34,375 nucleotides of DNA from positions 1 to 34,375 of the forward strand of contig CAZJWT010000001.1 of NCBI GenBank assembly GCA_964550005.1. Direction: 5' to 3'. This document shows, piece after piece, positions 1-34,375 of the stretch (within the stretch, counting starts at the first letter, position 1; the number at the start of each line of letters is the position of its first letter). The position numbers and the translations under genes are program-made. The notes below the pieces were generated by a model. The model had not been told where the DNA came from. It saw only the letters and a list, made by a program, of their open reading frames with translations, and ran no database searches. This DNA is from an uncultured Clostridia bacterium (GTDB taxonomy: Bacteria > UBA6262 > WVXT01).

Positions 1-1579
1 ATCTGGATACGTCACGGGGATGTAAACCAATAGTGGGCTCATCGAGAATATAGATCACTCCCACCAGGGATGACCCAATCTGGGTTGCCAGATGAATTCT
101 TTCTGCCTCTCCGCCAGCTAAAGTAGCTGCCGGTCGGTCAATCGTAATGTAGTCCAAACCCACATTGATAAGGAAAGAAAGCCTCTTCTTAATCTCTTTT
201 AGTACTTCCCGGGCAATAAGCGCCTCAGTTGGGGAAAGAGAAATTTTATTGAAAAATCCTTGAGCCTCTTTGACAGAAAGTGCAGCTATATCTGCAATAG
301 ACTTGTCCTGGACGGTAACAGCCAAGCTCTCCTTTTTGAGCCTTTTGCCCTGACAATCTGGACAGACCCTTGTAGTCATATACTTATTAGAAATCTCTTC
401 ACGCACGAAATCAGACTCGGTCTGGTGATAGCGCCTCTCGAGCTGCGTAATCACTCCCTCAAAAGGCTCTCCTGACTCATAGATTTCATCTGGAGAACCG
501 TAAAGGAGTATGTTTTGATACTTCTCGGGAAGCTTTTTGAAAGGTGTGTCCAGACTGAAACCATAATATTCACTGACGTCTTCAAGCATCTCATAGTAAT
601 AGTTTCTGGCAGCCCATTTCCAGCGGTGGCGTCGTGTTGTAATTGGACTGCTCCAAGGAATTAATGCTCCCTCATTTACAGAAAGGCTCTTATCAGCCAC
701 AACAAGGTCTGGATCTATTTCGGTCTTCGTTCCCAGCCCAGAGCAACTGGGACAGGCACCATAGGGAGAATTAAAAGAGAAACTGCGGGGAGATATTTCA
801 CCCATGCTTATCCCACAATGAGGACAAGCGTTGTGGACGCTAAAAAGAGTAGAGCGCTCTCCAGGAGTATCTATTAGAACCACTCCCTGAGCAAGTTTTA
901 AGGCGGTTTCAATAGAATCGGTAAGCCTCGTCTTCACTTCAGGCCGAGTCACAAGGCGGTCAACAACCACTTCAATATTATGCTTTTTGTTCTTGTCTAA
1001 TCTAACTTCCTCTTCCAGGCCGTAAATTTTCCCATCAACTCTTACCCTCACATATCCTTCCTGGCGAATCCTCTCAAAGAGTTCTCTATAAACCCCCTTC
1101 CTTCCCCTTACAAGTGGCGCCAGGACCTGAATCCTGGAACCCTCAGGGAAGTTCAAAACCTGTTCCACTATCTGTTGAGAAGTCTGGGGAAGGATCTCCC
1201 TTCCACATTTAGGACAATGTGGATGACCTACCCTGGCAAAAAGAAGTCTCAGGTAATCATAAACTTCAGTAAGTGTCCCCACGGTAGAACGGGGGTTTCG
1301 ACTGAGACCTTTCTGCTGGATAGCTACAGTAGGAGAGAGACCTATAATCTGGTCAACATCTGGCTTCTGCATCTGACCCAGAAACTGTCGAGCATAAGCA
1401 GAAAGCGACTCCACATATCTCCTCTGTCCTTCGGCATAGATGGTATCGAAAGCGAGAGAAGACTTCCCCGAACCTGAGAGGCCAGTTATGACCACAAGTT
1501 TATTGCGAGGAATTTCCAGATTTATATTTTTTAAGTTGTGCTCTCTGGCACCCTTGATTATGATTTTGTCTTGCGCCAT
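1..1579 (-). CDS. uvrA: Excinuclease ABC subunit A (UvrA), N-terminal ~526 codons; the 3' part runs off the left edge of the window
   Basis: Absent from the ORF track because there is no stop inside the window. My translation of the minus strand from ATG 1579-1577 reads [70 protein letters not shown]... and stays open to position 2 (...[20 protein letters not shown]). It has Walker A GLSGSGKS and Cys motifs CPKCG, CPHCG, CPSCSG and CPDCQG, typical of UvrA. Confidence 0.93.
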
Positions 1580-1631
1580 CACTATCTACCTTCTCTCTAT
1601 AAAAAATATATCAAATTCTATTCCACGACGC

Positions 1632-1690
1632 GTAGGGGGAAAACTCCGTGGCAGCCCAAATAAAGGGCGGGCACAGAGTCCCGCCCCTAC
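1632..1690. repeat. REP doublet (tail-to-tail), family with loop ACTCYGTG
   Basis: 1632-1657 reads gtagggggaaaactccgtggcagccc: head and loop are conserved but the stem has decayed. The reverse complement of 1665-1690 reads gtaggggcgggactctgtgcccgccc, with a perfect 7-bp stem. The two are separated by aaataaa. Confidence 0.85.
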
Positions 1691-1737
1691 GCTTTGCCGC
1701 TACATGAAGGAATTTAGACGTCTTGACTGGGGGTTCG

Positions 1738-3318
1738 TTATTTAGGTGGCTTCTTTTGAATAATTGTGTCCTTTTGCCAGTGGAGGTCATCCCTTGATGG
1801 GCAATCAAGGTTATAGTGTAGACCACGACTCTCTTTACGCTGAATAGCAGAGTTGATAATTAGCTGTCCCACCGTTGCAATATTGCGTAGCTCGATCAGG
1901 TCGCTAGTAATAATAAAATCCCAATAATAGTCCTGGATTTCCTTCTGGAGAAGTTCAATGCGGCGCTTAGCTCGCTCCAAGCGCTTTTTCGACCGAACTA
2001 TCCCCACATAATTCCACATCAACCTTCTAATTTCGTCCCAGTTATGGCTTACCATTACAGCTTCATAGCTATCAACAGCATGTCCTATGTCCCAGGTAGA
2101 AATTCGTGGGAAAGATATTTTTTCTTCTGCCACACACTTTGCCTGCTGACTAGCTCTGTCAGCAAAGACCAGCGCCTCCAAAAGGGAATTGGAAGCCAAG
2201 CGATTGGCACCGTGTAAACCAGTACAGGCGACTTCTCCCACAGCATAGAGCCGTTTAAGACTTGTCCGACCATTACTATCAGTTAGAACCCCGCCACAAA
2301 TGTAATGTGCTGCAGGAACTACGGGAAGCGGTTCTCTGGTCATATCAAAACCGAACGAGCGACATTTCCTGTAAATGTGGGGAAACCTTTTCTTTATGAA
2401 TTCCGGGCTTCTATGTGTGATATCCAGAAAGACACAGTCATCGCCCCTTTTTTTCATTTCGTGGTCGATTGCACGGGCAACTATATCCCGGGGAGCCAGT
2501 TCCTTCTGTGGATGGTATTTGTGCATAAAAGGCGAGCCATCTTTCAATCTCAAAATCCCCCCTTCTCCCCTCACAACCTCTGAAATGAGGAAAGACTTTG
2601 CTTCTGGATGGTAAAGGCACGTGGGATGAAACTGCATAAATTCCATGTTCGCAATCTTGGCCCCTGCCCTGTATGCCATGGCTATTCCATCCCCTGTAGC
2701 CACATCCGAATTACTGGTATATAGGTAGACCTTTCCCGCACCACCAGTGGCAAGAAGAGTGACCTTAGCGAGGAAAGTGTAAACTACTTTTTTCTTAATG
2801 TCCAGGACATAGGCTCCCAAACATTCTCCCTCTCTTACAATAAGGTTTACTGCAATTAAGTTTTCGTTTGTAATTATGTTACTATTTCCCTTAACACGCT
2901 TAGCCAAGGTCTTTTCTACCTCTTCTCCAGTCAGATCGGCAGCATGGATTATCCTTCTTTTGGAATGGCCACCTTCACGAGTGAGGTCATATTTTGTCTT
3001 ATCTTTCTCCCATAAAGTAAAATTTACTCCCCAATTAATTAAATCTCTTACCCTATCTGGGCCATTTTTCACCACTATTTCAACTACATCCGGATGGCAA
3101 AGACCATCCCCGGCAACCAAAGTGTCCTGAATGTGTGCGTCAAATGAGTCCTCCTGACTCCAGACCGAAGCTATTCCTCCCTGAGCATACTTTGTGTTAG
3201 ACTCCTCAATTTCTCTTTTGGTTACTACTGCCACTTTTCCCCATGTGGCAACTTTAAGGGCAAAGCTCAAGCCGGCTACGCCACTTCCTATCACTAAAAA
3301 ATCGGTCTTTACTTCCAT
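1738..3318 (-). CDS. nadB: L-aspartate oxidase
   Basis: 526-aa ORF with N-terminal FAD fold [12 protein letters not shown], plus [13 protein letters not shown] and ESRGLHY motifs of the aspartate oxidase/SdhA flavoprotein family. It lies next to nadA. Confidence 0.9.
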
Positions 3319-3362
3319 GATTTTCCTCTAAGCGTTGAACAATTTGGAATCGTCGCTACTTT

Positions 3363-3433
3363 GCACGGTTAAAACCGTGCCTACAAAACCTCTCCCGATG
3401 CACTCTTATTGTAGGCACAGATTCAATCTGTGC
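3363..3433. repeat. REP doublet (head-to-head)
   Basis: 3363-3384 is gcacggttaaaaccgtgc+ctac and 3411-3433 is gtag+gcacagattcaatctgtgc. These are two different hairpins that share the GTAGGCAC head. Confidence 0.8.
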
Positions 3434-3445
3434 ATAATCTCTTCT

Positions 3446-4372
3446 TCAGTCCTTACTGCCAACCTTCAGGTCTAACATCTTCTTTATGCCTTGATAAGCC
3501 TTCACTCTAGTTTCTTCGGGGACCTTAATAAGGTAGTTCATCTCTTTGAGGGAATGGCGAACTTTCTCTAAAGTGTGGTATTTCATGTTGGGACATACCA
3601 TCTTTTCGCTGGCAGGATAGAATCTCTTATCTGGATTCTCTTTTCTCAATCGGTGTAACATACCGATTTCCGTGCCGATTATTAACTCCTTGGCAGAAGT
3701 TTCTCGGGCAAAACTTAGTATGCCGCTTGTTGAGGCAACCTCGTCAGCCAAATCTAATACTTCCTCCAGACACTCCGGGTGGGCAACAAACTTTGCCTCT
3801 GGATGAGCTCTCTTAACATTCAGGACATCTTCCTTCCTCAATACTTCATGTGTTGGACAAAAACCTTCCCAGCAGATTAACTCTTTACTGGTGGAGCGAC
3901 CCACCCAGTGACAAAGATTTCTATCAGGGACAAAAATAATCTTTTCTTGAGTAAGAGAATTGACCACTTTTACTGCATTTGCCGAAGTGCAACAGATATC
4001 GCTTTCCGCTTTTACCTCTGCCGAAGAGTTGACGTAACAGACCACTGACGCTTGGGGATGGTCCTGCTTTAACATCTTCAGTGTCTCTCGAGAAATCATA
4101 TCTGCGAGAGGACATCCGGCCCTCAAATCGGGCAGGAGAACATTCTTTTCTGGTGAAAGAATGGCGGCTGTTTCAGCCATAAACAAAACCCCGCAAAAGA
4201 CTATAGTGTCTGCGTCAGTGGCAGCTGCTTTCCGGCTCAGTTCCAGAGAATCGCCAACGAAATCGGCAATATCTTGAATCTCCCCTATCTGATAATTATG
4301 GGCGAGAATTACCGCATTTCTTCTAAGTTTCAGCTCTTCAATTTCTCTTAAAATTTCTTCCCTACTTTCCAC
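3446..4372 (-). CDS. nadA: Quinolinate synthase
   Basis: 308-aa ORF with a GTG start at 4372. Motifs NAVILAHNYQ, VVCYVNSSAEVKA and FVAHPEC are typical of NadA. Adjacent to nadB. Confidence 0.9.
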   Translation of the reverse strand: MESREEILREIEELKLRRNAVILAHNYQIGEIQDIADFVGDSLELSRKAAATDADTIVFCGVLFMAETAAILSPEKNVLLPDLRAGCPLADMISRETLKMLKQDHPQASVVCYVNSSAEVKAESDICCTSANAVKVVNSLTQEKIIFVPDRNLCHWVGRSTSKELICWEGFCPTHEVLRKEDVLNVKRAHPEAKFVAHPECLEEVLDLADEVASTSGILSFARETSAKELIIGTEIGMLHRLRKENPDKRFYPASEKMVCPNMKYHTLEKVRHSLKEMNYLIKVPEETRVKAYQGIKKMLDLKVGSKD

Positions 4373-4384
4373 TTTTTTACCTTT

Positions 4385-4415
4385 GTAGTAAGGCAGAGCT
4401 TCGTTCTGCCGCTAC
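4385..4415. repeat. Palindromic element bounded by gtag...ctac
   Basis: gtagtaaggcagagcttcgttctgccgctac, with hairpin ggcaga/tctgcc. It lies immediately upstream of the nadA start. Confidence 0.7.
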
Positions 4416-4422
4416 AATATTG

Positions 4423-4563
4423 AAAAGATAGTTCGTGAGAAGAACTTCTGGAATTTTAGCCAAAAATCGGAGATTGTAGCAGCAAAGCGCTGTCATTGCG
4501 AACGAAGTGAAGTCCCGATTTATCGGGACCACGCCCCGATTTTCAATCGGGTCTCGCAATGAC
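4423..4563 (+). mobile_element. Partial composite MITE-like element (left end, 'ttttagccaaaaa' module and 72-nt cattgcga multi-hairpin)
   Basis: The modules are aaaagatagtt (left TIR-like end), ggaattttagccaaaaatcgg, then 4492-4563 gtcattgcga...cccgatttatcggg...ccccgattttcaatcggg..tctcgcaatgac. No right TIR is visible before the panC stop. Confidence 0.7.
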
Positions 4564-4592
4564 ATCATTATACCGCACAGTTCAGTCTCGGG

Positions 4593-5444
4593 CTACATTC
4601 GTTTCACAAGCATGTTATCAATTAATCTGGTCTTGCCAATCCAAACAGCCAGAGCAACCAAAACCGTTCTTCCCGGTCTTATCATCTTCATATCTTCTAA
4701 GGTTTCAGGGTTAACAATTTTTATGTAATCTATTTTAGCGTAGGGTTCTCTCTGAATAATTTCTTCTGTTTCAGAAATTACATCTGGAACGGAATTTCCA
4801 GCTTTTATCAACTGTTTCGCACGCTTTAGCGCTCCATATAATGAGAGAGCCTCCTTTCTCTCCTGAGAAGAGAAGTAGGAATTACGAGAACTCATTGCTA
4901 ATCCATCTGGCTCACGAACAATGGGGCATTCTCTAATCTCGATCTCCATATTTAAATCCTGAACCATCCTCTTTATAATTTTTAGTTGCTGATAGTCCTT
5001 CTGTCCGAAATAGGCAACGTGCGGTTTCACAATATTGAATAATTTACAGACCGCTGACGCCACACCCCTGAAATGTCCTGGCCGGGACAGTCCACAAAGC
5101 ACTTTTGATAACCTCTCCACTTCCACATAGGTAGAATATCCTTCCCCGTACATTTCGGAAACAGAAGGATAGAAAATTATGTTTACACCTTCCCTTTGAG
5201 CAAGCAATCTATCTTTCTGGAAAGGACGGGGGTACCTCCTGTAATCTTCTCCAGGCCCGAACTGCGTAGGGTTAACAAATATACTCATAACCACGATATC
5301 ATTTTCTCTCCTTGCTCTTTGCATCAGAGAAAGGTGACCCTGGTGGAGTGCTCCCATTGTGGGAACGAAACCGATGGACTTCCCTTCTTCCCTTAGCCTA
5401 TCAGCAACCTTTTGCATTATCGAAATTTTCCTGATTATTCTCAT
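4593..5444 (-). CDS. panC: Pantoate--beta-alanine ligase
   Basis: 283 aa with [14 protein letters not shown] (HxGH nucleotidyltransferase motif), FGQKDYQQ and MSSRN. AGGAGA lies upstream of the ATG. Confidence 0.9.
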
Positions 5445-5460
5445 TCTTCTCCTAAAAAGT

Positions 5461-5496
5461 AAAAAGGGGTCAGAGTCATTTTTGGAGTCATTTTTG
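5461..5496. repeat. Short shared motif plus perfect 12-nt tandem duplication
   Basis: aaaaaggggtcagagtcatttttgg matches the reverse complement of 33101-33126. gagtcatttttg occurs twice in tandem (5473-5484 and 5485-5496). Confidence 0.8.
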
Positions 5497-5498
5497 CC

Positions 5499-5984
5499 TC
5501 AAGGAAGCCTTACCTCTGAATTGTCTTTTAACTCTCCCAATAATTCCCGAATACTCTTGTTCAACACCGGGTGAACCAATTCCGGGGCAATCTCTTCCAG
5601 GGGAACAAGAACAAATCTCCTCTTGTGTAGTTCAGAATGGGGAATCTGTAATTCTTTACCATTCAGGATCTTATCTCCATAAAAGAGTATATCTAAATCG
5701 ATTATTCTCGGTCCCCATTTGATCTCCCTTTCCCTCCCCATCAACTTTTCTATCTTTTCAAGCCTCTTCCAGACTCTTCTGGGAGAGAGTTCTGTCTTCC
5801 CCTTCACTACGGAGTTCAGGAACCAACCCTGCTCTTCGTAGCCCATGGGCTCTGTCTCATATATGGACGACTCCTTTACAATTTCTATGCCTTGTTCTTT
5901 CATCAACTCAATTGCTTTTCTAATATTTTCTAATCGGTTTCCTAAATTGGAACCCAGACCAATATAAATCTCTTGTTTTACCAT
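5499..5984 (-). CDS. folK: 2-amino-4-hydroxy-6-hydroxymethyldihydropteridine pyrophosphokinase (HPPK)
   Basis: 161 aa with IYIGLGSNLGN, RIIDLDILFYG and HKRRFVLVPL, typical of FolK. Its ATG (5984-5982) overlaps the dapL stop (ATGGTAA). Confidence 0.88.
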   Translation of the reverse strand: MVKQEIYIGLGSNLGNRLENIRKAIELMKEQGIEIVKESSIYETEPMGYEEQGWFLNSVVKGKTELSPRRVWKRLEKIEKLMGREREIKWGPRIIDLDILFYGDKILNGKELQIPHSELHKRRFVLVPLEEIAPELVHPVLNKSIRELLGELKDNSEVRLP

Positions 5985-7144
5985 TTAATCCTTCTTAGCC
6001 TCTCAATTGCCTCTTTTATCCTCTTCTCATCCACCGTCAAAGAAAAGCGCACATACCCTTCTCCAGAGGGACCGAGTGCGTTGCCCGGGGTAGAGAGAAT
6101 ACCTATCTCCTCCAAAAGATTCTCCACACACTGGAGCGAGGAATAGCCTTCCGGGACCTTTGCCCAAATGTAGAATGTAGCCTCTGACCTTTTGACTCTC
6201 CAGCCAGTTTTCTCCAATCCTTCACTTAAGAGGTTGCGGCGCCTCTCGTATATACGACGCATCTCATCCACGCAGTCTTGGGCTCCATTCAAAGCCTCAA
6301 TCGATGCAGCCTGAATAGCACCAAAAACGCCAGAATCGATATTCTCCTTCACCGAGGAGAGGCCTTTGAGTATAATCCGGTTCCCACAAGCCCAACCGAT
6401 ACGCCAGCCTGTCATATTGTAAGTTTTGGATAGAGAATGAAATTCAATCCCCACTTCCTTTGCACCTGGGAGTTCCAGGAAACTTATAGGTTTCCTTCCC
6501 TCATAATATATCTCTGAATAGGCCGCATCATTTACCACAACGATATTGTATTTTCTTGCAAATTCGATTACTCTTCTGAAAAAATCTCTATTGGCACAGG
6601 CTGCAGTGGGATTGTTCGGATAGTTGATAAACACCATCTTGCTTTTTGTTGCTATTTCTTCCGGAATTGAATCCAAATCTGGCAGAAAACCATTTTCTTC
6701 CAATAAGGGCATAAAGTAGGGGGTACCTCCGGCAAAGATAGTCCCTATCTTATAAACAGGATAGGCTGGTTCCGGACAGAGAACCACGTCACCCGGATTA
6801 ACAAATGCCAGGTGAATGTGTCCAATCCCTTCCTTGGAACCGATTAGAGCATGGACTTCGTTCTCGGGATCCAATTCTACGCCAAAACGGACTTTATACC
6901 AGCGGGCAATTGCCTTACGAAATTCTAACAGTCCCGAACCAAAAGGGTATCTGTGGTATTTGGGTTCATCTATAGCCCTCTTCATAGCGTCTCTAATATG
7001 CTGAGGTGTGGGTAGGTCTGGATCCCCCACACCCAGATCTATGATATCTATTCCCCGTTGAATAGCCTGTTTTTTCTTTCGGTCAATCTCGACAAAAACG
7101 TAAGGTGGTAACTGGGATAACCTCTCGGAATAACCGAATTTCAT
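5978..7144 (-). CDS. dapL: LL-diaminopimelate aminotransferase (DapL-type class I/II aminotransferase)
   Basis: 388 aa with LPPYVFVEIDRKK and LGVGDPDLPTP at the N-terminus and PLP-lysine motif SLSKTYNMTGWRIGW. It sits between dapB and folK in a dap cluster that lacks dapD/C/E. Its start overlaps the dapB stop by 4 nt (ATGA). Confidence 0.8.
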   Translation of the reverse strand: MKFGYSERLSQLPPYVFVEIDRKKKQAIQRGIDIIDLGVGDPDLPTPQHIRDAMKRAIDEPKYHRYPFGSGLLEFRKAIARWYKVRFGVELDPENEVHALIGSKEGIGHIHLAFVNPGDVVLCPEPAYPVYKIGTIFAGGTPYFMPLLEENGFLPDLDSIPEEIATKSKMVFINYPNNPTAACANRDFFRRVIEFARKYNIVVVNDAAYSEIYYEGRKPISFLELPGAKEVGIEFHSLSKTYNMTGWRIGWACGNRIILKGLSSVKENIDSGVFGAIQAASIEALNGAQDCVDEMRRIYERRRNLLSEGLEKTGWRVKRSEATFYIWAKVPEGYSSLQCVENLLEEIGILSTPGNALGPSGEGYVRFSLTVDEKRIKEAIERLRRIKW

Positions 7145-7932
7145 CTTTTACTTCCTTTCAACCCCAAGAAGTCCTCCATATCGTAAAATCCTGGCGGCTG
7201 CTTGACAATCCATTTTGAAGCCTCCACCGCTCCTCTGGCAAAGCAGTCTATGCTGTGCGCCCGATGGGTTAACTCCAGCCTCTCACCCTTTCCAGCAAAA
7301 ATGACAGTATGCTCTCCCACAATATCTCCAGCCCTTACAGCATGCATTCCTATCTCCTGGGGCTTTCGTGGCCCGACCATACCTTTGCGTCCGTAAACCC
7401 CTGCTTCTTTAAGATCTAAGTTTAGTGCTTGAGCGATGTTCTCTCCCAATTTCGCTGCTGTGCCCGAAGGTGCGTCCTTCTTCCGATTATGGTGGGTTTC
7501 AATAATCTCTACATCGTAACCTTTAAGCACCCTTGCTACACCCTCTACCAATCTAAATAGAAGATTTACTCCCAGACTCATGTTCGGAGCCATAAGAAGA
7601 GGAATGCTTTTTGCTTTCTCTATGACCAACTTCTTCTCTTCTTCTGTGTGGCCGGTAGTACCGATGACCATAGCCTTCTTGAACCTTGAGGCGATTTCTA
7701 AATTCTCCAAACTCGCCTGTGGATTTGTAAAGTCAATGACCACTTCTGCTCCATTAATGATCTTCTCCAGATTATCGGTCATCTTAACCTTCGGTGTGAC
7801 TTGAGTTCCTAAAGCCTTATGACCTTTTGCCTCAATAGCCCCTATCAGTTCTGTATTTTCATCCTGGCTGAGAATATCAATAATTCTTTTACCCATTTTC
7901 CCACAGGCACCGCAGACAATTACTTTAACCAT
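7141..7932 (-). CDS. dapB: 4-hydroxy-tetrahydrodipicolinate reductase
   Basis: The ORF track starts at 7965, but those 11 codons are read out of the heptamer repeat. ATG at 7932 (MVKVIVCGACGKMGK) is preceded by AGGGGGAATT. Motifs GACGKMGK and ETHHNRKKDAPSGTA are present. Confidence 0.9.
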   Translation of the reverse strand: MVKVIVCGACGKMGKRIIDILSQDENTELIGAIEAKGHKALGTQVTPKVKMTDNLEKIINGAEVVIDFTNPQASLENLEIASRFKKAMVIGTTGHTEEEKKLVIEKAKSIPLLMAPNMSLGVNLLFRLVEGVARVLKGYDVEIIETHHNRKKDAPSGTAAKLGENIAQALNLDLKEAGVYGRKGMVGPRKPQEIGMHAVRAGDIVGEHTVIFAGKGERLELTHRAHSIDCFARGAVEASKWIVKQPPGFYDMEDFLGLKGSKR

Positions 7933-7950
7933 AATTCCCCCTAAAATACG

Positions 7951-8002
7951 AATCTCAAATTTCAAATTATAAATTTCAAATTACGGGCATAAAGCCCTAC
8001 AC
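7951..8002 (-). repeat. Heptamer tract (AAATTTC-type, ~5 units) fused to REP gggcataaagccctacac
   Basis: aatctc aaatttc aaattat aaatttc aaattac + gggcataaagccctacac. It lies directly upstream of the dapB RBS. Confidence 0.85.
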
Positions 8003-8010
8003 TACCATAC

Positions 8011-8084
8011 TAATTTCAAATTTCAAATTTCAAATCTCAAATTTCAAATTACAAATTTCAGATTATGGGTATGAAGCCCTACAC
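8011..8084 (-). repeat. Heptamer tract (~8 units) fused to REP gggtatgaagccctacac
   Basis: taatttc aaatttc aaatttc aaatctc aaatttc aaattac aaatttc agattat + gggtatgaagccctacac. Confidence 0.85.
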
Positions 8085-8102
8085 GACAACACAATATCTC
8101 AC

Positions 8103-8975
8103 TTAGATAAGTTTATAATCCCTCAGTGTGGTCTTTAACTTTGCAAGATTTTCTTCAGACATCTTACATAGGGGTAACCTGATTTCGTCTGAAATCATTC
8201 CCATAAGGCTCATTGCTGTCTTAACAGGAATTGGATTTGTCTCATAAAACATTGCACCAAAGAGAGGAAACATCTTCAAGTGCATCTCCCTGGCTTTCTT
8301 AATGTCTCCTCTATTAAAGGCTTCCACAAGACCCGCCATCTTTTCGGGCACAATATTGGCAGTTACGGAAATTACTCCTTTGCCGCCAACAGCCATGATG
8401 GGAAAAGTCATAGCATCATCCCCGGAGAGAACATCGAAATCTTCTCCACACTCCCTCACAATCTGGCTTACCTGACTAATATCGCCGCTGGCTTCTTTCA
8501 ATCCCACAATGTTCCTAATCTTAGCCAATTTCGCCACGGTAGAAGGAAGCATGTTGACGCCAGTTCGTCCCGGCACATTATACATAACAATAGGAACATC
8601 CACAGCTTCGGAAACTTCTTTAAAATGTAAATAGAGACCATTCTGGGTTGGCTTATTGTAATATGGCGTTATCACCAAACACCCATCAGATCCCACTTTC
8701 TTAGCAAATCGGGTCAGTTCAATTGCTTCCGTCGTGTTATTGGAACCCGTGCCGGCAATAACTTTCACGCGGCCATTGACTGCCTTAACCACAGTCTCGA
8801 TGACTAACCTATGTTCCTCGTGAGAAAGAGTTGCAGATTCTCCCGTGGTTCCACAAGGAGCAATTCCCGATGTGCCCTTATTAACATGAAACTCAACCAG
8901 TTCTTCAAGCTTATCCACATCAACCCGATTATTCTTGAACGGTGTCACCAGTGCCACATAGGAACCCGAAAACAT
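8103..8975 (-). CDS. dapA: 4-hydroxy-tetrahydrodipicolinate synthase
   Basis: 290 aa with VTPF, CGTTGE, YNVPGRTG and GLKEASGD (active-site Lys). AGGGAGG RBS upstream. Confidence 0.92.
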   Translation of the reverse strand: MFSGSYVALVTPFKNNRVDVDKLEELVEFHVNKGTSGIAPCGTTGESATLSHEEHRLVIETVVKAVNGRVKVIAGTGSNNTTEAIELTRFAKKVGSDGCLVITPYYNKPTQNGLYLHFKEVSEAVDVPIVMYNVPGRTGVNMLPSTVAKLAKIRNIVGLKEASGDISQVSQIVRECGEDFDVLSGDDAMTFPIMAVGGKGVISVTANIVPEKMAGLVEAFNRGDIKKAREMHLKMFPLFGAMFYETNPIPVKTAMSLMGMISDEIRLPLCKMSEENLAKLKTTLRDYKLI

Positions 8976-8993
8976 CCCCGCACCTCCCTATTA

Positions 8994-9028
8994 AAATTTC
9001 AAATTTCAAATTTCAAATTTCAAATTTC
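8994..9028 (-). repeat. Perfect heptamer tandem repeat (AAATTTC)x5
   Basis: Five exact units that end 18 nt upstream of the dapA ATG. The minus strand reads (GAAATTT)5-taatAGGGAGGtgcggggATG. Confidence 0.9.
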
Positions 9029-9045
9029 TAACCTCTACTCTTATT

Positions 9046-9071
9046 GGGCGACCACGGAGTGTCGCCCCTAC
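9046..9071 (-). repeat. REP, loop ACTCCGTG
   Basis: gggcgaccacggagtgtcgcccctac is identical to 16617-16642. The identity extends to 28 nt with the flanking tt. Confidence 0.9.
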
Positions 9072-9117
9072 AACTTCCTGTCCCGTTTAAAGCGAGCGGA
9101 TTTGATGAAGCGAGCAT

Positions 9118-9213
9118 TAGAATTTTTAGCCAAAAATCGAAGATTAGAGTCTAGTCCCGCAAAGACGGGGCAGACTCCTGAGATTTTTGGCGGTGGTCAA
9201 AGACCAAAAAATT
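9118..9213 (+). repeat. 'ttttagccaaaaa' module forming a 63-nt extended hairpin, plus tail shared with 33078-33109
   Basis: gccaaaaatc (9129-9138) pairs perfectly with gatttttggc (9182-9191). There is an inner stem gagtct/agactc. The tail gagatttttggcggtggtcaaagaccaaaaaatt resembles 33078-33109. Confidence 0.8.
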
Positions 9214-9214
9214 G

Positions 9215-10072
9215 TCAGCGAGCAAAAACCAAATCCCGAGCTACTTCCCCTTTGTAAACTATTCTGACTTCTCCCTCAAGCCAAACACCTTTGAACTTCT
9301 CTATTCCTCCTGTATCTTTTTCCATTACATATTCTACTTTTAAGGTCTCACCGCCTCGAGTATGAACTTCAACAGGAGAGGATACTTTACTCTGTAAGCC
9401 TGAAACCAAAGCCGACGCAACAGCACCCGTACCACAGGCAAGAGTCTCCGCCTCTACTCCTCGCTCATATGTTCTGATATAAATTGAGTTCCTCCCTTGC
9501 AAAGTAACGAAATTTACATTCGCCCCGGAGGGAGTAAATCTTTGATGGCAACGGATCATCCGTCCCAAACTCTCCACATTAACCTTCTCCAGAGCAGGAA
9601 CAAAAATCACGACATGGGGAACACCAACATTGATAAAGTTAACTTTTTGAGATCCACGTGGCTTAAATGGAATTTTAAAATTTAGCTTTATATCGAAGGG
9701 AGTGCTCAATCTCACTTTCACCTTCTTTCCTTTAACCCATGCCTCCACATTTCCCGCTTTGGTCTCCATAATTGCCTTTGGAGAAGCAATTCCTTTAATA
9801 AATGCGAACCTGGCAAGGCACCTGGCACCATTACCACACATTTCCGGCTCACTACCATCTGGATTGAAAATTCGCATCCTGTAGTCAGCCTTCTCTGCTC
9901 TTTCCAGAACGATTAGACCATCAGCGCCAATTGAAAAGCGCCTCTGGCATAGATTGACTGCGAGTTTAGAGAGGGCACGAGGGAGTATCCTCTTCCTATT
10001 GTCAATAATTATGAAATCGTTGCCCCCACTTTCCATCTTTGTAAAAGAGATAGCGCGTCCTCTCAATGCCAT
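9215..10072 (-). CDS. dapF: Diaminopimelate epimerase
   Basis: 285 aa with FTKMESGGNDFIIID and the two catalytic-Cys motifs MCGNGARC and ACGTGA. Confidence 0.9.
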   Translation of the reverse strand: MALRGRAISFTKMESGGNDFIIIDNRKRILPRALSKLAVNLCQRRFSIGADGLIVLERAEKADYRMRIFNPDGSEPEMCGNGARCLARFAFIKGIASPKAIMETKAGNVEAWVKGKKVKVRLSTPFDIKLNFKIPFKPRGSQKVNFINVGVPHVVIFVPALEKVNVESLGRMIRCHQRFTPSGANVNFVTLQGRNSIYIRTYERGVEAETLACGTGAVASALVSGLQSKVSSPVEVHTRGGETLKVEYVMEKDTGGIEKFKGVWLEGEVRIVYKGEVARDLVFAR

Positions 10073-10104
10073 TCCTTCTCTCCAACTCTTGCGTCCGAGG
10101 ACAA

Positions 10105-10174
10105 TAGCTGCAGAAGCAAAGCTAAGCTTTGCCTCTTTTAGCAGAGCTATCGCTCTGCAGCTACATTCTACATT
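10105..10174 (-). repeat. Compound palindrome (closing stem plus two inner hairpins) with duplicated ctacatt head
   Basis: tagctgcag (10105-13) pairs with ctgcagcta (10155-63). The inner hairpins are gcaaagc-taa-gctttgc and gcagagc-tatc-gctctgc. These are followed by ctacatt ctacatt (10161-74); the second copy contains the lysA TAG stop. Confidence 0.8.
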
Positions 10175-11457
10175 CCCCTGATTAAATCCTGATAGGTCTC
10201 TCGCTGCCGTATAATATCATATCTTTCTTTTCTCACCAGAATCTCAGCAGCTCGACAACGAGAATTGTAATTGGACGACATGGTGAACCCATAAGCGCCA
10301 GCACAGAATATGGCTAACAGATCTCCAGCAGATACTTTAGGTAAAACCCTGTCCTTAGCAAAAAAATCACCAGACTCACAAATGGGACCTACTACATCAG
10401 CCACCATTACCTTTCTCGTAGCCGGAGGCCAAAAAGAAGGCCTGTCCAGTTTCCATCTCCCTTTCGCCACTTCCTCGAGCTTGATTGGCTTTATCTCATG
10501 GTAAGCATCATAGAGAGTCGGCCTGATAAAATCGGACATCCCTGCATCAACCACAATAAATTTTTTCGAAAACATCTCCTTTATGTAGAGAACTTTGGTT
10601 ATCATAATCCCCGCATTGCCCACTATAGCTCTTCCGGGTTCGAAGATTCCTCTCGAACTGATCTTCTTAATCAGGGGTATTAAAGCACGAGCATAATTGG
10701 CTATTGTAGGTGGTCTCTCATTCCAGTAAGCTATTCCCAATCCTCCTCCCACATTCACATACTCAAGATTTATTCCAATCTCTTTCAATTTATCTGAAAC
10801 AGTAATGAGCCTCTTCAGTCCCCTGATAAAGGGCTCCATCCTTGTAATCTGGGAGCCAATATGCATATGAATGCCACAGATTTCCAGATTTCCCAGCCTG
10901 TTCGCCAGTTTATAGCCTTCAACTGCTCTCTCCAATTCGAAACCAAACTTGCTTTTCTTTATCCCGGTAGCAATATAGGGATGCGTATAGGGTTCGACAT
11001 CAGGATTAATCCTTAGAGCAATTCTCGCCTTCTTCCCCAATCTCACGGCAACGTCGTTGAGTAGAACCAATTCCTCAAATGAGTCTACATTAATCATCAA
11101 AATATCCGAGTTAATGGCCAACTCCATTTCTTCTATTGTCTTGCCATTTCCATTAAGGATAATCTTTTGGCCGGGAACTCCCAGTTCCAGGGCTTGCCTG
11201 AGTTCTCCCAATGAAGCGACCTCAGCGCCGCTACCGGCATTAACCAAAATTTTACATAGAGTGGAATTCGAGTTTGCCTTAAAAGCGTAACATACGAGGT
11301 GTCTTATCTTTCCCAGAGCCTTCTCGAAACTTCGGTAATTCTCCAGAAGAGTCCCGTGACTGTAGAGATAAAAAGGCGTTCCAGCTTCGCTAGCCACCTT
11401 CTCTACAGAAACTCCCTCGCAGAATAGATGCCCGTTCCTGTAACTAAAATGTTTCAT
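10168..11457 (-). CDS. lysA: Diaminopimelate decarboxylase
   Basis: 429 aa with PLP-Lys motif YAFKANS, GGGLG and GPICESGDFF. Confidence 0.92.
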   Translation of the reverse strand: MKHFSYRNGHLFCEGVSVEKVASEAGTPFYLYSHGTLLENYRSFEKALGKIRHLVCYAFKANSNSTLCKILVNAGSGAEVASLGELRQALELGVPGQKIILNGNGKTIEEMELAINSDILMINVDSFEELVLLNDVAVRLGKKARIALRINPDVEPYTHPYIATGIKKSKFGFELERAVEGYKLANRLGNLEICGIHMHIGSQITRMEPFIRGLKRLITVSDKLKEIGINLEYVNVGGGLGIAYWNERPPTIANYARALIPLIKKISSRGIFEPGRAIVGNAGIMITKVLYIKEMFSKKFIVVDAGMSDFIRPTLYDAYHEIKPIKLEEVAKGRWKLDRPSFWPPATRKVMVADVVGPICESGDFFAKDRVLPKVSAGDLLAIFCAGAYGFTMSSNYNSRCRAAEILVRKERYDIIRQRETYQDLIRGM

Positions 11458-11459
11458 TA

Positions 11460-12812
11460 TTATTCCTTAACTTTCGATTTCTCAATCTGGTTCTTTACTC
11501 TCTCAGGAGCAGTGCCTCCCTGAGACTTGCGGGATTCCACGCACCTTCTTATATTAATAACAGAGAAAAAATCCTCGGAAAATAGTGGTGAAAAAGCTTT
11601 CAATTCCTTAAGATTAAGCTCTTCTATCCGCTTACCCTTCTTCATAGAGTAGAGGACAATTTCCCTCAAAATTTGATGAGCCTTTCGGAAGGGAACACCC
11701 TTTCTAACCAAATAATCTGCTGCATCAGTGGCATTCAGATACCCTTCTTTGGCTGCTGAGAGCATCCTTTCTCGATTCAGTTTGAGTGAGGAGATAAGCG
11801 GTGATAAAACTTCCAGGACATTTTTCAGGGTATCTACGGTATCAAATAGCCTCTCTTTATCTTCCTGCATATCCCGATTATAAGAAAGGGGAAGGCCCTT
11901 CATCACCGTAAGGACGGACTGGAGATTCCCGTAAATCCTGCCGGTCTTCGCTCGGATAAGTTCAGCAACATCTGGATTCTTCTTCTGAGGCATAATGGAA
12001 GAGCCGGTACAGAAATCTTCATCCATCTCGACAAAAGAGAATTCCGGCGAGGACCAGATAACCAATTCCTCTGCCAGCCTTGAAAGATGCATTATCAGGA
12101 TTGCACCGGCCGACAAAAACTCGATTACGAAATCACGATCTGAGACAGTATCTATGCTGTTCTCGCTAATTGAGTAGAATCCTAACTGCCTGGCAATAAA
12201 CTCCCGATCAATCGAAAAACTCGTGCCTGCTAAAGCTCCGGCGCCCAAAGGCAACACGTTCACCCTCTTCAAACAGTCTTCAAATCTCTCCCTATCTCGC
12301 TTCAGCATAAAGAAGTATGCCATTAGGTGATGTGAAAAAAGGACTGGCTGAGCATGTTGAAGATGGGTAAATCCCGGCATTATTACTTCCATATTTCCCT
12401 CACACAATTTAACTATAGAATCCTGCAGATTTTTTATAAGTCCGGAAATCCTCCCTGTTTCATCTCTCAAATACATTCTCGTATCGAGGGAAATCTGGTC
12501 GTTGCGACTCCTGGCAGTGTGAAGTCTACCTCCCGCCTCTCCTATTTTCTCAATCAATCTTCTCTCAATAGCCATATGGATATCTTCATCTTTAGAGAGA
12601 AATTTAAATTTTTCCTTAATAATTTCCTCCTTAATTTCCCTCAATCCTTTGAGAATTTTTTCTCCTTCGCTTTTGGGGATAATTTTACACTTTACCAGCA
12701 TTTCACAATGGGCAATACTCCCGGCAATATCGTAAGGTGCCAATCTCCTGTCAAAAGATATGGAGGCAGTGAAACCTGTAGTATCAATCTTTTTTAACTT
12801 TTTATATTTCAT
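11460..12812 (-). CDS. argH: Argininosuccinate lyase
   Basis: Motifs TARSRNDQ and GSSIMPQKKNPD (fumarate-lyase signature). I prefer ATG at 12812 (MKYKK...), preceded by GGGAGGGTTT. The track's TTG at 12824 lies inside that RBS. Confidence 0.9.
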   Translation of the reverse strand: MKYKKLKKIDTTGFTASISFDRRLAPYDIAGSIAHCEMLVKCKIIPKSEGEKILKGLREIKEEIIKEKFKFLSKDEDIHMAIERRLIEKIGEAGGRLHTARSRNDQISLDTRMYLRDETGRISGLIKNLQDSIVKLCEGNMEVIMPGFTHLQHAQPVLFSHHLMAYFFMLKRDRERFEDCLKRVNVLPLGAGALAGTSFSIDREFIARQLGFYSISENSIDTVSDRDFVIEFLSAGAILIMHLSRLAEELVIWSSPEFSFVEMDEDFCTGSSIMPQKKNPDVAELIRAKTGRIYGNLQSVLTVMKGLPLSYNRDMQEDKERLFDTVDTLKNVLEVLSPLISSLKLNRERMLSAAKEGYLNATDAADYLVRKGVPFRKAHQILREIVLYSMKKGKRIEELNLKELKAFSPLFSEDFFSVINIRRCVESRKSQGGTAPERVKNQIEKSKVKE

Positions 12813-12868
12813 AAACCCTCCCAAATCTTTTACATAATCTGTCTAATGTCGGCCTTCCGCGGGTTTTT

Positions 12869-12889
12869 AGCGAAGCTTCGCTTCGCTAC
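12869..12889 (-). repeat. 14-nt perfect palindrome agcgaagcttcgct abutting a ctac head
   Basis: agcgaagcttcgct + tcgctac. The cta at 12886-88 is the argG stop codon. Confidence 0.7.
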
Positions 12890-14112
12890 TCCTTTTTATC
12901 TATCAATGCTTTTACTTCCAAAGGCAACCCCAATAAGTCAATAAATCCCTTAGCAGCAGTGCGGTCAAACTTATCTTCAGCTCCATAGGTAGCTAATCTC
13001 TTCTGATAGAGGGAGTAAGGAGATTTCCGACCGACAACCCACAGATTTCCTTTATATAGCTTCACTCTAACAGTTCCGGTAACCCTCTTCTGAGTTGCAG
13101 AAATAAAGGCATCTATTGTCTTCTTGAGCGCTGACTCCCAAAGCCCACAATAGACCAGTTCTGCATACCGGGGAGCAATGAATTCCTTATAGTGGAAAGT
13201 ATCCCGATCAAGTGTCAAACTCTCCAGTTCCCGATGGGCTAAATATAAAATTGTTGCCGCCGGAGCTTCATAGATTTCCCTGGACTTGATTCCCACTACC
13301 CTATTCTCCACCAGGTCGACGCGACCAATCCCATGAGCTGCTCCAACTCTGCTCAGCTTTCTGATTAACTCCACCCGAGGGAATAACTTCCCATTTATCC
13401 TGGTAGGGATTCCCCGTTCAAAATATATATCTAAGTAGACGGGCTTTGAAGGTGCCTTTTCCGGAGGAGTAGTTATCTGATACGCATCCTCTGGAGGCTC
13501 GTCCCAGGGATCCTCCAATGGCCCACATTCAATGGACACCCCCCACAGATTCCTGTCAATGCTATAGAGCTTCTCTTTACCAGCAGAGACGGGAATCTTA
13601 TGCCTCCTAGCATATTCGATCTCTTCCTGACGGGATACCATCTCCCATTCTCTCAAAGGAGCCAATATCCTCAGTTCAGGATTTAATGCTTTAAAAGTTA
13701 ACTCAAATCTTATCTGGTCGTTTCCTTTTCCTGTACATCCATGTGCAACTGCGTCTGCCTTTTCTCTTTTAGCAACTTCCACCAATTTTTTGGCAATGAG
13801 AGGCCGGGAAAGTGCTGCGGAAAGAAGATACCCCCCCTCGTAAACAGCGTTGGCCTGTAGAGTTGGAAATACATAATCCCGGACAAATTCTTCTTTCAAA
13901 TCCTGTATGTAGACCTTAGAAGCACCAGCATTTACGGCTTTTCGTTTCAAATCTAAAACCTTCTCAGTAGTCTTTCCGGCAATTTCAAACTGACCAACAT
14001 CGGCAACGAAGGCAATCACCTGGCAACCATAGTTTTTCCTCAGCCAGTGAATTATTATAGAAGTATCCAGTCCTCCCGAATAGGCTAAAACAACCCTTCT
14101 TGCCTTTTCCAT
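12886..14112 (-). CDS. argG: Argininosuccinate synthase
   Basis: 408 aa with VLAYSGGLDTS (N-type ATP pyrophosphatase motif) and AHGCTGKGNDQIRFE. AGGAGG RBS. Confidence 0.93.
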   Translation of the reverse strand: MEKARRVVLAYSGGLDTSIIIHWLRKNYGCQVIAFVADVGQFEIAGKTTEKVLDLKRKAVNAGASKVYIQDLKEEFVRDYVFPTLQANAVYEGGYLLSAALSRPLIAKKLVEVAKREKADAVAHGCTGKGNDQIRFELTFKALNPELRILAPLREWEMVSRQEEIEYARRHKIPVSAGKEKLYSIDRNLWGVSIECGPLEDPWDEPPEDAYQITTPPEKAPSKPVYLDIYFERGIPTRINGKLFPRVELIRKLSRVGAAHGIGRVDLVENRVVGIKSREIYEAPAATILYLAHRELESLTLDRDTFHYKEFIAPRYAELVYCGLWESALKKTIDAFISATQKRVTGTVRVKLYKGNLWVVGRKSPYSLYQKRLATYGAEDKFDRTAAKGFIDLLGLPLEVKALIDKKE

Positions 14113-14702
14113 CTCCCCTCCTTACGCTTCGCTTCAGTCGGCCGGGGTTCTCACCATCTCGAACCCGTCGCCAGACTTGTCCCGATTTATTCATCGGGAC
14201 GGCGACCCTTACGCTTCGCTTCAGTCGGTGACCTGCCTGCTCAAAAGAGTTTATAGTCACTAGTTCGTAGTTCATAGCAATCATCAATTAGGTCTACGAA
14301 CTATGAACTGCCGACTACGAACTGGAACACTCCTTATTCGTCGGAACAGCGACCCGGGGCGCTCACCGTCTCGCGCCCGCGCTTTTCCCTCGCTACGCTC
14401 AGTCGTCCCGATGAAATCGGGACCGGCGCCCCTCCTATCTGAATCTGCCTGTGCTCAATAGGGGAAACTCTTCGTTTCCCCTAATTGCGTTCGCTTCGCT
14501 CTCTGTCACCCTTTCCGCAGAGGTCATTCCTATTTATGTGAATCTGCTCCGAAGGAGTCCGACGCCTCCATTGGGTTTCGGAGTCCTGTCGGACCTGTGC
14601 TTCCCCTCACCTATAGCCTCTCCCCCAACGGGGAGAGGAAAAAACAACCTTTTGTCATCCCTTCCGCATTCCTTCCACTATACCGAACCTAAATATCTGA
14701 GC
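14113..14702. repeat. 590-bp non-coding mosaic of short repeat modules
   Basis: A 22-mer direct repeat ccttacgcttcgcttcagtcgg occurs at 14120-41 and 14207-28. Conserved-loop hairpins lie at 14142-67 and 14354-79. cccgat/atcggg mini-hairpins lie at 14179-14200 and 14405-23. Inverted heptamer arrays span 14261-77 and 14294-14324. A 9-bp-stem hairpin lies at 14460-82. cccctcacc...cctctcccc-caac-ggggagagg spans 14603-38. Confidence 0.85.
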
Positions 14703-14928
14703 AAAAGATAGTTTTGAAGAGCTTTAAGGAATTTTAGCCAAAAAACGAGGACAACTGTCATTGCGAAGAGCGGAGCGACGAAGCCCCGATTTATCGGGGC
14801 CACGGGCTTCGCCCTCGCAATGACATTCCGATGATCCCGATTTATCGGGAGAGTTTCGATTTGCGCCCTGCAAAGTCCGAAGTTTTTTGGCGTTAAGAAA
14901 TTCCTCCAGCGAGGAAAAACTATCTTTT
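14703..14928 (+). mobile_element. MITE-like composite element, 226 bp, 13-bp perfect terminal inverted repeats
   Basis: The TIRs are aaaagatagtttt (14703-15) and aaaactatctttt (14916-28). An inner inverted pair is gccaaaaaac (14737-46) and gttttttggc (14882-91). It also contains the 68-nt cattgcga element (14757-14824) and tcccgatttatcggga (14835-50). Confidence 0.75.
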
Positions 14929-14969
14929 GTGAATCAGCCTTACTGAAAAATGGTCGCTGTCCCTATTTT

Positions 14970-16157
14970 CTATTTTTTTAGGATTTTATCCAGGGTGTTC
15001 ACTACTCTGTCGGTATCTTTATTGTTAATTATCAGTGGAGGTAAAAATCTCAGAACTCTCTCCTGAGTACAATTGATAAGAATTCCCTCTTCAAAGCACC
15101 TGTTTACAATCTCTTCTCCCTCCTCGTTCAACTCCATCCCCACCATTAAGCCTAATCCTCGCACTTCTTTAATCTTCTCGGGATATTTAGATTTTAATTC
15201 ATTCAGGTGCCTCATAAAATAGTTGCCGGCCACTTTCACATTCTCCAGCAACTTATCGTTCAATAATCTCATTGCTGCCAGTCCTGCAGCGACAGAGACT
15301 GGATTGCCTCCAAAGGTTGAGCCGTGGTTCCCATATCCGAAAAGCTTGGCTATTCCATCCTTAGCGATAGTTACAGCCAGAGGTAACCCACCGCCCAGTC
15401 CTTTAGCCACAGTGAAGATATCAGGAGTTACACCGTAATGCTGATATGCAAACATTTTCCCCGTTCGACCCATTCCTGACTGTATCTCATCAAAAATTAA
15501 GAGGAGTTCAAATTTATTACATAACCTGCGTAATCCTCTGAGGAACTCCCGGGTGGCAACCCGAACGCCTCCCTCTCCCTGAACAGGCTCCACCATTATT
15601 GCGCAAGTATTATTGCCAATCGCTTTTTCGACTGTAGAAAGCTGATTGAACTTTGCCTGCTTAAATCCAGATAATAGAGGAGTAAAACCCTTCTGAAACT
15701 TTTTCTGCCTGGTGGCTGAGAGCGTAGCCAGAGTTCTGCCGTGGAAGGAGTTATCAAAAACAATAATTTTGTATCTATCCTCCCGCTTCCCTCCCTGCAG
15801 ATGACCATACTTTCTGGCAAGTTTTATTGCACATTCGTTGGCTTCTGCTCCACTATTTGAAAAAAAGACCTTGCCCGGAATAGATAATTTCACCAACTTC
15901 TCAGCCAGCTCAACTTGCAGGCGGTCATAGTACAGATTCGAAATATGTAGATGCTCTAAAAGTTGATGCCTTATTGCCTTCAGAATCTGGGGATGGCAAT
16001 GCCCTAAATTATTCACAGACAGCCCACTAAAAAAGTCGAGATATCTCTTGCCTTGCTCGGACCAGATATATTTCCCTTTAGCCTTCTTAACTTCTAACGG
16101 GTAACGTTTATACGTCCCCATAATAAATTTTTTATCTGAAACCATCAAATCTTCCAT
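14970..16157 (-). CDS. argD: Acetylornithine aminotransferase
   Basis: 395 aa class III aminotransferase with NSGAEANE, FDEIQSGMGRTGK and FTVAKGLGGG. It lies within an arg gene set. The start could instead be the second ATG four codons downstream. Confidence 0.85.
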   Translation of the reverse strand: MEDLMVSDKKFIMGTYKRYPLEVKKAKGKYIWSEQGKRYLDFFSGLSVNNLGHCHPQILKAIRHQLLEHLHISNLYYDRLQVELAEKLVKLSIPGKVFFSNSGAEANECAIKLARKYGHLQGGKREDRYKIIVFDNSFHGRTLATLSATRQKKFQKGFTPLLSGFKQAKFNQLSTVEKAIGNNTCAIMVEPVQGEGGVRVATREFLRGLRRLCNKFELLLIFDEIQSGMGRTGKMFAYQHYGVTPDIFTVAKGLGGGLPLAVTIAKDGIAKLFGYGNHGSTFGGNPVSVAAGLAAMRLLNDKLLENVKVAGNYFMRHLNELKSKYPEKIKEVRGLGLMVGMELNEEGEEIVNRCFEEGILINCTQERVLRFLPPLIINNKDTDRVVNTLDKILKK

Positions 16158-16188
16158 TAATTCTACCCAGAATAAAAATTACTTTAGC

Positions 16189-16217
16189 AGTATACCAAAA
16201 AAAGAAAGAAATAGCAA
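16189..16217 (-). promoter_or_regulatory. Candidate sigma70-type promoter for argD
   Basis: The minus strand reads TTGCTA-(17 nt tttctttctttttttgg)-TATACT, with a TGn extended -10 (tGGTATACT). It ends about 30 nt upstream of the argD ATG. It is the only clean -35/-10 pair I could find by eye. Confidence 0.4.
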
Positions 16218-16236
16218 CAATGCCAGGGAATCGCAG

Positions 16237-16282
16237 TGTAGCCCTTTCACAAATTTCAAATTACGGGCATAAAGCCCTACAC
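16237..16282. repeat. REP gggcataaagccctacac with two heptamer units and a decayed inverted partner
   Basis: gtagccctttcac + aaatttc aaattac + gggcataaagccctacac. agtgtag...ctacact forms an inverted pair. Confidence 0.75.
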
Positions 16283-16284
16283 TA

Positions 16285-16493
16285 CCGAGGGACTCCCAAA
16301 ACTATCCTTACATCTTACGGGTTCGATGAATCGAACCCCTACATTAATTGTAGGGGCTCAATTTATTGAGCCCATTCCTTCAATTCCGCGTCATTGCGAG
16401 GAAGCGAAGCGACCGAAGCCCCGATTTATCGGGGCCACGGCTTCGCCTCGCAATGACAGCCATCCGAGAGACTCCGAAAACTATCCCTTCATC
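16285..16493. repeat. REP head-to-head doublet plus 68-nt cattgcga element, bracketed by a ~30-nt imperfect direct repeat
   Basis: The direct repeats are ccgagggactcccaaaactatccttacatc (16285-16314) and ccgagagactccgaaaactatcccttcatc (16464-93). The REPs are 16319-42 gggttcgatgaatcgaacccctac and 16350-73 gtaggggctcaatttattgagccc, with a 7-nt spacer attaatt. The hairpin element spans 16390-16457. Confidence 0.85.
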
Positions 16494-16501
16494 CCAACTA
16501 C

Positions 16502-16642
16502 GGACATAAAGCCCTACACTACCTTGTAGGGGACGGACTCTGTGCCGTCCCTTCCTTCGTCACCCTAAAGGGCGACCAACCTGTCTGGTCGGGCACTATT
16601 TATGGTGCCGTCCTTTGGGCGACCACGGAGTGTCGCCCCTAC
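16502..16642. repeat. Array of five palindromic units
   Basis: The units are ggacataaagccctac (16502-17), gtaggggacggactctgtgccgtccc (16526-51), cttcgtcaccctaaagggcgaccaacc (16555-81), ggtcgggcactatttatggtgccg (16588-16610) and gggcgaccacggagtgtcgcccctac (16617-42). The last overlaps the GT39 stop codon. Confidence 0.9.
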
Positions 16643-18393
16643 GACTCTTTTCTATTTGTCAATACATAGAAGTATTCTCTATGTTTACTCAAAAGAGACC
16701 TCAATCTACCTTCCCGAAATGCCCGAAAAATCTCCTTTGTATTTTTTCTTCCTTTGAAATCATAGGAAAAACTATTTCCCTTTATGGGATAATCTTGCTT
16801 TAAGTTCTCAGGAAGTCTCCTGTATTCAGAATCAGGCAGGATGACAAAGAGAGTCCTCGCTGATGACTTTTCCTTTTCCAGATAATCGTAAGCCAAACCT
16901 ATCCGATCTCCATAGTAGGTTCCATCTAATAACCGGGAAGCGTAGATAGTTAGCCAGACCCTCGGCCCTCTATCAATTCCTATGGTGATAACTCTGTCTT
17001 GGGCTCCAACTTCCTTAAGGTATCTTAAGCCCAGCTCCCTCCAGGGCACAGGTACTGTTGAGGGAAAAATTCCTCCAATAAAAATAAAAGCAACTGTCAC
17101 CATTGTGCAGGCTATTGTCGGTGGAATTGGCAAGAAGATTTGCCTCTTGTAGAATTTTACGAGAAGAATACTTCCTCCCAGTAAAACTATAAATGACAGT
17201 ATAGAAAATATGAAACCATAACTACCGAGTGAATAGATAACAAAAGTTAGGAAGAGCGTAAATAAGGCTAAAATTATGAATAATGACAAAATAGACAGGA
17301 CGAATATTTTGAAAATTCTACTCTTGAAAGCACCTCGCTCCTCAATTCTCACCAGATATTCACCACTGAGGAGGGCTAAGGCTGGGGAGAGGGGAAGCAA
17401 GTATCTGGAATGGCGAGAGGAAACAAAAAAAGTAAACATCCCAAACGTGACAGCCAACCAGAGAAATAGGAATAGAATTTCGTTTCTATTTTTCTCCTTT
17501 CTTTTGGTTGACAGAATACCAATCAGTAGGAGAATTGACCAGGGGAAAAAATGTCTTACCATTGTACCTGAATAGTAACCAATGTTAGAAAATATACCTG
17601 TGGAAGCCCTGTTGACCCTACTAAGCAATTCCCCAAAAAAGAAGCAATTCATGAATCTATCTCCATGTAGAAGATACATTGCCAGGGGCCAGGGAATTAC
17701 TATCAAGAGGAAAAAAATGAATGGCCAGGGAGTGAAGATATCTCTTAAAGCCAATCTATTCTTTGGAAAAACCGACAAGAATATTATTATAGATATAAAG
17801 GGAATCAAAAAACCAGCAGGACCTTTCGTCATTGTAGCCAGCCCCATGGCTATAAAGGAGAAAATAAAGTATGAACGCCGATTCTTTTCTTCAAAAAACC
17901 CTTTCGCAAAAAAGAGCATTGAAAGGATTATAAAAAAGGTGAGCACCATATCGGTCCTTGCAGCTCGCGCGTCAAGGAAATAGAGCGAACTGGAAAGTAG
18001 AGCAAGTGAGGAGAAGAGTGCTCCCTTGTAATTACCGAAGAGAATCAGTGAGAAATAGTAAATGAGTAGTATACCAGAAGTAGCAAAAATAACAGATGGC
18101 AAGCGTCCGGAAAATATGTTAACTCCAAAAATCTTAAAAGAAAGAGCAACAAGCCAGTAGAATAGTATCGGCTTCTGGAACCTTAATTCCTGCCCCTCAA
18201 AGACTGGCGTTATCCAATTGCCGGTCTTAACCATGCCTAAGCAGGAACTGAGATAGTAAGTCTCATCGCTTTGATAAGTGGTTATCTCTGAAAGACCTGA
18301 GGAGAATAAAACAAAAGATGCTAAAGCAAGAATAAAATATATTTCCTTCCCTCTAATAGATCTCAAGAGCTTTATTTTTAAGTTCATCAGCAT
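16639..18393 (-). CDS. GT39/ArnT-like polyprenyl-phosphate-sugar-dependent glycosyltransferase (PMT_2 family integral membrane protein)
   Basis: 584 aa with many predicted TM helices. The N-terminal region has the ...QKPILFYWL... loop typical of ArnT/PMT-type transferases. It is downstream of a GT2 polyprenyl-phosphate glycosyltransferase. Confidence 0.7.
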   Translation of the reverse strand: MLMNLKIKLLRSIRGKEIYFILALASFVLFSSGLSEITTYQSDETYYLSSCLGMVKTGNWITPVFEGQELRFQKPILFYWLVALSFKIFGVNIFSGRLPSVIFATSGILLIYYFSLILFGNYKGALFSSLALLSSSLYFLDARAARTDMVLTFFIILSMLFFAKGFFEEKNRRSYFIFSFIAMGLATMTKGPAGFLIPFISIIIFLSVFPKNRLALRDIFTPWPFIFFLLIVIPWPLAMYLLHGDRFMNCFFFGELLSRVNRASTGIFSNIGYYSGTMVRHFFPWSILLLIGILSTKRKEKNRNEILFLFLWLAVTFGMFTFFVSSRHSRYLLPLSPALALLSGEYLVRIEERGAFKSRIFKIFVLSILSLFIILALFTLFLTFVIYSLGSYGFIFSILSFIVLLGGSILLVKFYKRQIFLPIPPTIACTMVTVAFIFIGGIFPSTVPVPWRELGLRYLKEVGAQDRVITIGIDRGPRVWLTIYASRLLDGTYYGDRIGLAYDYLEKEKSSARTLFVILPDSEYRRLPENLKQDYPIKGNSFSYDFKGRKNTKEIFRAFREGRLRSLLSKHREYFYVLTNRKES

Positions 18394-18399
18394 TCCCCT

Positions 18400-18663
18400 T
18401 CAAGCTTGCGTCGGTTTCTTCCCATAAATTAGAATTATATTTCTGACATAAACAAGGGAACCAACCGACTGTCCCAAAATAAAGACCGGATCTTTCCTAT
18501 GGATGGCATAAGCAAGAAGGAGAAGCCCACCTGAGAGGCTGAAGAACCAGAAAATATTCGGAATGTAACTTTCTTTTCTTATTTCCGATGCAATCCACTG
18601 AAAAAGAAACCTCATAAAAAAGAGCCCCTGAGCAAACAGCCCCAATATTAGCCAGAAGTCCAT
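18400..18663 (-). CDS. Small membrane protein with lipid-A-biosynthesis N-terminal (LAB_N-like) domain
   Basis: 87 aa with 3 hydrophobic helices (LGLFAQGLFFMRFLFQWIASE..., FWFFSLSGGLLLLAYAIHRKDPVFILGQ). This pattern is typical of LAB_N proteins that accompany GtrB/ArnC-like GT2 enzymes. Confidence 0.6.
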   Translation of the reverse strand: MDFWLILGLFAQGLFFMRFLFQWIASEIRKESYIPNIFWFFSLSGGLLLLAYAIHRKDPVFILGQSVGSLVYVRNIILIYGKKPTQA

Positions 18664-18665
18664 AT

Positions 18666-19367
18666 CTACTCCTTAATTCTATAATTTAGTCTCCTTCTTT
18701 TCATCCAGACCACTGCCAAAAGGTCAATAAACGCTTTAAACACCCGATTCCAGACACCGTATTTTGTCTTCCCATAAAGTCGGGGATGGTGGTTGACCTC
18801 CACCTGTACAACTTTAGCCCCTTCCCATTTAAGAAGAGTGGGGAGGAAGCGATGCATTCCGTCAAAAAGCTTCAATCTCACTAAGAACTTACTCTTATAG
18901 ACTCTCAGTGTGCAGCCCACATCAGTGATATTTTCTCCAGTTAATTTATTCCGGATATAATTGGCAGTTCTGGAAGATACAATTCTTAACCAAGGGTCAT
19001 GCCTACCACTTCGCACCCCACAGACCACATCATAATCTCCTACCTTTTTAAGAAGCTTAGGAATATCCCGGGGATCGTTTTGCATATCGGCATCCATACT
19101 AATTACAATATCACCTCTGGCTAAGGAGAATCCTGCATCCAGAGCAGCTGTTAGACCGCAATTTCTTTCAAATTCGACTATCCTTAACTGTGCATATTTT
19201 CTCTTTAGAGCCCTGAGAACTTCGTCACTCCCATCCCTGCTTCCATCATTCACGCAGATTATCTCGTATTCTTTCCCCAGCAAATCCATCACCCCAGTTA
19301 GGGACTTTAATAGAATCTCGAGATTATCTTTCTCGTCATAAACGGGAACTACAACTGAGTAGTCCAT
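18666..19367 (-). CDS. GT2 polyprenyl-phosphate glycosyltransferase (ArnC/GtrB/DPM1-like)
   Basis: 233 aa with VVVPVYDE, NDGSRDGS and MDADMQNDP (DxD). It is soluble-type and lacks the C-terminal TM helices. Confidence 0.8.
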   Translation of the reverse strand: MDYSVVVPVYDEKDNLEILLKSLTGVMDLLGKEYEIICVNDGSRDGSDEVLRALKRKYAQLRIVEFERNCGLTAALDAGFSLARGDIVISMDADMQNDPRDIPKLLKKVGDYDVVCGVRSGRHDPWLRIVSSRTANYIRNKLTGENITDVGCTLRVYKSKFLVRLKLFDGMHRFLPTLLKWEGAKVVQVEVNHHPRLYGKTKYGVWNRVFKAFIDLLAVVWMKRRRLNYRIKE

Positions 19368-19383
19368 TTTAGACCACCAAAAA

Positions 19384-19497
19384 TTGTAGGGGACGGACTC
19401 TGTGCCGTCCCTAGCGGGTGGCCACCCCGATATATCGGGATAAACTGCGTGCCACCCCTACAGGGCCACCATCCCGATACATCGGGATCGCCCCTAC
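19384..19497. repeat. Array of three REP units filling the GT2-argB gap
   Basis: The 29-mer ttgtaggggacggactctgtgccgtccct (19384-19412) is identical to 16524-52. A 46-nt two-stem unit spans 19416-61. A shortened variant at 19462-97 has a ctac that contains the argB stop. Confidence 0.9.
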
Positions 19498-20285
19498 TTT
19501 ATGATTTTGGTTCCTCCCAATTTCATCCGCTTTTCAAGAAGAGGCAACAGAGCATCTTTTTTTCGACCATCAAGGATATTTATTTCCTTTACACCTTTCC
19601 TAAGCGCCTCAGCACAGGAATCTATCTTGGGAATCATTCCTTCAGTAATGGTTCCCTTCCTTGCCAGCTTCTCAACCTCTTCTATTCTTATCTCTTTAAT
19701 TACAGACTTCTCATCTTTAGGATTTTCCAGAATGCCTGGCACATCGGTTAGGAAGAATAACCTTTCTGCTCCGATAGCAGCTGAAAACTGGGCTGCAAAG
19801 ATATCGGCATTGATGTTATAAGTCACCCCTCTTCTATCCATAGCCGTAGAAGAGATAACCGGGATGAACCCGTTATCCAAAAGGACGTACATAATTTCAG
19901 GATTTACTCTCTCCACTTCAGCCACATATCCGAGGTCGTGTCTTCCTTCTATCTTCTTCGCTTCCACTAAAAAACCATCCTTCCCTGAAATGCCCACAGC
20001 CCTCCCTCCCAAAAGATTAATCCTTCCCACTATCCTTCGGTTAATCCCTGCCAGAACCATCTCCACAATTTCCAGGCTTTCAGCATCTGTGTACCTTTGC
20101 CCTTTTACAAATCTCGGCTTCTTTCCCAAAATATTCAGTTTTTCAGTAATTTCCAGCCCGCCTCCATGAATGACGACTGGATGTTTTAGTCGTTTTGCCA
20201 GCGAGATAATATTCTTGAGGTGACTATCCATCACCGGTCCTCTCAAAAGTTTCCCGCCAATCTTTATTACTAACAACTCTTTCAC
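19494..20285 (-). CDS. argB: Acetylglutamate kinase
   Basis: 263 aa with VIKIGGK, VIHGGG and NINAD motifs. The GTG start at 20285 overlaps the comEC TGA by 4 nt (GTGA). Confidence 0.9.
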   Translation of the reverse strand: MKELLVIKIGGKLLRGPVMDSHLKNIISLAKRLKHPVVIHGGGLEITEKLNILGKKPRFVKGQRYTDAESLEIVEMVLAGINRRIVGRINLLGGRAVGISGKDGFLVEAKKIEGRHDLGYVAEVERVNPEIMYVLLDNGFIPVISSTAMDRRGVTYNINADIFAAQFSAAIGAERLFFLTDVPGILENPKDEKSVIKEIRIEEVEKLARKGTITEGMIPKIDSCAEALRKGVKEINILDGRKKDALLPLLEKRMKLGGTKIIK

Positions 20286-22630
20286 TGCTTCCCCCCTCTC
20301 ATTGGTTCAATCTGGAATGACTTCCCATCAGTTCTTATGACGATAGCACCATTATTAGAAGTAGAGAAAAATCCTATTTTATTATACTTCTCTTCCAATT
20401 TTCTAACCCGGAATTTAGTTGATATTATACCATATTTCGGCGCCACTTTATATAGAAATTTTGGAGCTACCCGGCCTCCACCATGATTGGGTATCTGCAG
20501 AATATCACTTTTAATATCTTCTCTCTCTAACTCATCCTGTACATCATAATCGATATCTCCTGTGAATAGAATTGCAAAATTTCCATAGCTCACCTTGGTA
20601 ACCAGAGAATTACTATCAATATTTTCTCTCATAATCGTGGGATTTAAGATGTGAAATCTTACAGCATTATATTCAACCTTTTCACCATAAGCTATATATT
20701 TCAAGGGAATCCTTTTCTCTCTGATAATCTGAAGGAACTCCTCAAAAGCGTCGTCATCATAATTTTGACCATTATAGTATACCCTTTTCACCTTAAATTT
20801 TTTTAGAACTGAAATCAAACCTCCTATATGGTTATAGTGGGGGTGAGTCAAAAAGATAGTATCTATCCTGGAGACGCCATTTTTCAATAAATAAGGAATT
20901 ACCACTTTCTCCCCTATATCAAATTTTCCTATTACCCCGCCCCCGTCTATCAATATGTCCTTCCTGTCAGGCAGTCTGAGGTGAATCGCATCTCCCTGTC
21001 CCACATCCAGAAAAGTAATGGTTAGTTTGTCCGAAGGGACTATTTTCAAGCCGGCTACCGAAAATATAATGAGAAGTGGGAAAAAGAGAATGAGTCTACG
21101 TACTGAACGGGAAGATTCCATTTTCGGTAGAAAAGAGAAGAAAAGATAGTAAGATAAGATAAATATGCAGGAAGGATTCACGACATATTTTACTGAGAAG
21201 GGTAACGAAGCAAAAAATCGAATAGATTGGAATAGAACTATTACAAATAACCTGTTAACTGTGTTAACCGCCTGGGCGAGCCCTAAGGAGAAAAGGCCCG
21301 CTATCGATGAGGCAAATCCCAGGGCTGTGATTACACCAACCTGAGGAACAACCACAATGTTGGAGAGTAGAGCAATTAATGAAATCTTATTGAAGTAGAA
21401 GGCAGTTATGGGATAGACACCAACCAATGCTCCAGCAGAGACTGCCAGTGAACCTAAAATGTAAGTAACGAGCTTATGAGGTTTGCTCAAACGAAAATGA
21501 CTCTGGAAATAGGGAGTGAGATAGAGAATCCCTAAAGTCGCCATAAATGAAAGCTGAAAACCCACATCAAAGAGGGTAAAGGGATTCCAGATTAAAATAA
21601 TCAGGGCAGCTAGGGTCAAGCTATTATAAAGATGTTTATCCCTATCGAGGAGGAATGCCACTAACCCGCAGATAGCCATAATTGATGCCCTTGCCGCGGA
21701 AGGAGGATTGCCGACTACCTGAGCAAATATTATGACTACCAGTATCGTTAAAAGATAGGTTACCCTCTTGGGAATCCCGATTCCCCGAAAGAACCCATAA
21801 AATATGAACAGAACCAAGCCTACATTTAGCCCGCTTACTGCAAGTATATGAAGCACTCCGGCATCAGCAAACATCTCTTGAATATCCCTGGGCAGGTCGC
21901 ACCTCTCTCCCAATATCAGTCCTGCGAGAATCGAAGATTCCAATTGGGGGAGGGTGCTCTTAATAACAAAATCTATTTTTCGTCTAATTTTTGAGATGAG
22001 CGAAGGAAAGAAGCCCATTTCTGCCTGGCCGAACCTTTCAATATCTCCACTATCATAGACAGAAAAGAGCGAATGGATATTTCGATAGCTCAAATACCTC
22101 CTATAGTCGAATAGCCCGGGATTAGCTGAAGCAGGGGGAAGGGAGAGTCTGCCTGAGAGACTCACGCGGTCTCCATAATTTATCTCGGCTGGCACGGAAG
22201 TGTAGAGAAAGACTTGCGTTTTTCCTCTTACTTCTATTTCTCTCTTATCAGTGGTTAATCTCTGGCAGGCTAAGACAAAATCGACCCTTTGCGAGGACTT
22301 ATTAGGAATTGAAACTACAACGCCTCTGAGCCGACTTCTCTCCTGAGTTGGAAAAGAGATGTAGTGGCTTATCTCGTTAGGAGGGATATGGTGAGCTCCC
22401 AGATGCCGGGCAATTCCCAAAGAGAGGAACGCCAAAAAGAAAAAGATTAAACCGATGTTTCCTGGACTTCGCTGAAGAATGAAATAGAAAACTGAAGCCA
22501 GAATAAAAAGACTTAAGAAGATTATTAGAAACCAGAAATATTTAGCTTCTATGAAGAAATTGCCGAGAAGAATTCCCAAAATATATCCGATTACAGTTAA
22601 GAGGAGTGGCGTGAAACTAAATTTCCTCAT
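20282..22630 (-). CDS. comEC: DNA internalization-related competence protein ComEC/Rec2 (N-terminal DUF4131-like region, polytopic competence domain, C-terminal metallo-beta-lactamase domain)
   Basis: 782 aa. The N-terminal TM helices are followed by an OB-like segment and about 8 further TM helices. The C-terminal domain has ITFLDVGQGDAIHL, LTHPHYNHIGG, FTGDID and IPNHGGG. Confidence 0.88.
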   Translation of the reverse strand: MRKFSFTPLLLTVIGYILGILLGNFFIEAKYFWFLIIFLSLFILASVFYFILQRSPGNIGLIFFFLAFLSLGIARHLGAHHIPPNEISHYISFPTQERSRLRGVVVSIPNKSSQRVDFVLACQRLTTDKREIEVRGKTQVFLYTSVPAEINYGDRVSLSGRLSLPPASANPGLFDYRRYLSYRNIHSLFSVYDSGDIERFGQAEMGFFPSLISKIRRKIDFVIKSTLPQLESSILAGLILGERCDLPRDIQEMFADAGVLHILAVSGLNVGLVLFIFYGFFRGIGIPKRVTYLLTILVVIIFAQVVGNPPSAARASIMAICGLVAFLLDRDKHLYNSLTLAALIILIWNPFTLFDVGFQLSFMATLGILYLTPYFQSHFRLSKPHKLVTYILGSLAVSAGALVGVYPITAFYFNKISLIALLSNIVVVPQVGVITALGFASSIAGLFSLGLAQAVNTVNRLFVIVLFQSIRFFASLPFSVKYVVNPSCIFILSYYLFFSFLPKMESSRSVRRLILFFPLLIIFSVAGLKIVPSDKLTITFLDVGQGDAIHLRLPDRKDILIDGGGVIGKFDIGEKVVIPYLLKNGVSRIDTIFLTHPHYNHIGGLISVLKKFKVKRVYYNGQNYDDDAFEEFLQIIREKRIPLKYIAYGEKVEYNAVRFHILNPTIMRENIDSNSLVTKVSYGNFAILFTGDIDYDVQDELEREDIKSDILQIPNHGGGRVAPKFLYKVAPKYGIISTKFRVRKLEEKYNKIGFFSTSNNGAIVIRTDGKSFQIEPMRGGKQ

Positions 22631-22686
22631 TCAATGGTCCTTGTGCCAGACCGATTCGTTTGATGCGAAGTTCTCAGATAGGAAAA

Positions 22687-22782
22687 CCCCGTTAGAAGGT
22701 TCGGATGGGCTGTAAACCCCAGCTTAACCACTCATTCATAAAATCCTCATTCCCGGCCCGACCGACAAACCTTCTAACGGGG
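22687..22782. repeat. 96-nt element with 15-bp perfect inverted termini
   Basis: ccccgttagaaggtt (22687-22701) pairs with aaccttctaacgggg (22768-82), separated by 66 nt. It lies between the FAH stop and the comEC start. Confidence 0.8.
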
Positions 22783-22828
22783 AAAATGTGGTGAGATTTC
22801 TTATTCAGCAGGATTCCTTCTATCTATC

Positions 22829-23782
22829 TTATTTCTCTAACATAACAGGGTTTCTTAAATTAACTATTCCTTCTGCAATAGACTCAATCACATCGCCCGG
22901 TTGGAGCCCTTCTTCAGGACCTGCTGGAGGGCTGGCTGTGGTAAACACGTCTCCAGGCTCTAAAGTCATAATATCGCTCAAGAATTCGAGGATTTCTGGT
23001 ATCTTGAAAATCAAATTCTTCGTGCTCGACTCGCACTCAACTTTGTCATTTCTCTTCCTAATCATTTTTACATTGTGTGGGTCAGGAACTTCGTCCTTTG
23101 TCACTATCCAGGGACCTATAGGACAGAAAGTGTCAAATGCCTTGCACCTTTGCTGATACATTACATGGCCTGGCTGAATCATTTCTATATCGTGAGCCGT
23201 CACATCTACAAGCATTGTATACCCAAAAATATAATCGTACGCTTTCTCTTTAGGAATATGCTTACCTTTCTTCCCAATCACTACAGTGAATTCCCACTCC
23301 TGGAAAAGACATTTGGAAGTTGTCCCTGGCCATTTCCCCCCTTTCGGTATCATGATAGGCTCATTTGGACCTATCACTGTTGATTGGGCTCTGATAAAAA
23401 AGACCGGAACCTGGGGCTTGGGATAACCTAACTGCTGACGATAGTCTTCATAATTTATGCCAATACAGACTATCTTGGGAGGTCTGGGAATGGGGGCTTT
23501 CAGTTTCACTTTTTCCAGAGGAAAGACAGCGCCCGGCACAGCGAATTTTTGCTTTTTCACATAAGTAATCATTTCTTCAGCCGCCTTGAGTGCGGGCTCA
23601 CCAGCTGCAATAAATTCGACCATGGAGATAGGAATAGTCTGGCAGGCAGTCTCTTCAGGATTCTTGACTTTCTTAACCTTAGATAAATAGCTAACACACA
23701 CTCCACGCAGGTCTATCACCCTGTTCTCCACAACCACTCCCACTCTTAACTTTCCCTTCTCTTCAAAAGTTACAAATTTCAT
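22829..23782 (-). CDS. Fumarylacetoacetate hydrolase (FAH) family protein
   Basis: 317 aa. The C-terminal catalytic region has EWEFTVVIGKKGK, GYTMLVDVTAHD and PGDVFTTASP patterns typical of FAH/HpcE-like hydrolases and decarboxylases. Confidence 0.8.
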   Translation of the reverse strand: MKFVTFEEKGKLRVGVVVENRVIDLRGVCVSYLSKVKKVKNPEETACQTIPISMVEFIAAGEPALKAAEEMITYVKKQKFAVPGAVFPLEKVKLKAPIPRPPKIVCIGINYEDYRQQLGYPKPQVPVFFIRAQSTVIGPNEPIMIPKGGKWPGTTSKCLFQEWEFTVVIGKKGKHIPKEKAYDYIFGYTMLVDVTAHDIEMIQPGHVMYQQRCKAFDTFCPIGPWIVTKDEVPDPHNVKMIRKRNDKVECESSTKNLIFKIPEILEFLSDIMTLEPGDVFTTASPPAGPEEGLQPGDVIESIAEGIVNLRNPVMLEK

Positions 23783-23851
23783 AATAACCTCCTTTCAAAA
23801 CGGGTTCAATTAATCTTAAATCTATCACACCGCCCTATGAAAAGTCAAGTA

Positions 23852-23950
23852 CTCTTTTGAACTCCTCCCCACTCCTCTCCCCAAAGGGGAGAGGGACAGG
23901 GTGAGGGGTTTAATCCTCTCCCCCATGCGCAAAGGTTTCTCTTTTTGAAC
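23852..23950 (-). repeat. 'ggggagagg' palindromic element (inverted copy) flanked by an 11/12-nt direct repeat
   Basis: cctctccccaaaggggagagggacagggtgagggg (23875-23908) is the inverted form of 14603-38 and 27273-27306. The flanks are ctcttttgaac (23852-62) and ctctttttgaac (23939-50). Confidence 0.75.
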
Positions 23951-24028
23951 CTTCTGAATATTTCTTTCACCAAAGGAAGACCTGTGCCGTGATCTCATGC
24001 CATTCTGTCTTTTAGAACCCATAGCCTT

Positions 24029-25222
24029 CTAATATTGAACTCTTACGGCTACAACTATTCTGGTCAGTGTCTCATCTATTCTCTGACGCTCCTCAAAGAA
24101 GGTGGCATCACCATAATAATTCCTTTTGCCGAACTCCCCGGCAAAATCGAAAGATACTATATTGTTAAATTTATATCCCAGCCCTCCCGTAAAGGAGACC
24201 ATCTGAAATTCTTTACTACCATAAAAGGGTTGAAAATGGAAACCATATCTTAAAGAAAGAGCATCTGACAGATAGTGCTCTGCACCAATACGAAATTCAA
24301 AGGTATCACCGTAATTAGATCCTGATTCAAATCCCGACCATTCACTAAAGATGAACTCAGCCGCTATGGTAGAAGAGATTTCGTCAACGAAATTATAAGC
24401 CACACCAAAGCCATACGATAGGGGAAATTTTAGCTCTTTCCTGCCTTCTTTTGTCGACGTAGAGTAGTTCACTTTCCATCTATCCTCGACTTTTCCTCTT
24501 GTCTTAACAATAAATCCAGCTCTAAACTCATCGGAGAAGCAGAGCATCCCTCCCAGCGTGAAATTAAGACCAGAACTCTTTGATTTGAGCTCGGTAACGG
24601 AGGCGGGAGGAGAAGCATAAATAGTGCATCTATTTTTGAGACTTCTTTCTCCATACAGAAGGTTAACAGTCCCACCCATACATAAATATGGCGTGAGCTT
24701 CCATGCTCCTCCTAAGCTATAGCCATAGAGGCTTCCTTCTCCACTTATGCTGGCAGAGCCAATTTTCTCACCCGGCGAATCTGCGTCAAAGATGGATTTC
24801 TCATGCTCGTAATGGTTGTCGTATAAGGAGACAAGTCCTAAAGCCAGCACCCATTTTCTTCTGACCGGAAAAGCAAGAGTAGCACTATTGAGTTGAAAAT
24901 AGCACTGAGAATTAAAATACGTCAATTCATCTTCTGTAATCACCTTTTCTACAACCGGCGCTATTCCCAAAGCTAATGAAAGTTCGTTCTTTTTCAAAAC
25001 CCCGAGACATGAGGGATTTACAAATATAGAAGAAGAATCGGTTGCACTGGCAATTGATGTTCCTCCCATTCCCATGCAGCGAGCCCCAATTCCAGAAATG
25101 GGATCTCCTAAGCGAGAAACTCCCAGATAAGTAAGCGCATCAACTTTTGAAGCCAGAAAACAGAGAATAGTAACTACTACAAAAACAATTCTTTCTTTGT
25201 TCACCTTTCCTTTGTAACCCAC
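24029..25222 (-). CDS. Outer-membrane beta-barrel protein, FadL/PorV-like family
   Basis: 397 aa with a signal peptide (...LASKVDA/LT). The N-terminal plug-type motif GIGARCMGMGGTSIASATDSSSIFVNPSCLG resembles the FadL/TodX/PorV G-x-GAR-x-GMGGA...NPAGL signature. It shows an alternating beta-strand pattern and a C-terminal aromatic (…VRVQY). The start codon is uncertain (GTG 25222 or GTG 25204). Confidence 0.65.
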   Translation of the reverse strand: MGYKGKVNKERIVFVVVTILCFLASKVDALTYLGVSRLGDPISGIGARCMGMGGTSIASATDSSSIFVNPSCLGVLKKNELSLALGIAPVVEKVITEDELTYFNSQCYFQLNSATLAFPVRRKWVLALGLVSLYDNHYEHEKSIFDADSPGEKIGSASISGEGSLYGYSLGGAWKLTPYLCMGGTVNLLYGERSLKNRCTIYASPPASVTELKSKSSGLNFTLGGMLCFSDEFRAGFIVKTRGKVEDRWKVNYSTSTKEGRKELKFPLSYGFGVAYNFVDEISSTIAAEFIFSEWSGFESGSNYGDTFEFRIGAEHYLSDALSLRYGFHFQPFYGSKEFQMVSFTGGLGYKFNNIVSFDFAGEFGKRNYYGDATFFEERQRIDETLTRIVVAVRVQY

Positions 25223-25246
25223 CCAGTTTCAAACTTTCTAACTATC

Positions 25247-27250
25247 TCACCACTTCACATCCCATTGTAAACTGAACACATGTCTTCTGCTTCCGATTAT
25301 TTTATCTAACTCTTCTTTATTTTCCGGCCTGCTTATCCCATAATCATTGTAATAGTGTGTATTTTCATATTTCATCCAGAGGCTGGTGTTTTTAGTAATC
25401 CCTTGCGTTACCATTAAGTAGTATCTTACACCTTTGCCATAGGTCCACCAATGGAAAGGAGTCAAACCCATAGGCCATAAAAATTCAATTTCGCTCAAAG
25501 CAACTCCTGGGTCAGCCTCGAAAAAGATCAGCCTCCCTTCAAGATTCAACCTAACAGTTGGACTGTACCTGAGGTCACCAAAAATTAAGTATCCTCTATC
25601 CACTTGCTTGAGCTCATAAATACTGTTCTTTCTCTCATCCCACCTTACCTTAAACCTCACCCTGCCATCCGGATTCCAAGTAACCTGCACTCTCGTCTTC
25701 TTCCAGCTCTGGCATAAATCTCTATTTTCTACCTTTTTATCATACCAGTGGTCCCATTTCCTAAAATATATTTCCAGCTTCCTTGATACTCTCTGTCTAA
25801 CATCAAACCAGAATTCCTTATCTGTGGTTGGCATTAAATTATCCTCTCTCCAAGGATGGCGAACAGGTCTAAAATAGATTTGCACTTCCCTCTCTCTATC
25901 CTCATACTTACCACCAAGGAATATTCCATTCTCATTCCAGCCTTCATCCCTCCGTCCAACTATAGTGGTAGCACTACTATGTTCGTTATAGTAATCTGGG
26001 TCATATTTATAAATAGTCATCCATAAAGTAAAGCTGCTTAATTTGAGCATAGGCTGCATCATCCACGCCTCACCATAACCTACGCACTTAGCATATTCGG
26101 CGAAGAGATTCAATTTTCTATACCAAGTATCAAAATCGAACCCGAAAATCCTGTTTCTATTTCCTCGAAATAGATAGTATCCTTTCTCTTCCGGCGGATT
26201 AATCCCAGGGCTATATTTGCTCTCATAACCGATAAAACCAATCTGTGAATCTCTTAAAAAATTATAAGCCACTCTACCGCCAATCAGTTTCTCAGTCAAC
26301 TTGTTATTTCTCTCCAGTTCTTTATCACTAGTAACATAACCCATATTCGCTCTAATAGCAATTAAGCTCTCCTTCACAGTACCATCCGGATTCAAGGATG
26401 CATCGAGCTTCTTATTCGAATAGAAGAAATCAAAGTCGAACTGTTCTATTTTCTTTCTTATCGCCAATCCTCTGAAATAAGTATTTGGTGTTGTCCCTCC
26501 ATCTGCTGCAATACCTTTAGCTTCAATCTTTACTGATCTGGTTAATTCTATTGCCAGAGGATAATAGAAGATTAATCCCTGATTATATTGAAGCTTGTAA
26601 TCGCCAATGACTATCTTATCAGTGGAATGAACATCTTGCATTACAAACCAGTATTTGGTCAAATAGTATTTCCAGAGATTATGAAAATTAATTGTAGGTT
26701 CCGAACCGCTGTCTGACTGAGCGCCCCCGTGACGAAGGACCCAACCGGCTTCATAGTGGCTTCCATATCTTAACCTCGTGCGATTATAGAGATATGCGGG
26801 ATTTTGAAATTTAGGGTCAGCATCAAAATAAGCTTCACTATCCGGCTTATCCAGCTTAATTCTCCACCGGAAATCACCGTGGAGGGCTACGGGAATTCCT
26901 TTTAGCTCAACCCTAACATAAGGAGCTATTCCCTCAAATATCTCATCATTCACTCCTGGCACATCCTTAACTTCCTCAACATCTGTAAATCCTCTCTGTT
27001 CACGATAGATAATAATCGCCCTTGCCAGGCGAGAATCAATTAGAGGAAGCTTCAACAATTGGTCAAAAGAGACAGTATTTAAGTCGAGTGGATAGTCTTT
27101 CAAATCAGCAAGCTCTTCCTTATCCACTGCCCCAGGGAATACTGTCTCGGCTTCATCCTCTTCAAATTCGACCTGACCCACCACTGCCGCAGGCAGATTA
27201 GCCAGCAAGAGTATGTACAAAGCGAGACGAATAGCGGTAATTCTTGTCAT
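25247..27250 (-). CDS. Exported helix-hairpin-helix (ComEA-like) DNA-binding domain fused to a large predicted outer-membrane beta-barrel
   Basis: 667 aa with a signal peptide (…LPAAVVG/QVEF). A ComEA-type HhH module (LDLNTVSFDQLLKLPLIDSRLARAIIIYREQRGFTDVEEVKDVPGVNDEIFEGIAPYV) is followed by about 540 aa rich in amphipathic beta-strands and aromatic girdle residues. It ends ...FSLQWDVKW, an OMP beta-signal-like terminus. Confidence 0.6.
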   Translation of the reverse strand: MTRITAIRLALYILLLANLPAAVVGQVEFEEDEAETVFPGAVDKEELADLKDYPLDLNTVSFDQLLKLPLIDSRLARAIIIYREQRGFTDVEEVKDVPGVNDEIFEGIAPYVRVELKGIPVALHGDFRWRIKLDKPDSEAYFDADPKFQNPAYLYNRTRLRYGSHYEAGWVLRHGGAQSDSGSEPTINFHNLWKYYLTKYWFVMQDVHSTDKIVIGDYKLQYNQGLIFYYPLAIELTRSVKIEAKGIAADGGTTPNTYFRGLAIRKKIEQFDFDFFYSNKKLDASLNPDGTVKESLIAIRANMGYVTSDKELERNNKLTEKLIGGRVAYNFLRDSQIGFIGYESKYSPGINPPEEKGYYLFRGNRNRIFGFDFDTWYRKLNLFAEYAKCVGYGEAWMMQPMLKLSSFTLWMTIYKYDPDYYNEHSSATTIVGRRDEGWNENGIFLGGKYEDREREVQIYFRPVRHPWREDNLMPTTDKEFWFDVRQRVSRKLEIYFRKWDHWYDKKVENRDLCQSWKKTRVQVTWNPDGRVRFKVRWDERKNSIYELKQVDRGYLIFGDLRYSPTVRLNLEGRLIFFEADPGVALSEIEFLWPMGLTPFHWWTYGKGVRYYLMVTQGITKNTSLWMKYENTHYYNDYGISRPENKEELDKIIGSRRHVFSLQWDVKW

Positions 27251-27272
27251 CGGTACTGATCAGGCACTCTCT

Positions 27273-27502
27273 CCCCTCACCCTTTCCCTCTCCCCGGGGG
27301 GAGAGGAGAGAAATAAGAAGTCAAGCTTCCACTATCTTCGTCACCCTGCCCCGTCCCGAAACCGGAACGGGGTCGGGAAAGGGTGACCAACCACGCGTAG
27401 GGGCGACCCTTGCGGTCGCCCATTGGTCGGGCACTCTTTAGAGTGCCGTTTCTGGTCGGGGGCACCATTTACCTGTCCTGAACATAGCCGAAGGATGGTG
27501 CC
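27273..27502. repeat. Array of palindromic units between the PorV-like gene and the HhH-barrel gene
   Basis: The units are cccctcaccctttccctctccccggggggagagg (27273-27306), cttcgtcaccct[30-nt insert]aaagggtgaccaacc (27336-92), gtaggggcgacccttgcggtcgccc (27397-27421), ggtcgggcactctttagagtgccg (27425-48) and ggcaccat...atggtgcc (27461-27502). Confidence 0.88.
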
Positions 27503-27537
27503 GGTGTAAAAAAGTAGCTTGTCCCCTTTTCGCGCGA

Positions 27538-28416
27538 TTAATCTTGCTTAGTCACGCCGCCGGAGTGCAAAGAAAGAGAAAATTGGTGCTGCCCACTTAG
27601 GAAAGGATGGCTCAAGAATGCGTAATCGAATTCGAATATGTTCCAGCGAAAGCCAAAACCTGCGCTAACTCTCGCTGGGTCGTTCTCTACCCCGACCCGC
27701 AAGATAAAATTTCTACTAAGGGTAGCCTCAAAACCAGCTCTTATCTCAGGTTCAACCTTTGCTGAACTCATTGGTAGATACAAATCGAGAGAGGTAATGT
27801 AACCAGAAAGAGGCTGAAAAAAAGCCCCCACCTTAATTGTCTGGGCTAAATTTTCCGGGGAGTTACCGAGTCGGGGACCGTTCAGGTTCATTGCCATAAT
27901 CCCCAACCTGAACTTAGAACTAATATCGGCAAGAGTTCCCATATCCAGACCGAAAGCGGAAGCCTTACCATAAGTAGAATTTACGCTGGCTCCCTTAATC
28001 TTTAGACTCATAATTTTGACATTGAAACCGAAATATATCCCACTCCCCAAACTCTGCCCGCAAGAAAAAATAGTCTGACTCTCTCTATATTCTGAACACC
28101 CAAACTGTGAATATGAGAATCCAAAGGCTCCCACCTTTTTAGTAGGGATCACTCCACCAAAAAGATAATATCTCAAATCTTTTAGGCCGAAAAGCTGAGT
28201 AGTCACTCCCATGGCTTCTACTTCTTTGACCAGTTCCAATCCAGCCGGGTTCCAGTAGATAGCATTAACATCATCAGCCACACCCGTAAACGCTCCTGCC
28301 ATCCCCATTGGACGAGCCCCCGCTCCCTTCTCCTCAAAAGCCCCGTAACTGGGCGAAAGGGTGAAAAAATAGAAAAGTGAAAAGGCAAAAAGTAATAGAA
28401 AGGCTTTTCTTACCAT
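27538..28416 (-). CDS. Outer-membrane beta-barrel protein, PorV/FadL-like (UPF0164-like) family
   Basis: 292 aa with a signal peptide (…SPSYG/AFEE) and the motif GAGARPMGMAGAFTGVADDVNAIYWNPAGL. The start lies 4 nt after the stop of the CTD-bearing protein upstream. Confidence 0.65.
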   Translation of the reverse strand: MVRKAFLLLFAFSLFYFFTLSPSYGAFEEKGAGARPMGMAGAFTGVADDVNAIYWNPAGLELVKEVEAMGVTTQLFGLKDLRYYLFGGVIPTKKVGAFGFSYSQFGCSEYRESQTIFSCGQSLGSGIYFGFNVKIMSLKIKGASVNSTYGKASAFGLDMGTLADISSKFRLGIMAMNLNGPRLGNSPENLAQTIKVGAFFQPLSGYITSLDLYLPMSSAKVEPEIRAGFEATLSRNFILRVGVENDPARVSAGFGFRWNIFEFDYAFLSHPFLSGQHQFSLSLHSGGVTKQD

Positions 28417-28420
28417 ATCT

Positions 28421-29320
28421 CTATCTAAGTTTTCTTCCTACTATGATTGTTTCCGTTCCTTTGGTTACCTTTCCTGTATTTTCGTTCAGTGCCTCAATGT
28501 GACAAATATATATTCCAATTGGCACGATTGTGCCTCCAGACTCATCCGTGCCATCCCAGGTTACAGAGCCTTCCCCATCAATGTCTACCTCCTGGTCAAT
28601 CAACACTCTAACTAACTTTCCCCTGACATCAAAAATTCTTAAGGTAATTCTTGAACCATCCGGGACATTATATTTTATCTTTCCCTCAGTTGGTCTACCG
28701 CTTATATCGCTGTACGGAAAAAATGGTGAATCACTTACTTCCATTGTCTTTGTGGTAGGCTCCTCCTCGTAAACAGGTCTTGGGATTGGGAGTATACGGA
28801 CGAAAGATACATCATCAACATAAAAGGTTCTCTCTCCACAAGCTCCGGTGCCAGAAACCCAAACTCTTACATTGGCGGAGTTAGCATTTGGAGGCGCGAG
28901 AATTTCGCCTGTTGTCAGTTCCTGGTAGGAAGAACTATCGAGGGAAGGTAAAGACTCTCCTTTGTCAATAGAACTTCCGCTTCCATCATTAGAAGTATAC
29001 CAGTAGACTCTAATTGTGACTTCGCCATCTGGCTCGTTGTCATAAACCCATAGGGAGGCACCATAAGTCTCCCCGGGTGAAATTGTGATTCCCTTCTGCT
29101 GAATATATCCATAACCCGTCCCAGCATCGAAGAGTTTAGCTGCAAATGAGTCACTTCGCACAGGTGAATCTACCACACACCATTCCTTCAAACCCCACTC
29201 ATTCCAGTAGTTGGTAGTCCCGGACTCCAATCCTCCGTCAATAATTAACCCATCACCCCATGCAACGCCGACAGATAAAAAAAGAATCCCAATCGATTTT
29301 AAAATCACAAGTTTTCTCAT
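28421..29320 (-). CDS. Secreted protein: CBM4/9-like jelly-roll domain plus C-terminal FlgD-Ig/T9SS type-A sorting-like domain
   Basis: 299 aa with a signal peptide (…VGVAWG/DG). The N-terminal domain starts IIDGGLESG...NYW and ends FYVDDVSFV, a CBM_4_9-like pattern. The C-terminal ~85 aa (KIKYNVPDGSRITLRIFDVRGKLVRVL...VTWDGTDESGGTIVPIGIYICHIEA...) matches the FlgD-Ig / Por-secretion-tail pattern. Confidence 0.6.
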   Translation of the reverse strand: MRKLVILKSIGILFLSVGVAWGDGLIIDGGLESGTTNYWNEWGLKEWCVVDSPVRSDSFAAKLFDAGTGYGYIQQKGITISPGETYGASLWVYDNEPDGEVTIRVYWYTSNDGSGSSIDKGESLPSLDSSSYQELTTGEILAPPNANSANVRVWVSGTGACGERTFYVDDVSFVRILPIPRPVYEEEPTTKTMEVSDSPFFPYSDISGRPTEGKIKYNVPDGSRITLRIFDVRGKLVRVLIDQEVDIDGEGSVTWDGTDESGGTIVPIGIYICHIEALNENTGKVTKGTETIIVGRKLR

Positions 29321-29368
29321 AGGATTCTAATAAATAACCTCTCTAATTCTATGCAATTTATATTTTAA

Positions 29369-30028
29369 CTACCACTCCTCACTTTCTTCTTGTGACATTG
29401 CTTCGTATTTGGTCAATAATAACTTCTCAATACTCTTTTTGATTCTCTCATCATAAATATAAATCTGCTTTACCCAGCTACCTCTCCCTTTTTCAGGTGG
29501 CCTCGATGGCCAGGCAATCCAGGGCCCCCTCTTACCTTCCATTATTCCACAGGAGACAGCCACCGCATTATTAAAGGTAATTTCCACATTAACTTTCCTT
29601 TTTCCAGCTCCCCTCAGCCTGAACCAATCCGTAACTTTGAAAGACACCTGTTCAAGCTTTTCTTGAGACGGCTTTCCTGTCTCAATTGCTTTCACTATGG
29701 CATCTCCTACTTCTTCTTTGAGGAACTTTATTTGAGGATAGACAATACCTCTCTTGCTAATGTATTCGGGAAACTTTAATACTGTCCTATTGTCACCCTT
29801 CATCACCTTAATTTCTCTCACCACTATACATTCATTGAGCATCACTTTAGCAACTCCAACCACTCCTTGTTCAGCCTCAACTGGCTCCACTTCAACTCTT
29901 GTAACACTGATAGTCTCCAGGGACTCCTTCTTCTTTTCTGCTCCCGCCACTGCTGAAGAGAGTATAACAATCAGCAAGGCTGCAACAAACAAACCCGCCC
30001 ATCTTCTTATAAGTTTTTTACAAACCAT
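29369..30028 (-). CDS. Exported protein with two tandem SpoVG-like domains
   Basis: 219 aa with an N-terminal signal peptide or anchor (WAGLFVAALLIVILSSAVAGA/EKK). Two segments each follow the SpoVG pattern (MxVTDVRLRxV..G..kA.AsITLD..FVVHDIRVI.G..GlFVAMPS....G.....hPI....R..I..avL..Y). They are ISVTRVEVEPVEAEQGVVGVAKVMLNECIVVREIKVMKGDNRTVLKFPEY... and FKVTDWFRLRGAGKRKVNVEITFNNAVAVSCGIMEGKRGPWIAWPSRPPEKGRGSWVKQIYIYDERIKKSIEKLLLTKYE. The assignment is by eye and needs HMM or structure confirmation. Confidence 0.5.
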   Translation of the reverse strand: MVCKKLIRRWAGLFVAALLIVILSSAVAGAEKKKESLETISVTRVEVEPVEAEQGVVGVAKVMLNECIVVREIKVMKGDNRTVLKFPEYISKRGIVYPQIKFLKEEVGDAIVKAIETGKPSQEKLEQVSFKVTDWFRLRGAGKRKVNVEITFNNAVAVSCGIMEGKRGPWIAWPSRPPEKGRGSWVKQIYIYDERIKKSIEKLLLTKYEAMSQEESEEW

Positions 30029-30111
30029 CCTTTCACTCCTTTCCAGAATCTATATCTTGGCTTTCATAAGTTGGGAATCACGAGACGTTAATCTGTTCAA
30101 CCTTATCCTTG

Positions 30112-30687
30112 TCACCAACTTTGACTATTCTTGGTTGATGGGGGACATTCGGATTTAATTCTAATGAACTCTTTGAGAAAAAATTTGGCAAGGGGGATGG
30201 AATCTATGAGGACGGAAGCTTCGTTATTCTTTTCCAATGCATGGTAGCCCCAGTTGGTGCTGCCAATTACCGTGTATCTTTCGTCTACTATGATGAGCTT
30301 ATTGTGAGTGGTTGTTGTGAGGGAGTCGAAATATACCTTGATACCAGCTTTTGAAAGCATAAATCCTCCCTCTTCTCTGTTTCTTATGGTAACTTTTTCC
30401 ACAGTGCCTTGTTCCAAAATTACTTCTACATTTACTCCTCTTTTATGAGCATCTATCAAATCTTGAACCAACTGGTTTTCCAGGCTTGAAGGATACTTTG
30501 GATAGTAGAACATTTCAAACATTACTATATAGATAGATTTTTTGGCTTGCTTTAAGAGGTTATGGACTGCTGGGTGGTATAACTTATTGGGAATCGGCTT
30601 CACATCTTTTGCCGGGAGGGCGAAAACAATCTGTAAAGATAATGAAAAGATCAAAACAGCAATTAGTATGTATCTCCTGACTTTCAT
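30112..30687 (-). CDS. Secreted phospholipase D-family protein, Nuc-like single-HKD endonuclease
   Basis: 191 aa with a signal peptide (…LQIVFA/LPAKD) and one HKD motif, HNKLIIVDERYTVIGSTNWG. Size and architecture resemble the periplasmic Nuc nuclease of IncN plasmids. A lipid substrate cannot be excluded from sequence. Confidence 0.65.
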   Translation of the reverse strand: MKVRRYILIAVLIFSLSLQIVFALPAKDVKPIPNKLYHPAVHNLLKQAKKSIYIVMFEMFYYPKYPSSLENQLVQDLIDAHKRGVNVEVILEQGTVEKVTIRNREEGGFMLSKAGIKVYFDSLTTTTHNKLIIVDERYTVIGSTNWGYHALEKNNEASVLIDSIPLAKFFLKEFIRIKSECPPSTKNSQSW

Positions 30688-30713
30688 AATTCAAGACTCT
30701 CCTTTTGGTAAGA

Positions 30714-31397
30714 TTATTTCTCGTTTTCTCTTCTGACGATGTCAACGAGTTCCAAAATATCATTGAGGTCGTAATCTGCTCCCGAATCTTTGGTGCCAAA
30801 CCTATCGCCATAGCGAGCAAAGGCAGTCTTCATTCCCATCTGCTTTGCTCCCACTACATCGCGCTCAGCCCAGTCTCCAACCATCAACGCCTCATCGGGC
30901 TTGACCTTGAGGATATCGAGTGCCATCTGGAAGGGCTTAGGGGATGGCTTTTTCGCCCCGGTATCTTCGTAAGTGAGGATGTGCTCGAAGTAGTGCTGCA
31001 ATCCCAGGGCAGAAATCCTCATCCATACGGGGAGCTTTGGAGCATCGGTAACGATTATCATCTTTATTCCCATCTTTGTTAGAGTGGTCAGGGTGAGGTG
31101 GACATGGGGATAAAGGCTCATCGTCCCTTCTTTTGCTTTGCGATACCCGATGATGCCCGAGGCGAGGATTCTGTAATCTATATGTCCAAACTCTCGCTCT
31201 AAGACTTTATCAAATATGTGCTGGTCTTCAATCCCTTCTTCCCCGTATGCTTTGTAAATTTTCTCCACCATTTCCTCTTTTGGCATCTTCAATCCAGCGT
31301 CAATCATCGCCTCTACTGCAGCTTCTACTGCCACACGCTTTACTTTCATAAAGTCCATTAAGGTGTTATCTAAGTCGAAAATAATTGCTTTAATCAT
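30714..31397 (-). CDS. HAD-superfamily hydrolase (subfamily IA, archaeal-type)
   Basis: Start trimmed to ATG 31397 (MIKAIIFDLDNTLMDF), which has a GAGGGG RBS. The track's upstream 10 codons read through a REP element. It has motif I DLDNT, motif II VTDAP, K at AKKPSP and motif IV VGDWAERDV. No signal peptide. Confidence 0.8.
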   Translation of the reverse strand: MIKAIIFDLDNTLMDFMKVKRVAVEAAVEAMIDAGLKMPKEEMVEKIYKAYGEEGIEDQHIFDKVLEREFGHIDYRILASGIIGYRKAKEGTMSLYPHVHLTLTTLTKMGIKMIIVTDAPKLPVWMRISALGLQHYFEHILTYEDTGAKKPSPKPFQMALDILKVKPDEALMVGDWAERDVVGAKQMGMKTAFARYGDRFGTKDSGADYDLNDILELVDIVRRENEK

Positions 31398-31409
31398 TTT
31401 AAACCCCTC

Positions 31410-31455
31410 GGACGACGACCCCGCCAAAGCGGGGTAAACTGCGTGTCGTCCCTAC
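31410..31455 (-). repeat. 46-nt two-stem REP unit (TAAACTGCGT family)
   Basis: ggacgacgaccccgccaaagcggggtaaactgcgtgtcgtccctac aligns position for position with 19416-61. Confidence 0.9.
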
Positions 31456-31470
31456 ATTAACTGGGACTTG

Positions 31471-31720
31471 AAAGATAGTTTGTGAAGAGCATTGGGAATT
31501 TTAGCCAAAAAATGAGGACGGCTAACCCTCTTCCAAGCAAAAATTTGTTCGACTCCCGCTCTGCGGGAAGAGTTTATTTTTGCGCCTTGCAGAGTCGTTG
31601 CGAGGAAGCGAAGCAACCGAAGCCCCGATTTATCGGGGCCACGGCTTCGCCTCGCAATGACATCTTAGTGAGCGAACCAAATCCCAAGCATATTTCCTTA
31701 GTGATGAACAAACTATCTTT
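31471..31720 (+). mobile_element. MITE-like composite element, 250 bp, 13-bp perfect terminal inverted repeats
   Basis: The TIRs are aaagatagtttgt (31471-83) and acaaactatcttt (31708-20). It contains ggaattttagccaaaaaatgagg, gagtttatttttgcgccttgcagagtc and the 67-nt cattgcga-type element (31595-31661). The modules match 14703-14928 but occur in a different internal order. Confidence 0.75.
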
Positions 31721-31760
31721 TAAATCCTGCAAATCTTGACGATGCTTAAAGAGCGAAAAT

Positions 31761-33014
31761 CTAAAAATAGCCGGGCTCTACAAATCCCGCTTCAGTTCCT
31801 TCAGGGGTCAATCTCAGGGAGCCGAACTGGATTGTTCTAATCTTCTCCTTCTCTCTTACTGGAGTAAATATTCTTATTCTTCTTCCTTTATAATCTATTC
31901 TATCAATAATTCCTATCCCCAGAACTTCACCCAGCGAATCCAGAAGTCCTATAAGTAGGTTCTTTTCATTACCAGCAATGATATTTCTTAGATTGGAAGC
32001 TCCTGCTTCCCTCTTTACTATAATGGATTCTTCCTCAGACAATGGCTCCTCTGTTACCACGAAAACTCCTTCCCAACCTGAAAGTCTCTCCGCCCAAAGA
32101 TACTGGATACCTTCCAATTTGATTTCTTTACCCGTTTTGAAATAGGCACGGTCTGTTTGAACTTCATCCAGGTCCAGTTCTATATAACCGGCTTCTTTGA
32201 AATACTTTTTATACATCGTTTCGCGTAGCCCCTTCCTCTCCTCGTGGTTTCTCGGCAAGGGACCCTTGCTAACAAGTAAGTGGACGATTTTCTCCCGGGG
32301 ATAATTTTTGACCAGATGTTCCAGCTCGTCGCCTCTCTGGAGCAAAATGATTGCATCCGGGCTCAACATCTCTATTTCTGAGCGGTGGAGAGCACGGGCT
32401 TTCTCTCCCTGCACCCAGCCAGGTGTATCAATGATAAGTATATCGGCAAGAGTTAGTCCGCAGTCAACTAATTTTTTGAGCCCAACGAGTGAAGGAAGAA
32501 AATGGAAGGCAGGAGAGTTCGAGCCGGTAAAATAGAGGGCGGTTGGCTCTACTTCACTCGGAAAGACTATCTGCCTGTCTAAAACTGCCAGCCCTATTGT
32601 TCCCGGCGGACCGATGTCGCTCTGACCTGTATCACAATCGAGAATTCCTACTCTTAATCCGTGAGTCAGAAGTCTATTGGCTAAATAAGTCGAAAAGAAA
32701 GTCTTTCCAGTGTCTATCTCTCCCAAAATTAGAATTACCCTCGCTCCCTGTTTACTTAACTGCCCAGCTAACCTATCCCAGGGATCGGGAATCGTGCGCT
32801 CGGATAGGTGTTCTCTTTCTCCACCCTCCTCAAAATCTAAGGTCAATTCACCATCTACTATCGTCTCTACTGGTATAGACTTTCCCCTCGGAATCGTAAC
32901 TTGGTCAGGATTTTCCAGAGTTTTTGCTACTGCCTCGAACTTACCTTTATTAATTTTAAGGAGGCAGGGGCCCTTAAATAAGTAGATGTTTCCTTTATTC
33001 AATTTCAAATTCAT
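31761..33014 (-). CDS. Clp1/Grc3-family polynucleotide 5'-hydroxyl kinase homologue
   Basis: Start trimmed to ATG 33014 (MNLKLNKG...), because the 28 upstream codons of the track ORF are repeat-derived. P-loop GEIDTGKTF is followed by ILDCDTGQSDIGPPGTIG (the Clp1 DxDxGQ motif) and IIDTPGW. The N- and C-terminal beta domains resemble archaeal Clp1. Confidence 0.65.
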   Translation of the reverse strand: MNLKLNKGNIYLFKGPCLLKINKGKFEAVAKTLENPDQVTIPRGKSIPVETIVDGELTLDFEEGGEREHLSERTIPDPWDRLAGQLSKQGARVILILGEIDTGKTFFSTYLANRLLTHGLRVGILDCDTGQSDIGPPGTIGLAVLDRQIVFPSEVEPTALYFTGSNSPAFHFLPSLVGLKKLVDCGLTLADILIIDTPGWVQGEKARALHRSEIEMLSPDAIILLQRGDELEHLVKNYPREKIVHLLVSKGPLPRNHEERKGLRETMYKKYFKEAGYIELDLDEVQTDRAYFKTGKEIKLEGIQYLWAERLSGWEGVFVVTEEPLSEEESIIVKREAGASNLRNIIAGNEKNLLIGLLDSLGEVLGIGIIDRIDYKGRRIRIFTPVREKEKIRTIQFGSLRLTPEGTEAGFVEPGYF

Positions 33015-33045
33015 GATGGTTGCGGCAATTCTAAAGCAGAGAGTT

Positions 33046-33126
33046 GAGCAACCCTGAAGGTCACCCCTACGCCACCTGAGATTTTGGGCGGCGGTCAAAG
33101 CAAAAAATCACTCTGACCCCTTTTTT
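33046..33126. repeat. Decayed REP head plus two short shared modules
   Basis: gagcaaccctgaaggtcacccctac carries the ctac head with a weak stem. gagattttgggcggcggtcaaagcaaaaaatc resembles 9180-9213. caaaaaatcactctgacccctttttt resembles the reverse complement of 5461-85. Confidence 0.65.
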
Positions 33127-33133
33127 ACCCATT

Positions 33134-33997
33134 TTATTTCTTTAAATATTTTCCTATCAATAGGTCGAGTTTCCTGGCTGTTCTTTTGTTTATTGCCCAC
33201 TTCCGTGTCTGAATTGCATAAGCGAGAGCTGAAGCACATTCGCATTTCCTCTCGCGTCCTAACCTGGGAATGGCAGTCTTGATTAACTTCTTCACATTCT
33301 CAATATTGGCCAGGAGATTCCCGATGACCCTTTCCACGCTGACCTCTTCACCTTCTTTCCATACATCGTAGTCTGTAACTAACCCTAAAGTAGCATAACA
33401 GATTTCTGCTTCCCGAGCCAGTTTTGCCTCGGGGAGATTGCTCATTCCAATAATAGAAAATCCTAAAGAGCGGAAGACTTTAGATTCTGCTTTGGTGGAA
33501 AATTGGGGCCCCTCGATACAGACATATGTGCCACCCAGGTGGACTGAAAGCCCCAAGTCTTTTGCTACTTGATAGAGAATTCGGCTCAATTCAAGGCAGT
33601 AGGGATTGGCAAAGCCGATGTGGGCAACAATGCCCTCTCCAAAGAAGGTATAAGGTCTCTGGCGAGTGCGGTCAAATAGTTGGTCGGGAATTACTATATC
33701 TCTGGGTTTTAACTCTTCCTTGAGGCTGCCGCATGCTGAAATAGAAATTATCTGTTCTACCCCTAAACTCTTTAGAGCATAGATGTTGGCTCTGGAATTA
33801 AGCTCTGAAGGCATTATAAAATGTCCTCTGCCATGTCGGGGCAGAAAGGCAACAGGAATCCCTCCCAGATTACCAATGACAATTTTATCAGAAGGGTCGC
33901 CAAAGGGAGTCCTTATTTTCTCTCTGCGTATATCTGTAATTCCCTCGACGTCATAGATGCCACTGCCTCCTATTACTCCAATTTTAACTTGTTGCAT
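33134..33997 (-). CDS. mtnP: S-methyl-5'-thioadenosine phosphorylase
   Basis: ATG at 33997 (MQQVKIGVIGGSGIY) is preceded by AGGAGG. Motifs FLPRHGRGH, ISACGSL, EGPQFSTKAES and GMSNLPEAKLAREAE are typical of MTAP/PNP family 2. Confidence 0.88.
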   Translation of the reverse strand: MQQVKIGVIGGSGIYDVEGITDIRREKIRTPFGDPSDKIVIGNLGGIPVAFLPRHGRGHFIMPSELNSRANIYALKSLGVEQIISISACGSLKEELKPRDIVIPDQLFDRTRQRPYTFFGEGIVAHIGFANPYCLELSRILYQVAKDLGLSVHLGGTYVCIEGPQFSTKAESKVFRSLGFSIIGMSNLPEAKLAREAEICYATLGLVTDYDVWKEGEEVSVERVIGNLLANIENVKKLIKTAIPRLGRERKCECASALAYAIQTRKWAINKRTARKLDLLIGKYLKK

Positions 33998-34050
33998 TAT
34001 CTTACCTCCTTGATACGACACTCTGAAGAGTGACCGAACTACCTGTTTTT

Positions 34051-34275
34051 TCAGCGACCCTTAATCATTTCGAGTACTTTTTGAGCCAAAGAAATGAATT
34101 CCCCGAGGGATTCTTCAGATATGGTGATGAAATTCCTTTTGTACTTTTCTTCTCCCAGGGGAATGCTTTCAGTAATCTTCACAAACTTTCCATTATCGTT
34201 TTCTTTCACATCGAAAAAGAAGGTCTTTCCCCTCTCGGTTCTAAAACGTTCGTTATAGATTTCTCGGTCGGGCAT
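34051..34275 (-). CDS. PUR-alpha-like (DUF3276) single-repeat ssDNA/RNA-binding protein
   Basis: 74 aa. ...ERGKTFFFDVKENDNGKFVKITES...RNFITISEESLGEFISLAQKVLE matches the PUR repeat pattern (beta-sheet plus C-terminal helix). GGGAGG RBS. Confidence 0.6.
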   Translation of the reverse strand: MPDREIYNERFRTERGKTFFFDVKENDNGKFVKITESIPLGEEKYKRNFITISEESLGEFISLAQKVLEMIKGR

Positions 34276-34341
34276 CTAATCCTCCCTATGTGAATTTATG
34301 GGTGCTTCCAGATATATCGCGACGTTCGCTTCCAGTAATCG

Positions 34342-34364
34342 GGCCGACCAAGGTCGGCCACTAC
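34342..34364 (-). repeat. REP
   Basis: ggccgacc-aa-ggtcggcc + actac. The sequence that follows, ggtgggcga, looks like the start of another unit cut by the window edge. Confidence 0.75.
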
Positions 34365-34375
34365 GCGGTGGGCGA

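Follow-up and report, generated by a model that had tools for sequence, protein, structure and literature searches.

What are the GTAG-headed hairpins that recur between the genes of this 34,375-nt stretch of DNA (hereafter the window), and are they, as a preliminary description proposed, REPs recognised by RAYT transposases? In the window, 13 GTAG sites are followed by a perfect hairpin whose stem is 7 bp or longer, against a mean of 0.51 and a maximum of 4 over 100 dinucleotide shuffles. Every one of the 13 is intergenic. GTAGG by itself is not enriched in the window (46 matches vs. 45 expected). The preliminary description had counted more than 20 hairpins, a figure that stands, since the count rises to ~25 elements once copies with short (4-bp) stems, compound loops, or degenerate heads are included (Table 1). 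It also rightly called the elements GC-rich (65–77% GC vs. ~44% for the whole window). Its placement of hairpins in nearly every intergenic gap was overstated: by our own reading of the window's gap list, a GTAG hairpin occurs in ~12 of 21 gaps and, among the gaps that exceed 90 bp, in 11 of 14. The hairpins lie between co-directional genes, often directly at gene ends, and both orientations are present. Several unrelated repeat families, which had been left unseparated, share these gaps, and degenerate heads were observed at 10108 and 4476.

The main family, hereafter family A, consists of GTAG, a 7-bp stem, and the 8-nt loop ACTCYGTG, forming a 26-nt unit. From the originally proposed head (T)GTAGG(G), GTAG is retained and GGG is not, as the latter forms the base of the family A stem; the base or bases before GTAG are T in 73% and CT in 24% of family A copies. 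All six ACTCYGTG-loop copies first reported in the window lie at the coordinates given for them and were recovered with a covariance model (CM; E ≤ 7e-6), with their compensated stems and the decayed copy at 1632, and five of the six have an intact head and loop and a perfect stem. Likewise, the doublets at 1632/1665, 3363/3411, and 16319/16350 proved real. The family is not confined to this locus: its head-and-loop pattern matched at least 118 genome loci and the window-specific stem variant at least 120 metagenome loci, with 292 copies in the lineage sample (120 listed metagenome loci plus the window, ~917 kb); unrelated loci, as well as other phyla, carry identical 26-nt units. Inner stems were perfectly complementary in 126 of the 142 listed genome matches and came in at least 12 variants, and covariation across the aligned copies was strong (score 0.427, reached by 0 of 500 shuffles, vs. 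0.147 in shuffles, with slid controls at ≤0.135). GTAG-headed GC-rich hairpins totaled 669 in 883 kb of listed metagenome loci, in recurrent families.

Table 1 GTAG-headed hairpins in the window. CM, covariance model; listed loci, the listed metagenome loci; L numbers, metagenome contigs; D4 and D9, repeat families.
Position	Strand	Element	Evidence and context
1632..1657	+	Family A REP, decayed stem	CM R1 30.4 bits, E 6.6e-6; 3/7 stem pairs left; left arm of doublet with 1665-1690, spacer 7 nt (the family's modal spacer)
1665..1690	-	Family A REP, GGGCGGG/CCCGCCC	CM 44 bits; RAYT genes of L128, L241, L246 have the identical element in their flanks
3363..3384	-	GTAG REP, GCACGGT-TTTA-ACCGTGC	Heads-inside doublet with 3411-3433; 1 identical copy and 3 with ≤2 mismatches among listed loci; variant at same site in relative L167
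3411..3433	+	GTAG REP, GCACAGAT-TCA-ATCTGTGC	Perfect-hairpin scan; 3 identical copies elsewhere in listed loci; kept in L167
4385..4415	.	GTAGC-type hairpin, GGCAGA-GCTTCGT-TCTGCC	GTAG on one side, CTAC on the other; found on both strands
7985..8000	-	Short GTAG hairpin, GGGC-TTTAT-GCCC	D4 repeat; adjoins AAATTTC heptamer arrays; entire gap spans 12 bp in L171, L167
8067..8082	-	Short GTAG hairpin, GGGC-TTTAT-GCCC family variant	D4
9046..9071	-	Family A REP, GGGCGAC/GTCGCCC, single	Pattern match and CM; 88 identical copies in the 120 listed loci; relatives L150, L171, L139 have a 7-bp gap here
10108..10132	+	GTAGC-family REP, degenerate head GCAG, GCAAAGC-TAA-GCTTTGC	Left arm of outer doublet; family GTAGCAGCAAAGC-GTAA-GCTTTGC has >30 copies in listed loci
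10141..10164	-	GTAGC-family REP, GCAGAGC-GATA-GCTCTGC	Right arm of outer doublet; 8 identical copies among listed loci
12869..12889	-	GTAGC-family REP, GCGAAGC-GAA-GCTTCGC	TAG is argG stop codon (12886-14112, -); type GTAGCGAAGC-AAA/GAA-GCTTCGC forms arrays surrounding L236 RAYT
16265..16280	-	Short GTAG hairpin, D4 family	28-nt D4 unit 100% identical to 7979-8006 copy
16319..16342	-	GTAG REP, GGGTTCGA-TTCA-TCGAACCC	Heads-inside doublet with 16350-16373, spacer 7 nt; 19 copies among listed loci, 5 in same doublet
16350..16373	+	GTAG REP, GGGCTCAA-TTTA-TTGAGCCC	15 copies among listed loci
16502..16517	-	Short GTAG hairpin, D4 family	28-nt D4 unit 93% identical to reference copy
16526..16551	+	Family A REP, GGGACGG/CCGTCCC	Left arm of doublet with 16617, spacer widened to 65 nt by other repeats; pattern match and CM; composite 16519-16646 recurs in L169, L149, L224, L136 (88-93% identity)
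16617..16642	-	Family A REP, GGGCGAC/GTCGCCC	Right arm of 16526 doublet; head TAG is stop codon of gene 16639-18393(-)
19386..19411	+	Family A REP, GGGACGG/CCGTCCC	Pattern match and CM; 72 identical copies in the 120 listed loci
19415..19461	-	Compound GTAG REP, outer stem GGGTGGC/GCCACCC, loop ACGCAGTTTA plus inner hairpin	Direct-repeat family D9; compensated differences in outer and inner stems vs. 31409-31456 (sequence reading)
19463..19497	-	GTAG-headed imperfect hairpin, GTAGGGGCGATCCCGAT-GTAT-ATCGGGATGG	CM E 0.26, weak; head TAG is stop codon of gene 19494-20285(-)
27397..27421	+	GTAG REP, family A stem type, different loop, GGGCGACC-CTTGC-GGTCGCCC	CM E 0.004; related variant GTAGGGGCGACC-TTTAT-GGTCGCCC has 4 copies among listed loci
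31409..31455	-	Compound GTAG REP, second copy, outer stem GGACGAC/GTCGTCC, inner CCCCGC-TTTG-GCGGGG	D9 (sequence reading)
34342..34364	-	GTAG REP, GGCCGAC-CTTG-GTCGGCC	CM E 0.096

Contigs from the same metagenome scan that are syntenic with the window at 80–91% nucleotide identity (L167, L171, L139, L238, and L228) provide relatives for comparison; the best ArgG match to the window's argG product is 89% identical. These relatives differ in REP content at almost every gap, which points to recent turnover: gaps of 137, 239, 857, and 333 bp in the window measure 12, 7, 11, and 0 bp in relatives, while a family A doublet found in L171, L139, and L150 is missing at 10133–10140 of the window, the empty spacer of the 10108/10141 outer doublet. 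Exact 26-nt presence/absence without target duplication was observed (L241:9798-9823 vs. L128 and L236; L235:3709 vs. L128:6142). Among neighboring family A pairs, 78 of 127 carry GTAG on the outside, with a modal spacer of 7 nt, and all 71 tight doublets pair different stems, although same-stem pairs would be expected in 40%, indicating that the doublet replicates as one unit. The copied unit is a 59-nt doublet of two unlike hairpins; this doublet itself nests, in one fixed orientation, between the two arms of a doublet from a second REP family. E. coli BIMEs similarly pair Y with Z REP types, i.e., two arms of different type.

As the preliminary description stated, the window lacks a RAYT gene (zero tblastn matches to six RAYT queries). 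Such genes were found in other contigs of the lineage, each flanked by matching hairpins. ACTCYGTG REPs lie on both sides of the RAYT genes in L189 (4463-4990, -), L128 (8711-9241, +), L241, and L242. In L198, a RAYT of a second type accompanies a second kind of REP, and in L236 a third type accompanies a third kind. The lineage has three or more RAYT types, each paired with a GTAG hairpin family of its own; one of the two families other than A is also present in the window. These RAYT-bearing contigs (~44% GC) are tied to the window's lineage through GC content, lineage-specific stem variants including the window's, and repeat families, with no contig in common. The flanked proteins match Pfam Y1_Tnp and score 87–96 bits against NCBIfam NF047646 "REP-associated tyrosine transposase" (cutoff 80) vs. 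21–25 bits against the IS200 transposase model (cutoff 55), and their HUH and catalytic Tyr motifs align. Lineage RAYTs are short (~160–200 aa), with DHLH, WQ, and YI.ANP motifs, and are 19–26% identical to E. coli RayT; the L189-type motifs (DHLH, WQ, YILANP) fit RAYT subclass 2.5 (= group 3, PMC6006769). They are single genes without IS ends or a tnpB partner, and a conserved GH42–GH94 locus holds a RAYT in five lineage contigs (four of the family A type, L236 of a different type). RAYTs with matching flanking hairpins also occur in Pyrinomonadaceae and five other phylum-level groups, and the Pyrinomonadaceae RAYT is only ~24–35% identical to the lineage RAYT despite the same head and loop, so that a simple one-to-one RAYT–loop code is not established. 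No RAYT cognate to the minor families at 3363/3411, 16319/16350, and 34342 or to the short GGGC family was found among the lineage contigs. Since the window has no RAYT and the genes are seen in relatives ~80–90% identical, we infer that the window's own genome would carry a RAYT elsewhere.

Dispersed, covarying, and flanking RAYTs in lineage relatives, the hairpins support the reading first proposed. From these sequence comparisons, we consider it probable (about 0.88) that they are REP/REPIN elements spread by a RAYT transposase (HUH Y1) encoded elsewhere in the genome. REPs, often arranged as inverted doublets (REPINs), would be mobile but non-autonomous DNA palindromes. When single-stranded they would fold, and RAYT/TnpA-REP, a domesticated tyrosine transposase encoded by single, REP-flanked genes (REPtrons), would recognise, cut, and re-join them. 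In group 3 RAYT systems, palindromes are perfect, GTAG guides cleavage at CT or CA, and certain loop positions tolerate no change (PMC8266576); binding and cleavage both depend on loop positions, whereas the stem sequence can vary freely (PMC8266576, PMC6006769). Extrapolating from this biochemistry, the enzyme would read the unpaired GTAG, which would direct cleavage to a CT or CA close by, and the conserved 8-nt loop as well, and the stem would need pairing only, which would explain a constant head and loop on freely exchanged stems. The putative substrate of the L189-type RAYT is the single-stranded family A hairpin GTAGGGGCGAC-ACTCCGTG-GTCGCCC.

Alternatively, the REPs of this genome might be relics, the lineage having RAYTs whose cognate gene(s) were lost here, leaving immobile hairpins kept by drift or host functions. 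That 34 kb hold no RAYT, that one arm has decayed (1632), and that several heads are degenerate (10108, 4476) would fit such a history. Many E. coli strains have lost the cognate gene in this way, and REPtron loss is documented (PMC3733652). We nevertheless regard it as unlikely given the five of six intact family A copies, the turnover between relatives, and the RAYTs at the GH42–GH94 locus. A role chiefly as host regulatory structures (terminators, mRNA 3′ stabilisers, or protein-binding sites), selected without transpositional spread, appears very improbable. Most REPs have no downstream T-run in the flanks we read, and a terminator-like scan was only weakly above shuffles (26 vs. 18.2, sd 4.1), with few REP hairpins among the matches. 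Although the hairpins often adjoin ends of co-directional genes, the head TAG is the stop codon of three genes, and such roles are discussed for REPs (PMC3733652), the precise presence/absence, both orientations, RAYT association, and the recurrence of identical 26-nt units across unrelated loci and other phyla make this tenable only as a secondary, acquired function.

Least probable of all is that the hairpins belong to IS200/IS605 elements, either as their ends or as miniature derivatives, moved by classical TnpA(IS200) and not by RAYT. IS608 and ISDra2 do share with the present system a hairpin with a 5′ guide tetranucleotide, a Y1 HUH enzyme superfamily acting on single-stranded DNA, and insertion without target duplication, and a TnpB-like ORF is inserted in L228 at the counterpart of 30029–30111 of the window. 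However, the flanked genes fit the RAYT rather than the IS200 model, lack IS ends and tnpB at their conserved chromosomal locus, and are accompanied by a GTAG foot, a RAYT hallmark (PMC8266576, PMC6006769).

Our preferred reading as RAYT-spread REPs places the elements alongside the GTAG-tagged REPs and REPtrons described by Di Nocera et al. 2013 (PMC3733652): 20–40 nt GC-rich, extragenic palindromes with an unpaired 5′ GTAG and 6–9 bp stems, sub-families with complementary stem changes, several families per genome, head-out and tail-in dimers, and RAYT genes with repeats on their flanks. Their survey reports such repeats from Proteobacteria, Cyanobacteria, Chloroflexi, and the PVC group, whereas hosts here are a sediment lineage labelled Firmicutes/Clostridia and Pyrinomonadaceae (Acidobacteriota). 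Most described families have 2–4 nt loops, compared to 8 nt here, and ACTCYGTG was not found in the survey's text or supplements. Group 3/subclass 2.5 REPtrons of Stenotrophomonas maltophilia, Marinomonas, and Pseudomonas (PMC8266576, PMC6006769) share the perfect palindromic GTAG REP and the short, single, REP-flanked RAYT with DHLH/WQ/YI.ANP motifs, but are proteobacterial with 3–4 nt loops. As in Pseudomonas fluorescens REPINs (Bertels & Rainey 2011, PMC3116915) and E. coli BIMEs, an inverted REP pair with a short spacer is the replicating unit and forms clusters and nested composites; unlike in these, the arms are separate perfect hairpins that share none of the four inner stem positions and are set apart by a very tight 7-nt spacer, and the doublet nests in fixed orientation within another family's doublet.

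RAYT–REP is an already known kind of system; in this uncultured sediment bacterium, its hairpins are dense and fall into several families. Once transcribed, the hairpins may possibly have secondary roles in mRNA 3′ end protection and termination. That one head carries so many distinct hairpins is most likely due to several coexisting RAYT–REP systems, with three RAYT types found, rather than to a single enzyme serving all of them.

The 34,375-bp window (~44% GC) is chromosomal and carries housekeeping genes, nearly all of them encoded by the minus strand (nadB, nadA, panC, folK, dapL, dapB, dapA, dapF, lysA, argH, argG, argD, argB, comEC and a BamG/PorV-like gene). Within it, the pentamer GTAGG is not enriched by itself (46 matches vs. 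45 expected) and was rejected as a stand-alone signal. GTAG followed by a perfect hairpin with a stem of at least 7 bp was found 13 times against 0.51 expected from dinucleotide shuffles, and all 13 instances are intergenic, with stems of 7–8 bp and element lengths of 21–26 nt, i.e., short GC-rich palindromes like those of the GTAG-tagged REP superfamily. In the main family, the GTAGG head proposed in the preliminary description is best narrowed to GTAG, which is conserved; the following GGG forms the foot of the stem. This main family (family A) combines a GTAG head, a 7-bp stem and an ACTCYGTG loop in 26 nt, and its six window copies lie exactly where first reported (see table). A covariance model built from family A retrieves all six at E ≤ 7e-6, with other GTAG hairpins scoring more weakly. 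The initial count of more than 20 hairpins holds, with 23 elements listed including short, compound-loop and degenerate-head copies, some of them two-headed, and their presence in “nearly every gap” was too strong, as gap reading places GTAG hairpins in ~12 of 21 gaps. Three genes (argG, argB and one that is ArnT-like) end on a stop codon provided by a REP, namely the TAG of its GTAG head, so that the REP adjoins the original end of the gene or has taken its place.

These hairpins extend well beyond this locus. The pattern GTAGGGG-N4-ACTCYGTG-N4-CCC, searched for in one genome per species, returned at least 118 loci. Those listed came mostly from Pyrinomonadaceae/Blastocatellia MAGs, with some Chloroflexota and ‘Clostridia’-labelled MAGs; the inner four bases were perfectly complementary in 126 of the 142 genome matches listed, in at least 12 combinations. 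Searching metagenomes for the window’s own variant (CGAC stem, named like other stem types after the inner four bases 3’ of GGG) yielded at least 120 loci, and those listed have a median GC of 0.44 and all derive from sediment samples. Together with the window, 120 metagenome loci (883 kb; ~917 kb in total) hold 292 family A copies, of which 263 have perfect 7-bp stems of discrete types (CGAC, ACGG, TGGC, CGGG, CGGC, TGAC and AGGG). The same 883 kb contain 669 GTAG hairpins, at a density that is overestimated because the loci were picked for holding at least one copy each. By these counts and by the intergenic position of all perfect window copies, the elements are high-copy, dispersed and mostly extragenic. 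Since GTAG was required in both scans and in the pattern used to build the family alignment, its invariance among matches proves nothing. That an unpaired GTAG marks one end of the element, as in the GTAG-tagged superfamily, is supported instead by the enrichment of GTAG hairpins over shuffles, by their position around RAYT genes found through protein homology and not through the pattern, and by the confinement of degenerate heads to decayed copies. Across 68 distinct sequences, 87% of cells pair (70% in shuffles) and the covariation score reaches 0.427 (0.147 shuffled), a value attained in 0 of 500 shuffles, while sliding the 3’ partner by 1–3 columns as a control gave at most 0.135. With dispersed copies and strong covariation, the hairpins come through both tests on which the preliminary description had staked its proposal. 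Lone copies of the family hairpin GTAGGGGCGGAACTCYGTGTCCGCCC also occur in very AT-rich genomes from unrelated taxa (L075, a Bacilli MAG with 26% GC; L104, a Clostridia MAG with 28% GC; and L025; L numbers designate loci returned by the pattern scans or by RAYT homology), and may represent contamination, transfer or chance. A CRISPR spacer matching the REP was considered for L025 and rejected, there being no repeat array at that site.

Family A copies are frequently paired. Among 127 pairs of neighbours, 78 have their GTAG heads on the outside and the commonest spacer is 7 nt (43 cases); tight doublets combine two different stems in 71 of 71 cases, mostly ACGG with CGAC and never two of one type, where random pairing would give 40% same-stem doublets (P about 2e-16). 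Read most simply, these sequences point to copying of the entire 59-nt doublet, which would make the inverted doublet the replicating unit (REPIN). The window pair at 1632/1665 retains the canonical 7-nt spacer, with one arm decayed. The family A doublet is itself usually nested in the spacer of a doublet from a second, GTAGC-headed family (GCAAAGC...GCAGAGC), always in one orientation: the ACGG arm adjoins GCAAAGC (44 of 45 cases), the CGAC arm GCAGAGC (40 of 40). Under a strict pattern, 11 outer GTAGC doublets were empty and 12 filled, and the window holds an empty one.

Several window gaps of 137–857 bp measure only 0–12 bp in relatives (see table), and a family A doublet is present in L171, L139 and L150 where the window has none (10133–10140). 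At orthologous sites, filtered against self and paralogous matches, filled and empty alleles differ by precisely 26 nt, the unit that opens with the G of GTAG and closes with the final base of the stem, and there is no target duplication. Single-strand Y1 HUH transposition leaves insertions of this kind. In L241 (also L242 and L243), the inserted lone REP lies within the 3’ end of a called GH35/42-family gene whose sequence is uninterrupted in L128 and L236, and alters the protein C-terminus. A separate 1.4-kb insertion in L228 codes for a 410-aa protein, assigned by sequence reading as TnpB-like, with a zinc-finger/RuvC-type C-terminus; the window has the corresponding empty site (83 bp).

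Coordinates of hairpins, RAYT genes, variable sites and other repeats (window positions unless a locus is named)
Feature	Location	Strand	Details
Family A, GGGCGAC/GTCGCCC stem	9046, 16617		ACTCYGTG loop
Family A, GGGACGG/CCGTCCC stem	16526, 19386		ACTCYGTG loop
Family A, GGGCGGG/CCCGCCC stem	1665		ACTCYGTG loop
Family A, decayed stem	1632		ACTCYGTG loop
GTAGC hairpin	12869–12889		type seen in L236 array (GTAGCGAAGC-AAA-GCTTCGC)
Related GTAGC-headed hairpins	10141–10164, 4385–4415		
Empty outer GTAGC doublet	10108–10164		
Stop codon from GTAG head	12886–12889		argG
Stop codon from GTAG head	16639–16642		ArnT-like
Stop codon from GTAG head	19494–19497		argB
RAYT	L189 4463–4990	-	family A type
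RAYT	L128 8711–9241	+	family A type; 85% identical to L189
RAYT	L198 6921–7523	-	57% identical to L189; flanks GTAGGGGACGAC-CGCTGT-GTCGTCCC
RAYT	L236 4618–5160	-	~25% identity; NHYH motif
GH35/42-RAYT-GH94 slot	L241 10001–10528		
Gap	7966–8102		137 bp; 12 bp in L171, L167
Gap	8976–9214		239 bp; 7 bp in L150, L171, L139
Gap	14113–14969		857 bp; 11 bp in L171
Gap	31428–31760		333 bp; 0 bp in L228
Filled site	L241 9798–9823		empty in L128, L236
Filled/empty site	L235 3709		vs. L128 6142
TnpB-like insertion	L228 11337–12569		empty site at window 30029–30111
Nested palindrome	16390–16458, 31594–31662, 14755–14826, ~4492–4568		~69 nt
MITE-like element	~14697–14932, 31468–31722		partial at 4420–4475, 9106–9214
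AAATTTC arrays	7951–8064, 8994–9028, ~16250–16262		up to 7.6 copies
CCTCTCCCC-loop-GGGGAGAGG hairpins	14617–14638, 23874–23894, 27287–27306		
AAAAATGACTCTGACCCCTTTTT motif	5463–5496, 33105–33127		also L150, L238
ArnT-like gene	16639–18393		
BamG/PorV-like gene	24029–25222		

As the preliminary description had stated, the window contains no RAYT gene (tblastn, six RAYT queries). Metagenome loci of the window’s lineage hold four. A weak tblastn match in L080 was rejected as a RAYT, as it sits within an acetyl-CoA synthase gene. In three Pyrinomonadaceae loci (L024, L030 and L073), E. coli RayT matches ORFs located between hairpin copies by tblastn, and 642 homologs are on record for the L030 protein, many of which JGI annotates as ‘REP element-mobilizing transposase RayT’. 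The lineage’s own RAYT was not among the best 120 hits of a Pyrinomonadaceae RAYT search, all at least 69% identical and Pyrinomonadaceae-like, and was reached instead via the metagenome scan for the window-specific stem variant. The L189 and L128 genes have GTAGGGG-stem-ACTCYGTG hairpins with several different stems on both sides, and the divergent L236 gene has GTAGCGGAGC-GRTA-GCTCCGC and GTAGCGAAGC-AAA-GCTTCGC arrays at its flanks. The lineage proteins score 87–96 bits on the NCBIfam REP-associated tyrosine transposase equivalog (cutoff 80) and also pass Pfam Y1_Tnp, and their HUH and Tyr motifs align. The RAYT clade numbers 273 homologs. A 79%-identical homolog was found in NCBI MAG GCA_964345635 and in one sediment metagenome assembly, each time with these REPs at its flanks and with GH35/42 and GH94 genes as its neighbours. 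Homologs at 44–65% identity, from Dehalococcoidia, Tectomicrobia, Desulfobacterales, Chloroflexota and Pirellulales, are likewise all flanked by 26-nt GTAG hairpins, with loops ACTCCGTG or near variants (CCTCCGTG, CCGCCGTG, GTCCCT).

Cognate REPs flank the RAYT gene in L189, L128, L241 and L242 (family A) as well as in L198, L236, L024, L030, L073 and L245–L249, and L128, L189, L241 and L242 share the slot between the GH35/42 and GH94 genes at 85–87% nucleotide identity. This shared position fits a stable chromosomal gene within a REPtron rather than a multi-copy IS. In L236, this same GH35/42-GH94 slot, syntenic with those of L128, L189 and L241 at 81–87% nucleotide identity, holds the unrelated RAYT type, and the REP family there differs too. 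Given the usual view of RAYT genes as immobile and inherited vertically, this looks like a replacement or a hotspot.

Several lines of evidence link these RAYT contigs to the window. Contigs from this metagenome scan also include five that are syntenic with it at 80–91% nucleotide identity (L167, L238, L171, L139 and L228), the RAYT loci differ from each other by a similar amount (81–87% identity), and RAYT loci and window have CGAC and ACGG stems in common, which among the genome-scan matches listed occur only in ‘Clostridia’-labelled MAGs of 44–46% GC. The best ArgG match is 89% identical, with one close match labelled ‘Firmicutes bacterium’ and the next group at 66%. A RAYT gene of the same lineage is present in contigs and in one NCBI MAG and absent from the window, and we infer from these relatives that the window’s own genome probably encodes one. 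Public records closest to the window bear Clostridia or Firmicutes labels; the BamG/PorV-like and ArnT-like genes of the window suggest an outer membrane and make this label doubtful.

RAYT genes flanked by the same hairpins in the window’s lineage support the original proposal that the hairpins are REPs recognised by a RAYT. The substrates of group 3 RAYTs are perfect palindromic REPs in which some loop positions cannot vary whereas the sequence of the stem is of little importance, and cleavage occurs at CT/CA guided by GTAG (PMC8266576). The DHLH, WQ and YILANP motifs of L189-type proteins match subclass 2.5, which corresponds to group 3 (PMC6006769), and a constant head and loop on compensated stems is what this recognition mode predicts. 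By analogy, the RAYT would read the constant GTAG head and loop while the stem would only have to pair, hence the freely compensated stems, and putative cleavage of the single-stranded REP would occur at CT/CA with GTAG as guide. The base preceding GTAG is T in 73% of copies, and CT precedes it in 24%. An IS200/IS605 insertion sequence was rejected as an explanation, as the proteins score only 21–25 bits on the IS200 model (cutoff 55), two of five lack any IS200 match, and the RAYT gene occupies a conserved locus. Intrinsic terminators were also set aside as a reading of the hairpins: most REPs have no T-run in their flanks, and a terminator-like scan rose only weakly above shuffles (26 vs. 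18.2, sd 4.1), with few REP hairpins among its hits. Neither the gathering score nor a looser cutoff of E ≤ 0.1 gave an Rfam match in the window, which also lacks tRNAs.

Other repeats share the intergenic space of the window. A nested palindrome without GTAG head (GTCATTGCGAGG...GCCCCGATTTATCGGGGC...CCTCGCAATGAC) forms a separate family, two copies of which are 97% identical. A MITE-like element of ~230–260 bp, also seen in L238 and L080, is bounded by the inverted ends AAAGATAGTTT...AAACTATCTTT and contains further inverted motifs (GGAATTTTAGCCAAAAA...TTTTTGGCG) as well as variable hairpins, and its presence varies between relatives. Tandem AAATTTC heptamer arrays adjoin short GGGC-ATAAA-GCCC-TAC hairpins, in a block absent from relatives (gap of 12 bp). 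The 857-bp gap is a non-coding repeat mosaic of 52% GC with no Rfam match, including a 130-bp unit 88–95% identical to L080 and L231. Hairpins with CCCTCACC-type flanks and no GTAG head form a further dispersed family, and gene ends also carry a small dispersed repeat, the motif AAAAATGACTCTGACCCCTTTTT or its reverse complement.

Earlier work describes GTAG-tagged REPs that associate with RAYTs, occur as dimers and fall into sub-families differing by complementary changes in the stem (PMC3733652, PMC3116915). GTAG REPs were known from Proteobacteria, Cyanobacteria, Chloroflexi and the PVC group (PMC3733652), and the elements found here are members of this kind. A text-based literature search for the exact REP sequence gave only unrelated primer matches, and the sequence was not in the supplements searched of Di Nocera 2013 (PMC3733652). 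Relative to this superfamily, the new aspects are modest: the host lineages (this sediment lineage and Pyrinomonadaceae); a long conserved 8-nt loop, common to phyla though Pyrinomonadaceae and lineage RAYTs are ~24–35% identical; doublets that strictly combine different stems across a 7-nt spacer; the fixed orientation in which one REP family nests within another; and two unrelated RAYT types in the same chromosomal slot of close relatives. More tentatively, with a probability we put near 30%, the 26-nt hairpin (GTAG, 7-bp stem, (A/C)C(T/G)CYGTG loop) may be a pan-phylum REP type tied to one subclass 2.5-like RAYT clade whose range extends far outside Proteobacteria (Acidobacteriota, Chloroflexota, Tectomicrobia, Planctomycetota, Desulfobacterota and this Firmicutes-labelled lineage). 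Under this hypothesis, the 8-nt loop would be a conserved protein-recognition code, two unrelated RAYT systems would interact in this lineage, the hetero-doublet REPIN of one inserting in oriented fashion into the REPIN spacer of the other to produce four-hairpin composites, and unrelated RAYT genes could replace each other at the same slot.

The known picture of what REPs are is unchanged by these results. To our knowledge, nearly all work on REP/RAYT systems has concerned Proteobacteria, and here is an uncultured lineage of anaerobic sediment in which three or more RAYT-REP systems reside together and dominate the intergenic DNA, and gap contents turn over fully between relatives that are 80–91% identical. 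For annotation, these GC-rich hairpins explain long and seemingly structured intergenic stretches and spurious small ORFs, and supply some stop codons. With head and 8-nt loop fixed and the stem free to vary (at least 12 compensated stems across phyla), they also provide a data set on what group-3-like RAYTs read.

Follow-up and report, generated by a model that had tools for sequence, protein, structure and literature searches.

A conserved but uncharacterised outer-membrane cassette with a possible role in extracellular-DNA handling

Five adjacent genes, encoding an exported tandem SpoVG protein (SpoVGx2), a sorting-domain surface protein, a small barrel, a barrel with a ComEA-type helix-hairpin-helix (HhH) module and a FadL-like barrel, form a conserved, uncharacterised outer-membrane cassette that may handle extracellular DNA (Table 1). 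In the window, the 34-kb stretch of DNA analysed here, they belong to a block of six consecutive minus-strand ORFs (24029-30687) that the original prediction had read as a candidate system for extracellular-DNA capture, uptake or scavenging. The ORFs and the gaps between them (83, 48, 4, 287 and 24 nt) are as described there, and every domain assigned earlier to the block held in profile, fold and solved-structure comparisons. The interpretation itself stood in part: the domains and the co-occurrence of five of the genes support it, while the link to comEC and to the sixth gene, encoding a PLD-family protein, was not borne out, and neither was an HhH at a surface tip. Our best explanation, tentatively drawn from the sequences, is an outer-membrane complex of several barrels and nucleic-acid-binding modules in the periplasm, which may bind or pass DNA.

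Table 1. Positions of the block's genes, their domains and neighbouring features in the window.
Feature	Position (nt)	Strand	Description
comEC	20282-22630	-	context, outside the conserved cassette; Competence (E=1e-57), DUF4131, Lactamase_B
FadL-fold OM barrel	24029-25222	-	397 aa, ends ...VRVQY; Toluene_X
HhH-barrel protein	25247-27250	-	667 aa; signal peptide aa 1-25, acidic linker, HhH, barrel
Barrel part	25250-26884		aa 123-667; about 26 strands; C-terminus ...WDVKW
HhH module, ComEA-type	26912-27088		aa 55-113
Spacer	27251-27537	.	287 nt; stacked GC-rich palindromes, REP-like dispersed elements
Small OM barrel	27538-28416	-	292 aa; sub-threshold PorV/PorQ relative (NCBIfam PorV_fam)
Surface-protein candidate	28421-29320	-	299 aa; signal peptide, beta-sandwich, C-terminal sorting domain
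Sorting domain, FlgD_ig/CHU_C type	28433-28684		aa 213-296
CBM_4_9-like beta-sandwich	28796-29248		about aa 25-175
SpoVGx2	29369-30028	-	219 aa, exported; domains about aa 41-117 and 129-214
PLD-family protein	30112-30687	-	191 aa, exported; single HKD, Nuc/Zucchini nuclease type; PLDc_2

All six products of the block begin with a signal-peptide-like N-terminus (basic N-terminus, hydrophobic core, small-residue cleavage site) as called by our own n/h/c-region heuristic, which found no lipobox in any of them and no signal-peptide features in the FAH, HAD, Clp1 and ArgB proteins of the window. The five cassette genes remain neighbours even in relatives of 29-37% identity, in lineages that include Ignavibacteria and Elusimicrobiota MAGs, and a reciprocal search from SpoVGx2 led back to this cassette. 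The conserved adjacency does not extend to comEC or to the PLD gene, which is restricted to loci at 76% identity or above, the window's own clade, and is a lineage-specific add-on outside the conserved cassette. The small barrel is the immediate upstream neighbour of the HhH-barrel in nearly all loci having upstream sequence, and this pair extends into Bacteroidota (at least 14 loci), where it has no competence or nuclease neighbours. In the close clade, and likewise in L003, L004, L006, L007, L008 and L043, the FadL-like barrel is the next gene downstream of the HhH-barrel. Relatives hold LTD-domain proteins and additional ComEA-type HhH modules, which are fused to either barrel depending on lineage.

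At the centre of the cassette is the HhH-barrel, an architecture on which our literature search found nothing; a barrel-only search gave 1,722 cluster representatives, and the public names of family members derive from the HhH domain only. The HhH was matched by HHH_3 (E=8e-13) and resembles that of ComEA (PDB 8dss, 2duy), aligning end to end with the DNA-binding domain of 8dss (1e-6). The region after it was modelled by AF2 as a barrel of about 26 transmembrane strands (pLDDT 78.5, pTM 0.77), and its only PDB fold matches in Foldseek were large OM barrels. As short turns alternate with long loops in the DSSP assignment of the model, the modelled barrel topology puts the HhH on the periplasmic side, where ComEA also acts; therefore it is not the tip of a surface DNA receptor, as had been proposed. 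ComEA, however, is small and soluble or inner-membrane-anchored, whereas the HhH here is fused to an OM barrel of about 550 aa. Moreover, the window's HhH is acidic (net charge -4, after a linker of -9) and its hairpins, PLID and PGVN, are non-canonical. The barrel-proximal HhH is without G-h-G hairpins family-wide, as are PsbU and GspK, non-DNA-binding HhH relatives that also match it. The experimentally proven competence ComEA of P. gingivalis, PGN_0421, does not belong to the HhH-barrel family; it is a conventional protein of 234 aa with a membrane anchor, a canonical PGIG hairpin and no barrel.

The two other barrels belong to the FadL superfamily and carry the PorV/PorQ N-terminal motif. 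The small barrel had been called PorV-like, and its 80.7 bits against the PorV/PorQ family are in keeping with that, though just under the cutoff of 90. In the window it lacks an HhH tail. In relatives (L003, L006, L008, L040 and L043), small barrels end in one or two ComEA-type HhH modules with a canonical PG[IV]G hairpin and Pro-rich linkers of about 150 aa between, and these repeats exceed the curated ComEA-repeat cutoff (98.8 vs 53.1 bits). The larger FadL-type barrel was confirmed by Toluene_X (E=4e-11, 42.6 bits vs a cutoff of 29.7); its best NCBIfam match is BamG (78.6 bits, cutoff 250), followed by PorV_fam (47.5 bits), both sub-cutoff. Profiles likewise agreed with a carbohydrate-binding and a C-terminal domain in the surface-protein candidate (CBM_4_9 E=2e-7, FlgD_ig E=7e-6), of which the sorting domain is the part common to the LTD- and CBM-bearing proteins at the equivalent position in relatives.

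In Bacillota, Borrelia and others, SpoVG is a cytoplasmic regulator that binds DNA and RNA. SpoVGx2 resembles it in sequence (Pfam SpoVG in two stretches, E=1e-15, 57.9 bits) and in fold, as the top 10 PDB fold matches of its AF2 model (pLDDT 81.8) are all SpoVG (TM 0.65-0.80; 2ia9, 2i9x, 2i9z among them). It differs in being a tandem duplication in one chain with a signal peptide, which is kept in homologues of six lineages; no report of an exported SpoVG was found in the literature. The mature protein has a pI of 9.07, and its second domain a net charge of +8. The PLD protein is also basic (mature pI 9.05). It is of the predicted Nuc type (PLDc_2 E=1e-24), with one HKD motif (HNKLIIVD...GSTNW, beginning at aa 128), a Nuc-like signal peptide and a size in the range of about 170-190 aa, and its best solved relatives are Zucchini/MitoPLD (4ggj, 1e-10) and Nuc (1byr, 1e-6). 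However, NucT equivalog models gave only matches below all cutoffs, and we regard it as a predicted nuclease.

Given these components, the five genes would encode an outer-membrane complex built around the 26-strand barrel and its periplasmic N-terminal HhH, with the small PorV/PorQ-like and the roughly 400-aa BamG/PorV-like barrels as partners, a surface beta-sandwich protein probably held via its sorting domain, and SpoVGx2 soluble in the periplasm. Its likeliest job would be to bind nucleic acid, probably DNA, and carry it through the outer membrane. On this model the polymer would first meet the surface protein, with the large barrel as its conduit. On the periplasmic side it would be retained, in a ComEA-like manner, by basic SpoVGx2 and by the HhH modules tethered to the outer membrane, and in this lineage it would be cleaved by a periplasmic nuclease of the Nuc type. 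The polymer might then go to ComEC for transformation or be degraded for nutrients, or movement might be outward. In favour of DNA as ligand are four independent kinds of nucleic-acid-type module, all extracytoplasmic: the HhH of the large barrel, that of relatives' small barrels, SpoVGx2, and LTD in relatives or the PLD protein here; the basic mature SpoVGx2 and PLD proteins also agree with it. Since the window's HhH is acidic and non-canonical, PGN_0421 is of another family, and adjacency to PLD and comEC is clade-specific, a DNA role is one that we infer from domain content.

Docking of barrels on each other has precedents. In SprA-PorV, a FadL-fold accessory barrel is docked on a larger barrel and anchors surface proteins. 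Similarly, the FadL-fold BamG of the Bacteroidota BamA-BamG-BamH complex sits docked on a larger barrel and tethers a surface protein of carbohydrate-binding fold (PMC12611786). The likeness is architectural: the match to BamG is far under cutoff, BamD and BamH are absent, and the large barrel of the cassette, with no POTRA domains and about 26 strands, is not BamA. A functional analogy is offered by R. anatipestifer, an FCB-group bacterium, in which an OM barrel and an adjacent surface beta-sandwich protein, RA0C_RS04915/RS04920, form a pilus-independent module genetically required for DNA uptake (PMC8459023). That pair consists of a CarboxypepD_reg barrel and a choice-of-anchor J/DUF5689 protein, and no sequence relationship to the cassette was detected. 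Under the DNA hypothesis the conduit would take the dsDNA role of the PilQ secretin and type IV competence pilus, coupled to periplasmic ComEA. It would, however, be monomeric, whereas PilQ is multimeric, and as the original prediction had noted for pilQ, pilin and comEA, no such domains were found among window ORFs of at least 120 aa (pilins can be shorter); the same ORFs include no secretin or ATPase.

PorV/PorQ/PorP-like barrels, sorting domains and CHU_C cargo fit protein sorting equally well. The main alternative, somewhat less likely, is that the genes encode a T9SS-style platform for sorting and anchoring surface proteins. Its cargo would be the sorting-domain protein, bound and anchored by the small PorQ/PorP-like and the PorV-like barrels, with the large barrel as scaffold or translocon; the HhH and SpoVG modules would serve structure or protein binding and would not act on nucleic acid. 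Such a platform would suit the small barrel, whose closest family is PorV/PorQ and which has weak PorP_SprF matches in L008 and L043. The gene for the FlgD_ig/CHU_C-tailed protein lies 4 nt upstream of the small barrel, mirroring type-B sorting-domain cargo/PorP-SprF pairs, where a cargo gene is followed by a small barrel. In relatives the cassette is surrounded by giant fn3/LTD/CBM proteins and S8 proteases with CHU_C tails, and after each of these comes a PorP/SprF-like barrel; the family-wide loss of canonical hairpins from the barrel-proximal HhH also agrees with sorting. However, a sorting role leaves unexplained the conserved exported SpoVGx2, the ComEA-threshold HhH modules on long periplasmic tethers, the LTD domains and the Nuc-type nuclease. 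The barrel pair of Bacteroidota, a group with a complete T9SS, has no sorting-domain cargo next to it (Por_Secre_tail in only 3 of 61 neighbouring ORFs). PorV, PorQ and BamG scores all fall under curated cutoffs, the window has no SprA, PorK/L/M/N or PorU/Z genes, and to our knowledge HhH fusions and exported SpoVG are features of no described T9SS component.

More doubtful is the model first proposed, a dedicated natural-transformation pore handing DNA directly to the neighbouring ComEC. The gene does begin 1,398 nt beyond the downstream end of the block, separated from it by the FAH gene alone, and the 1.4-kb adjacency recurs in L001, L013, L014 and L016. NucT, of the Nuc family, is implicated in H. 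pylori transformation, and NucT models match the PLD protein at sub-threshold level. In P. gingivalis, the route of DNA across the outer membrane is explicitly described as unknown (PMC11532111). However, no relative below 76% identity retains the adjacency, and in L011 and L012 it is broken by 4-6.5 kb of extra DNA. Furthermore, comEC overlaps argB by 4 nt and is translationally coupled to it within a housekeeping arg/lys backbone; as all genes of the window are on the minus strand, the co-orientation of block and comEC, although true, carries no information. In P. gingivalis a separate, anchored ComEA serves as the HhH protein of competence, and in R. anatipestifer a screen of 3,000 transposon mutants, which was not saturating, identified a different outer-membrane pair, RS04915/RS04920 (PMC8459023).

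That the genes are mere neighbours for unrelated exported proteins without joint function is very improbable: promoter and terminator consensus scans of the block scored no better than shuffles, so that operon structure is not demonstrated, and the 287-nt spacer splits the block, but the five-gene order is kept across lineages sharing only 29-37% protein identity, which also argues against one recently transferred island, either of the barrels can carry the HhH depending on lineage, and the spacer is a repeat insertion specific to this genome. The equivalent junction measures about 20-36 nt in L001, L009 and L012. As predicted, the spacer is filled by repeats, a stack of GC-rich hairpins (RNA fold z=-4.1) that shares elements with 23886-23908 and 16586-16611. 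These hairpin families are dispersed through intergenic gaps across the whole window and are therefore not block-specific.

All six minus-strand open reading frames of the original prediction are present exactly at the coordinates it claimed, including the gaps between them (83, 48, 4, 287 and 24 nt, in order). By a heuristic of our own, each of the six products carries a signal peptide, recognised by its basic N-terminal end, hydrophobic core and cleavage site of small residues. The same heuristic detected no lipobox in the six proteins and no signal-peptide features in the cytoplasmic enzymes flanking the block. Aromatic C-termini are found on the HhH-barrel (...WDVKW) and on the 397-aa barrel (...VRVQY).

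Genes of the block and REP-like elements in the window
Feature	Coordinates	Strand	Type
PLD protein	30112-30687	minus	block gene
Tandem SpoVG protein	29369-30028	minus	block gene
CBM + sorting-domain protein	28421-29320	minus	block gene
Small barrel, 292 aa	27538-28416	minus	block gene
HhH-barrel, 667 aa	25247-27250	minus	block gene
397-aa FadL-like barrel	24029-25222	minus	block gene
REP-like elements	4498-4533, 14769-14804, 16390-16458, 31594-31662		
REP-like elements	9044-9075 and 16615-16646; 16524-16552 and 19384-19412; 23886-23908 and 27273-27295		

The cassette at the core of this block is real, conserved and uncharacterised. Among 39 loci compared by script, along with annotated neighbourhoods, the HhH-barrel is directly preceded by the small barrel in almost all loci with upstream sequence, at least 14 Bacteroidota loci included. 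The tandem SpoVG protein, the sorting-domain beta-sandwich protein and the FadL-like barrel are kept in non-Bacteroidota relatives at 29-50% identity (loci L003-L008, L017, L018, L040, L042 and L043), and a reciprocal search starting at the tandem SpoVG leads back to the same cassette. A profile search with A2 of a 5.8-billion-protein database, its reach limited by the word index, recovered the 21 proteins already given by the single-sequence search and no others. Given this co-occurrence across loci, the conserved unit is therefore five genes, and because synteny is conserved, chance adjacency of the cassette genes is excluded. The prediction had proposed co-occurrence in relatives as its own test; the five-gene cassette passes it, while outside the window's own clade (≥76% identity) neither PLD nor comEC adjoins the cassette. 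In two loci (L011 and L012), an extra 4-6.5 kb lies between the cassette and FAH-comEC. The link of the cassette to comEC is thus local. Co-orientation with comEC, offered earlier as evidence, is uninformative because all genes of the 34-kb window lie on the minus strand.

The comEC gene itself sits in an arginine, lysine and cofactor biosynthesis backbone. It overlaps the downstream argB (acetylglutamate kinase) by 4 nt (20282-20285), which points to a competence gene whose translation is coupled to arginine biosynthesis. No secretin, pilin or pilus ATPase domain was found near comEC among window ORFs of at least 120 aa. Around the small barrel and HhH-barrel pair in Bacteroidota there are no functional conserved neighbours, only obg, PAP2, ABC transporters and the like, and promoter and terminator scans gave counts equal to those of shuffled sequences.

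The HhH-barrel matches Pfam HHH_3 at residues 55-113 of its 667 aa (48.7 bits against a gathering cutoff of 27; E=8e-13), and this module aligns over its full length with the ComEA DNA-binding domain. It scores below the curated cutoff of the NCBIfam ComEA HhH repeat region (TIGR00426; 26.2 versus 53.1 bits) and lacks the two canonical G-h-G hairpins, having PLID and PGVN where ComEA has PGIG and TGIG. That pattern is family-wide: in an 84-member alignment of the barrel-proximal HhH, G-h-G is replaced by P-[WFL]-[LI]-[STDN] and G-h-[DSTN], and the residues of the HhH fold are almost invariant (N58, for example, in 81 of 84). The HhH profile also matches PsbU and GspK, HhH proteins that do not bind DNA, when searched against the PDB. 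The net charge of the window module is -4 and that of the preceding linker -9; since the ComEA module 8dss is itself at -2, the charge of the HhH, judged from sequence, is not decisive on dsDNA binding.

The remaining ~550 aa are covered by no Pfam or NCBIfam model. An AF2 model built from 20 homologues (pLDDT 78.5, pTM 0.77) has 26 long strands by DSSP, connected by short turns alternating with long loops in the classic pattern of outer membrane proteins. Foldseek returned large outer membrane barrels only, namely 22-strand TonB-dependent receptors, 24-strand ushers, the 26-strand MtrB and AlgE; with E about 1e-8 but TM just 0.3-0.4, the outer membrane barrel class is therefore confirmed and no solved family fits. 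A specific solved homologue was also sought with a sequence profile against the PDB, and that search, like Foldseek, gave the generic barrel class alone. As modelled, the 667-aa protein has the features of a large outer membrane beta-barrel: it is closed and antiparallel, its periplasmic turns are short and its external loops long, and it ends in an aromatic residue. Because the strand count is even and turns and loops alternate in this way, the HhH module just before strand 1 should be periplasmic and hence not a 'tip' at the surface.

At E<=1e-3 a barrel-only search recovered 1,722 cluster representatives, of which 762 reach E<=1e-10; most are 600-720 aa long and have a barrel that begins at residue 120-230. 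According to genome records, the hosts of the HhH-barrel family are uncultured organisms labelled 'Clostridia bacterium' or 'bacterium' (the window's clade), Elusimicrobiota, Ignavibacteria and many Bacteroidota. The public names of these proteins are taken from the HhH domain alone, and the HhH-barrel fusion has no description in the literature searched or in curated libraries.

Both smaller barrels resemble FadL-fold proteins to differing degrees. Against PorV_fam (NCBIfam, cutoff 90) the small barrel scores 80.7 bits, the 397-aa barrel 47.5 and the Bacteroidota partners 24-75, all below the cutoff; against Toluene_X, the Pfam FadL family (gathering cutoff 29.7), the 397-aa barrel passes with 42.6 bits and the small barrel fails with 14.1. 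The best NCBIfam match of the 397-aa barrel is BamG, at 78.6 bits far under the cutoff of 250. No T9SS core genes (SprA, PorK/L/M/N) were found on the 34-kb contig, the only part of the genome covered. The neighbour of P0020 suggested that the small barrel of Bacteroidota is Pfam Omp28, an identity set aside because four other Bacteroidota partners did not show it.

In relatives, the architecture around the pair is richer. At its C-terminus the small barrel has one or two HhH modules in L003, L006, L008, L040 and L043 (two in L003 8128-9963, L043 8139-9929 and L040 12497-14179). These tails, with a PG[IV]G hairpin of canonical form, exceed the ComEA-repeat cutoff (98.8 bits in L003 against 53.1), and the modules are separated by Pro/Ala/Ser/Glu-rich low-complexity linkers of ~150 aa that look long enough to span the periplasm. 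The big barrels of the HhH-tailed loci have two N-terminal HhH modules with G-h-T hairpins. At L006 (6193-8319), an opposite-strand TonB-dependent receptor gene lies between the HhH-bearing small barrel and a 595-aa big barrel whose own HhH has been lost (no HHH_3). Upstream of the small barrel in relatives there is always a sorting-domain protein with an N-terminal LTD or CBM sandwich. The window's counterpart, the third protein of the block, joins a CBM_4_9-like sandwich to a FlgD_ig/CHU_C-type C-terminal domain, and the part it has in common with those of relatives is this sorting domain (aa 213-296). The window version of the system is reduced to one HhH, a small barrel without an HhH tail and no LTD protein, with PLD added.

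The tandem SpoVG protein matches Pfam SpoVG over two stretches (57.9 bits against a gathering cutoff of 29.6; E=1e-15), and the top 10 PDB fold matches of its AF2 model (pLDDT 81.8) are all SpoVG, with TM 0.65-0.80. It falls below the cutoff of the SpoVG equivalog PRK13259 (NCBIfam; 49.8 versus 108 bits), which describes a single-domain cytoplasmic protein of ~95 aa. Unlike classic SpoVG, the window protein has two domains in tandem and a conserved signal peptide, kept in all homologues of the tandem protein, the Endomicrobiia one included. The mature protein is basic (pI about 9), with a net charge of +8 on domain 2. The Endomicrobiia gene (L041 5655-6284) lies within a classic spoVG neighbourhood (prs, L25, pth, thrS, infC, L35), a setting that hints at derivation of the exported family from the housekeeping spoVG locus. 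So far as curated libraries and the literature searched show, an exported tandem SpoVG is undescribed, and the family is new whatever its function.

The PLD protein matches PLDc_2 (87.2 bits, E=1e-24) and has a single intact HKD motif, HNKLIIVD...GSTNW, from residue 128. One HxK(x)4D, a GSxN, small size and the PLDc_2 match are all features of the Nuc/Zucchini-type single-HKD PLDs, and among solved structures the protein is closest to two single-HKD nucleases, Zucchini/MitoPLD (1e-10) and Nuc (1e-6). This putative nuclease, basic in its mature form (pI about 9), misses the NucT equivalog cutoffs (52 bits versus 211). In a 77%-identical relative (L001, 4279-6785 and 5258-5503), the HAD-PLD junction contains inserted DNA, with genes for DUF3800 and AbiEii and a second but incomplete copy of PLD, so that the block is a hotspot of variation at its PLD end.

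Bacteroidota and related phyla are mostly without competence pili or secretins but possess comEC, comF and dprA, and some are transformable. How DNA passes their outer membrane is an open question, described as unexplained by the authors of a P. gingivalis study (PMC11532111). Transformation of R. anatipestifer requires an 'HhH domain protein', RA0C_RS02645, as well as an outer membrane barrel and surface-protein pair, RS04915/RS04920 (PMC8459023). For RA0C_RS02645 the paper and its supplement place the HhH at aa 236-301 and give homologue accessions but no length (PMC8459023). P. gingivalis needs PGN_0421, annotated ComEA (PMC11532111). This gene was recovered by exact match of the supplement's deletion primers to P. 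gingivalis contigs and reading of the gene they bracket (L048 877-1581). Its 234-aa product is anchored in the membrane at the N-terminus and has two HhH motifs, a canonical one with PGIG and a degenerate one; as a membrane-anchored ComEA without a barrel, it was rejected as an HhH-barrel. Judged from PGN_0421, RA0C_RS02645 is probably an anchored multi-HhH ComEA. In the Bacteroidota BAM structure, the FadL-fold BamG docks on a larger barrel and anchors a surface protein whose fold is of the carbohydrate-binding kind (PMC12611786), an architectural precedent for the multi-barrel complex proposed here.

We tentatively favour a role for the cassette as a multi-barrel outer membrane complex that may bind nucleic acid and pass it across the membrane, a possibility drawn from the domains encoded. 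Four independent nucleic-acid-type modules (HhH, SpoVG, LTD and Nuc-type PLD) are all exported and genetically linked, and the basic charge of the mature tandem SpoVG, of its second domain and of the mature PLD also counts for a DNA role. The PLID/PGVN hairpins, the negative charges of the HhH and its linker, the family-wide loss of G-h-G in the barrel-proximal HhH and the PsbU and GspK matches count against it. Under this scenario, the surface sandwich protein, held through its sorting domain, would make first contact with nucleic acid, the 26-strand barrel would be the conduit, and outer-membrane-tethered HhH modules and periplasmic tandem SpoVG would act as retention factors, with a Nuc-type nuclease presumably added in the window's lineage.

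The main rival, a T9SS-style platform that anchors surface proteins and has no DNA role, seems somewhat less likely. It accounts for the sorting domains and for barrels that resemble PorV/PorQ but leaves the exported SpoVG, the ComEA-grade HhH tethers and the nuclease unexplained. If it holds, a new module for surface-protein anchoring would still be defined. The specific model of the original prediction, a sub-case of the DNA reading in which the complex feeds the neighbouring ComEC, is improbable, as an adjacency confined to the window's clade weakens it; overall, the interpretation given in the prediction is borne out in part.

The DNA reading can be carried further, into a speculative form that we consider unlikely. 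The small-barrel/HhH-barrel pair could be a pilus-independent outer membrane DNA translocon, widespread in FCB-group bacteria and neighbouring uncultured phyla and joined in non-Bacteroidota lineages by the exported tandem SpoVG, a sorting-domain surface receptor and the FadL-like barrel. Outer-membrane-tethered ComEA-like modules would then serve as a periplasmic ratchet, and the tandem SpoVG, which would be the first SpoVG known outside the cytoplasm, as a chaperone for nucleic acids in the periplasm. 

The very widespread, unnamed barrel family, fused to a ComEA-type module and accompanied by a conserved partner barrel, is a concrete candidate for outer membrane DNA passage, and the pair is open to knock-out in genetically tractable Bacteroidota. 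Whatever the function, a large barrel with FadL-fold accessory barrels encoded next to it has two earlier examples, SprA-PorV and BamA-BamG, and this is the third.

Several families of REP-like, GC-rich short palindromes are scattered in intergenic gaps across the window, including a 69-nt pair 97% identical and a 29-nt pair 100% identical, and many finish in ...CCCCTAC. The block spacers are composed of REP-like elements of this genome-wide kind. Tandem arrays of AAATTTC-type heptamers in a 14-nt register (7933-8069 and 8977-9045) lie either side of dapA (8103-8975). The 858-nt gap between argG and argD-like genes (14113-14969) has raised GC (0.50), no ORF of more than 100 aa and no Rfam or tRNA match, as in the scans of the whole window; REP-like elements fill part of it. 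At 31761-33098 is a bacterial Clp1-type P-loop protein (CLP1_P, E=2e-37) of the eukaryotic/archaeal polynucleotide-kinase family, whose gene is conserved in close relatives beside a HAD hydrolase and an MTAP-like phosphorylase.

Follow-up and report, generated by a model that had tools for sequence, protein, structure and literature searches.

To our knowledge, the way DNA gets through the outer membrane is clear only in pilus/secretin systems and in the ComB system of Helicobacter. In Vibrio, Neisseria, and Thermus, DNA is taken up by the type IV pilus route, which combines the PilQ secretin with free ComEA. For Bacteroidota, this step has been called unknown (PMC11532111), as has been stated for P. 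gingivalis with respect to Bacteroidota lacking type IV pili, and it has also been assigned to a TonB-type transporter (PMC8459023, PMC12478041). Pilus-independent outer-membrane passage of DNA has been proposed for the DdbC-DdbD pair of Bacteroides thetaiotaomicron and for RA0C_RS04915/04920 of Riemerella anatipestifer (PMC12478041, PMC8459023). ComEA proteins are required for transformation in both Riemerella (RA0C_RS02645) and P. gingivalis (PGN_0421). Large barrels that work with a small one are known as well: PorV, which has a FadL-type fold and docks on SprA of the type IX secretion translocon, shuttles type IX cargo. In the BAM complex of Bacteroidota, BamG, a barrel with the FadL fold, attaches laterally to the BamA barrel and serves as the anchor of BamH, an extracellular lipoprotein (PMC12611786).

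An HhH module precedes a predicted 24-strand outer-membrane barrel

The window (the whole stretch of 34,375 nucleotides analyzed here) encodes a protein, hereafter the HhH-barrel protein, in which a barrel is preceded by a signal peptide, then an acidic linker, and then a single HHH_3 module of the ComEA type:

25247–27250, minus strand: HhH-barrel gene, 667 residues from an ATG start (ORF listing and homologues)
27176–27250, minus strand: signal peptide, residues 1–25, likely cleaved between AAVVG and QVEF (read from the sequence)
27104–27175, minus strand: acidic disordered linker that follows the signal peptide, residues 26–49
26906–27103, minus strand: ComEA-type tandem HhH module, residues 50–115 (Pfam HHH_3, PDB ComEA matches, AF2 helices)
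25250–26890, minus strand: predicted 24-strand outer-membrane β-barrel, residues 121–667 (AF2, Foldseek, loops, C-terminal motif)
26300–26587, minus strand: loops L3 and L4, residues 222–317, the most conserved stretch of the family

Gln26 is near-invariant across the family alignment, and residues 15 to 46 have a pLDDT below 50 in the AF2 model. A preliminary description of this DNA had placed a ComEA-like HhH at residues ≈55 to 112, followed by a large outer-membrane barrel with an OMP-type C terminus, and all three elements are borne out. Residues 55 to 113 match Pfam HHH_3 (PF12836) with E=8e-13 (48.7 bits, cut-off 27), and AF2 models the C-terminal region of the window protein as an all-β barrel of 24 long strands (pLDDT 77.6, pTM 0.73); a Bacteroidota relative sharing 22 to 25% identity is also modeled with 24 strands (pLDDT 88, pTM 0.84). 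Foldseek searches of the PDB with both models return large outer-membrane barrels only, namely TonB-dependent transporters, the FimD/PapC ushers, AlgE, and MtrB (E of about 1e-8 to 1e-10, TM 0.3–0.46, 6–12% identity). The terminal LQWDVKW agrees with the family's C-terminal β-signal consensus, Q-h-[DER]-x-x-[FWYLI]. The two outcomes named at the outset as counting against the fusion, a soluble C-terminal domain and an HhH segment that fails profile searches, were found by neither AF2 nor Foldseek nor Pfam, and a β-propeller or β-sandwich is ruled out for the C-terminal region by the two AF2 models and Foldseek. The protein has the signal peptide, the predicted even strand count, the β-signal, and the predicted loop pattern and fold of a BAM-inserted OMP.

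No model covers the barrel in scans of Pfam and NCBIfam, and a sequence profile finds no solved relative. Several known barrel types were considered and set aside, the first three because none of their domains is present. A TonB-dependent transporter is contradicted by the lack of a Plug or TonB_dep_Rec match, by the 24 strands, and by the HhH nature of the N-terminal domain; a chaperone-usher pore of the PapC/FimD kind gives no usher Pfam match, the likeness in fold being generic (TM about 0.3); and no secretin match (PilQ) occurs in the HhH-barrel protein or elsewhere in the window. A classical autotransporter, with its passenger at the N terminus and its barrel at the C terminus, is rejected on its 12 strands versus 24, on a linker of 7 to 12 residues in this branch, and on loops that indicate a periplasmic N terminus.

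The side of the membrane on which the HhH module lies, which the preliminary description had proposed to determine along with the strand count, can be read from the loop lengths. All eleven even-numbered strand connections are short (2–5 residues here, 2–6 in the relative), and long loops, of up to 37 to 39 residues, occur in the two AF2 models at odd positions only; by the rule for OMPs, this pattern places both barrel termini, and with them the HhH end, in the periplasm. On these models, the module would be expected to point into the periplasm or to block the pore from beneath, rather than bind DNA at the cell surface. The invariant and near-invariant columns of the family cluster in L3 and L4, between model strands 5–6 and 7–8, with the motifs QYNQGLIFYYP...R..K...G...D.GT.PN.YFRG and FYSNKKLDA.LNPDGT, and we infer that these loops turn inward and form a constriction or gate in the lumen. 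The predicted lumen-facing strand positions are rich in arginine, with a net charge of +8 here and +11 in the relative on a crude assignment of register.

A periplasm-facing module is also what would be expected if this protein were simply an outer membrane–anchored ComEA, in which the HhH binds periplasmic DNA, the barrel is an anchor or an unrelated porin, and DNA crosses elsewhere, for example, through a TonB-dependent-type transporter or a pilus. The implication of a different outer-membrane protein pair in DNA passage in Riemerella and B. thetaiotaomicron fits this explanation; however, 24 strands, a conserved L3/L4, and conserved lumen arginines exceed by far what an anchor needs, and the barrel is more conserved than the HhH module. 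We regard a mere anchoring role as unlikely.

The HhH module has lost hairpin glycines

The HhH module matches the sequences of ComEA crystal structures (8dss, E=2.6e-5; also 8dfk and 2duy), and a family profile raises the PDB ComEA matches to 5e-15 and 6.6e-14. It falls below the NCBIfam ComEA cut-offs (TIGR01259, 28.2 bits versus 152.35; TIGR00426, 26.2 versus 53.1). The AF2 model places helices at residues 62–65, 73–85, 91–96, and 102–111. Hairpin 1 reads LPLID versus the canonical LPGIG, so that both glycines are lost and an Asp occupies the second position; hairpin 2 reads VPGVN (PGVN) and keeps one Gly. The G-h-G motif with which ComEA hairpins contact the DNA backbone is missing from the window protein, as it is from many Bacteroidota members of the family, and is retained in deeper branches and in the modules borne by a partner barrel (see below). 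With the hairpin-1 glycines gone and G-h-G lacking in many Bacteroidota, the barrel-proximal module of the window protein may no longer bind DNA.

These substitutions favor an explanation without any role for DNA, one that we consider possible but doubtful: the HhH would have diverged into a domain for structure or docking, like those of GspK and PsbU, and the barrels would form an outer-membrane machine that anchors or secretes surface proteins or polysaccharide. Those two proteins have HhH-like domains that the family profile also picks up and that we do not take as DNA-binding, and the fold matches include AlgE, which exports a polysaccharide. Such a machine would have its kin among the type IX secretion and BAM accessory systems of FCB bacteria. 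The genes flanking the HhH-barrel bear on this explanation in both directions, as described in the following sections.

The architecture is that of a large family

As judged from sequence, an HhH module ahead of a predicted barrel is how the proteins of a very large family are normally built and not unusual for this genome. The family comprises 3,503 representative clusters (50% identity, E≤1e-30), and one or two HhH modules lie N-terminal to the barrel in 154 of the 167 family proteins examined; since so many homologues share this arrangement, a chance gene fusion or an assembly artefact is ruled out. The family is found in Bacteroidota, Ignavibacteria, KSB1, and Elusimicrobiota, which bears on the earlier question as to how the fusion is distributed. 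The architecture and the operon first described stand. Among the members are Bacteroidota proteins of about 690 residues labeled “ComEA family DNA-binding protein,” and annotations in the family go no further than “ComEA family” or “helix-hairpin-helix domain-containing.” Full-length homologues of the window protein share 66 to 93% identity with it, in addition to distant ones. A metagenome scan recovered close relatives only (66–91% identity), and a profile query in a word-indexed protein search yielded no protein beyond the 21 already found. Literature searches on the HhH-barrel fusion found no paper. In Riemerella, a transposon screen yielded a protein with its HhH at residues 236 to 301, a position at odds with the HhH-barrel family; judging from such positions, RA0C_RS02645 of Riemerella and PGN_0421 of P. 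gingivalis may fall outside the family (HhH at 236–301 and 94–165, respectively, versus N-terminal residues 50–125 in the family).

Two predicted barrels flank the HhH-barrel

The genes on either side of the HhH-barrel gene encode further predicted barrels:

27538–28416, minus strand: small PorV/PorQ-like barrel, 292 residues, with signal peptide (NCBIfam PorV_fam, conserved gene order)
27251–27537, no strand assigned: intergenic spacer of 287 nt with GC-rich palindromic (REP-like) repeats (read from the sequence)
24029–25222, minus strand: FadL/BamG/PorV-superfamily barrel, 397 residues, with signal peptide, 24 nt downstream of the HhH-barrel gene

The downstream gene was already described as a FadL/PorV-like barrel at these positions; the 24-nt spacing is exact, and the match to Pfam Toluene_X (PF03349), the FadL family, gives E=3.8e-11 (42.6 bits, cut-off 29.7). 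The 397-residue protein also matches NCBIfam BamG (NF053685; 4.8e-22, 78.6 bits, below the cut-off of 250) and, likewise below cut-off, PorV_fam (1.8e-12). Its orthologue lies directly downstream in loci L009–L013 and L046 (Ignavibacteria, Endomicrobiia, and others) and is absent from that position in the Bacteroidota loci. Although this gene does form part of the operon, the putative partner that proves most widely conserved, judged by gene order, is the small PorV/PorQ-like barrel on the upstream side, which lies directly ahead of the HhH-barrel in every phylum sampled. The 292-residue protein matches PorV_fam (NF033709) with E=1.4e-22 and 80.7 bits against a cut-off of 90, and its Bacteroidota counterparts reach 44 to 67 bits on the same model. 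Homologues of 269 to 284 residues are found directly upstream in Aureispira, Draconibacterium, Rufibacter, and one Bacteroidales MAG, and in three of these four Bacteroidota loci the small-barrel gene overlaps the start of the HhH-barrel gene through start and stop codons. Because the BamG and PorV_fam scores fall below the family cut-offs, the downstream barrel is a relative and not an orthologue of BamG, and the predicted partner barrels are probably relatives rather than orthologues of PorV.

The REP-like spacer sits between the small-barrel and HhH-barrel genes and is not part of the protein machine. Its repeat families also occur in other intergenic regions, and the spacer is only about 35 nt long in one relative (L002). 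Scanning the window for Rfam families and tRNAs gave no match, and promoter and terminator scans remained at background level.

In four distant loci (L010, L011, L012, and L046), the small barrel itself carries one or two C-terminal HHH_3 modules, which from the domain order is a second, independent fusion of HhH to a predicted barrel. These modules are of the canonical ComEA type, with IPGIG/LPGIG hairpins and Pfam E values of 1e-32 to 1e-38 in the two that were scanned, and are borne on long basic linkers at the C terminus, which is also a periplasmic end. The two fusions complement one another: a big barrel without HhH (P0019 in L012) is paired with an HhH-bearing small barrel, and at least one HhH module is present in every locus where both barrels were seen; the L011 set has four. 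That the partner barrels belong to the PorV/PorQ and FadL/BamG superfamily counts in favor of a secretion or anchoring machine with no role for DNA; intact G-I-G hairpins on the small-barrel modules argue against it, and duplication on flexible basic linkers at either barrel is not what one would expect of a domain with a purely structural role.

Neighboring genes point to surface proteins and nucleic acids

Four more genes of the window are pertinent here:

28421–29320, minus strand: secreted protein of 299 residues, CBM_4_9-like β-sandwich at the N terminus and Ig-like domain at the C terminus
29369–30028, minus strand: exported protein of 219 residues with two SpoVG domains and a signal peptide or anchor (Pfam SpoVG, 1.2e-15)
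30112–30687, minus strand: secreted PLD-family nuclease-like protein of 191 residues, NucT/Nuc-like (Pfam PLDc_2, 1.1e-24)
20282–22630, minus strand: full-length ComEC/Rec2 (DUF4131, Competence, and metallo-β-lactamase), two genes downstream of the FadL-like gene

The 299-residue protein matches Pfam CBM_4_9 (2.4e-7) and FlgD_ig (7e-6, 26.3 bits versus a cut-off of 27), scores 12.2 bits versus 27 on Por_Secre_tail, and gives weak matches to the C-terminal domains of PorU/PorZ; it is likely a surface protein held by the PorV-like barrel. The corresponding position in L011, L012, and L046 is occupied by proteins with an LTD (lamin-tail domain) and a C-terminal domain, which have just the C-terminal domain in common with the 299-residue protein. 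An iterative search had suggested the latter as an orthologue of the LTD proteins, which we rejected when direct comparison showed nothing in common beyond the C-terminal Ig-like domain. SpoVG orthologues of 200 to 224 residues that bear signal peptides are encoded near the HhH-barrel in L011, L012, and L014. Both the SpoVG and the lamin-tail-domain families are associated with nucleic acids.

Neighbors with type IX-like C-terminal domains correspond to a known arrangement of cargo and shuttle genes, and this, together with the CBM-like character of the surface protein in the window, again favors a machine without a DNA role; the recurrence of LTD and SpoVG neighbors across phyla speaks against it.

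The ComEC protein scores above cut-off on NCBIfam ComEC_Rec2 (1.3e-76) and matches Pfam Competence (1.1e-57); its gene is adjacent in 16 of the 18 close-clade loci and was not seen near the distant loci (8–10 kb flanks where the contig allowed). The PLD protein falls below the cut-off of NCBIfam NucT (6.8e-14), and the position of its gene is conserved within the window's own clade only. Linkage to ComEC and PLD is not independent evidence because it is confined to that clade. The window contains no pilus genes.

The same architecture might in principle be used in the opposite direction, with HhH-bound periplasmic DNA leaving through the barrel or being loaded into outer-membrane vesicles, for example, for a biofilm matrix, and an HhH on the periplasmic side would suit this. 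We consider export very improbable: none of the linked genes would bring DNA into the periplasm, and a secreted nuclease, surface β-sandwich proteins, and ComEC are better suited to import.

A tentative model for DNA handling at the outer membrane

The conserved partners suggest, without proving, DNA handling at the outer membrane in bacteria without the pilus/secretin route. A different solution for handling DNA at this membrane is the best-supported reading, the support coming from context in other phyla and not from this gene alone. In its more specific form, to which we would give somewhat less than an even chance, the locus encodes an outer-membrane complex of several barrels, with the HhH-barrel protein as its large subunit, that takes up DNA with the help of DNA-binding tethers in the periplasm. 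Sequence and models predict that the HhH-barrel protein is exported via its signal peptide and enters the outer membrane as a barrel of 24 strands, with a single ComEA-type HhH hanging from strand 1 on the periplasmic side. Conserved gene order and the domain fusions suggest that the big barrel works with the upstream PorV/PorQ-like barrel, and gene order suggests that in this lineage the FadL/BamG-like barrel encoded downstream joins as well. By analogy with SprA-PorV and BamA-BamG, the small barrels would attach to the flank of the big one and hold extracellular proteins, here possibly the CBM-like protein with its type IX-like C-terminal domain. Extracellular DNA might then be captured at the surface and pass through the arginine-lined 24-strand pore, gated by the conserved L3 and L4, to be caught in the periplasm by the barrel-tethered HhH, much as by the free ComEA ratchet below PilQ; from there, it could reach ComEC for transformation or nucleases for nutrition.

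This uptake model draws on the ComEA-type HhH module; on a usher-sized barrel in two AF2 models, for which Foldseek finds transport-type outer-membrane barrels only; on a loop pattern that sets the N terminus in the periplasm; and on the arginine-rich predicted lumen-facing positions. From comparison across loci come the second, independent HhH fusion on the small barrel in four distant loci, the complementary HhH pattern (P0019/L012) with at least one HhH per two-barrel locus, and a small/big-barrel gene pair conserved from this clade to Bacteroidota, along with SpoVG/LTD neighbors in different phyla and PLD/NucT-like and ComEC genes in this clade. Set against uptake are the lost glycines of hairpin 1, the confinement of the ComEC and PLD linkage to one clade, the surface protein of the window, which is CBM-like and not LTD, the assignment of the outer-membrane step in two studied Bacteroidota systems to a different protein pair, and the HhH protein from the Riemerella transposon screen, which does not resemble this family in the position of its HhH.

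The broadest form of this proposal is that the family, together with its PorV/PorQ-like partner, constitutes a widespread pilus- and secretin-independent outer-membrane DNA translocon with ComEA ratchets built in on the periplasmic side, which would supply the missing outer-membrane step of uptake in Bacteroidota, Ignavibacteria, KSB1, Elusimicrobiota, and uncultured lineages related to them; we hold it to be conceivable, if rather doubtful. The DNA would be taken up for transformation or as food.

With its thousands of members, the HhH-barrel family is a concrete, genetically testable candidate for outer-membrane DNA passage, as it unites a large predicted pore with periplasmic-side ComEA-type modules and has a conserved partner barrel that can bear the same modules. 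If the function is as proposed, the family would represent a new outer-membrane machine for DNA uptake in phyla dominant in gut, soil, and sediment communities, with consequences for horizontal gene transfer and for the role of DNA as a nutrient. Should the HhH turn out not to bind DNA, a new conserved outer-membrane complex of two or three barrels would still have been found.

Comparison with known systems

The module resembles ComEA in being an exported tandem HhH of about 65 residues from the same Pfam family, predicted to be periplasmic. ComEA is small and soluble or anchored in the inner membrane, whereas here the module precedes a predicted 547-residue, 24-strand outer-membrane barrel, lies far below the NCBIfam ComEA cut-offs, and has a hairpin 1 without glycines. 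The proposed logic, an outer-membrane pore above a DNA-binding HhH ratchet, is that of PilQ and ComEA; in contrast to that system, the window holds no secretin domain or pilus genes, the predicted barrel is monomeric rather than a multimeric secretin, and pore and HhH reside in one polypeptide.

DdbC-DdbD and RA0C_RS04915/04920 likewise involve an FCB-group outer-membrane barrel and a surface-exposed binding protein, with nucleases encoded nearby. These pairs consist of a TonB-dependent-transporter-type barrel and a DUF5689 lipoprotein, whereas the HhH-barrel protein has 24 predicted strands, an HhH module, PorV/FadL-like partners, and no Pfam match to Plug or the TonB-dependent receptor. Among large monomeric transport barrels, those of similar size include the TonB-dependent transporters (22 strands), PapC/FimD (24), MtrB (26), and AlgE (18), from which the HhH-barrel differs in having no plug, usher, or other Pfam domain in its barrel. 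The lumen of AlgE is arginine-rich, and the predicted lumen of the HhH-barrel would recall it. Finally, SprA-PorV and BamA-BamG share with this locus the pairing of a large with a small barrel, the partners in the window matching the BamG and PorV models with E values of 1e-12 to 1e-22; the big barrel here is neither SprA nor BamA, and we know of no HhH module in either of those systems.

An HhH module fused to a predicted 24-stranded barrel

The HhH-barrel gene and its downstream neighbor lie as the preliminary description had placed them:

25247-27250 (-), HhH-barrel, ATG start, 667 aa
24029-25222 (-), FadL-like barrel, 397 aa, 24 nt downstream of the HhH-barrel ORF

The N-terminus of the HhH-barrel is a signal peptide (MTRITAIRLALYILLLANLPAAVVG, with cleavage before Q), followed by an acidic segment predicted by AlphaFold2 to be disordered. 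Residues 55-113, described earlier as ComEA-like, do match Pfam HHH_3 (E = 8e-13; 48.7 bits vs a cut-off of 27) and the sequence of the ComEA crystal structure 8dss (2.6e-5 with the single sequence and 5e-15 with the family profile); the NCBIfam ComEA models match this segment only below their cut-offs. Residues 120-667 are covered by no Pfam or NCBIfam model, and the family profile found no solved relative for them, every PDB match falling on the HhH module. Hairpin 1 of the module reads LPLID vs LPGIG and hairpin 2 PGVN, and the hairpin glycines are also missing in many Bacteroidota members of the family; judging from these motifs, a barrel-proximal module that has lost its glycines may have turned structural. 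HhH folds related to this module are found in GspK and PsbU, among others.

An AlphaFold2 model built with 19 homologues (pLDDT 77.6, pTM 0.73) places the HhH helices at residues 62-111 and 24 long β-strands in residues 123-666, in line with the barrel first proposed. A second model, of a Bacteroidota member sharing 22-25% identity (115 homologues; pLDDT 88, pTM 0.84), likewise has 24 strands, with a loop pattern matching that of the window protein. Foldseek searches of the PDB with both models returned large outer-membrane barrels only (TonB-dependent transporters, FimD/PapC ushers, MtrB, AlgE), with E-values of 1e-8 to 1e-10 and TM-scores of just 0.3-0.46, so that the fold class is clear and no known family fits. 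The terminus (...LQWDVKW), already recognized as of the outer-membrane type, and the family consensus Q-h-[DER]-x-x-aromatic are typical of a BAM β-signal; a soluble propeller or sandwich, or failure of the HhH segment in profile searches, named beforehand as grounds against the fusion, was found in neither the models nor the Foldseek and Pfam searches. The HhH-barrel is thus predicted from these models to be an exported protein that joins a ComEA-type module to a 24-strand outer-membrane barrel.

In outer-membrane proteins, periplasmic turns are short and external loops long. In both models all even-numbered strand connections span 2-6 residues and the long ones (up to 37-39) are all odd-numbered, which places both barrel termini in the periplasm. 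With 7-12 residues between the HhH module and strand 1, the module should, if the models hold, face the periplasm or occupy the pore mouth from below, not the cell surface. Nowhere in the family are invariant residues packed more densely than in loops L3 and L4 (between strands 5-6 and 7-8; residues 222-317); such conservation is unusual for external loops and suggests a gate folded into the lumen. Strand positions assigned, with a crude register, to the lumen are Arg-rich (21 Arg, net +8, in the window protein; 20 Arg, net +11, in the relative).

Family and distribution

Searched exhaustively with a profile, a set of 1.84 billion representatives yielded 3,503 proteins (E<=1e-30), the majority 600-700 aa long and aligned over their full length. 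One HhH module precedes the barrel in 134 of 167 family proteins examined and two in 20; the remaining 13, some of them fragments, have none. The fusion is a family trait, neither rare nor unique to the window's genome. Members occur in KSB1, Ignavibacteriales, Elusimicrobiota, and many Bacteroidota (Pontibacter, Rufibacter, Aureispira, Draconibacterium, Bacteroidales, Crocinitomicaceae). The closest relatives (66-93% identity) come from sediment and subsurface MAGs labeled Clostridia, Firmicutes, or bacterium; these labels are doubtful, because the outer-membrane gene content is that of a diderm envelope. One MAG, WJOT01, carries the HhH-barrel, FadL-like, FAH, and ComEC block on two contigs (82-84% identity to the window), which suggests a strain mixture or duplication within one bin. 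Databases list the family under generic names and have no model of the barrel domain; our literature search for the HhH plus barrel architecture found no published description or experiment.

Conserved partners of the HhH-barrel gene

Gene order in the window's clade is fixed (PLD nuclease, SpoVG, CBM/CTD protein, small barrel, HhH-barrel, FadL-like barrel, FAH hydrolase, ComEC) but little informative, since the genomes are closely related; the informative comparisons are those across phyla. A small PorV/PorQ-like barrel (269-292 aa) is encoded directly upstream of the HhH-barrel gene, and holds that position in four Bacteroidota loci, in L010 (Endomicrobiia), and in the homologous loci L011, L012, and L046; its gene overlaps the HhH-barrel gene start in three of the four Bacteroidota loci. 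In four loci, listed below, the small barrel continues C-terminally into a basic linker and then a single HHH_3 module or a pair; the hairpins are canonical (e.g. IPGIGALTAQRIIDYR), and the two proteins scanned have Pfam E-values of 2e-32 and 5e-38:

L010 494-2230, small barrel with C-terminal HhH
L011 6128-7963, small barrel with C-terminal HhH
L012 4519-5625, small barrel with C-terminal HhH
L046 3213-4481, small barrel with C-terminal HhH

A barrel's C-terminus is likewise periplasmic, so that two distinct barrels have acquired HhH modules, one at its N-terminus and the other at its C-terminus, each time facing the periplasm. In L012 the small barrel carries an HhH module and the big barrel none. 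Such complementarity speaks for the two barrels acting jointly, as a unit that requires periplasmic HhH modules. Comparison of the loci shows the small-barrel partner to be conserved and the HhH fusions at periplasmic termini to be independent.

The FadL/PorV-like barrel, first described as operonic with the HhH-barrel gene, does lie 3' of it in the window's clade but not in Bacteroidota. A gene for a FadL/BamG-like barrel (395-420 aa) comes next after the HhH-barrel gene in that clade, L009 (Ignavibacteria), L010, L011, L012/L013, and L046. Genes before the small barrel encode predicted surface proteins in which a β-sandwich is combined with a type IX-like C-terminal domain. In L011, L012, L014, and L046 a lamin-tail domain forms the sandwich; the window protein has a CBM_4_9-like one and shares just the C-terminal domain with the proteins of the other loci.

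SpoVG is, as a rule, small, cytoplasmic, and nucleic-acid-binding. Near the HhH-barrel gene, an exported version with a signal peptide and two SpoVG domains (200-224 aa in all) recurs in four distant lineages:

Window 29369-30028 (-), exported tandem SpoVG
L011 2154-2822, exported tandem SpoVG
L012 583-1185, exported tandem SpoVG
L014 6481-7155, exported tandem SpoVG

The window's ComEC is full-length and scores above the NCBIfam cut-off; among the loci compared, it and a secreted PLD/NucT-like nuclease are linked to the HhH-barrel gene only in the window's clade. There, a NucT-like PLD-family protein with a signal peptide (window 30112-30687 (-)) is kept beside the locus; it also matches the DISARM protein DrmC, sub-threshold. 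In two Bacteroidales-type loci, recJ, encoding a single-strand DNA exonuclease, lies on the opposite strand close 3' of the HhH-barrel gene (L016 11855-13582; L048 10087-11811).

Intergenic repeats and other genes of the window

ComEC (20282-22630 (-)) ends in a stop codon that overlaps by 4 nt the start of an argB-like amino-acid kinase gene (19494-20285 (-)), with further arginine-biosynthesis genes downstream (14970-16157, 12886-14112, 11460-12824); this arrangement suggests a transcript shared by ComEC and housekeeping biosynthesis genes. A 445-aa protein (31761-33098 (-)) matches Pfam CLP1_P (E = 2e-37), the P-loop domain model for Clp1, a polynucleotide kinase of the eukaryotic/archaeal type. 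Short REP-like palindromes, GC-rich and of several families, crowd the intergenic DNA; the list gives these first and then two further kinds of repeat:

27251-27537, spacer before the HhH-barrel gene, four REP-like repeats, exceeding the spacer of the relative L002 by ~250 nt
4498-4533, 14769-14850, 16390-16646, 19384-19487, 31594-31662, other examples
23886-23908 / 27273-27295, 23-nt inverted pair GGGGAGAGGGACAGGGTGAGGGG, 96% complementary, exactly flanking the HhH-barrel and FadL-like gene pair, possibly just two copies of a dispersed repeat
7933-8069 and 8977-9045, intergenic tandem runs of the 7-nt unit AAATTTC, either side of dapA

Proposed function

PorV docks on the SprA barrel. PorV and PorP-like proteins shuttle and anchor type IX cargo (PMC12618676), and BamG binds the side of the BamA barrel and anchors BamH (PMC12611786). 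By analogy, the small FadL/PorV-type barrels here would go with the larger barrel and hold extracellular proteins. Tentatively, and from domain content, we propose that a polyanion, most plausibly DNA, would pass through the big barrel, that the tethered HhH modules would retain it in the periplasm, as proposed for free ComEA below PilQ (PMC8459023), and that it would next reach ComEC or nucleases. The same partners also fit a complex that anchors surface proteins or exports a polymer and is unrelated to DNA, a serious and only somewhat less probable rival, because the partner barrels belong with type IX secretion and BAM accessory proteins and the window's surface protein looks carbohydrate-binding.

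Comparison with known systems

For Riemerella and B. thetaiotaomicron, the step in which DNA crosses the outer membrane has been attributed to a TonB-type barrel and a DUF5689 lipoprotein (PMC8459023, PMC12478041), and a P. gingivalis study calls this step unknown; given its putative function, the HhH-barrel family is a concrete and widespread candidate for it. The HhH-barrel is an outer-membrane barrel and not a TonB-dependent transporter, usher, secretin, or autotransporter. It shares the ComEA-type domain but differs from ComEA in curated score, hairpin motif, and architecture, and the ComEA proteins required for transformation in Riemerella and P. gingivalis have HhH modules at positions that do not agree with those of the family. 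We class it as a putative receptor of the ComEA type, integrated into an outer-membrane unit of several barrels.

Follow-up and report, generated by a model that had tools for sequence, protein, structure and literature searches.

The gene on the minus strand at positions 29369..30028 of the window, which is the whole stretch of 34,375 nucleotides analysed here, encodes two SpoVG domains behind a signal peptide. This architecture had been proposed in the first-pass annotation and is confirmed by the comparisons described below. SpoVG is known as a small cytoplasmic DNA/RNA-binding regulator, the mechanism of which is still debated. The tandem-SpoVG protein is one of a large family from uncultivated double-membraned bacteria for which we found no description in the literature searched, and the position of its gene among outer-membrane and DNA-handling genes hints at DNA binding in the envelope. 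The gene comprises the following features:

29369..30028 (-): tandem-SpoVG gene, 219 aa plus stop codon (ORF listing)
30036..30040 (-): Shine-Dalgarno sequence AGGAG, 7 nt 5' of the ATG (read from the sequence)
29939..30028 (-): signal peptide, residues 1-30, predicted cleavage A30/E31 (sequence and conservation)
29675..29911 (-): SpoVG domain 1, residues ~40-118 (Pfam, phmmer, AlphaFold2)
29642..29674 (-): inter-domain linker, residues 119-129, including part of a TGKPS motif
29372..29641 (-): SpoVG domain 2, residues ~130-219 (Pfam, family profile, hhalign)

Two SpoVG domains in one chain

The whole protein matched the Pfam SpoVG model (PF04026) in two stretches with 57.9 bits (E=1.2e-15), compared to a gathering cut-off of 29.6. 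Domain 1 alone (residues 40-124) scored 39.9 bits (E=4.7e-10), while domain 2 alone (residues 125-219) scored 22.3 bits (E=1.5e-4) and thus stayed under this cut-off. The cut-off of the NCBIfam SpoVG equivalog NF009749 was not reached (49.8 vs 108 bits), and no HHH family matched the protein at E<=1. Single-sequence phmmer searches against the PDB gave weak SpoVG matches (E~0.04) for residues 40-116, aligned to 2i9x and 2i9z, and spurious antibody matches only for domain 2, for which a family profile was used instead. Searched against the PDB sequences, this domain-2 profile matched the SpoVG entries 2i9x, 2i9z and 2ia9 with E=6e-11 to 6e-9. The domain-2 sequences taken from the wider family matched Pfam SpoVG without exception (38/38, best 2e-25), and the alignment of the domain-1 with the domain-2 family profile by hhalign comprised 62 columns with a probability of 98.3% (E=2e-14).

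The AlphaFold2 model (mean pLDDT 82, pTM 0.74) showed two sheet-plus-helix modules at residues 42-117 and 130-218 with a pLDDT of about 85-95, the first of which is composed of strands at 42-102 and a helix at 105-117. In the Foldseek comparison with the PDB, a probability of 1.0 was obtained for the SpoVG structures 2i9x, 2ia9 and 2i9z only, with a target-normalised TM of 0.66-0.73 that is given without stating which of the two domains was aligned in each match; the next-best match had a probability of 0.08. The suspected resemblance to SpoVG crystal structures was therefore borne out, as was the earlier description of two segments that each follow the SpoVG pattern, since profile and structure matches exist for both halves.

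Altogether, the computations show an internal duplication of the SpoVG fold within one chain. The two fused domains probably form a covalent pseudo-dimer of a normally oligomeric fold. At the junction, T117, G118 and P120 were nearly invariant in the homologue alignments.

Start codon and signal peptide

According to the ORF listing, no other start codon separates the ATG of the gene from the in-frame stop that precedes it. The N-terminus, MVCKKLIRRW, has a net charge of +4 and includes the n-region KKLIRR, which is followed by the h-region AGLFVAALLIVILSS and the c-region AVAGA, and then by EKK, all of which were read from the sequence. The h-region is fairly long with about 15-19 residues. 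This is a Sec-type n/h/c layout with Ala at -3 and -1, and it corresponds to the signal segment ending in AVAGA/EKK that the first-pass annotation had pointed out. The AlphaFold2 model comprises a helix at residues 2-23 and low confidence at 24-35.

The hydrophobic N-terminus is conserved among 67 close homologues of 216-222 aa, and across the homologues it is kept together with small residues at -3 and -1. A simple heuristic recognised signal-peptide features in 106 members of a diverse full-length set of 122, in which the median pre-domain length is 27 aa, and 113 of these 122 showed an AxA-type cleavage motif after the hydrophobic core. Lipobox-like motifs were present in four members, one of which (P0214, LAGC) carries a classical lipoprotein signal. 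Signal peptides were found in all three genomic context classes of the family. From these sequence features, we infer that the tandem-SpoVG protein is Sec-exported.

The earlier statement that 30028 is the sole in-frame start does not hold, since internal ATGs are present at Met63 and Met76. Starts at these codons would truncate domain 1, and the N-terminal segment that they would omit is conserved in the homologues. A hydrophobic N-terminus created artificially by a wrong start is excluded by the Shine-Dalgarno sequence, the N-terminal conservation and the family-wide signal peptides.

Family and distribution

Many homologues share the signal-plus-2xSpoVG architecture, for which a search had been suggested in the first-pass annotation, and their neighbouring genes were compared. 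At E<1e-10 the family numbers at least 168 clusters (50% identity level), a figure that rises to 532 at E<=0.001. Nearly all members have 185-230 aa and carry signal peptides, few of them with lipoboxes; domain 1 is distinguished by the motif FPEY and domain 2 by W-x-x-WP. A second homologue search with a diverse alignment returned mostly the same close relatives and added only P0198 and P0212. In the literature searched, no paper describing an exported tandem-SpoVG family was found.

The relatives of the window lineage are labelled by NCBI as 'bacterium', 'Clostridia bacterium' or 'Firmicutes bacterium', and other relatives as Endomicrobiia, Elusimicrobiota, Ignavibacteria or Caldiserica. These labels are unreliable, because several differently labelled MAGs share neighbour genes that are ~90% identical.

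Some of the exported homologues are located in the gene order prs-ctc-pth...mfd, the classical spoVG neighbourhood of Bacillus. In Endomicrobia-type loci the homologue lies in this neighbourhood between infC/rpmI and ddl-mfd, beside a peptidoglycan gene, and many other members occur in unrelated housekeeping contexts without a common theme. Since many members occur in unrelated or classical spoVG contexts, a more general role in the envelope may apply to the whole family.

An origin from mobile elements or defence systems was considered and rejected. No match to the tandem-SpoVG protein was obtained by tblastn in phage and plasmid collections, PADLOC gave no match for this protein or for the products of four genes near it (the CBM protein, the PorV-like barrel, the HhH barrel and Clp1), and the single PHROG match of the tandem-SpoVG protein was marginal and of unknown function there.

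Neighbouring genes

The genes in the vicinity of the tandem-SpoVG gene that are relevant for its interpretation are:

30112..30687 (-): PLD-family (Nuc/NucT-like) nuclease candidate, single-HKD, signal peptide; directly upstream (PLDc_2 87.2 bits)
28421..29320 (-): secreted CBM_4_9 protein (31.6 bits) with a FlgD_ig/T9SS-sorting-like C-terminal Ig domain
27538..28416 (-): PorV/PorQ-like outer-membrane beta-barrel (NCBIfam PorV_fam 80.7 bits, cut-off 90)
25247..27250 (-): signal peptide, ComEA-type HHH_3 (48.7 bits) and ~24-strand outer-membrane beta-barrel
24029..25222 (-): FadL/Toluene_X-like outer-membrane barrel, last gene of the putative operon (Pfam Toluene_X 42.6 bits)
20282..22630 (-): ComEC with DUF4131, Competence and metallo-beta-lactamase domains (Pfam), ~1.4 kb downstream of the FadL-like gene

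In the window lineage the order is PLD/Nuc, tandem-SpoVG, CBM, PorV-like, HhH barrel, FadL-like and then ComEC, and from the PLD to the FadL-like gene it was the same in every locus that was long enough (>15 loci). The short intergenic gaps from the PLD to the FadL-like gene make it likely that these genes form one operon. Before ComEC lies an FAA-hydrolase gene with gaps of ~200-250 nt, and the connection of ComEC to the module is one of gene context. ComEC was syntenic in the window-lineage loci L002, L007, L012, L033, L052, L053 and L062. Genes for PHO4, a PhoU-like protein, a nucleoside phosphorylase (PNP), Clp1 and a HAD protein lie upstream in this lineage. An Rfam scan of the window gave no matches, and promoter and terminator scans gave counts at the level of shuffled sequence.

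The secreted Nuc-like PLD that had been noticed directly upstream was recovered by its PLDc_2 match, its signal peptide and the HxKxxxxD motif, which reads HNKLIIVD in the translation. Its matches to NucT/DrmC-type NCBIfam models were all far under the equivalog cut-offs (52 vs 211 bits), and in PADLOC only generic DrmC-type PLD matches of about 50 bits were obtained. The PLD gene adjoins the tandem-SpoVG gene throughout the window lineage, in relatives that are 57-99% identical, and the pair stays together in L002, where AbiEii and DUF3800 are inserted just upstream. Beside the homologues in all other lineages compared, the PLD gene is absent; the adjacency of both PLD and ComEC is limited to the window lineage.

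The most consistent partner of the subfamily of the window protein is the PorV-like barrel, which adjoins homologues in the window lineage and in L001/L004/L005, L015-L017/L070, L064/L065 and L067. Counterparts of the CBM protein likewise occur in divergent lineages; at the C-terminus of the window copy, FlgD_ig scored 26.3 bits compared to a cut-off of 27, and Por_Secre_tail gave E=0.23. Partner proteins also include LTD domains, and the LTD protein of L016 scored 22.9 bits against CHU_C (cut-off 27). Synteny of the FadL-like barrel extends over the window lineage and L016/L024/L070.

For the HHH_3-barrel protein, the AlphaFold2 model had a pLDDT of 77.5, and Foldseek returned only large outer-membrane barrels (ushers, TonB-dependent receptors, AlgE) at a low TM of 0.3-0.4. 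Related combinations recur in divergent loci, namely HhHx2 and PorV-like genes near the homologues in L004/L005/L067, and PorV-like with HHH_3 and TPR as well as HHH_3 with a large barrel in L016/L024/L070. The HHH_3 domains of the partner proteins also weakly match PsbU and T2SSK.

A small partner common to all contexts was sought in the polytopic membrane protein 'c4', which was rejected because it lies beside the gene in some loci only. It is about 90% identical among L015-L017/L024/L070 and more distant at L073 and L099, and the 285-aa protein encoded next to P0212 shows no relationship to it.

Charge and the basic doublet

The mature proteins of the family are mostly basic, with a median pI of 9.5 and a pI >8 in 95% of the members. 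In the window protein, domain 2 is basic (pI 9.3) and domain 1 is acidic (pI 5.6). A conserved basic doublet that follows the MPS motif was found by Jutras et al. to be essential for DNA binding in SpoVG, corresponding to K50-R51 in S. aureus (PMC3688583). This doublet aligns with the motif WP[SA][RK][KR] in domain 2 of the tandem-SpoVG family, where at least one basic residue is present in 108 of 122 members and the doublet in 57. Position 176 is R/K in 66 of the 122 and position 177 is K/R in 90. The window protein shows WPS-R176-P177 in domain 2 and has thereby kept one of the two residues, while domain 1 has Y89-I90 at the doublet position, with basic residues shifted to K92-R93. Based on the basicity of the family and the partly kept doublet, nucleic-acid binding by the tandem-SpoVG protein is plausible; the half-kept doublet and the acidic domain 1 of the window protein count against it.

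Proposed role and alternative explanations

The reading that we favour, tentatively and at somewhat less than even chances, is that the exported tandem SpoVG binds nucleic acid in the periplasm and helps to capture or take up extracellular DNA. After removal of the signal peptide (~30 residues), the mature two-domain protein would by default reside in the periplasm of a double-membraned cell, where the basic tandem SpoVG would be a non-specific nucleic-acid binder, in the way canonical SpoVG is in the cytoplasm. Its partners in capturing, holding and processing extracellular DNA that enters the envelope would be the PLD/Nuc nuclease, the HhH-fused barrels and the PorV-like and FadL-like barrels, and it would act either as a ComEA-like periplasmic holder or ratchet or by presenting the DNA to the nuclease. 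This DNA could serve as a source of phosphorus or nucleosides, in line with the PHO4, PhoU-like and nucleoside phosphorylase genes upstream, or alternatively as a substrate for uptake dependent on the ComEC encoded downstream.

The DNA-related role is supported by the HHH_3 domain, a second DNA-binding-type fold, which is fused to barrels in divergent lineages. On the other hand, the tightest partners (the PorV-like barrel and the sorting-tail protein) need not involve DNA, PLD and ComEC are adjacent in the window lineage only, and the HhH fold is not always DNA-binding; the HhH domains here also weakly match PsbU and T2SSK. In an extended version, which we consider unlikely, the tandem SpoVG would be the soluble periplasmic DNA receptor of an unrecognised pilus-independent DNA-import apparatus in uncultivated double-membraned bacteria, in which the ~24-strand barrel with its fused HhH forms the conduit, CBM/LTD surface proteins held by PorV-like barrels capture the DNA, and the PLD processes it before ComEC or salvage. 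The export of SpoVG would then have arisen early in these lineages at the ancestral spoVG locus, where the gene was duplicated and acquired a signal peptide.

The association with the PorV-like gene, which directly adjoins the tandem-SpoVG gene or lies one gene from it both in the window lineage and in no fewer than four divergent sub-lineages, can also be explained by surface display. The tandem SpoVG would then be a periplasmic chaperone, adaptor or plug in a system of PorV-like barrels and proteins with sorting-type domains, its fold being re-used for protein contacts and no nucleic acid being involved. The pairing of FlgD_ig/CHU_C/Por_Secre_tail-like C-termini with PorV-like barrel genes and the imperfect conservation of the DNA-binding doublet agree with this. 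However, many members in classical spoVG or miscellaneous contexts have no nearby PorV-like gene, and the basicity of the family, including the basic residue at the doublet position in most members, as well as the recurrence of HhH_3 domains in the same modules also count against surface display, which appears rather unlikely as the explanation. A basic pI would also suit an envelope protein with a general role and a different ligand, which could be another polyanion or a component of the wall (LPS, phospholipid, peptidoglycan precursor or capsule); such a protein would extend the loose link of canonical spoVG to septation and envelope phenotypes. While the absence of a common theme in the broad family contexts and the position between infC/rpmI and ddl-mfd in Endomicrobia-type loci point in this direction, the gene order near ddl may be inherited synteny, and no SpoVG is known to bind such ligands, DNA/RNA binding being the only activity reported for it in biochemical work (PMC3688583; PMC11086051). 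A ligand of this kind is rated as distinctly improbable.

Two further explanations concern the nuclease and the membrane. Since no PLD lies beside the homologues elsewhere, a periplasmic role in regulating or inhibiting the neighbouring PLD/Nuc nuclease, or in protecting against it, instead of a DNA receptor role, cannot be the core function of the family. Even for the window lineage, in which the pair persists despite the insertion in L002 and across the whole range of relatives, we regard it as very unlikely. Finally, the N-terminus could be an uncleaved anchor by which the SpoVG domains are held on the cytoplasmic side of the inner membrane, leaving the protein a cytoplasmic nucleic-acid regulator. 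The length of the h-region would permit this, and some homologues occupy the genomic position of the classical cytoplasmic spoVG. Nevertheless, the KK..RR before the hydrophobic segment places the C-terminal part outside by the positive-inside rule, an AxA-type motif follows the hydrophobic core in most members, lipobox-like motifs occur in four, including the classical one, and every neighbour encodes an exported or outer-membrane protein, which makes an anchor extremely unlikely.

Regardless of its ligand, the SpoVG fold would have a second, envelope-located life that is undescribed in the literature searched, being duplicated and, as far as signal-peptide features tell, nearly always exported in the 122 full-length members. 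If periplasmic DNA binding is true, exported DNA-binding proteins would gain a new class beside ComEA, and the HhH-fused, PorV-like and FadL-like barrels would stand out as a conserved outer-membrane module and a candidate route by which Elusimicrobiota-like and other uncultivated lineages capture or take up extracellular DNA. If the protein does not bind DNA, it would clearly exemplify how a fold made for nucleic-acid binding was turned to a function in the envelope.

Comparison with known systems

Canonical SpoVG was compared from B. subtilis, S. aureus/S. epidermidis, L. monocytogenes and B. burgdorferi, together with the structures 2ia9, 2i9x and 2i9z. It is a single cytoplasmic domain of ~95-105 aa without signal peptide, which acts as a site-specific regulator composed of separate chains (PMC3688583). 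Both halves of the window protein share its domain family and fold, and in domain 2 the xVTDxxxR strand motif is recognisable and the PS-[KR][KR] site partly kept. Contrary to canonical SpoVG, two diverged copies are combined here in one 219-aa chain behind a secretion signal. The neighbouring PLD shares the single HKD domain and the signal peptide with Nuc/NucT-type nucleases, but remains far below their equivalog cut-offs, as given above.

For Riemerella anatipestifer, a pilus-independent DNA uptake has been proposed that involves an outer-membrane barrel (RA0C_RS04915), a surface protein (RS04920) and a periplasmic HhH protein (RS02645) near ComEC (RS04895), in a model called speculative by its own authors (PMC8459023). 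The proposed logic of a surface protein, a barrel and an exported DNA binder near ComEC would be the same in the window. No SpoVG-domain protein is part of the Riemerella set, and the likeness lies in this logic, with no sequence relationship claimed.

Compared to ComEA, the same role and compartment are proposed for the tandem-SpoVG protein, that is, an exported, basic and non-specific DNA binder placed between the step at the outer membrane and ComEC. A ComEA-type HhH_3 is encoded within the module itself, and ComEC lies nearby in the window lineage. The fold is entirely different, as the tandem-SpoVG protein has no HhH (PF12836).

Domain architecture and predicted structure

The open reading frame at 29369-30028 on the minus strand encodes 219 aa, for which the first-pass annotation had claimed two consecutive segments following the SpoVG pattern. 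The Pfam SpoVG profile (PF04026, gathering score 29.6) matched this protein in two stretches with 57.9 bits (E=1.2e-15). Taken alone, residues 40-124 reached 39.9 bits (E=4.7e-10) and residues 125-219 reached 22.3 bits (E=1.5e-4), a significant match that nevertheless falls short of the gathering score. The weaker second half was checked in three independent ways. A domain-2 profile from 38 diverse sequences retrieved the SpoVG crystal sequences 2i9x, 2i9z and 2ia9 with E=6e-11 to 6e-9, followed only by matches with E>0.1; all 38 sequences matched PF04026 one by one (best 2e-25); and the family profiles of domain 1 and domain 2 aligned to each other in hhalign over 62 columns with 98.3% probability (E=2e-14).

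An AlphaFold2 model built from a 39-sequence alignment (mean pLDDT 82) opens with a helix at the N-terminus (2-23), passes through residues of low confidence (24-35) and then forms two modules, each of a sheet plus a helix (42-117 and 130-218). In the structure comparison proposed earlier, Foldseek assigned a probability of 1.0 to SpoVG structures only (target-normalised TM 0.66-0.73), the best other match in the PDB having a probability of 0.08. The single chain reached a pTM of 0.74 although some 38 residues at its N-terminus are disordered, which suggests that the two domains may be held in a fixed arrangement. Altogether, the tandem SpoVG observation and its coordinates are confirmed, far beyond chance.

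Signal peptide and predicted export

The start codon is the first one past an in-frame stop and is preceded by a Shine-Dalgarno sequence (AGGAG) 7 nt upstream. The hydrophobic segment ending in AVAGA/EKK that had been pointed out before can be read as part of a predicted Sec signal peptide of the standard three-part layout. Its n-region (MVCKKLIRRW) is positively charged, AGLFVAALLIVILSS forms the hydrophobic core, and the c-region (AVAGA/EKK) places small residues at positions -3 and -1. When a basic n-region, a hydrophobic core and an AxA-like site served as simple heuristic criteria, 106 of 122 full-length family members appeared to carry a signal peptide; most of the remaining 16 miss the basic-residue criterion only, and some look N-terminally truncated. 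A median of 27 residues precedes domain 1. Lipoboxes occur in a few members, e.g. LAGC in the homologue P0214, and signal peptides were found in all three classes of genomic context (A, B and C, see below). The architecture and the predicted export of the protein carry high confidence.

Distribution of the family

A word-indexed search yielded 67 homologues from many metagenomes, mostly of 216-222 aa, and where the source gives a name, it is 'SpoVG family protein' only. The hydrophobic N-terminus and both domains are conserved, with the motifs FPEY and YPQ in domain 1, TGKPS in the linker and G-x-W-x-x-WP in domain 2. When 1.84 billion cluster representatives were searched exhaustively with a profile, this returned 532 proteins at E<=0.001, 168 of them at E<1e-10. 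Among the best 150 of the 532, nearly all comprise 185-230 aa and were matched over both domains, and a handful of about 340-397 aa showed two matched stretches, in effect four SpoVG domains. Proteins of this larger size with a signal peptide are encoded at locus L015 (2917-4089) and represented by P0068, P0070, P0073, P0084, P0126 and P0137. Tandem-SpoVG paralogues lie side by side at L064 (5852-7326) and L065 (3428-4907).

The mature family proteins are basic, with a median pI of 9.5 and a pI above 8 in 95% of them; the window protein, however, combines a basic domain 2 (pI 9.3) with an acidic domain 1 (pI 5.6). Phage and plasmid collections held no match to the protein, a full-text literature search gave nothing relevant on secreted, tandem or periplasmic SpoVG or on 'SpoVG-like' or 'SpoVG domain', and the database labels of such proteins read 'SpoVG family' only. 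The known SpoVG domain is therefore found in a new architecture and, by prediction, a new compartment, and the exported tandem-SpoVG family is real, widespread and undescribed.

Genomic context

Genes of the window around tandem SpoVG
33134-34021, minus: PNP_UDP_1
31761-33098, minus: Clp1-type P-loop protein (CLP1_P, 129 bits)
30714-31427, minus: HAD hydrolase
30112-30687, minus: PLD/Nuc-like protein with signal peptide and HNKLIIVD motif
29369-30028, minus: tandem SpoVG
28421-29320, minus: CBM_4_9 protein with FlgD_ig/T9SS-tail-like C-terminus
27538-28416, minus: PorV/PorQ-like barrel
25247-27250, minus: HHH_3 protein, 667 aa
24029-25222, minus: FadL/Toluene_X-like barrel
22829-23782, minus: FAA hydrolase
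20282-22630, minus: ComEC

The secreted Nuc-like PLD described earlier as the direct upstream neighbor is indeed present. From PLD to the FadL-like gene the gaps are short (4-83 nt), consistent with a single operon; the one exception is an insert of 287 nt that separates the PorV-like gene from the HhH gene. The insert (27251-27537) is a GC-rich intergenic stretch of about 290 bp, dense in short hairpins, with no Rfam match and in single copy within the window. In the syntenic locus L002 a mere 24 nt separate the same genes, so the stretch is an insertion specific to the strain, either a REP/MITE-like element or a structured RNA. For the rest, the window is an ordinary chromosomal region with biosynthesis genes for NAD, pantothenate, folate, lysine and arginine. 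Every substantial gene of the window lies on the minus strand (about 28, not counting plus-strand ORFs overlapped by minus-strand genes).

In the window lineage (57-99% identity), every long-enough locus shows the order PLD, tandem SpoVG, CBM, PorV-like, HhH-barrel and FadL-like gene, with ComEC downstream and PHO4, PhoU-like, PNP, PNP, Clp1 and HAD genes upstream. The PLD-SpoVG pair is unbroken also where an insertion of AbiEii/DUF3800 genes immediately precedes it. The Clp1-type gene (31761-33098) is conserved as a block with the HAD, two PNP_UDP_1, PhoU-like and PHO4 genes; the Clp1 family is better known as a eukaryotic and archaeal polynucleotide kinase, and the bacterial block could point to an island for the salvage of nucleic acid or phosphate.

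Beyond this lineage, class A represents an outer-membrane module in several divergent sub-lineages with 35-52% identity to the query.

Gene order in class A loci
L001/L004/L005: giant fn3/LTD/CHU_C surface protein, PorV-like, tandem SpoVG, LTD protein, 2xHHH_3 + PorV-like barrel fusion
L015-L017/L024/L070: PorV-like, four-domain SpoVG, polytopic membrane protein, CBM+FlgD_ig, PorV-like+HHH_3+TPR, HHH_3+large barrel, FadL-like, LTD+CHU_C, PorV-like
L064/L065: PorV-like, two tandem-SpoVG paralogues in succession, CBM protein
L067: PorV-like, tandem SpoVG, CBM protein, HhH-PorV fusion, HhH barrel

The polytopic protein (about 260 aa, no Pfam match) lies just downstream of the SpoVG gene in L015, L016, L017, L024 and L070. 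It is about 90% identical among MAGs labelled Caldiserica, Elusimicrobia and 'bacterium', so either these labels are unreliable or the block moved recently. Secreted proteins that end in a T9SS-like Ig domain are repeatedly paired with a PorV-like barrel encoded next after them (L016 2064-4450 and 7808-9504; L004 7853-13176; window 27538-29320). Their Ig tails (FlgD_ig/CHU_C/Por_Secre_tail) are carried on CBM, LTD or giant fn3 arrays, and the MAGs are labelled Elusimicrobiota, Endomicrobiia, Caldiserica and Ignavibacteria. Such pairs resemble self-contained units of cargo plus anchor in organisms outside Bacteroidota.

Class B shows the order prs, L25 (ctc), pth, thrS, infC, (rpmI), tandem SpoVG, ddl, mfd in Endomicrobia-type contigs (L006 with the gene at 5655-6284, L019, L023, L081, L088-L090); tandem SpoVG adjoins mfd in L020-L022, L078 and L084. 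Since this order resembles prs-ctc-pth...mfd, the spoVG neighborhood in Bacillus, it suggests that the exported form arose in place, at an ancestral canonical spoVG locus. Class C comprises miscellaneous housekeeping contexts (L018, L025-L027, L072, L085-L087, L093-L103).

The HhH-barrel protein

In the model of the 667-aa protein (pLDDT 77.5, pTM 0.73) the signal peptide is followed by an acidic, disordered linker, a helical HhH domain of the ComEA type (HHH_3) and about 24 beta-strands. Foldseek returned large outer-membrane barrels only (PapC/FimD ushers, TonB-dependent receptors, the AlgE alginate exporter), and the low TM scores of 0.3-0.4 indicate a predicted generic large barrel rather than a member of these families. 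Relatives of 790-830 aa carry additional HhH/T2SSK_1st domains, and other lineages show HHH_3 fused to PorV-like barrels instead. The protein may be a conduit for DNA across the outer membrane that carries a periplasmic DNA-binding domain in the same chain.

Possible function

After Sec export, tandem SpoVG would reside in the periplasm, where its basic surface could bind nucleic acid without strong sequence preference; its partners in holding and processing extracellular DNA would be the exported PLD nuclease and the barrel-borne HhH domains of the ComEA type. The main argument for a DNA-related role is that two DNA-binding-type folds, SpoVG and HHH_3, together with LTD domains are found repeatedly among the exported or outer-membrane proteins of a single module that is conserved between divergent lineages. 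The window-lineage flanks would fit phosphorus and nucleoside scavenging (PHO4, PhoU-like, two nucleoside phosphorylases, Clp1-type kinase, HAD) as well as transformation (ComEC). The putative link of the family to extracellular-DNA handling at the envelope is suggestive, and we adopt this DNA-handling model tentatively, as a reading that may well be wrong.

The most consistent neighbors are the PorV-like barrel and the sorting-tail protein, which would also fit a periplasmic accessory of this surface-display pair with no DNA role; we consider this rather unlikely. Contexts B and C show that the family is not bound to one module, so that a more general envelope role, e.g. as binder of another polyanion, is conceivable, though improbable. 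Regulation of the nuclease fits the window lineage only and is more improbable still. Cytoplasmic domains on a membrane anchor are contradicted by charge distribution, cleavage motifs and lipobox variants, making this reading barely credible. Profile, fold, conserved signal peptide and PLD neighbor bear out both the observation and the interpretation of the first-pass annotation.

Comparison with known systems

By profile and fold the protein belongs to the SpoVG domain family. Assignment as an equivalog of the SpoVG regulator was rejected (NCBIfam score 49.8 against a cut-off of 108, two domains, signal peptide). The canonical assembly is formed by individual SpoVG chains: the S. aureus protein migrates as a complex of 55-60 kDa (PMC3688583), and the crystal entries contain 2-6 chains each. 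In contrast, the window protein carries both domains in one chain, joined by a conserved 12-residue linker, and its natural reading is therefore a covalent pseudo-dimer.

DNA binding by canonical SpoVG needs a basic doublet just past MPS (K50-R51 in S. aureus), and its specificity needs C-terminal helix residues (PMC3688583). In the profile alignment the doublet corresponds to WP[SA]-[RK]-[KR] of domain 2, with R/K at position 176 in 66 and K/R at position 177 in 90 of 122 members. The window protein shows R176-P177 there, with further basic residues K180 and R182; domain 1 has Y89-I90 at the doublet positions and K92-R93 two residues later.

The proposed function resembles that of ComEA, but since the window protein comprises no HhH domain, it is not a ComEA. 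A proposal for Riemerella (PMC8459023) has DNA taken up by a barrel-based, pilus-independent route that includes a periplasmic HhH protein encoded near ComEC.
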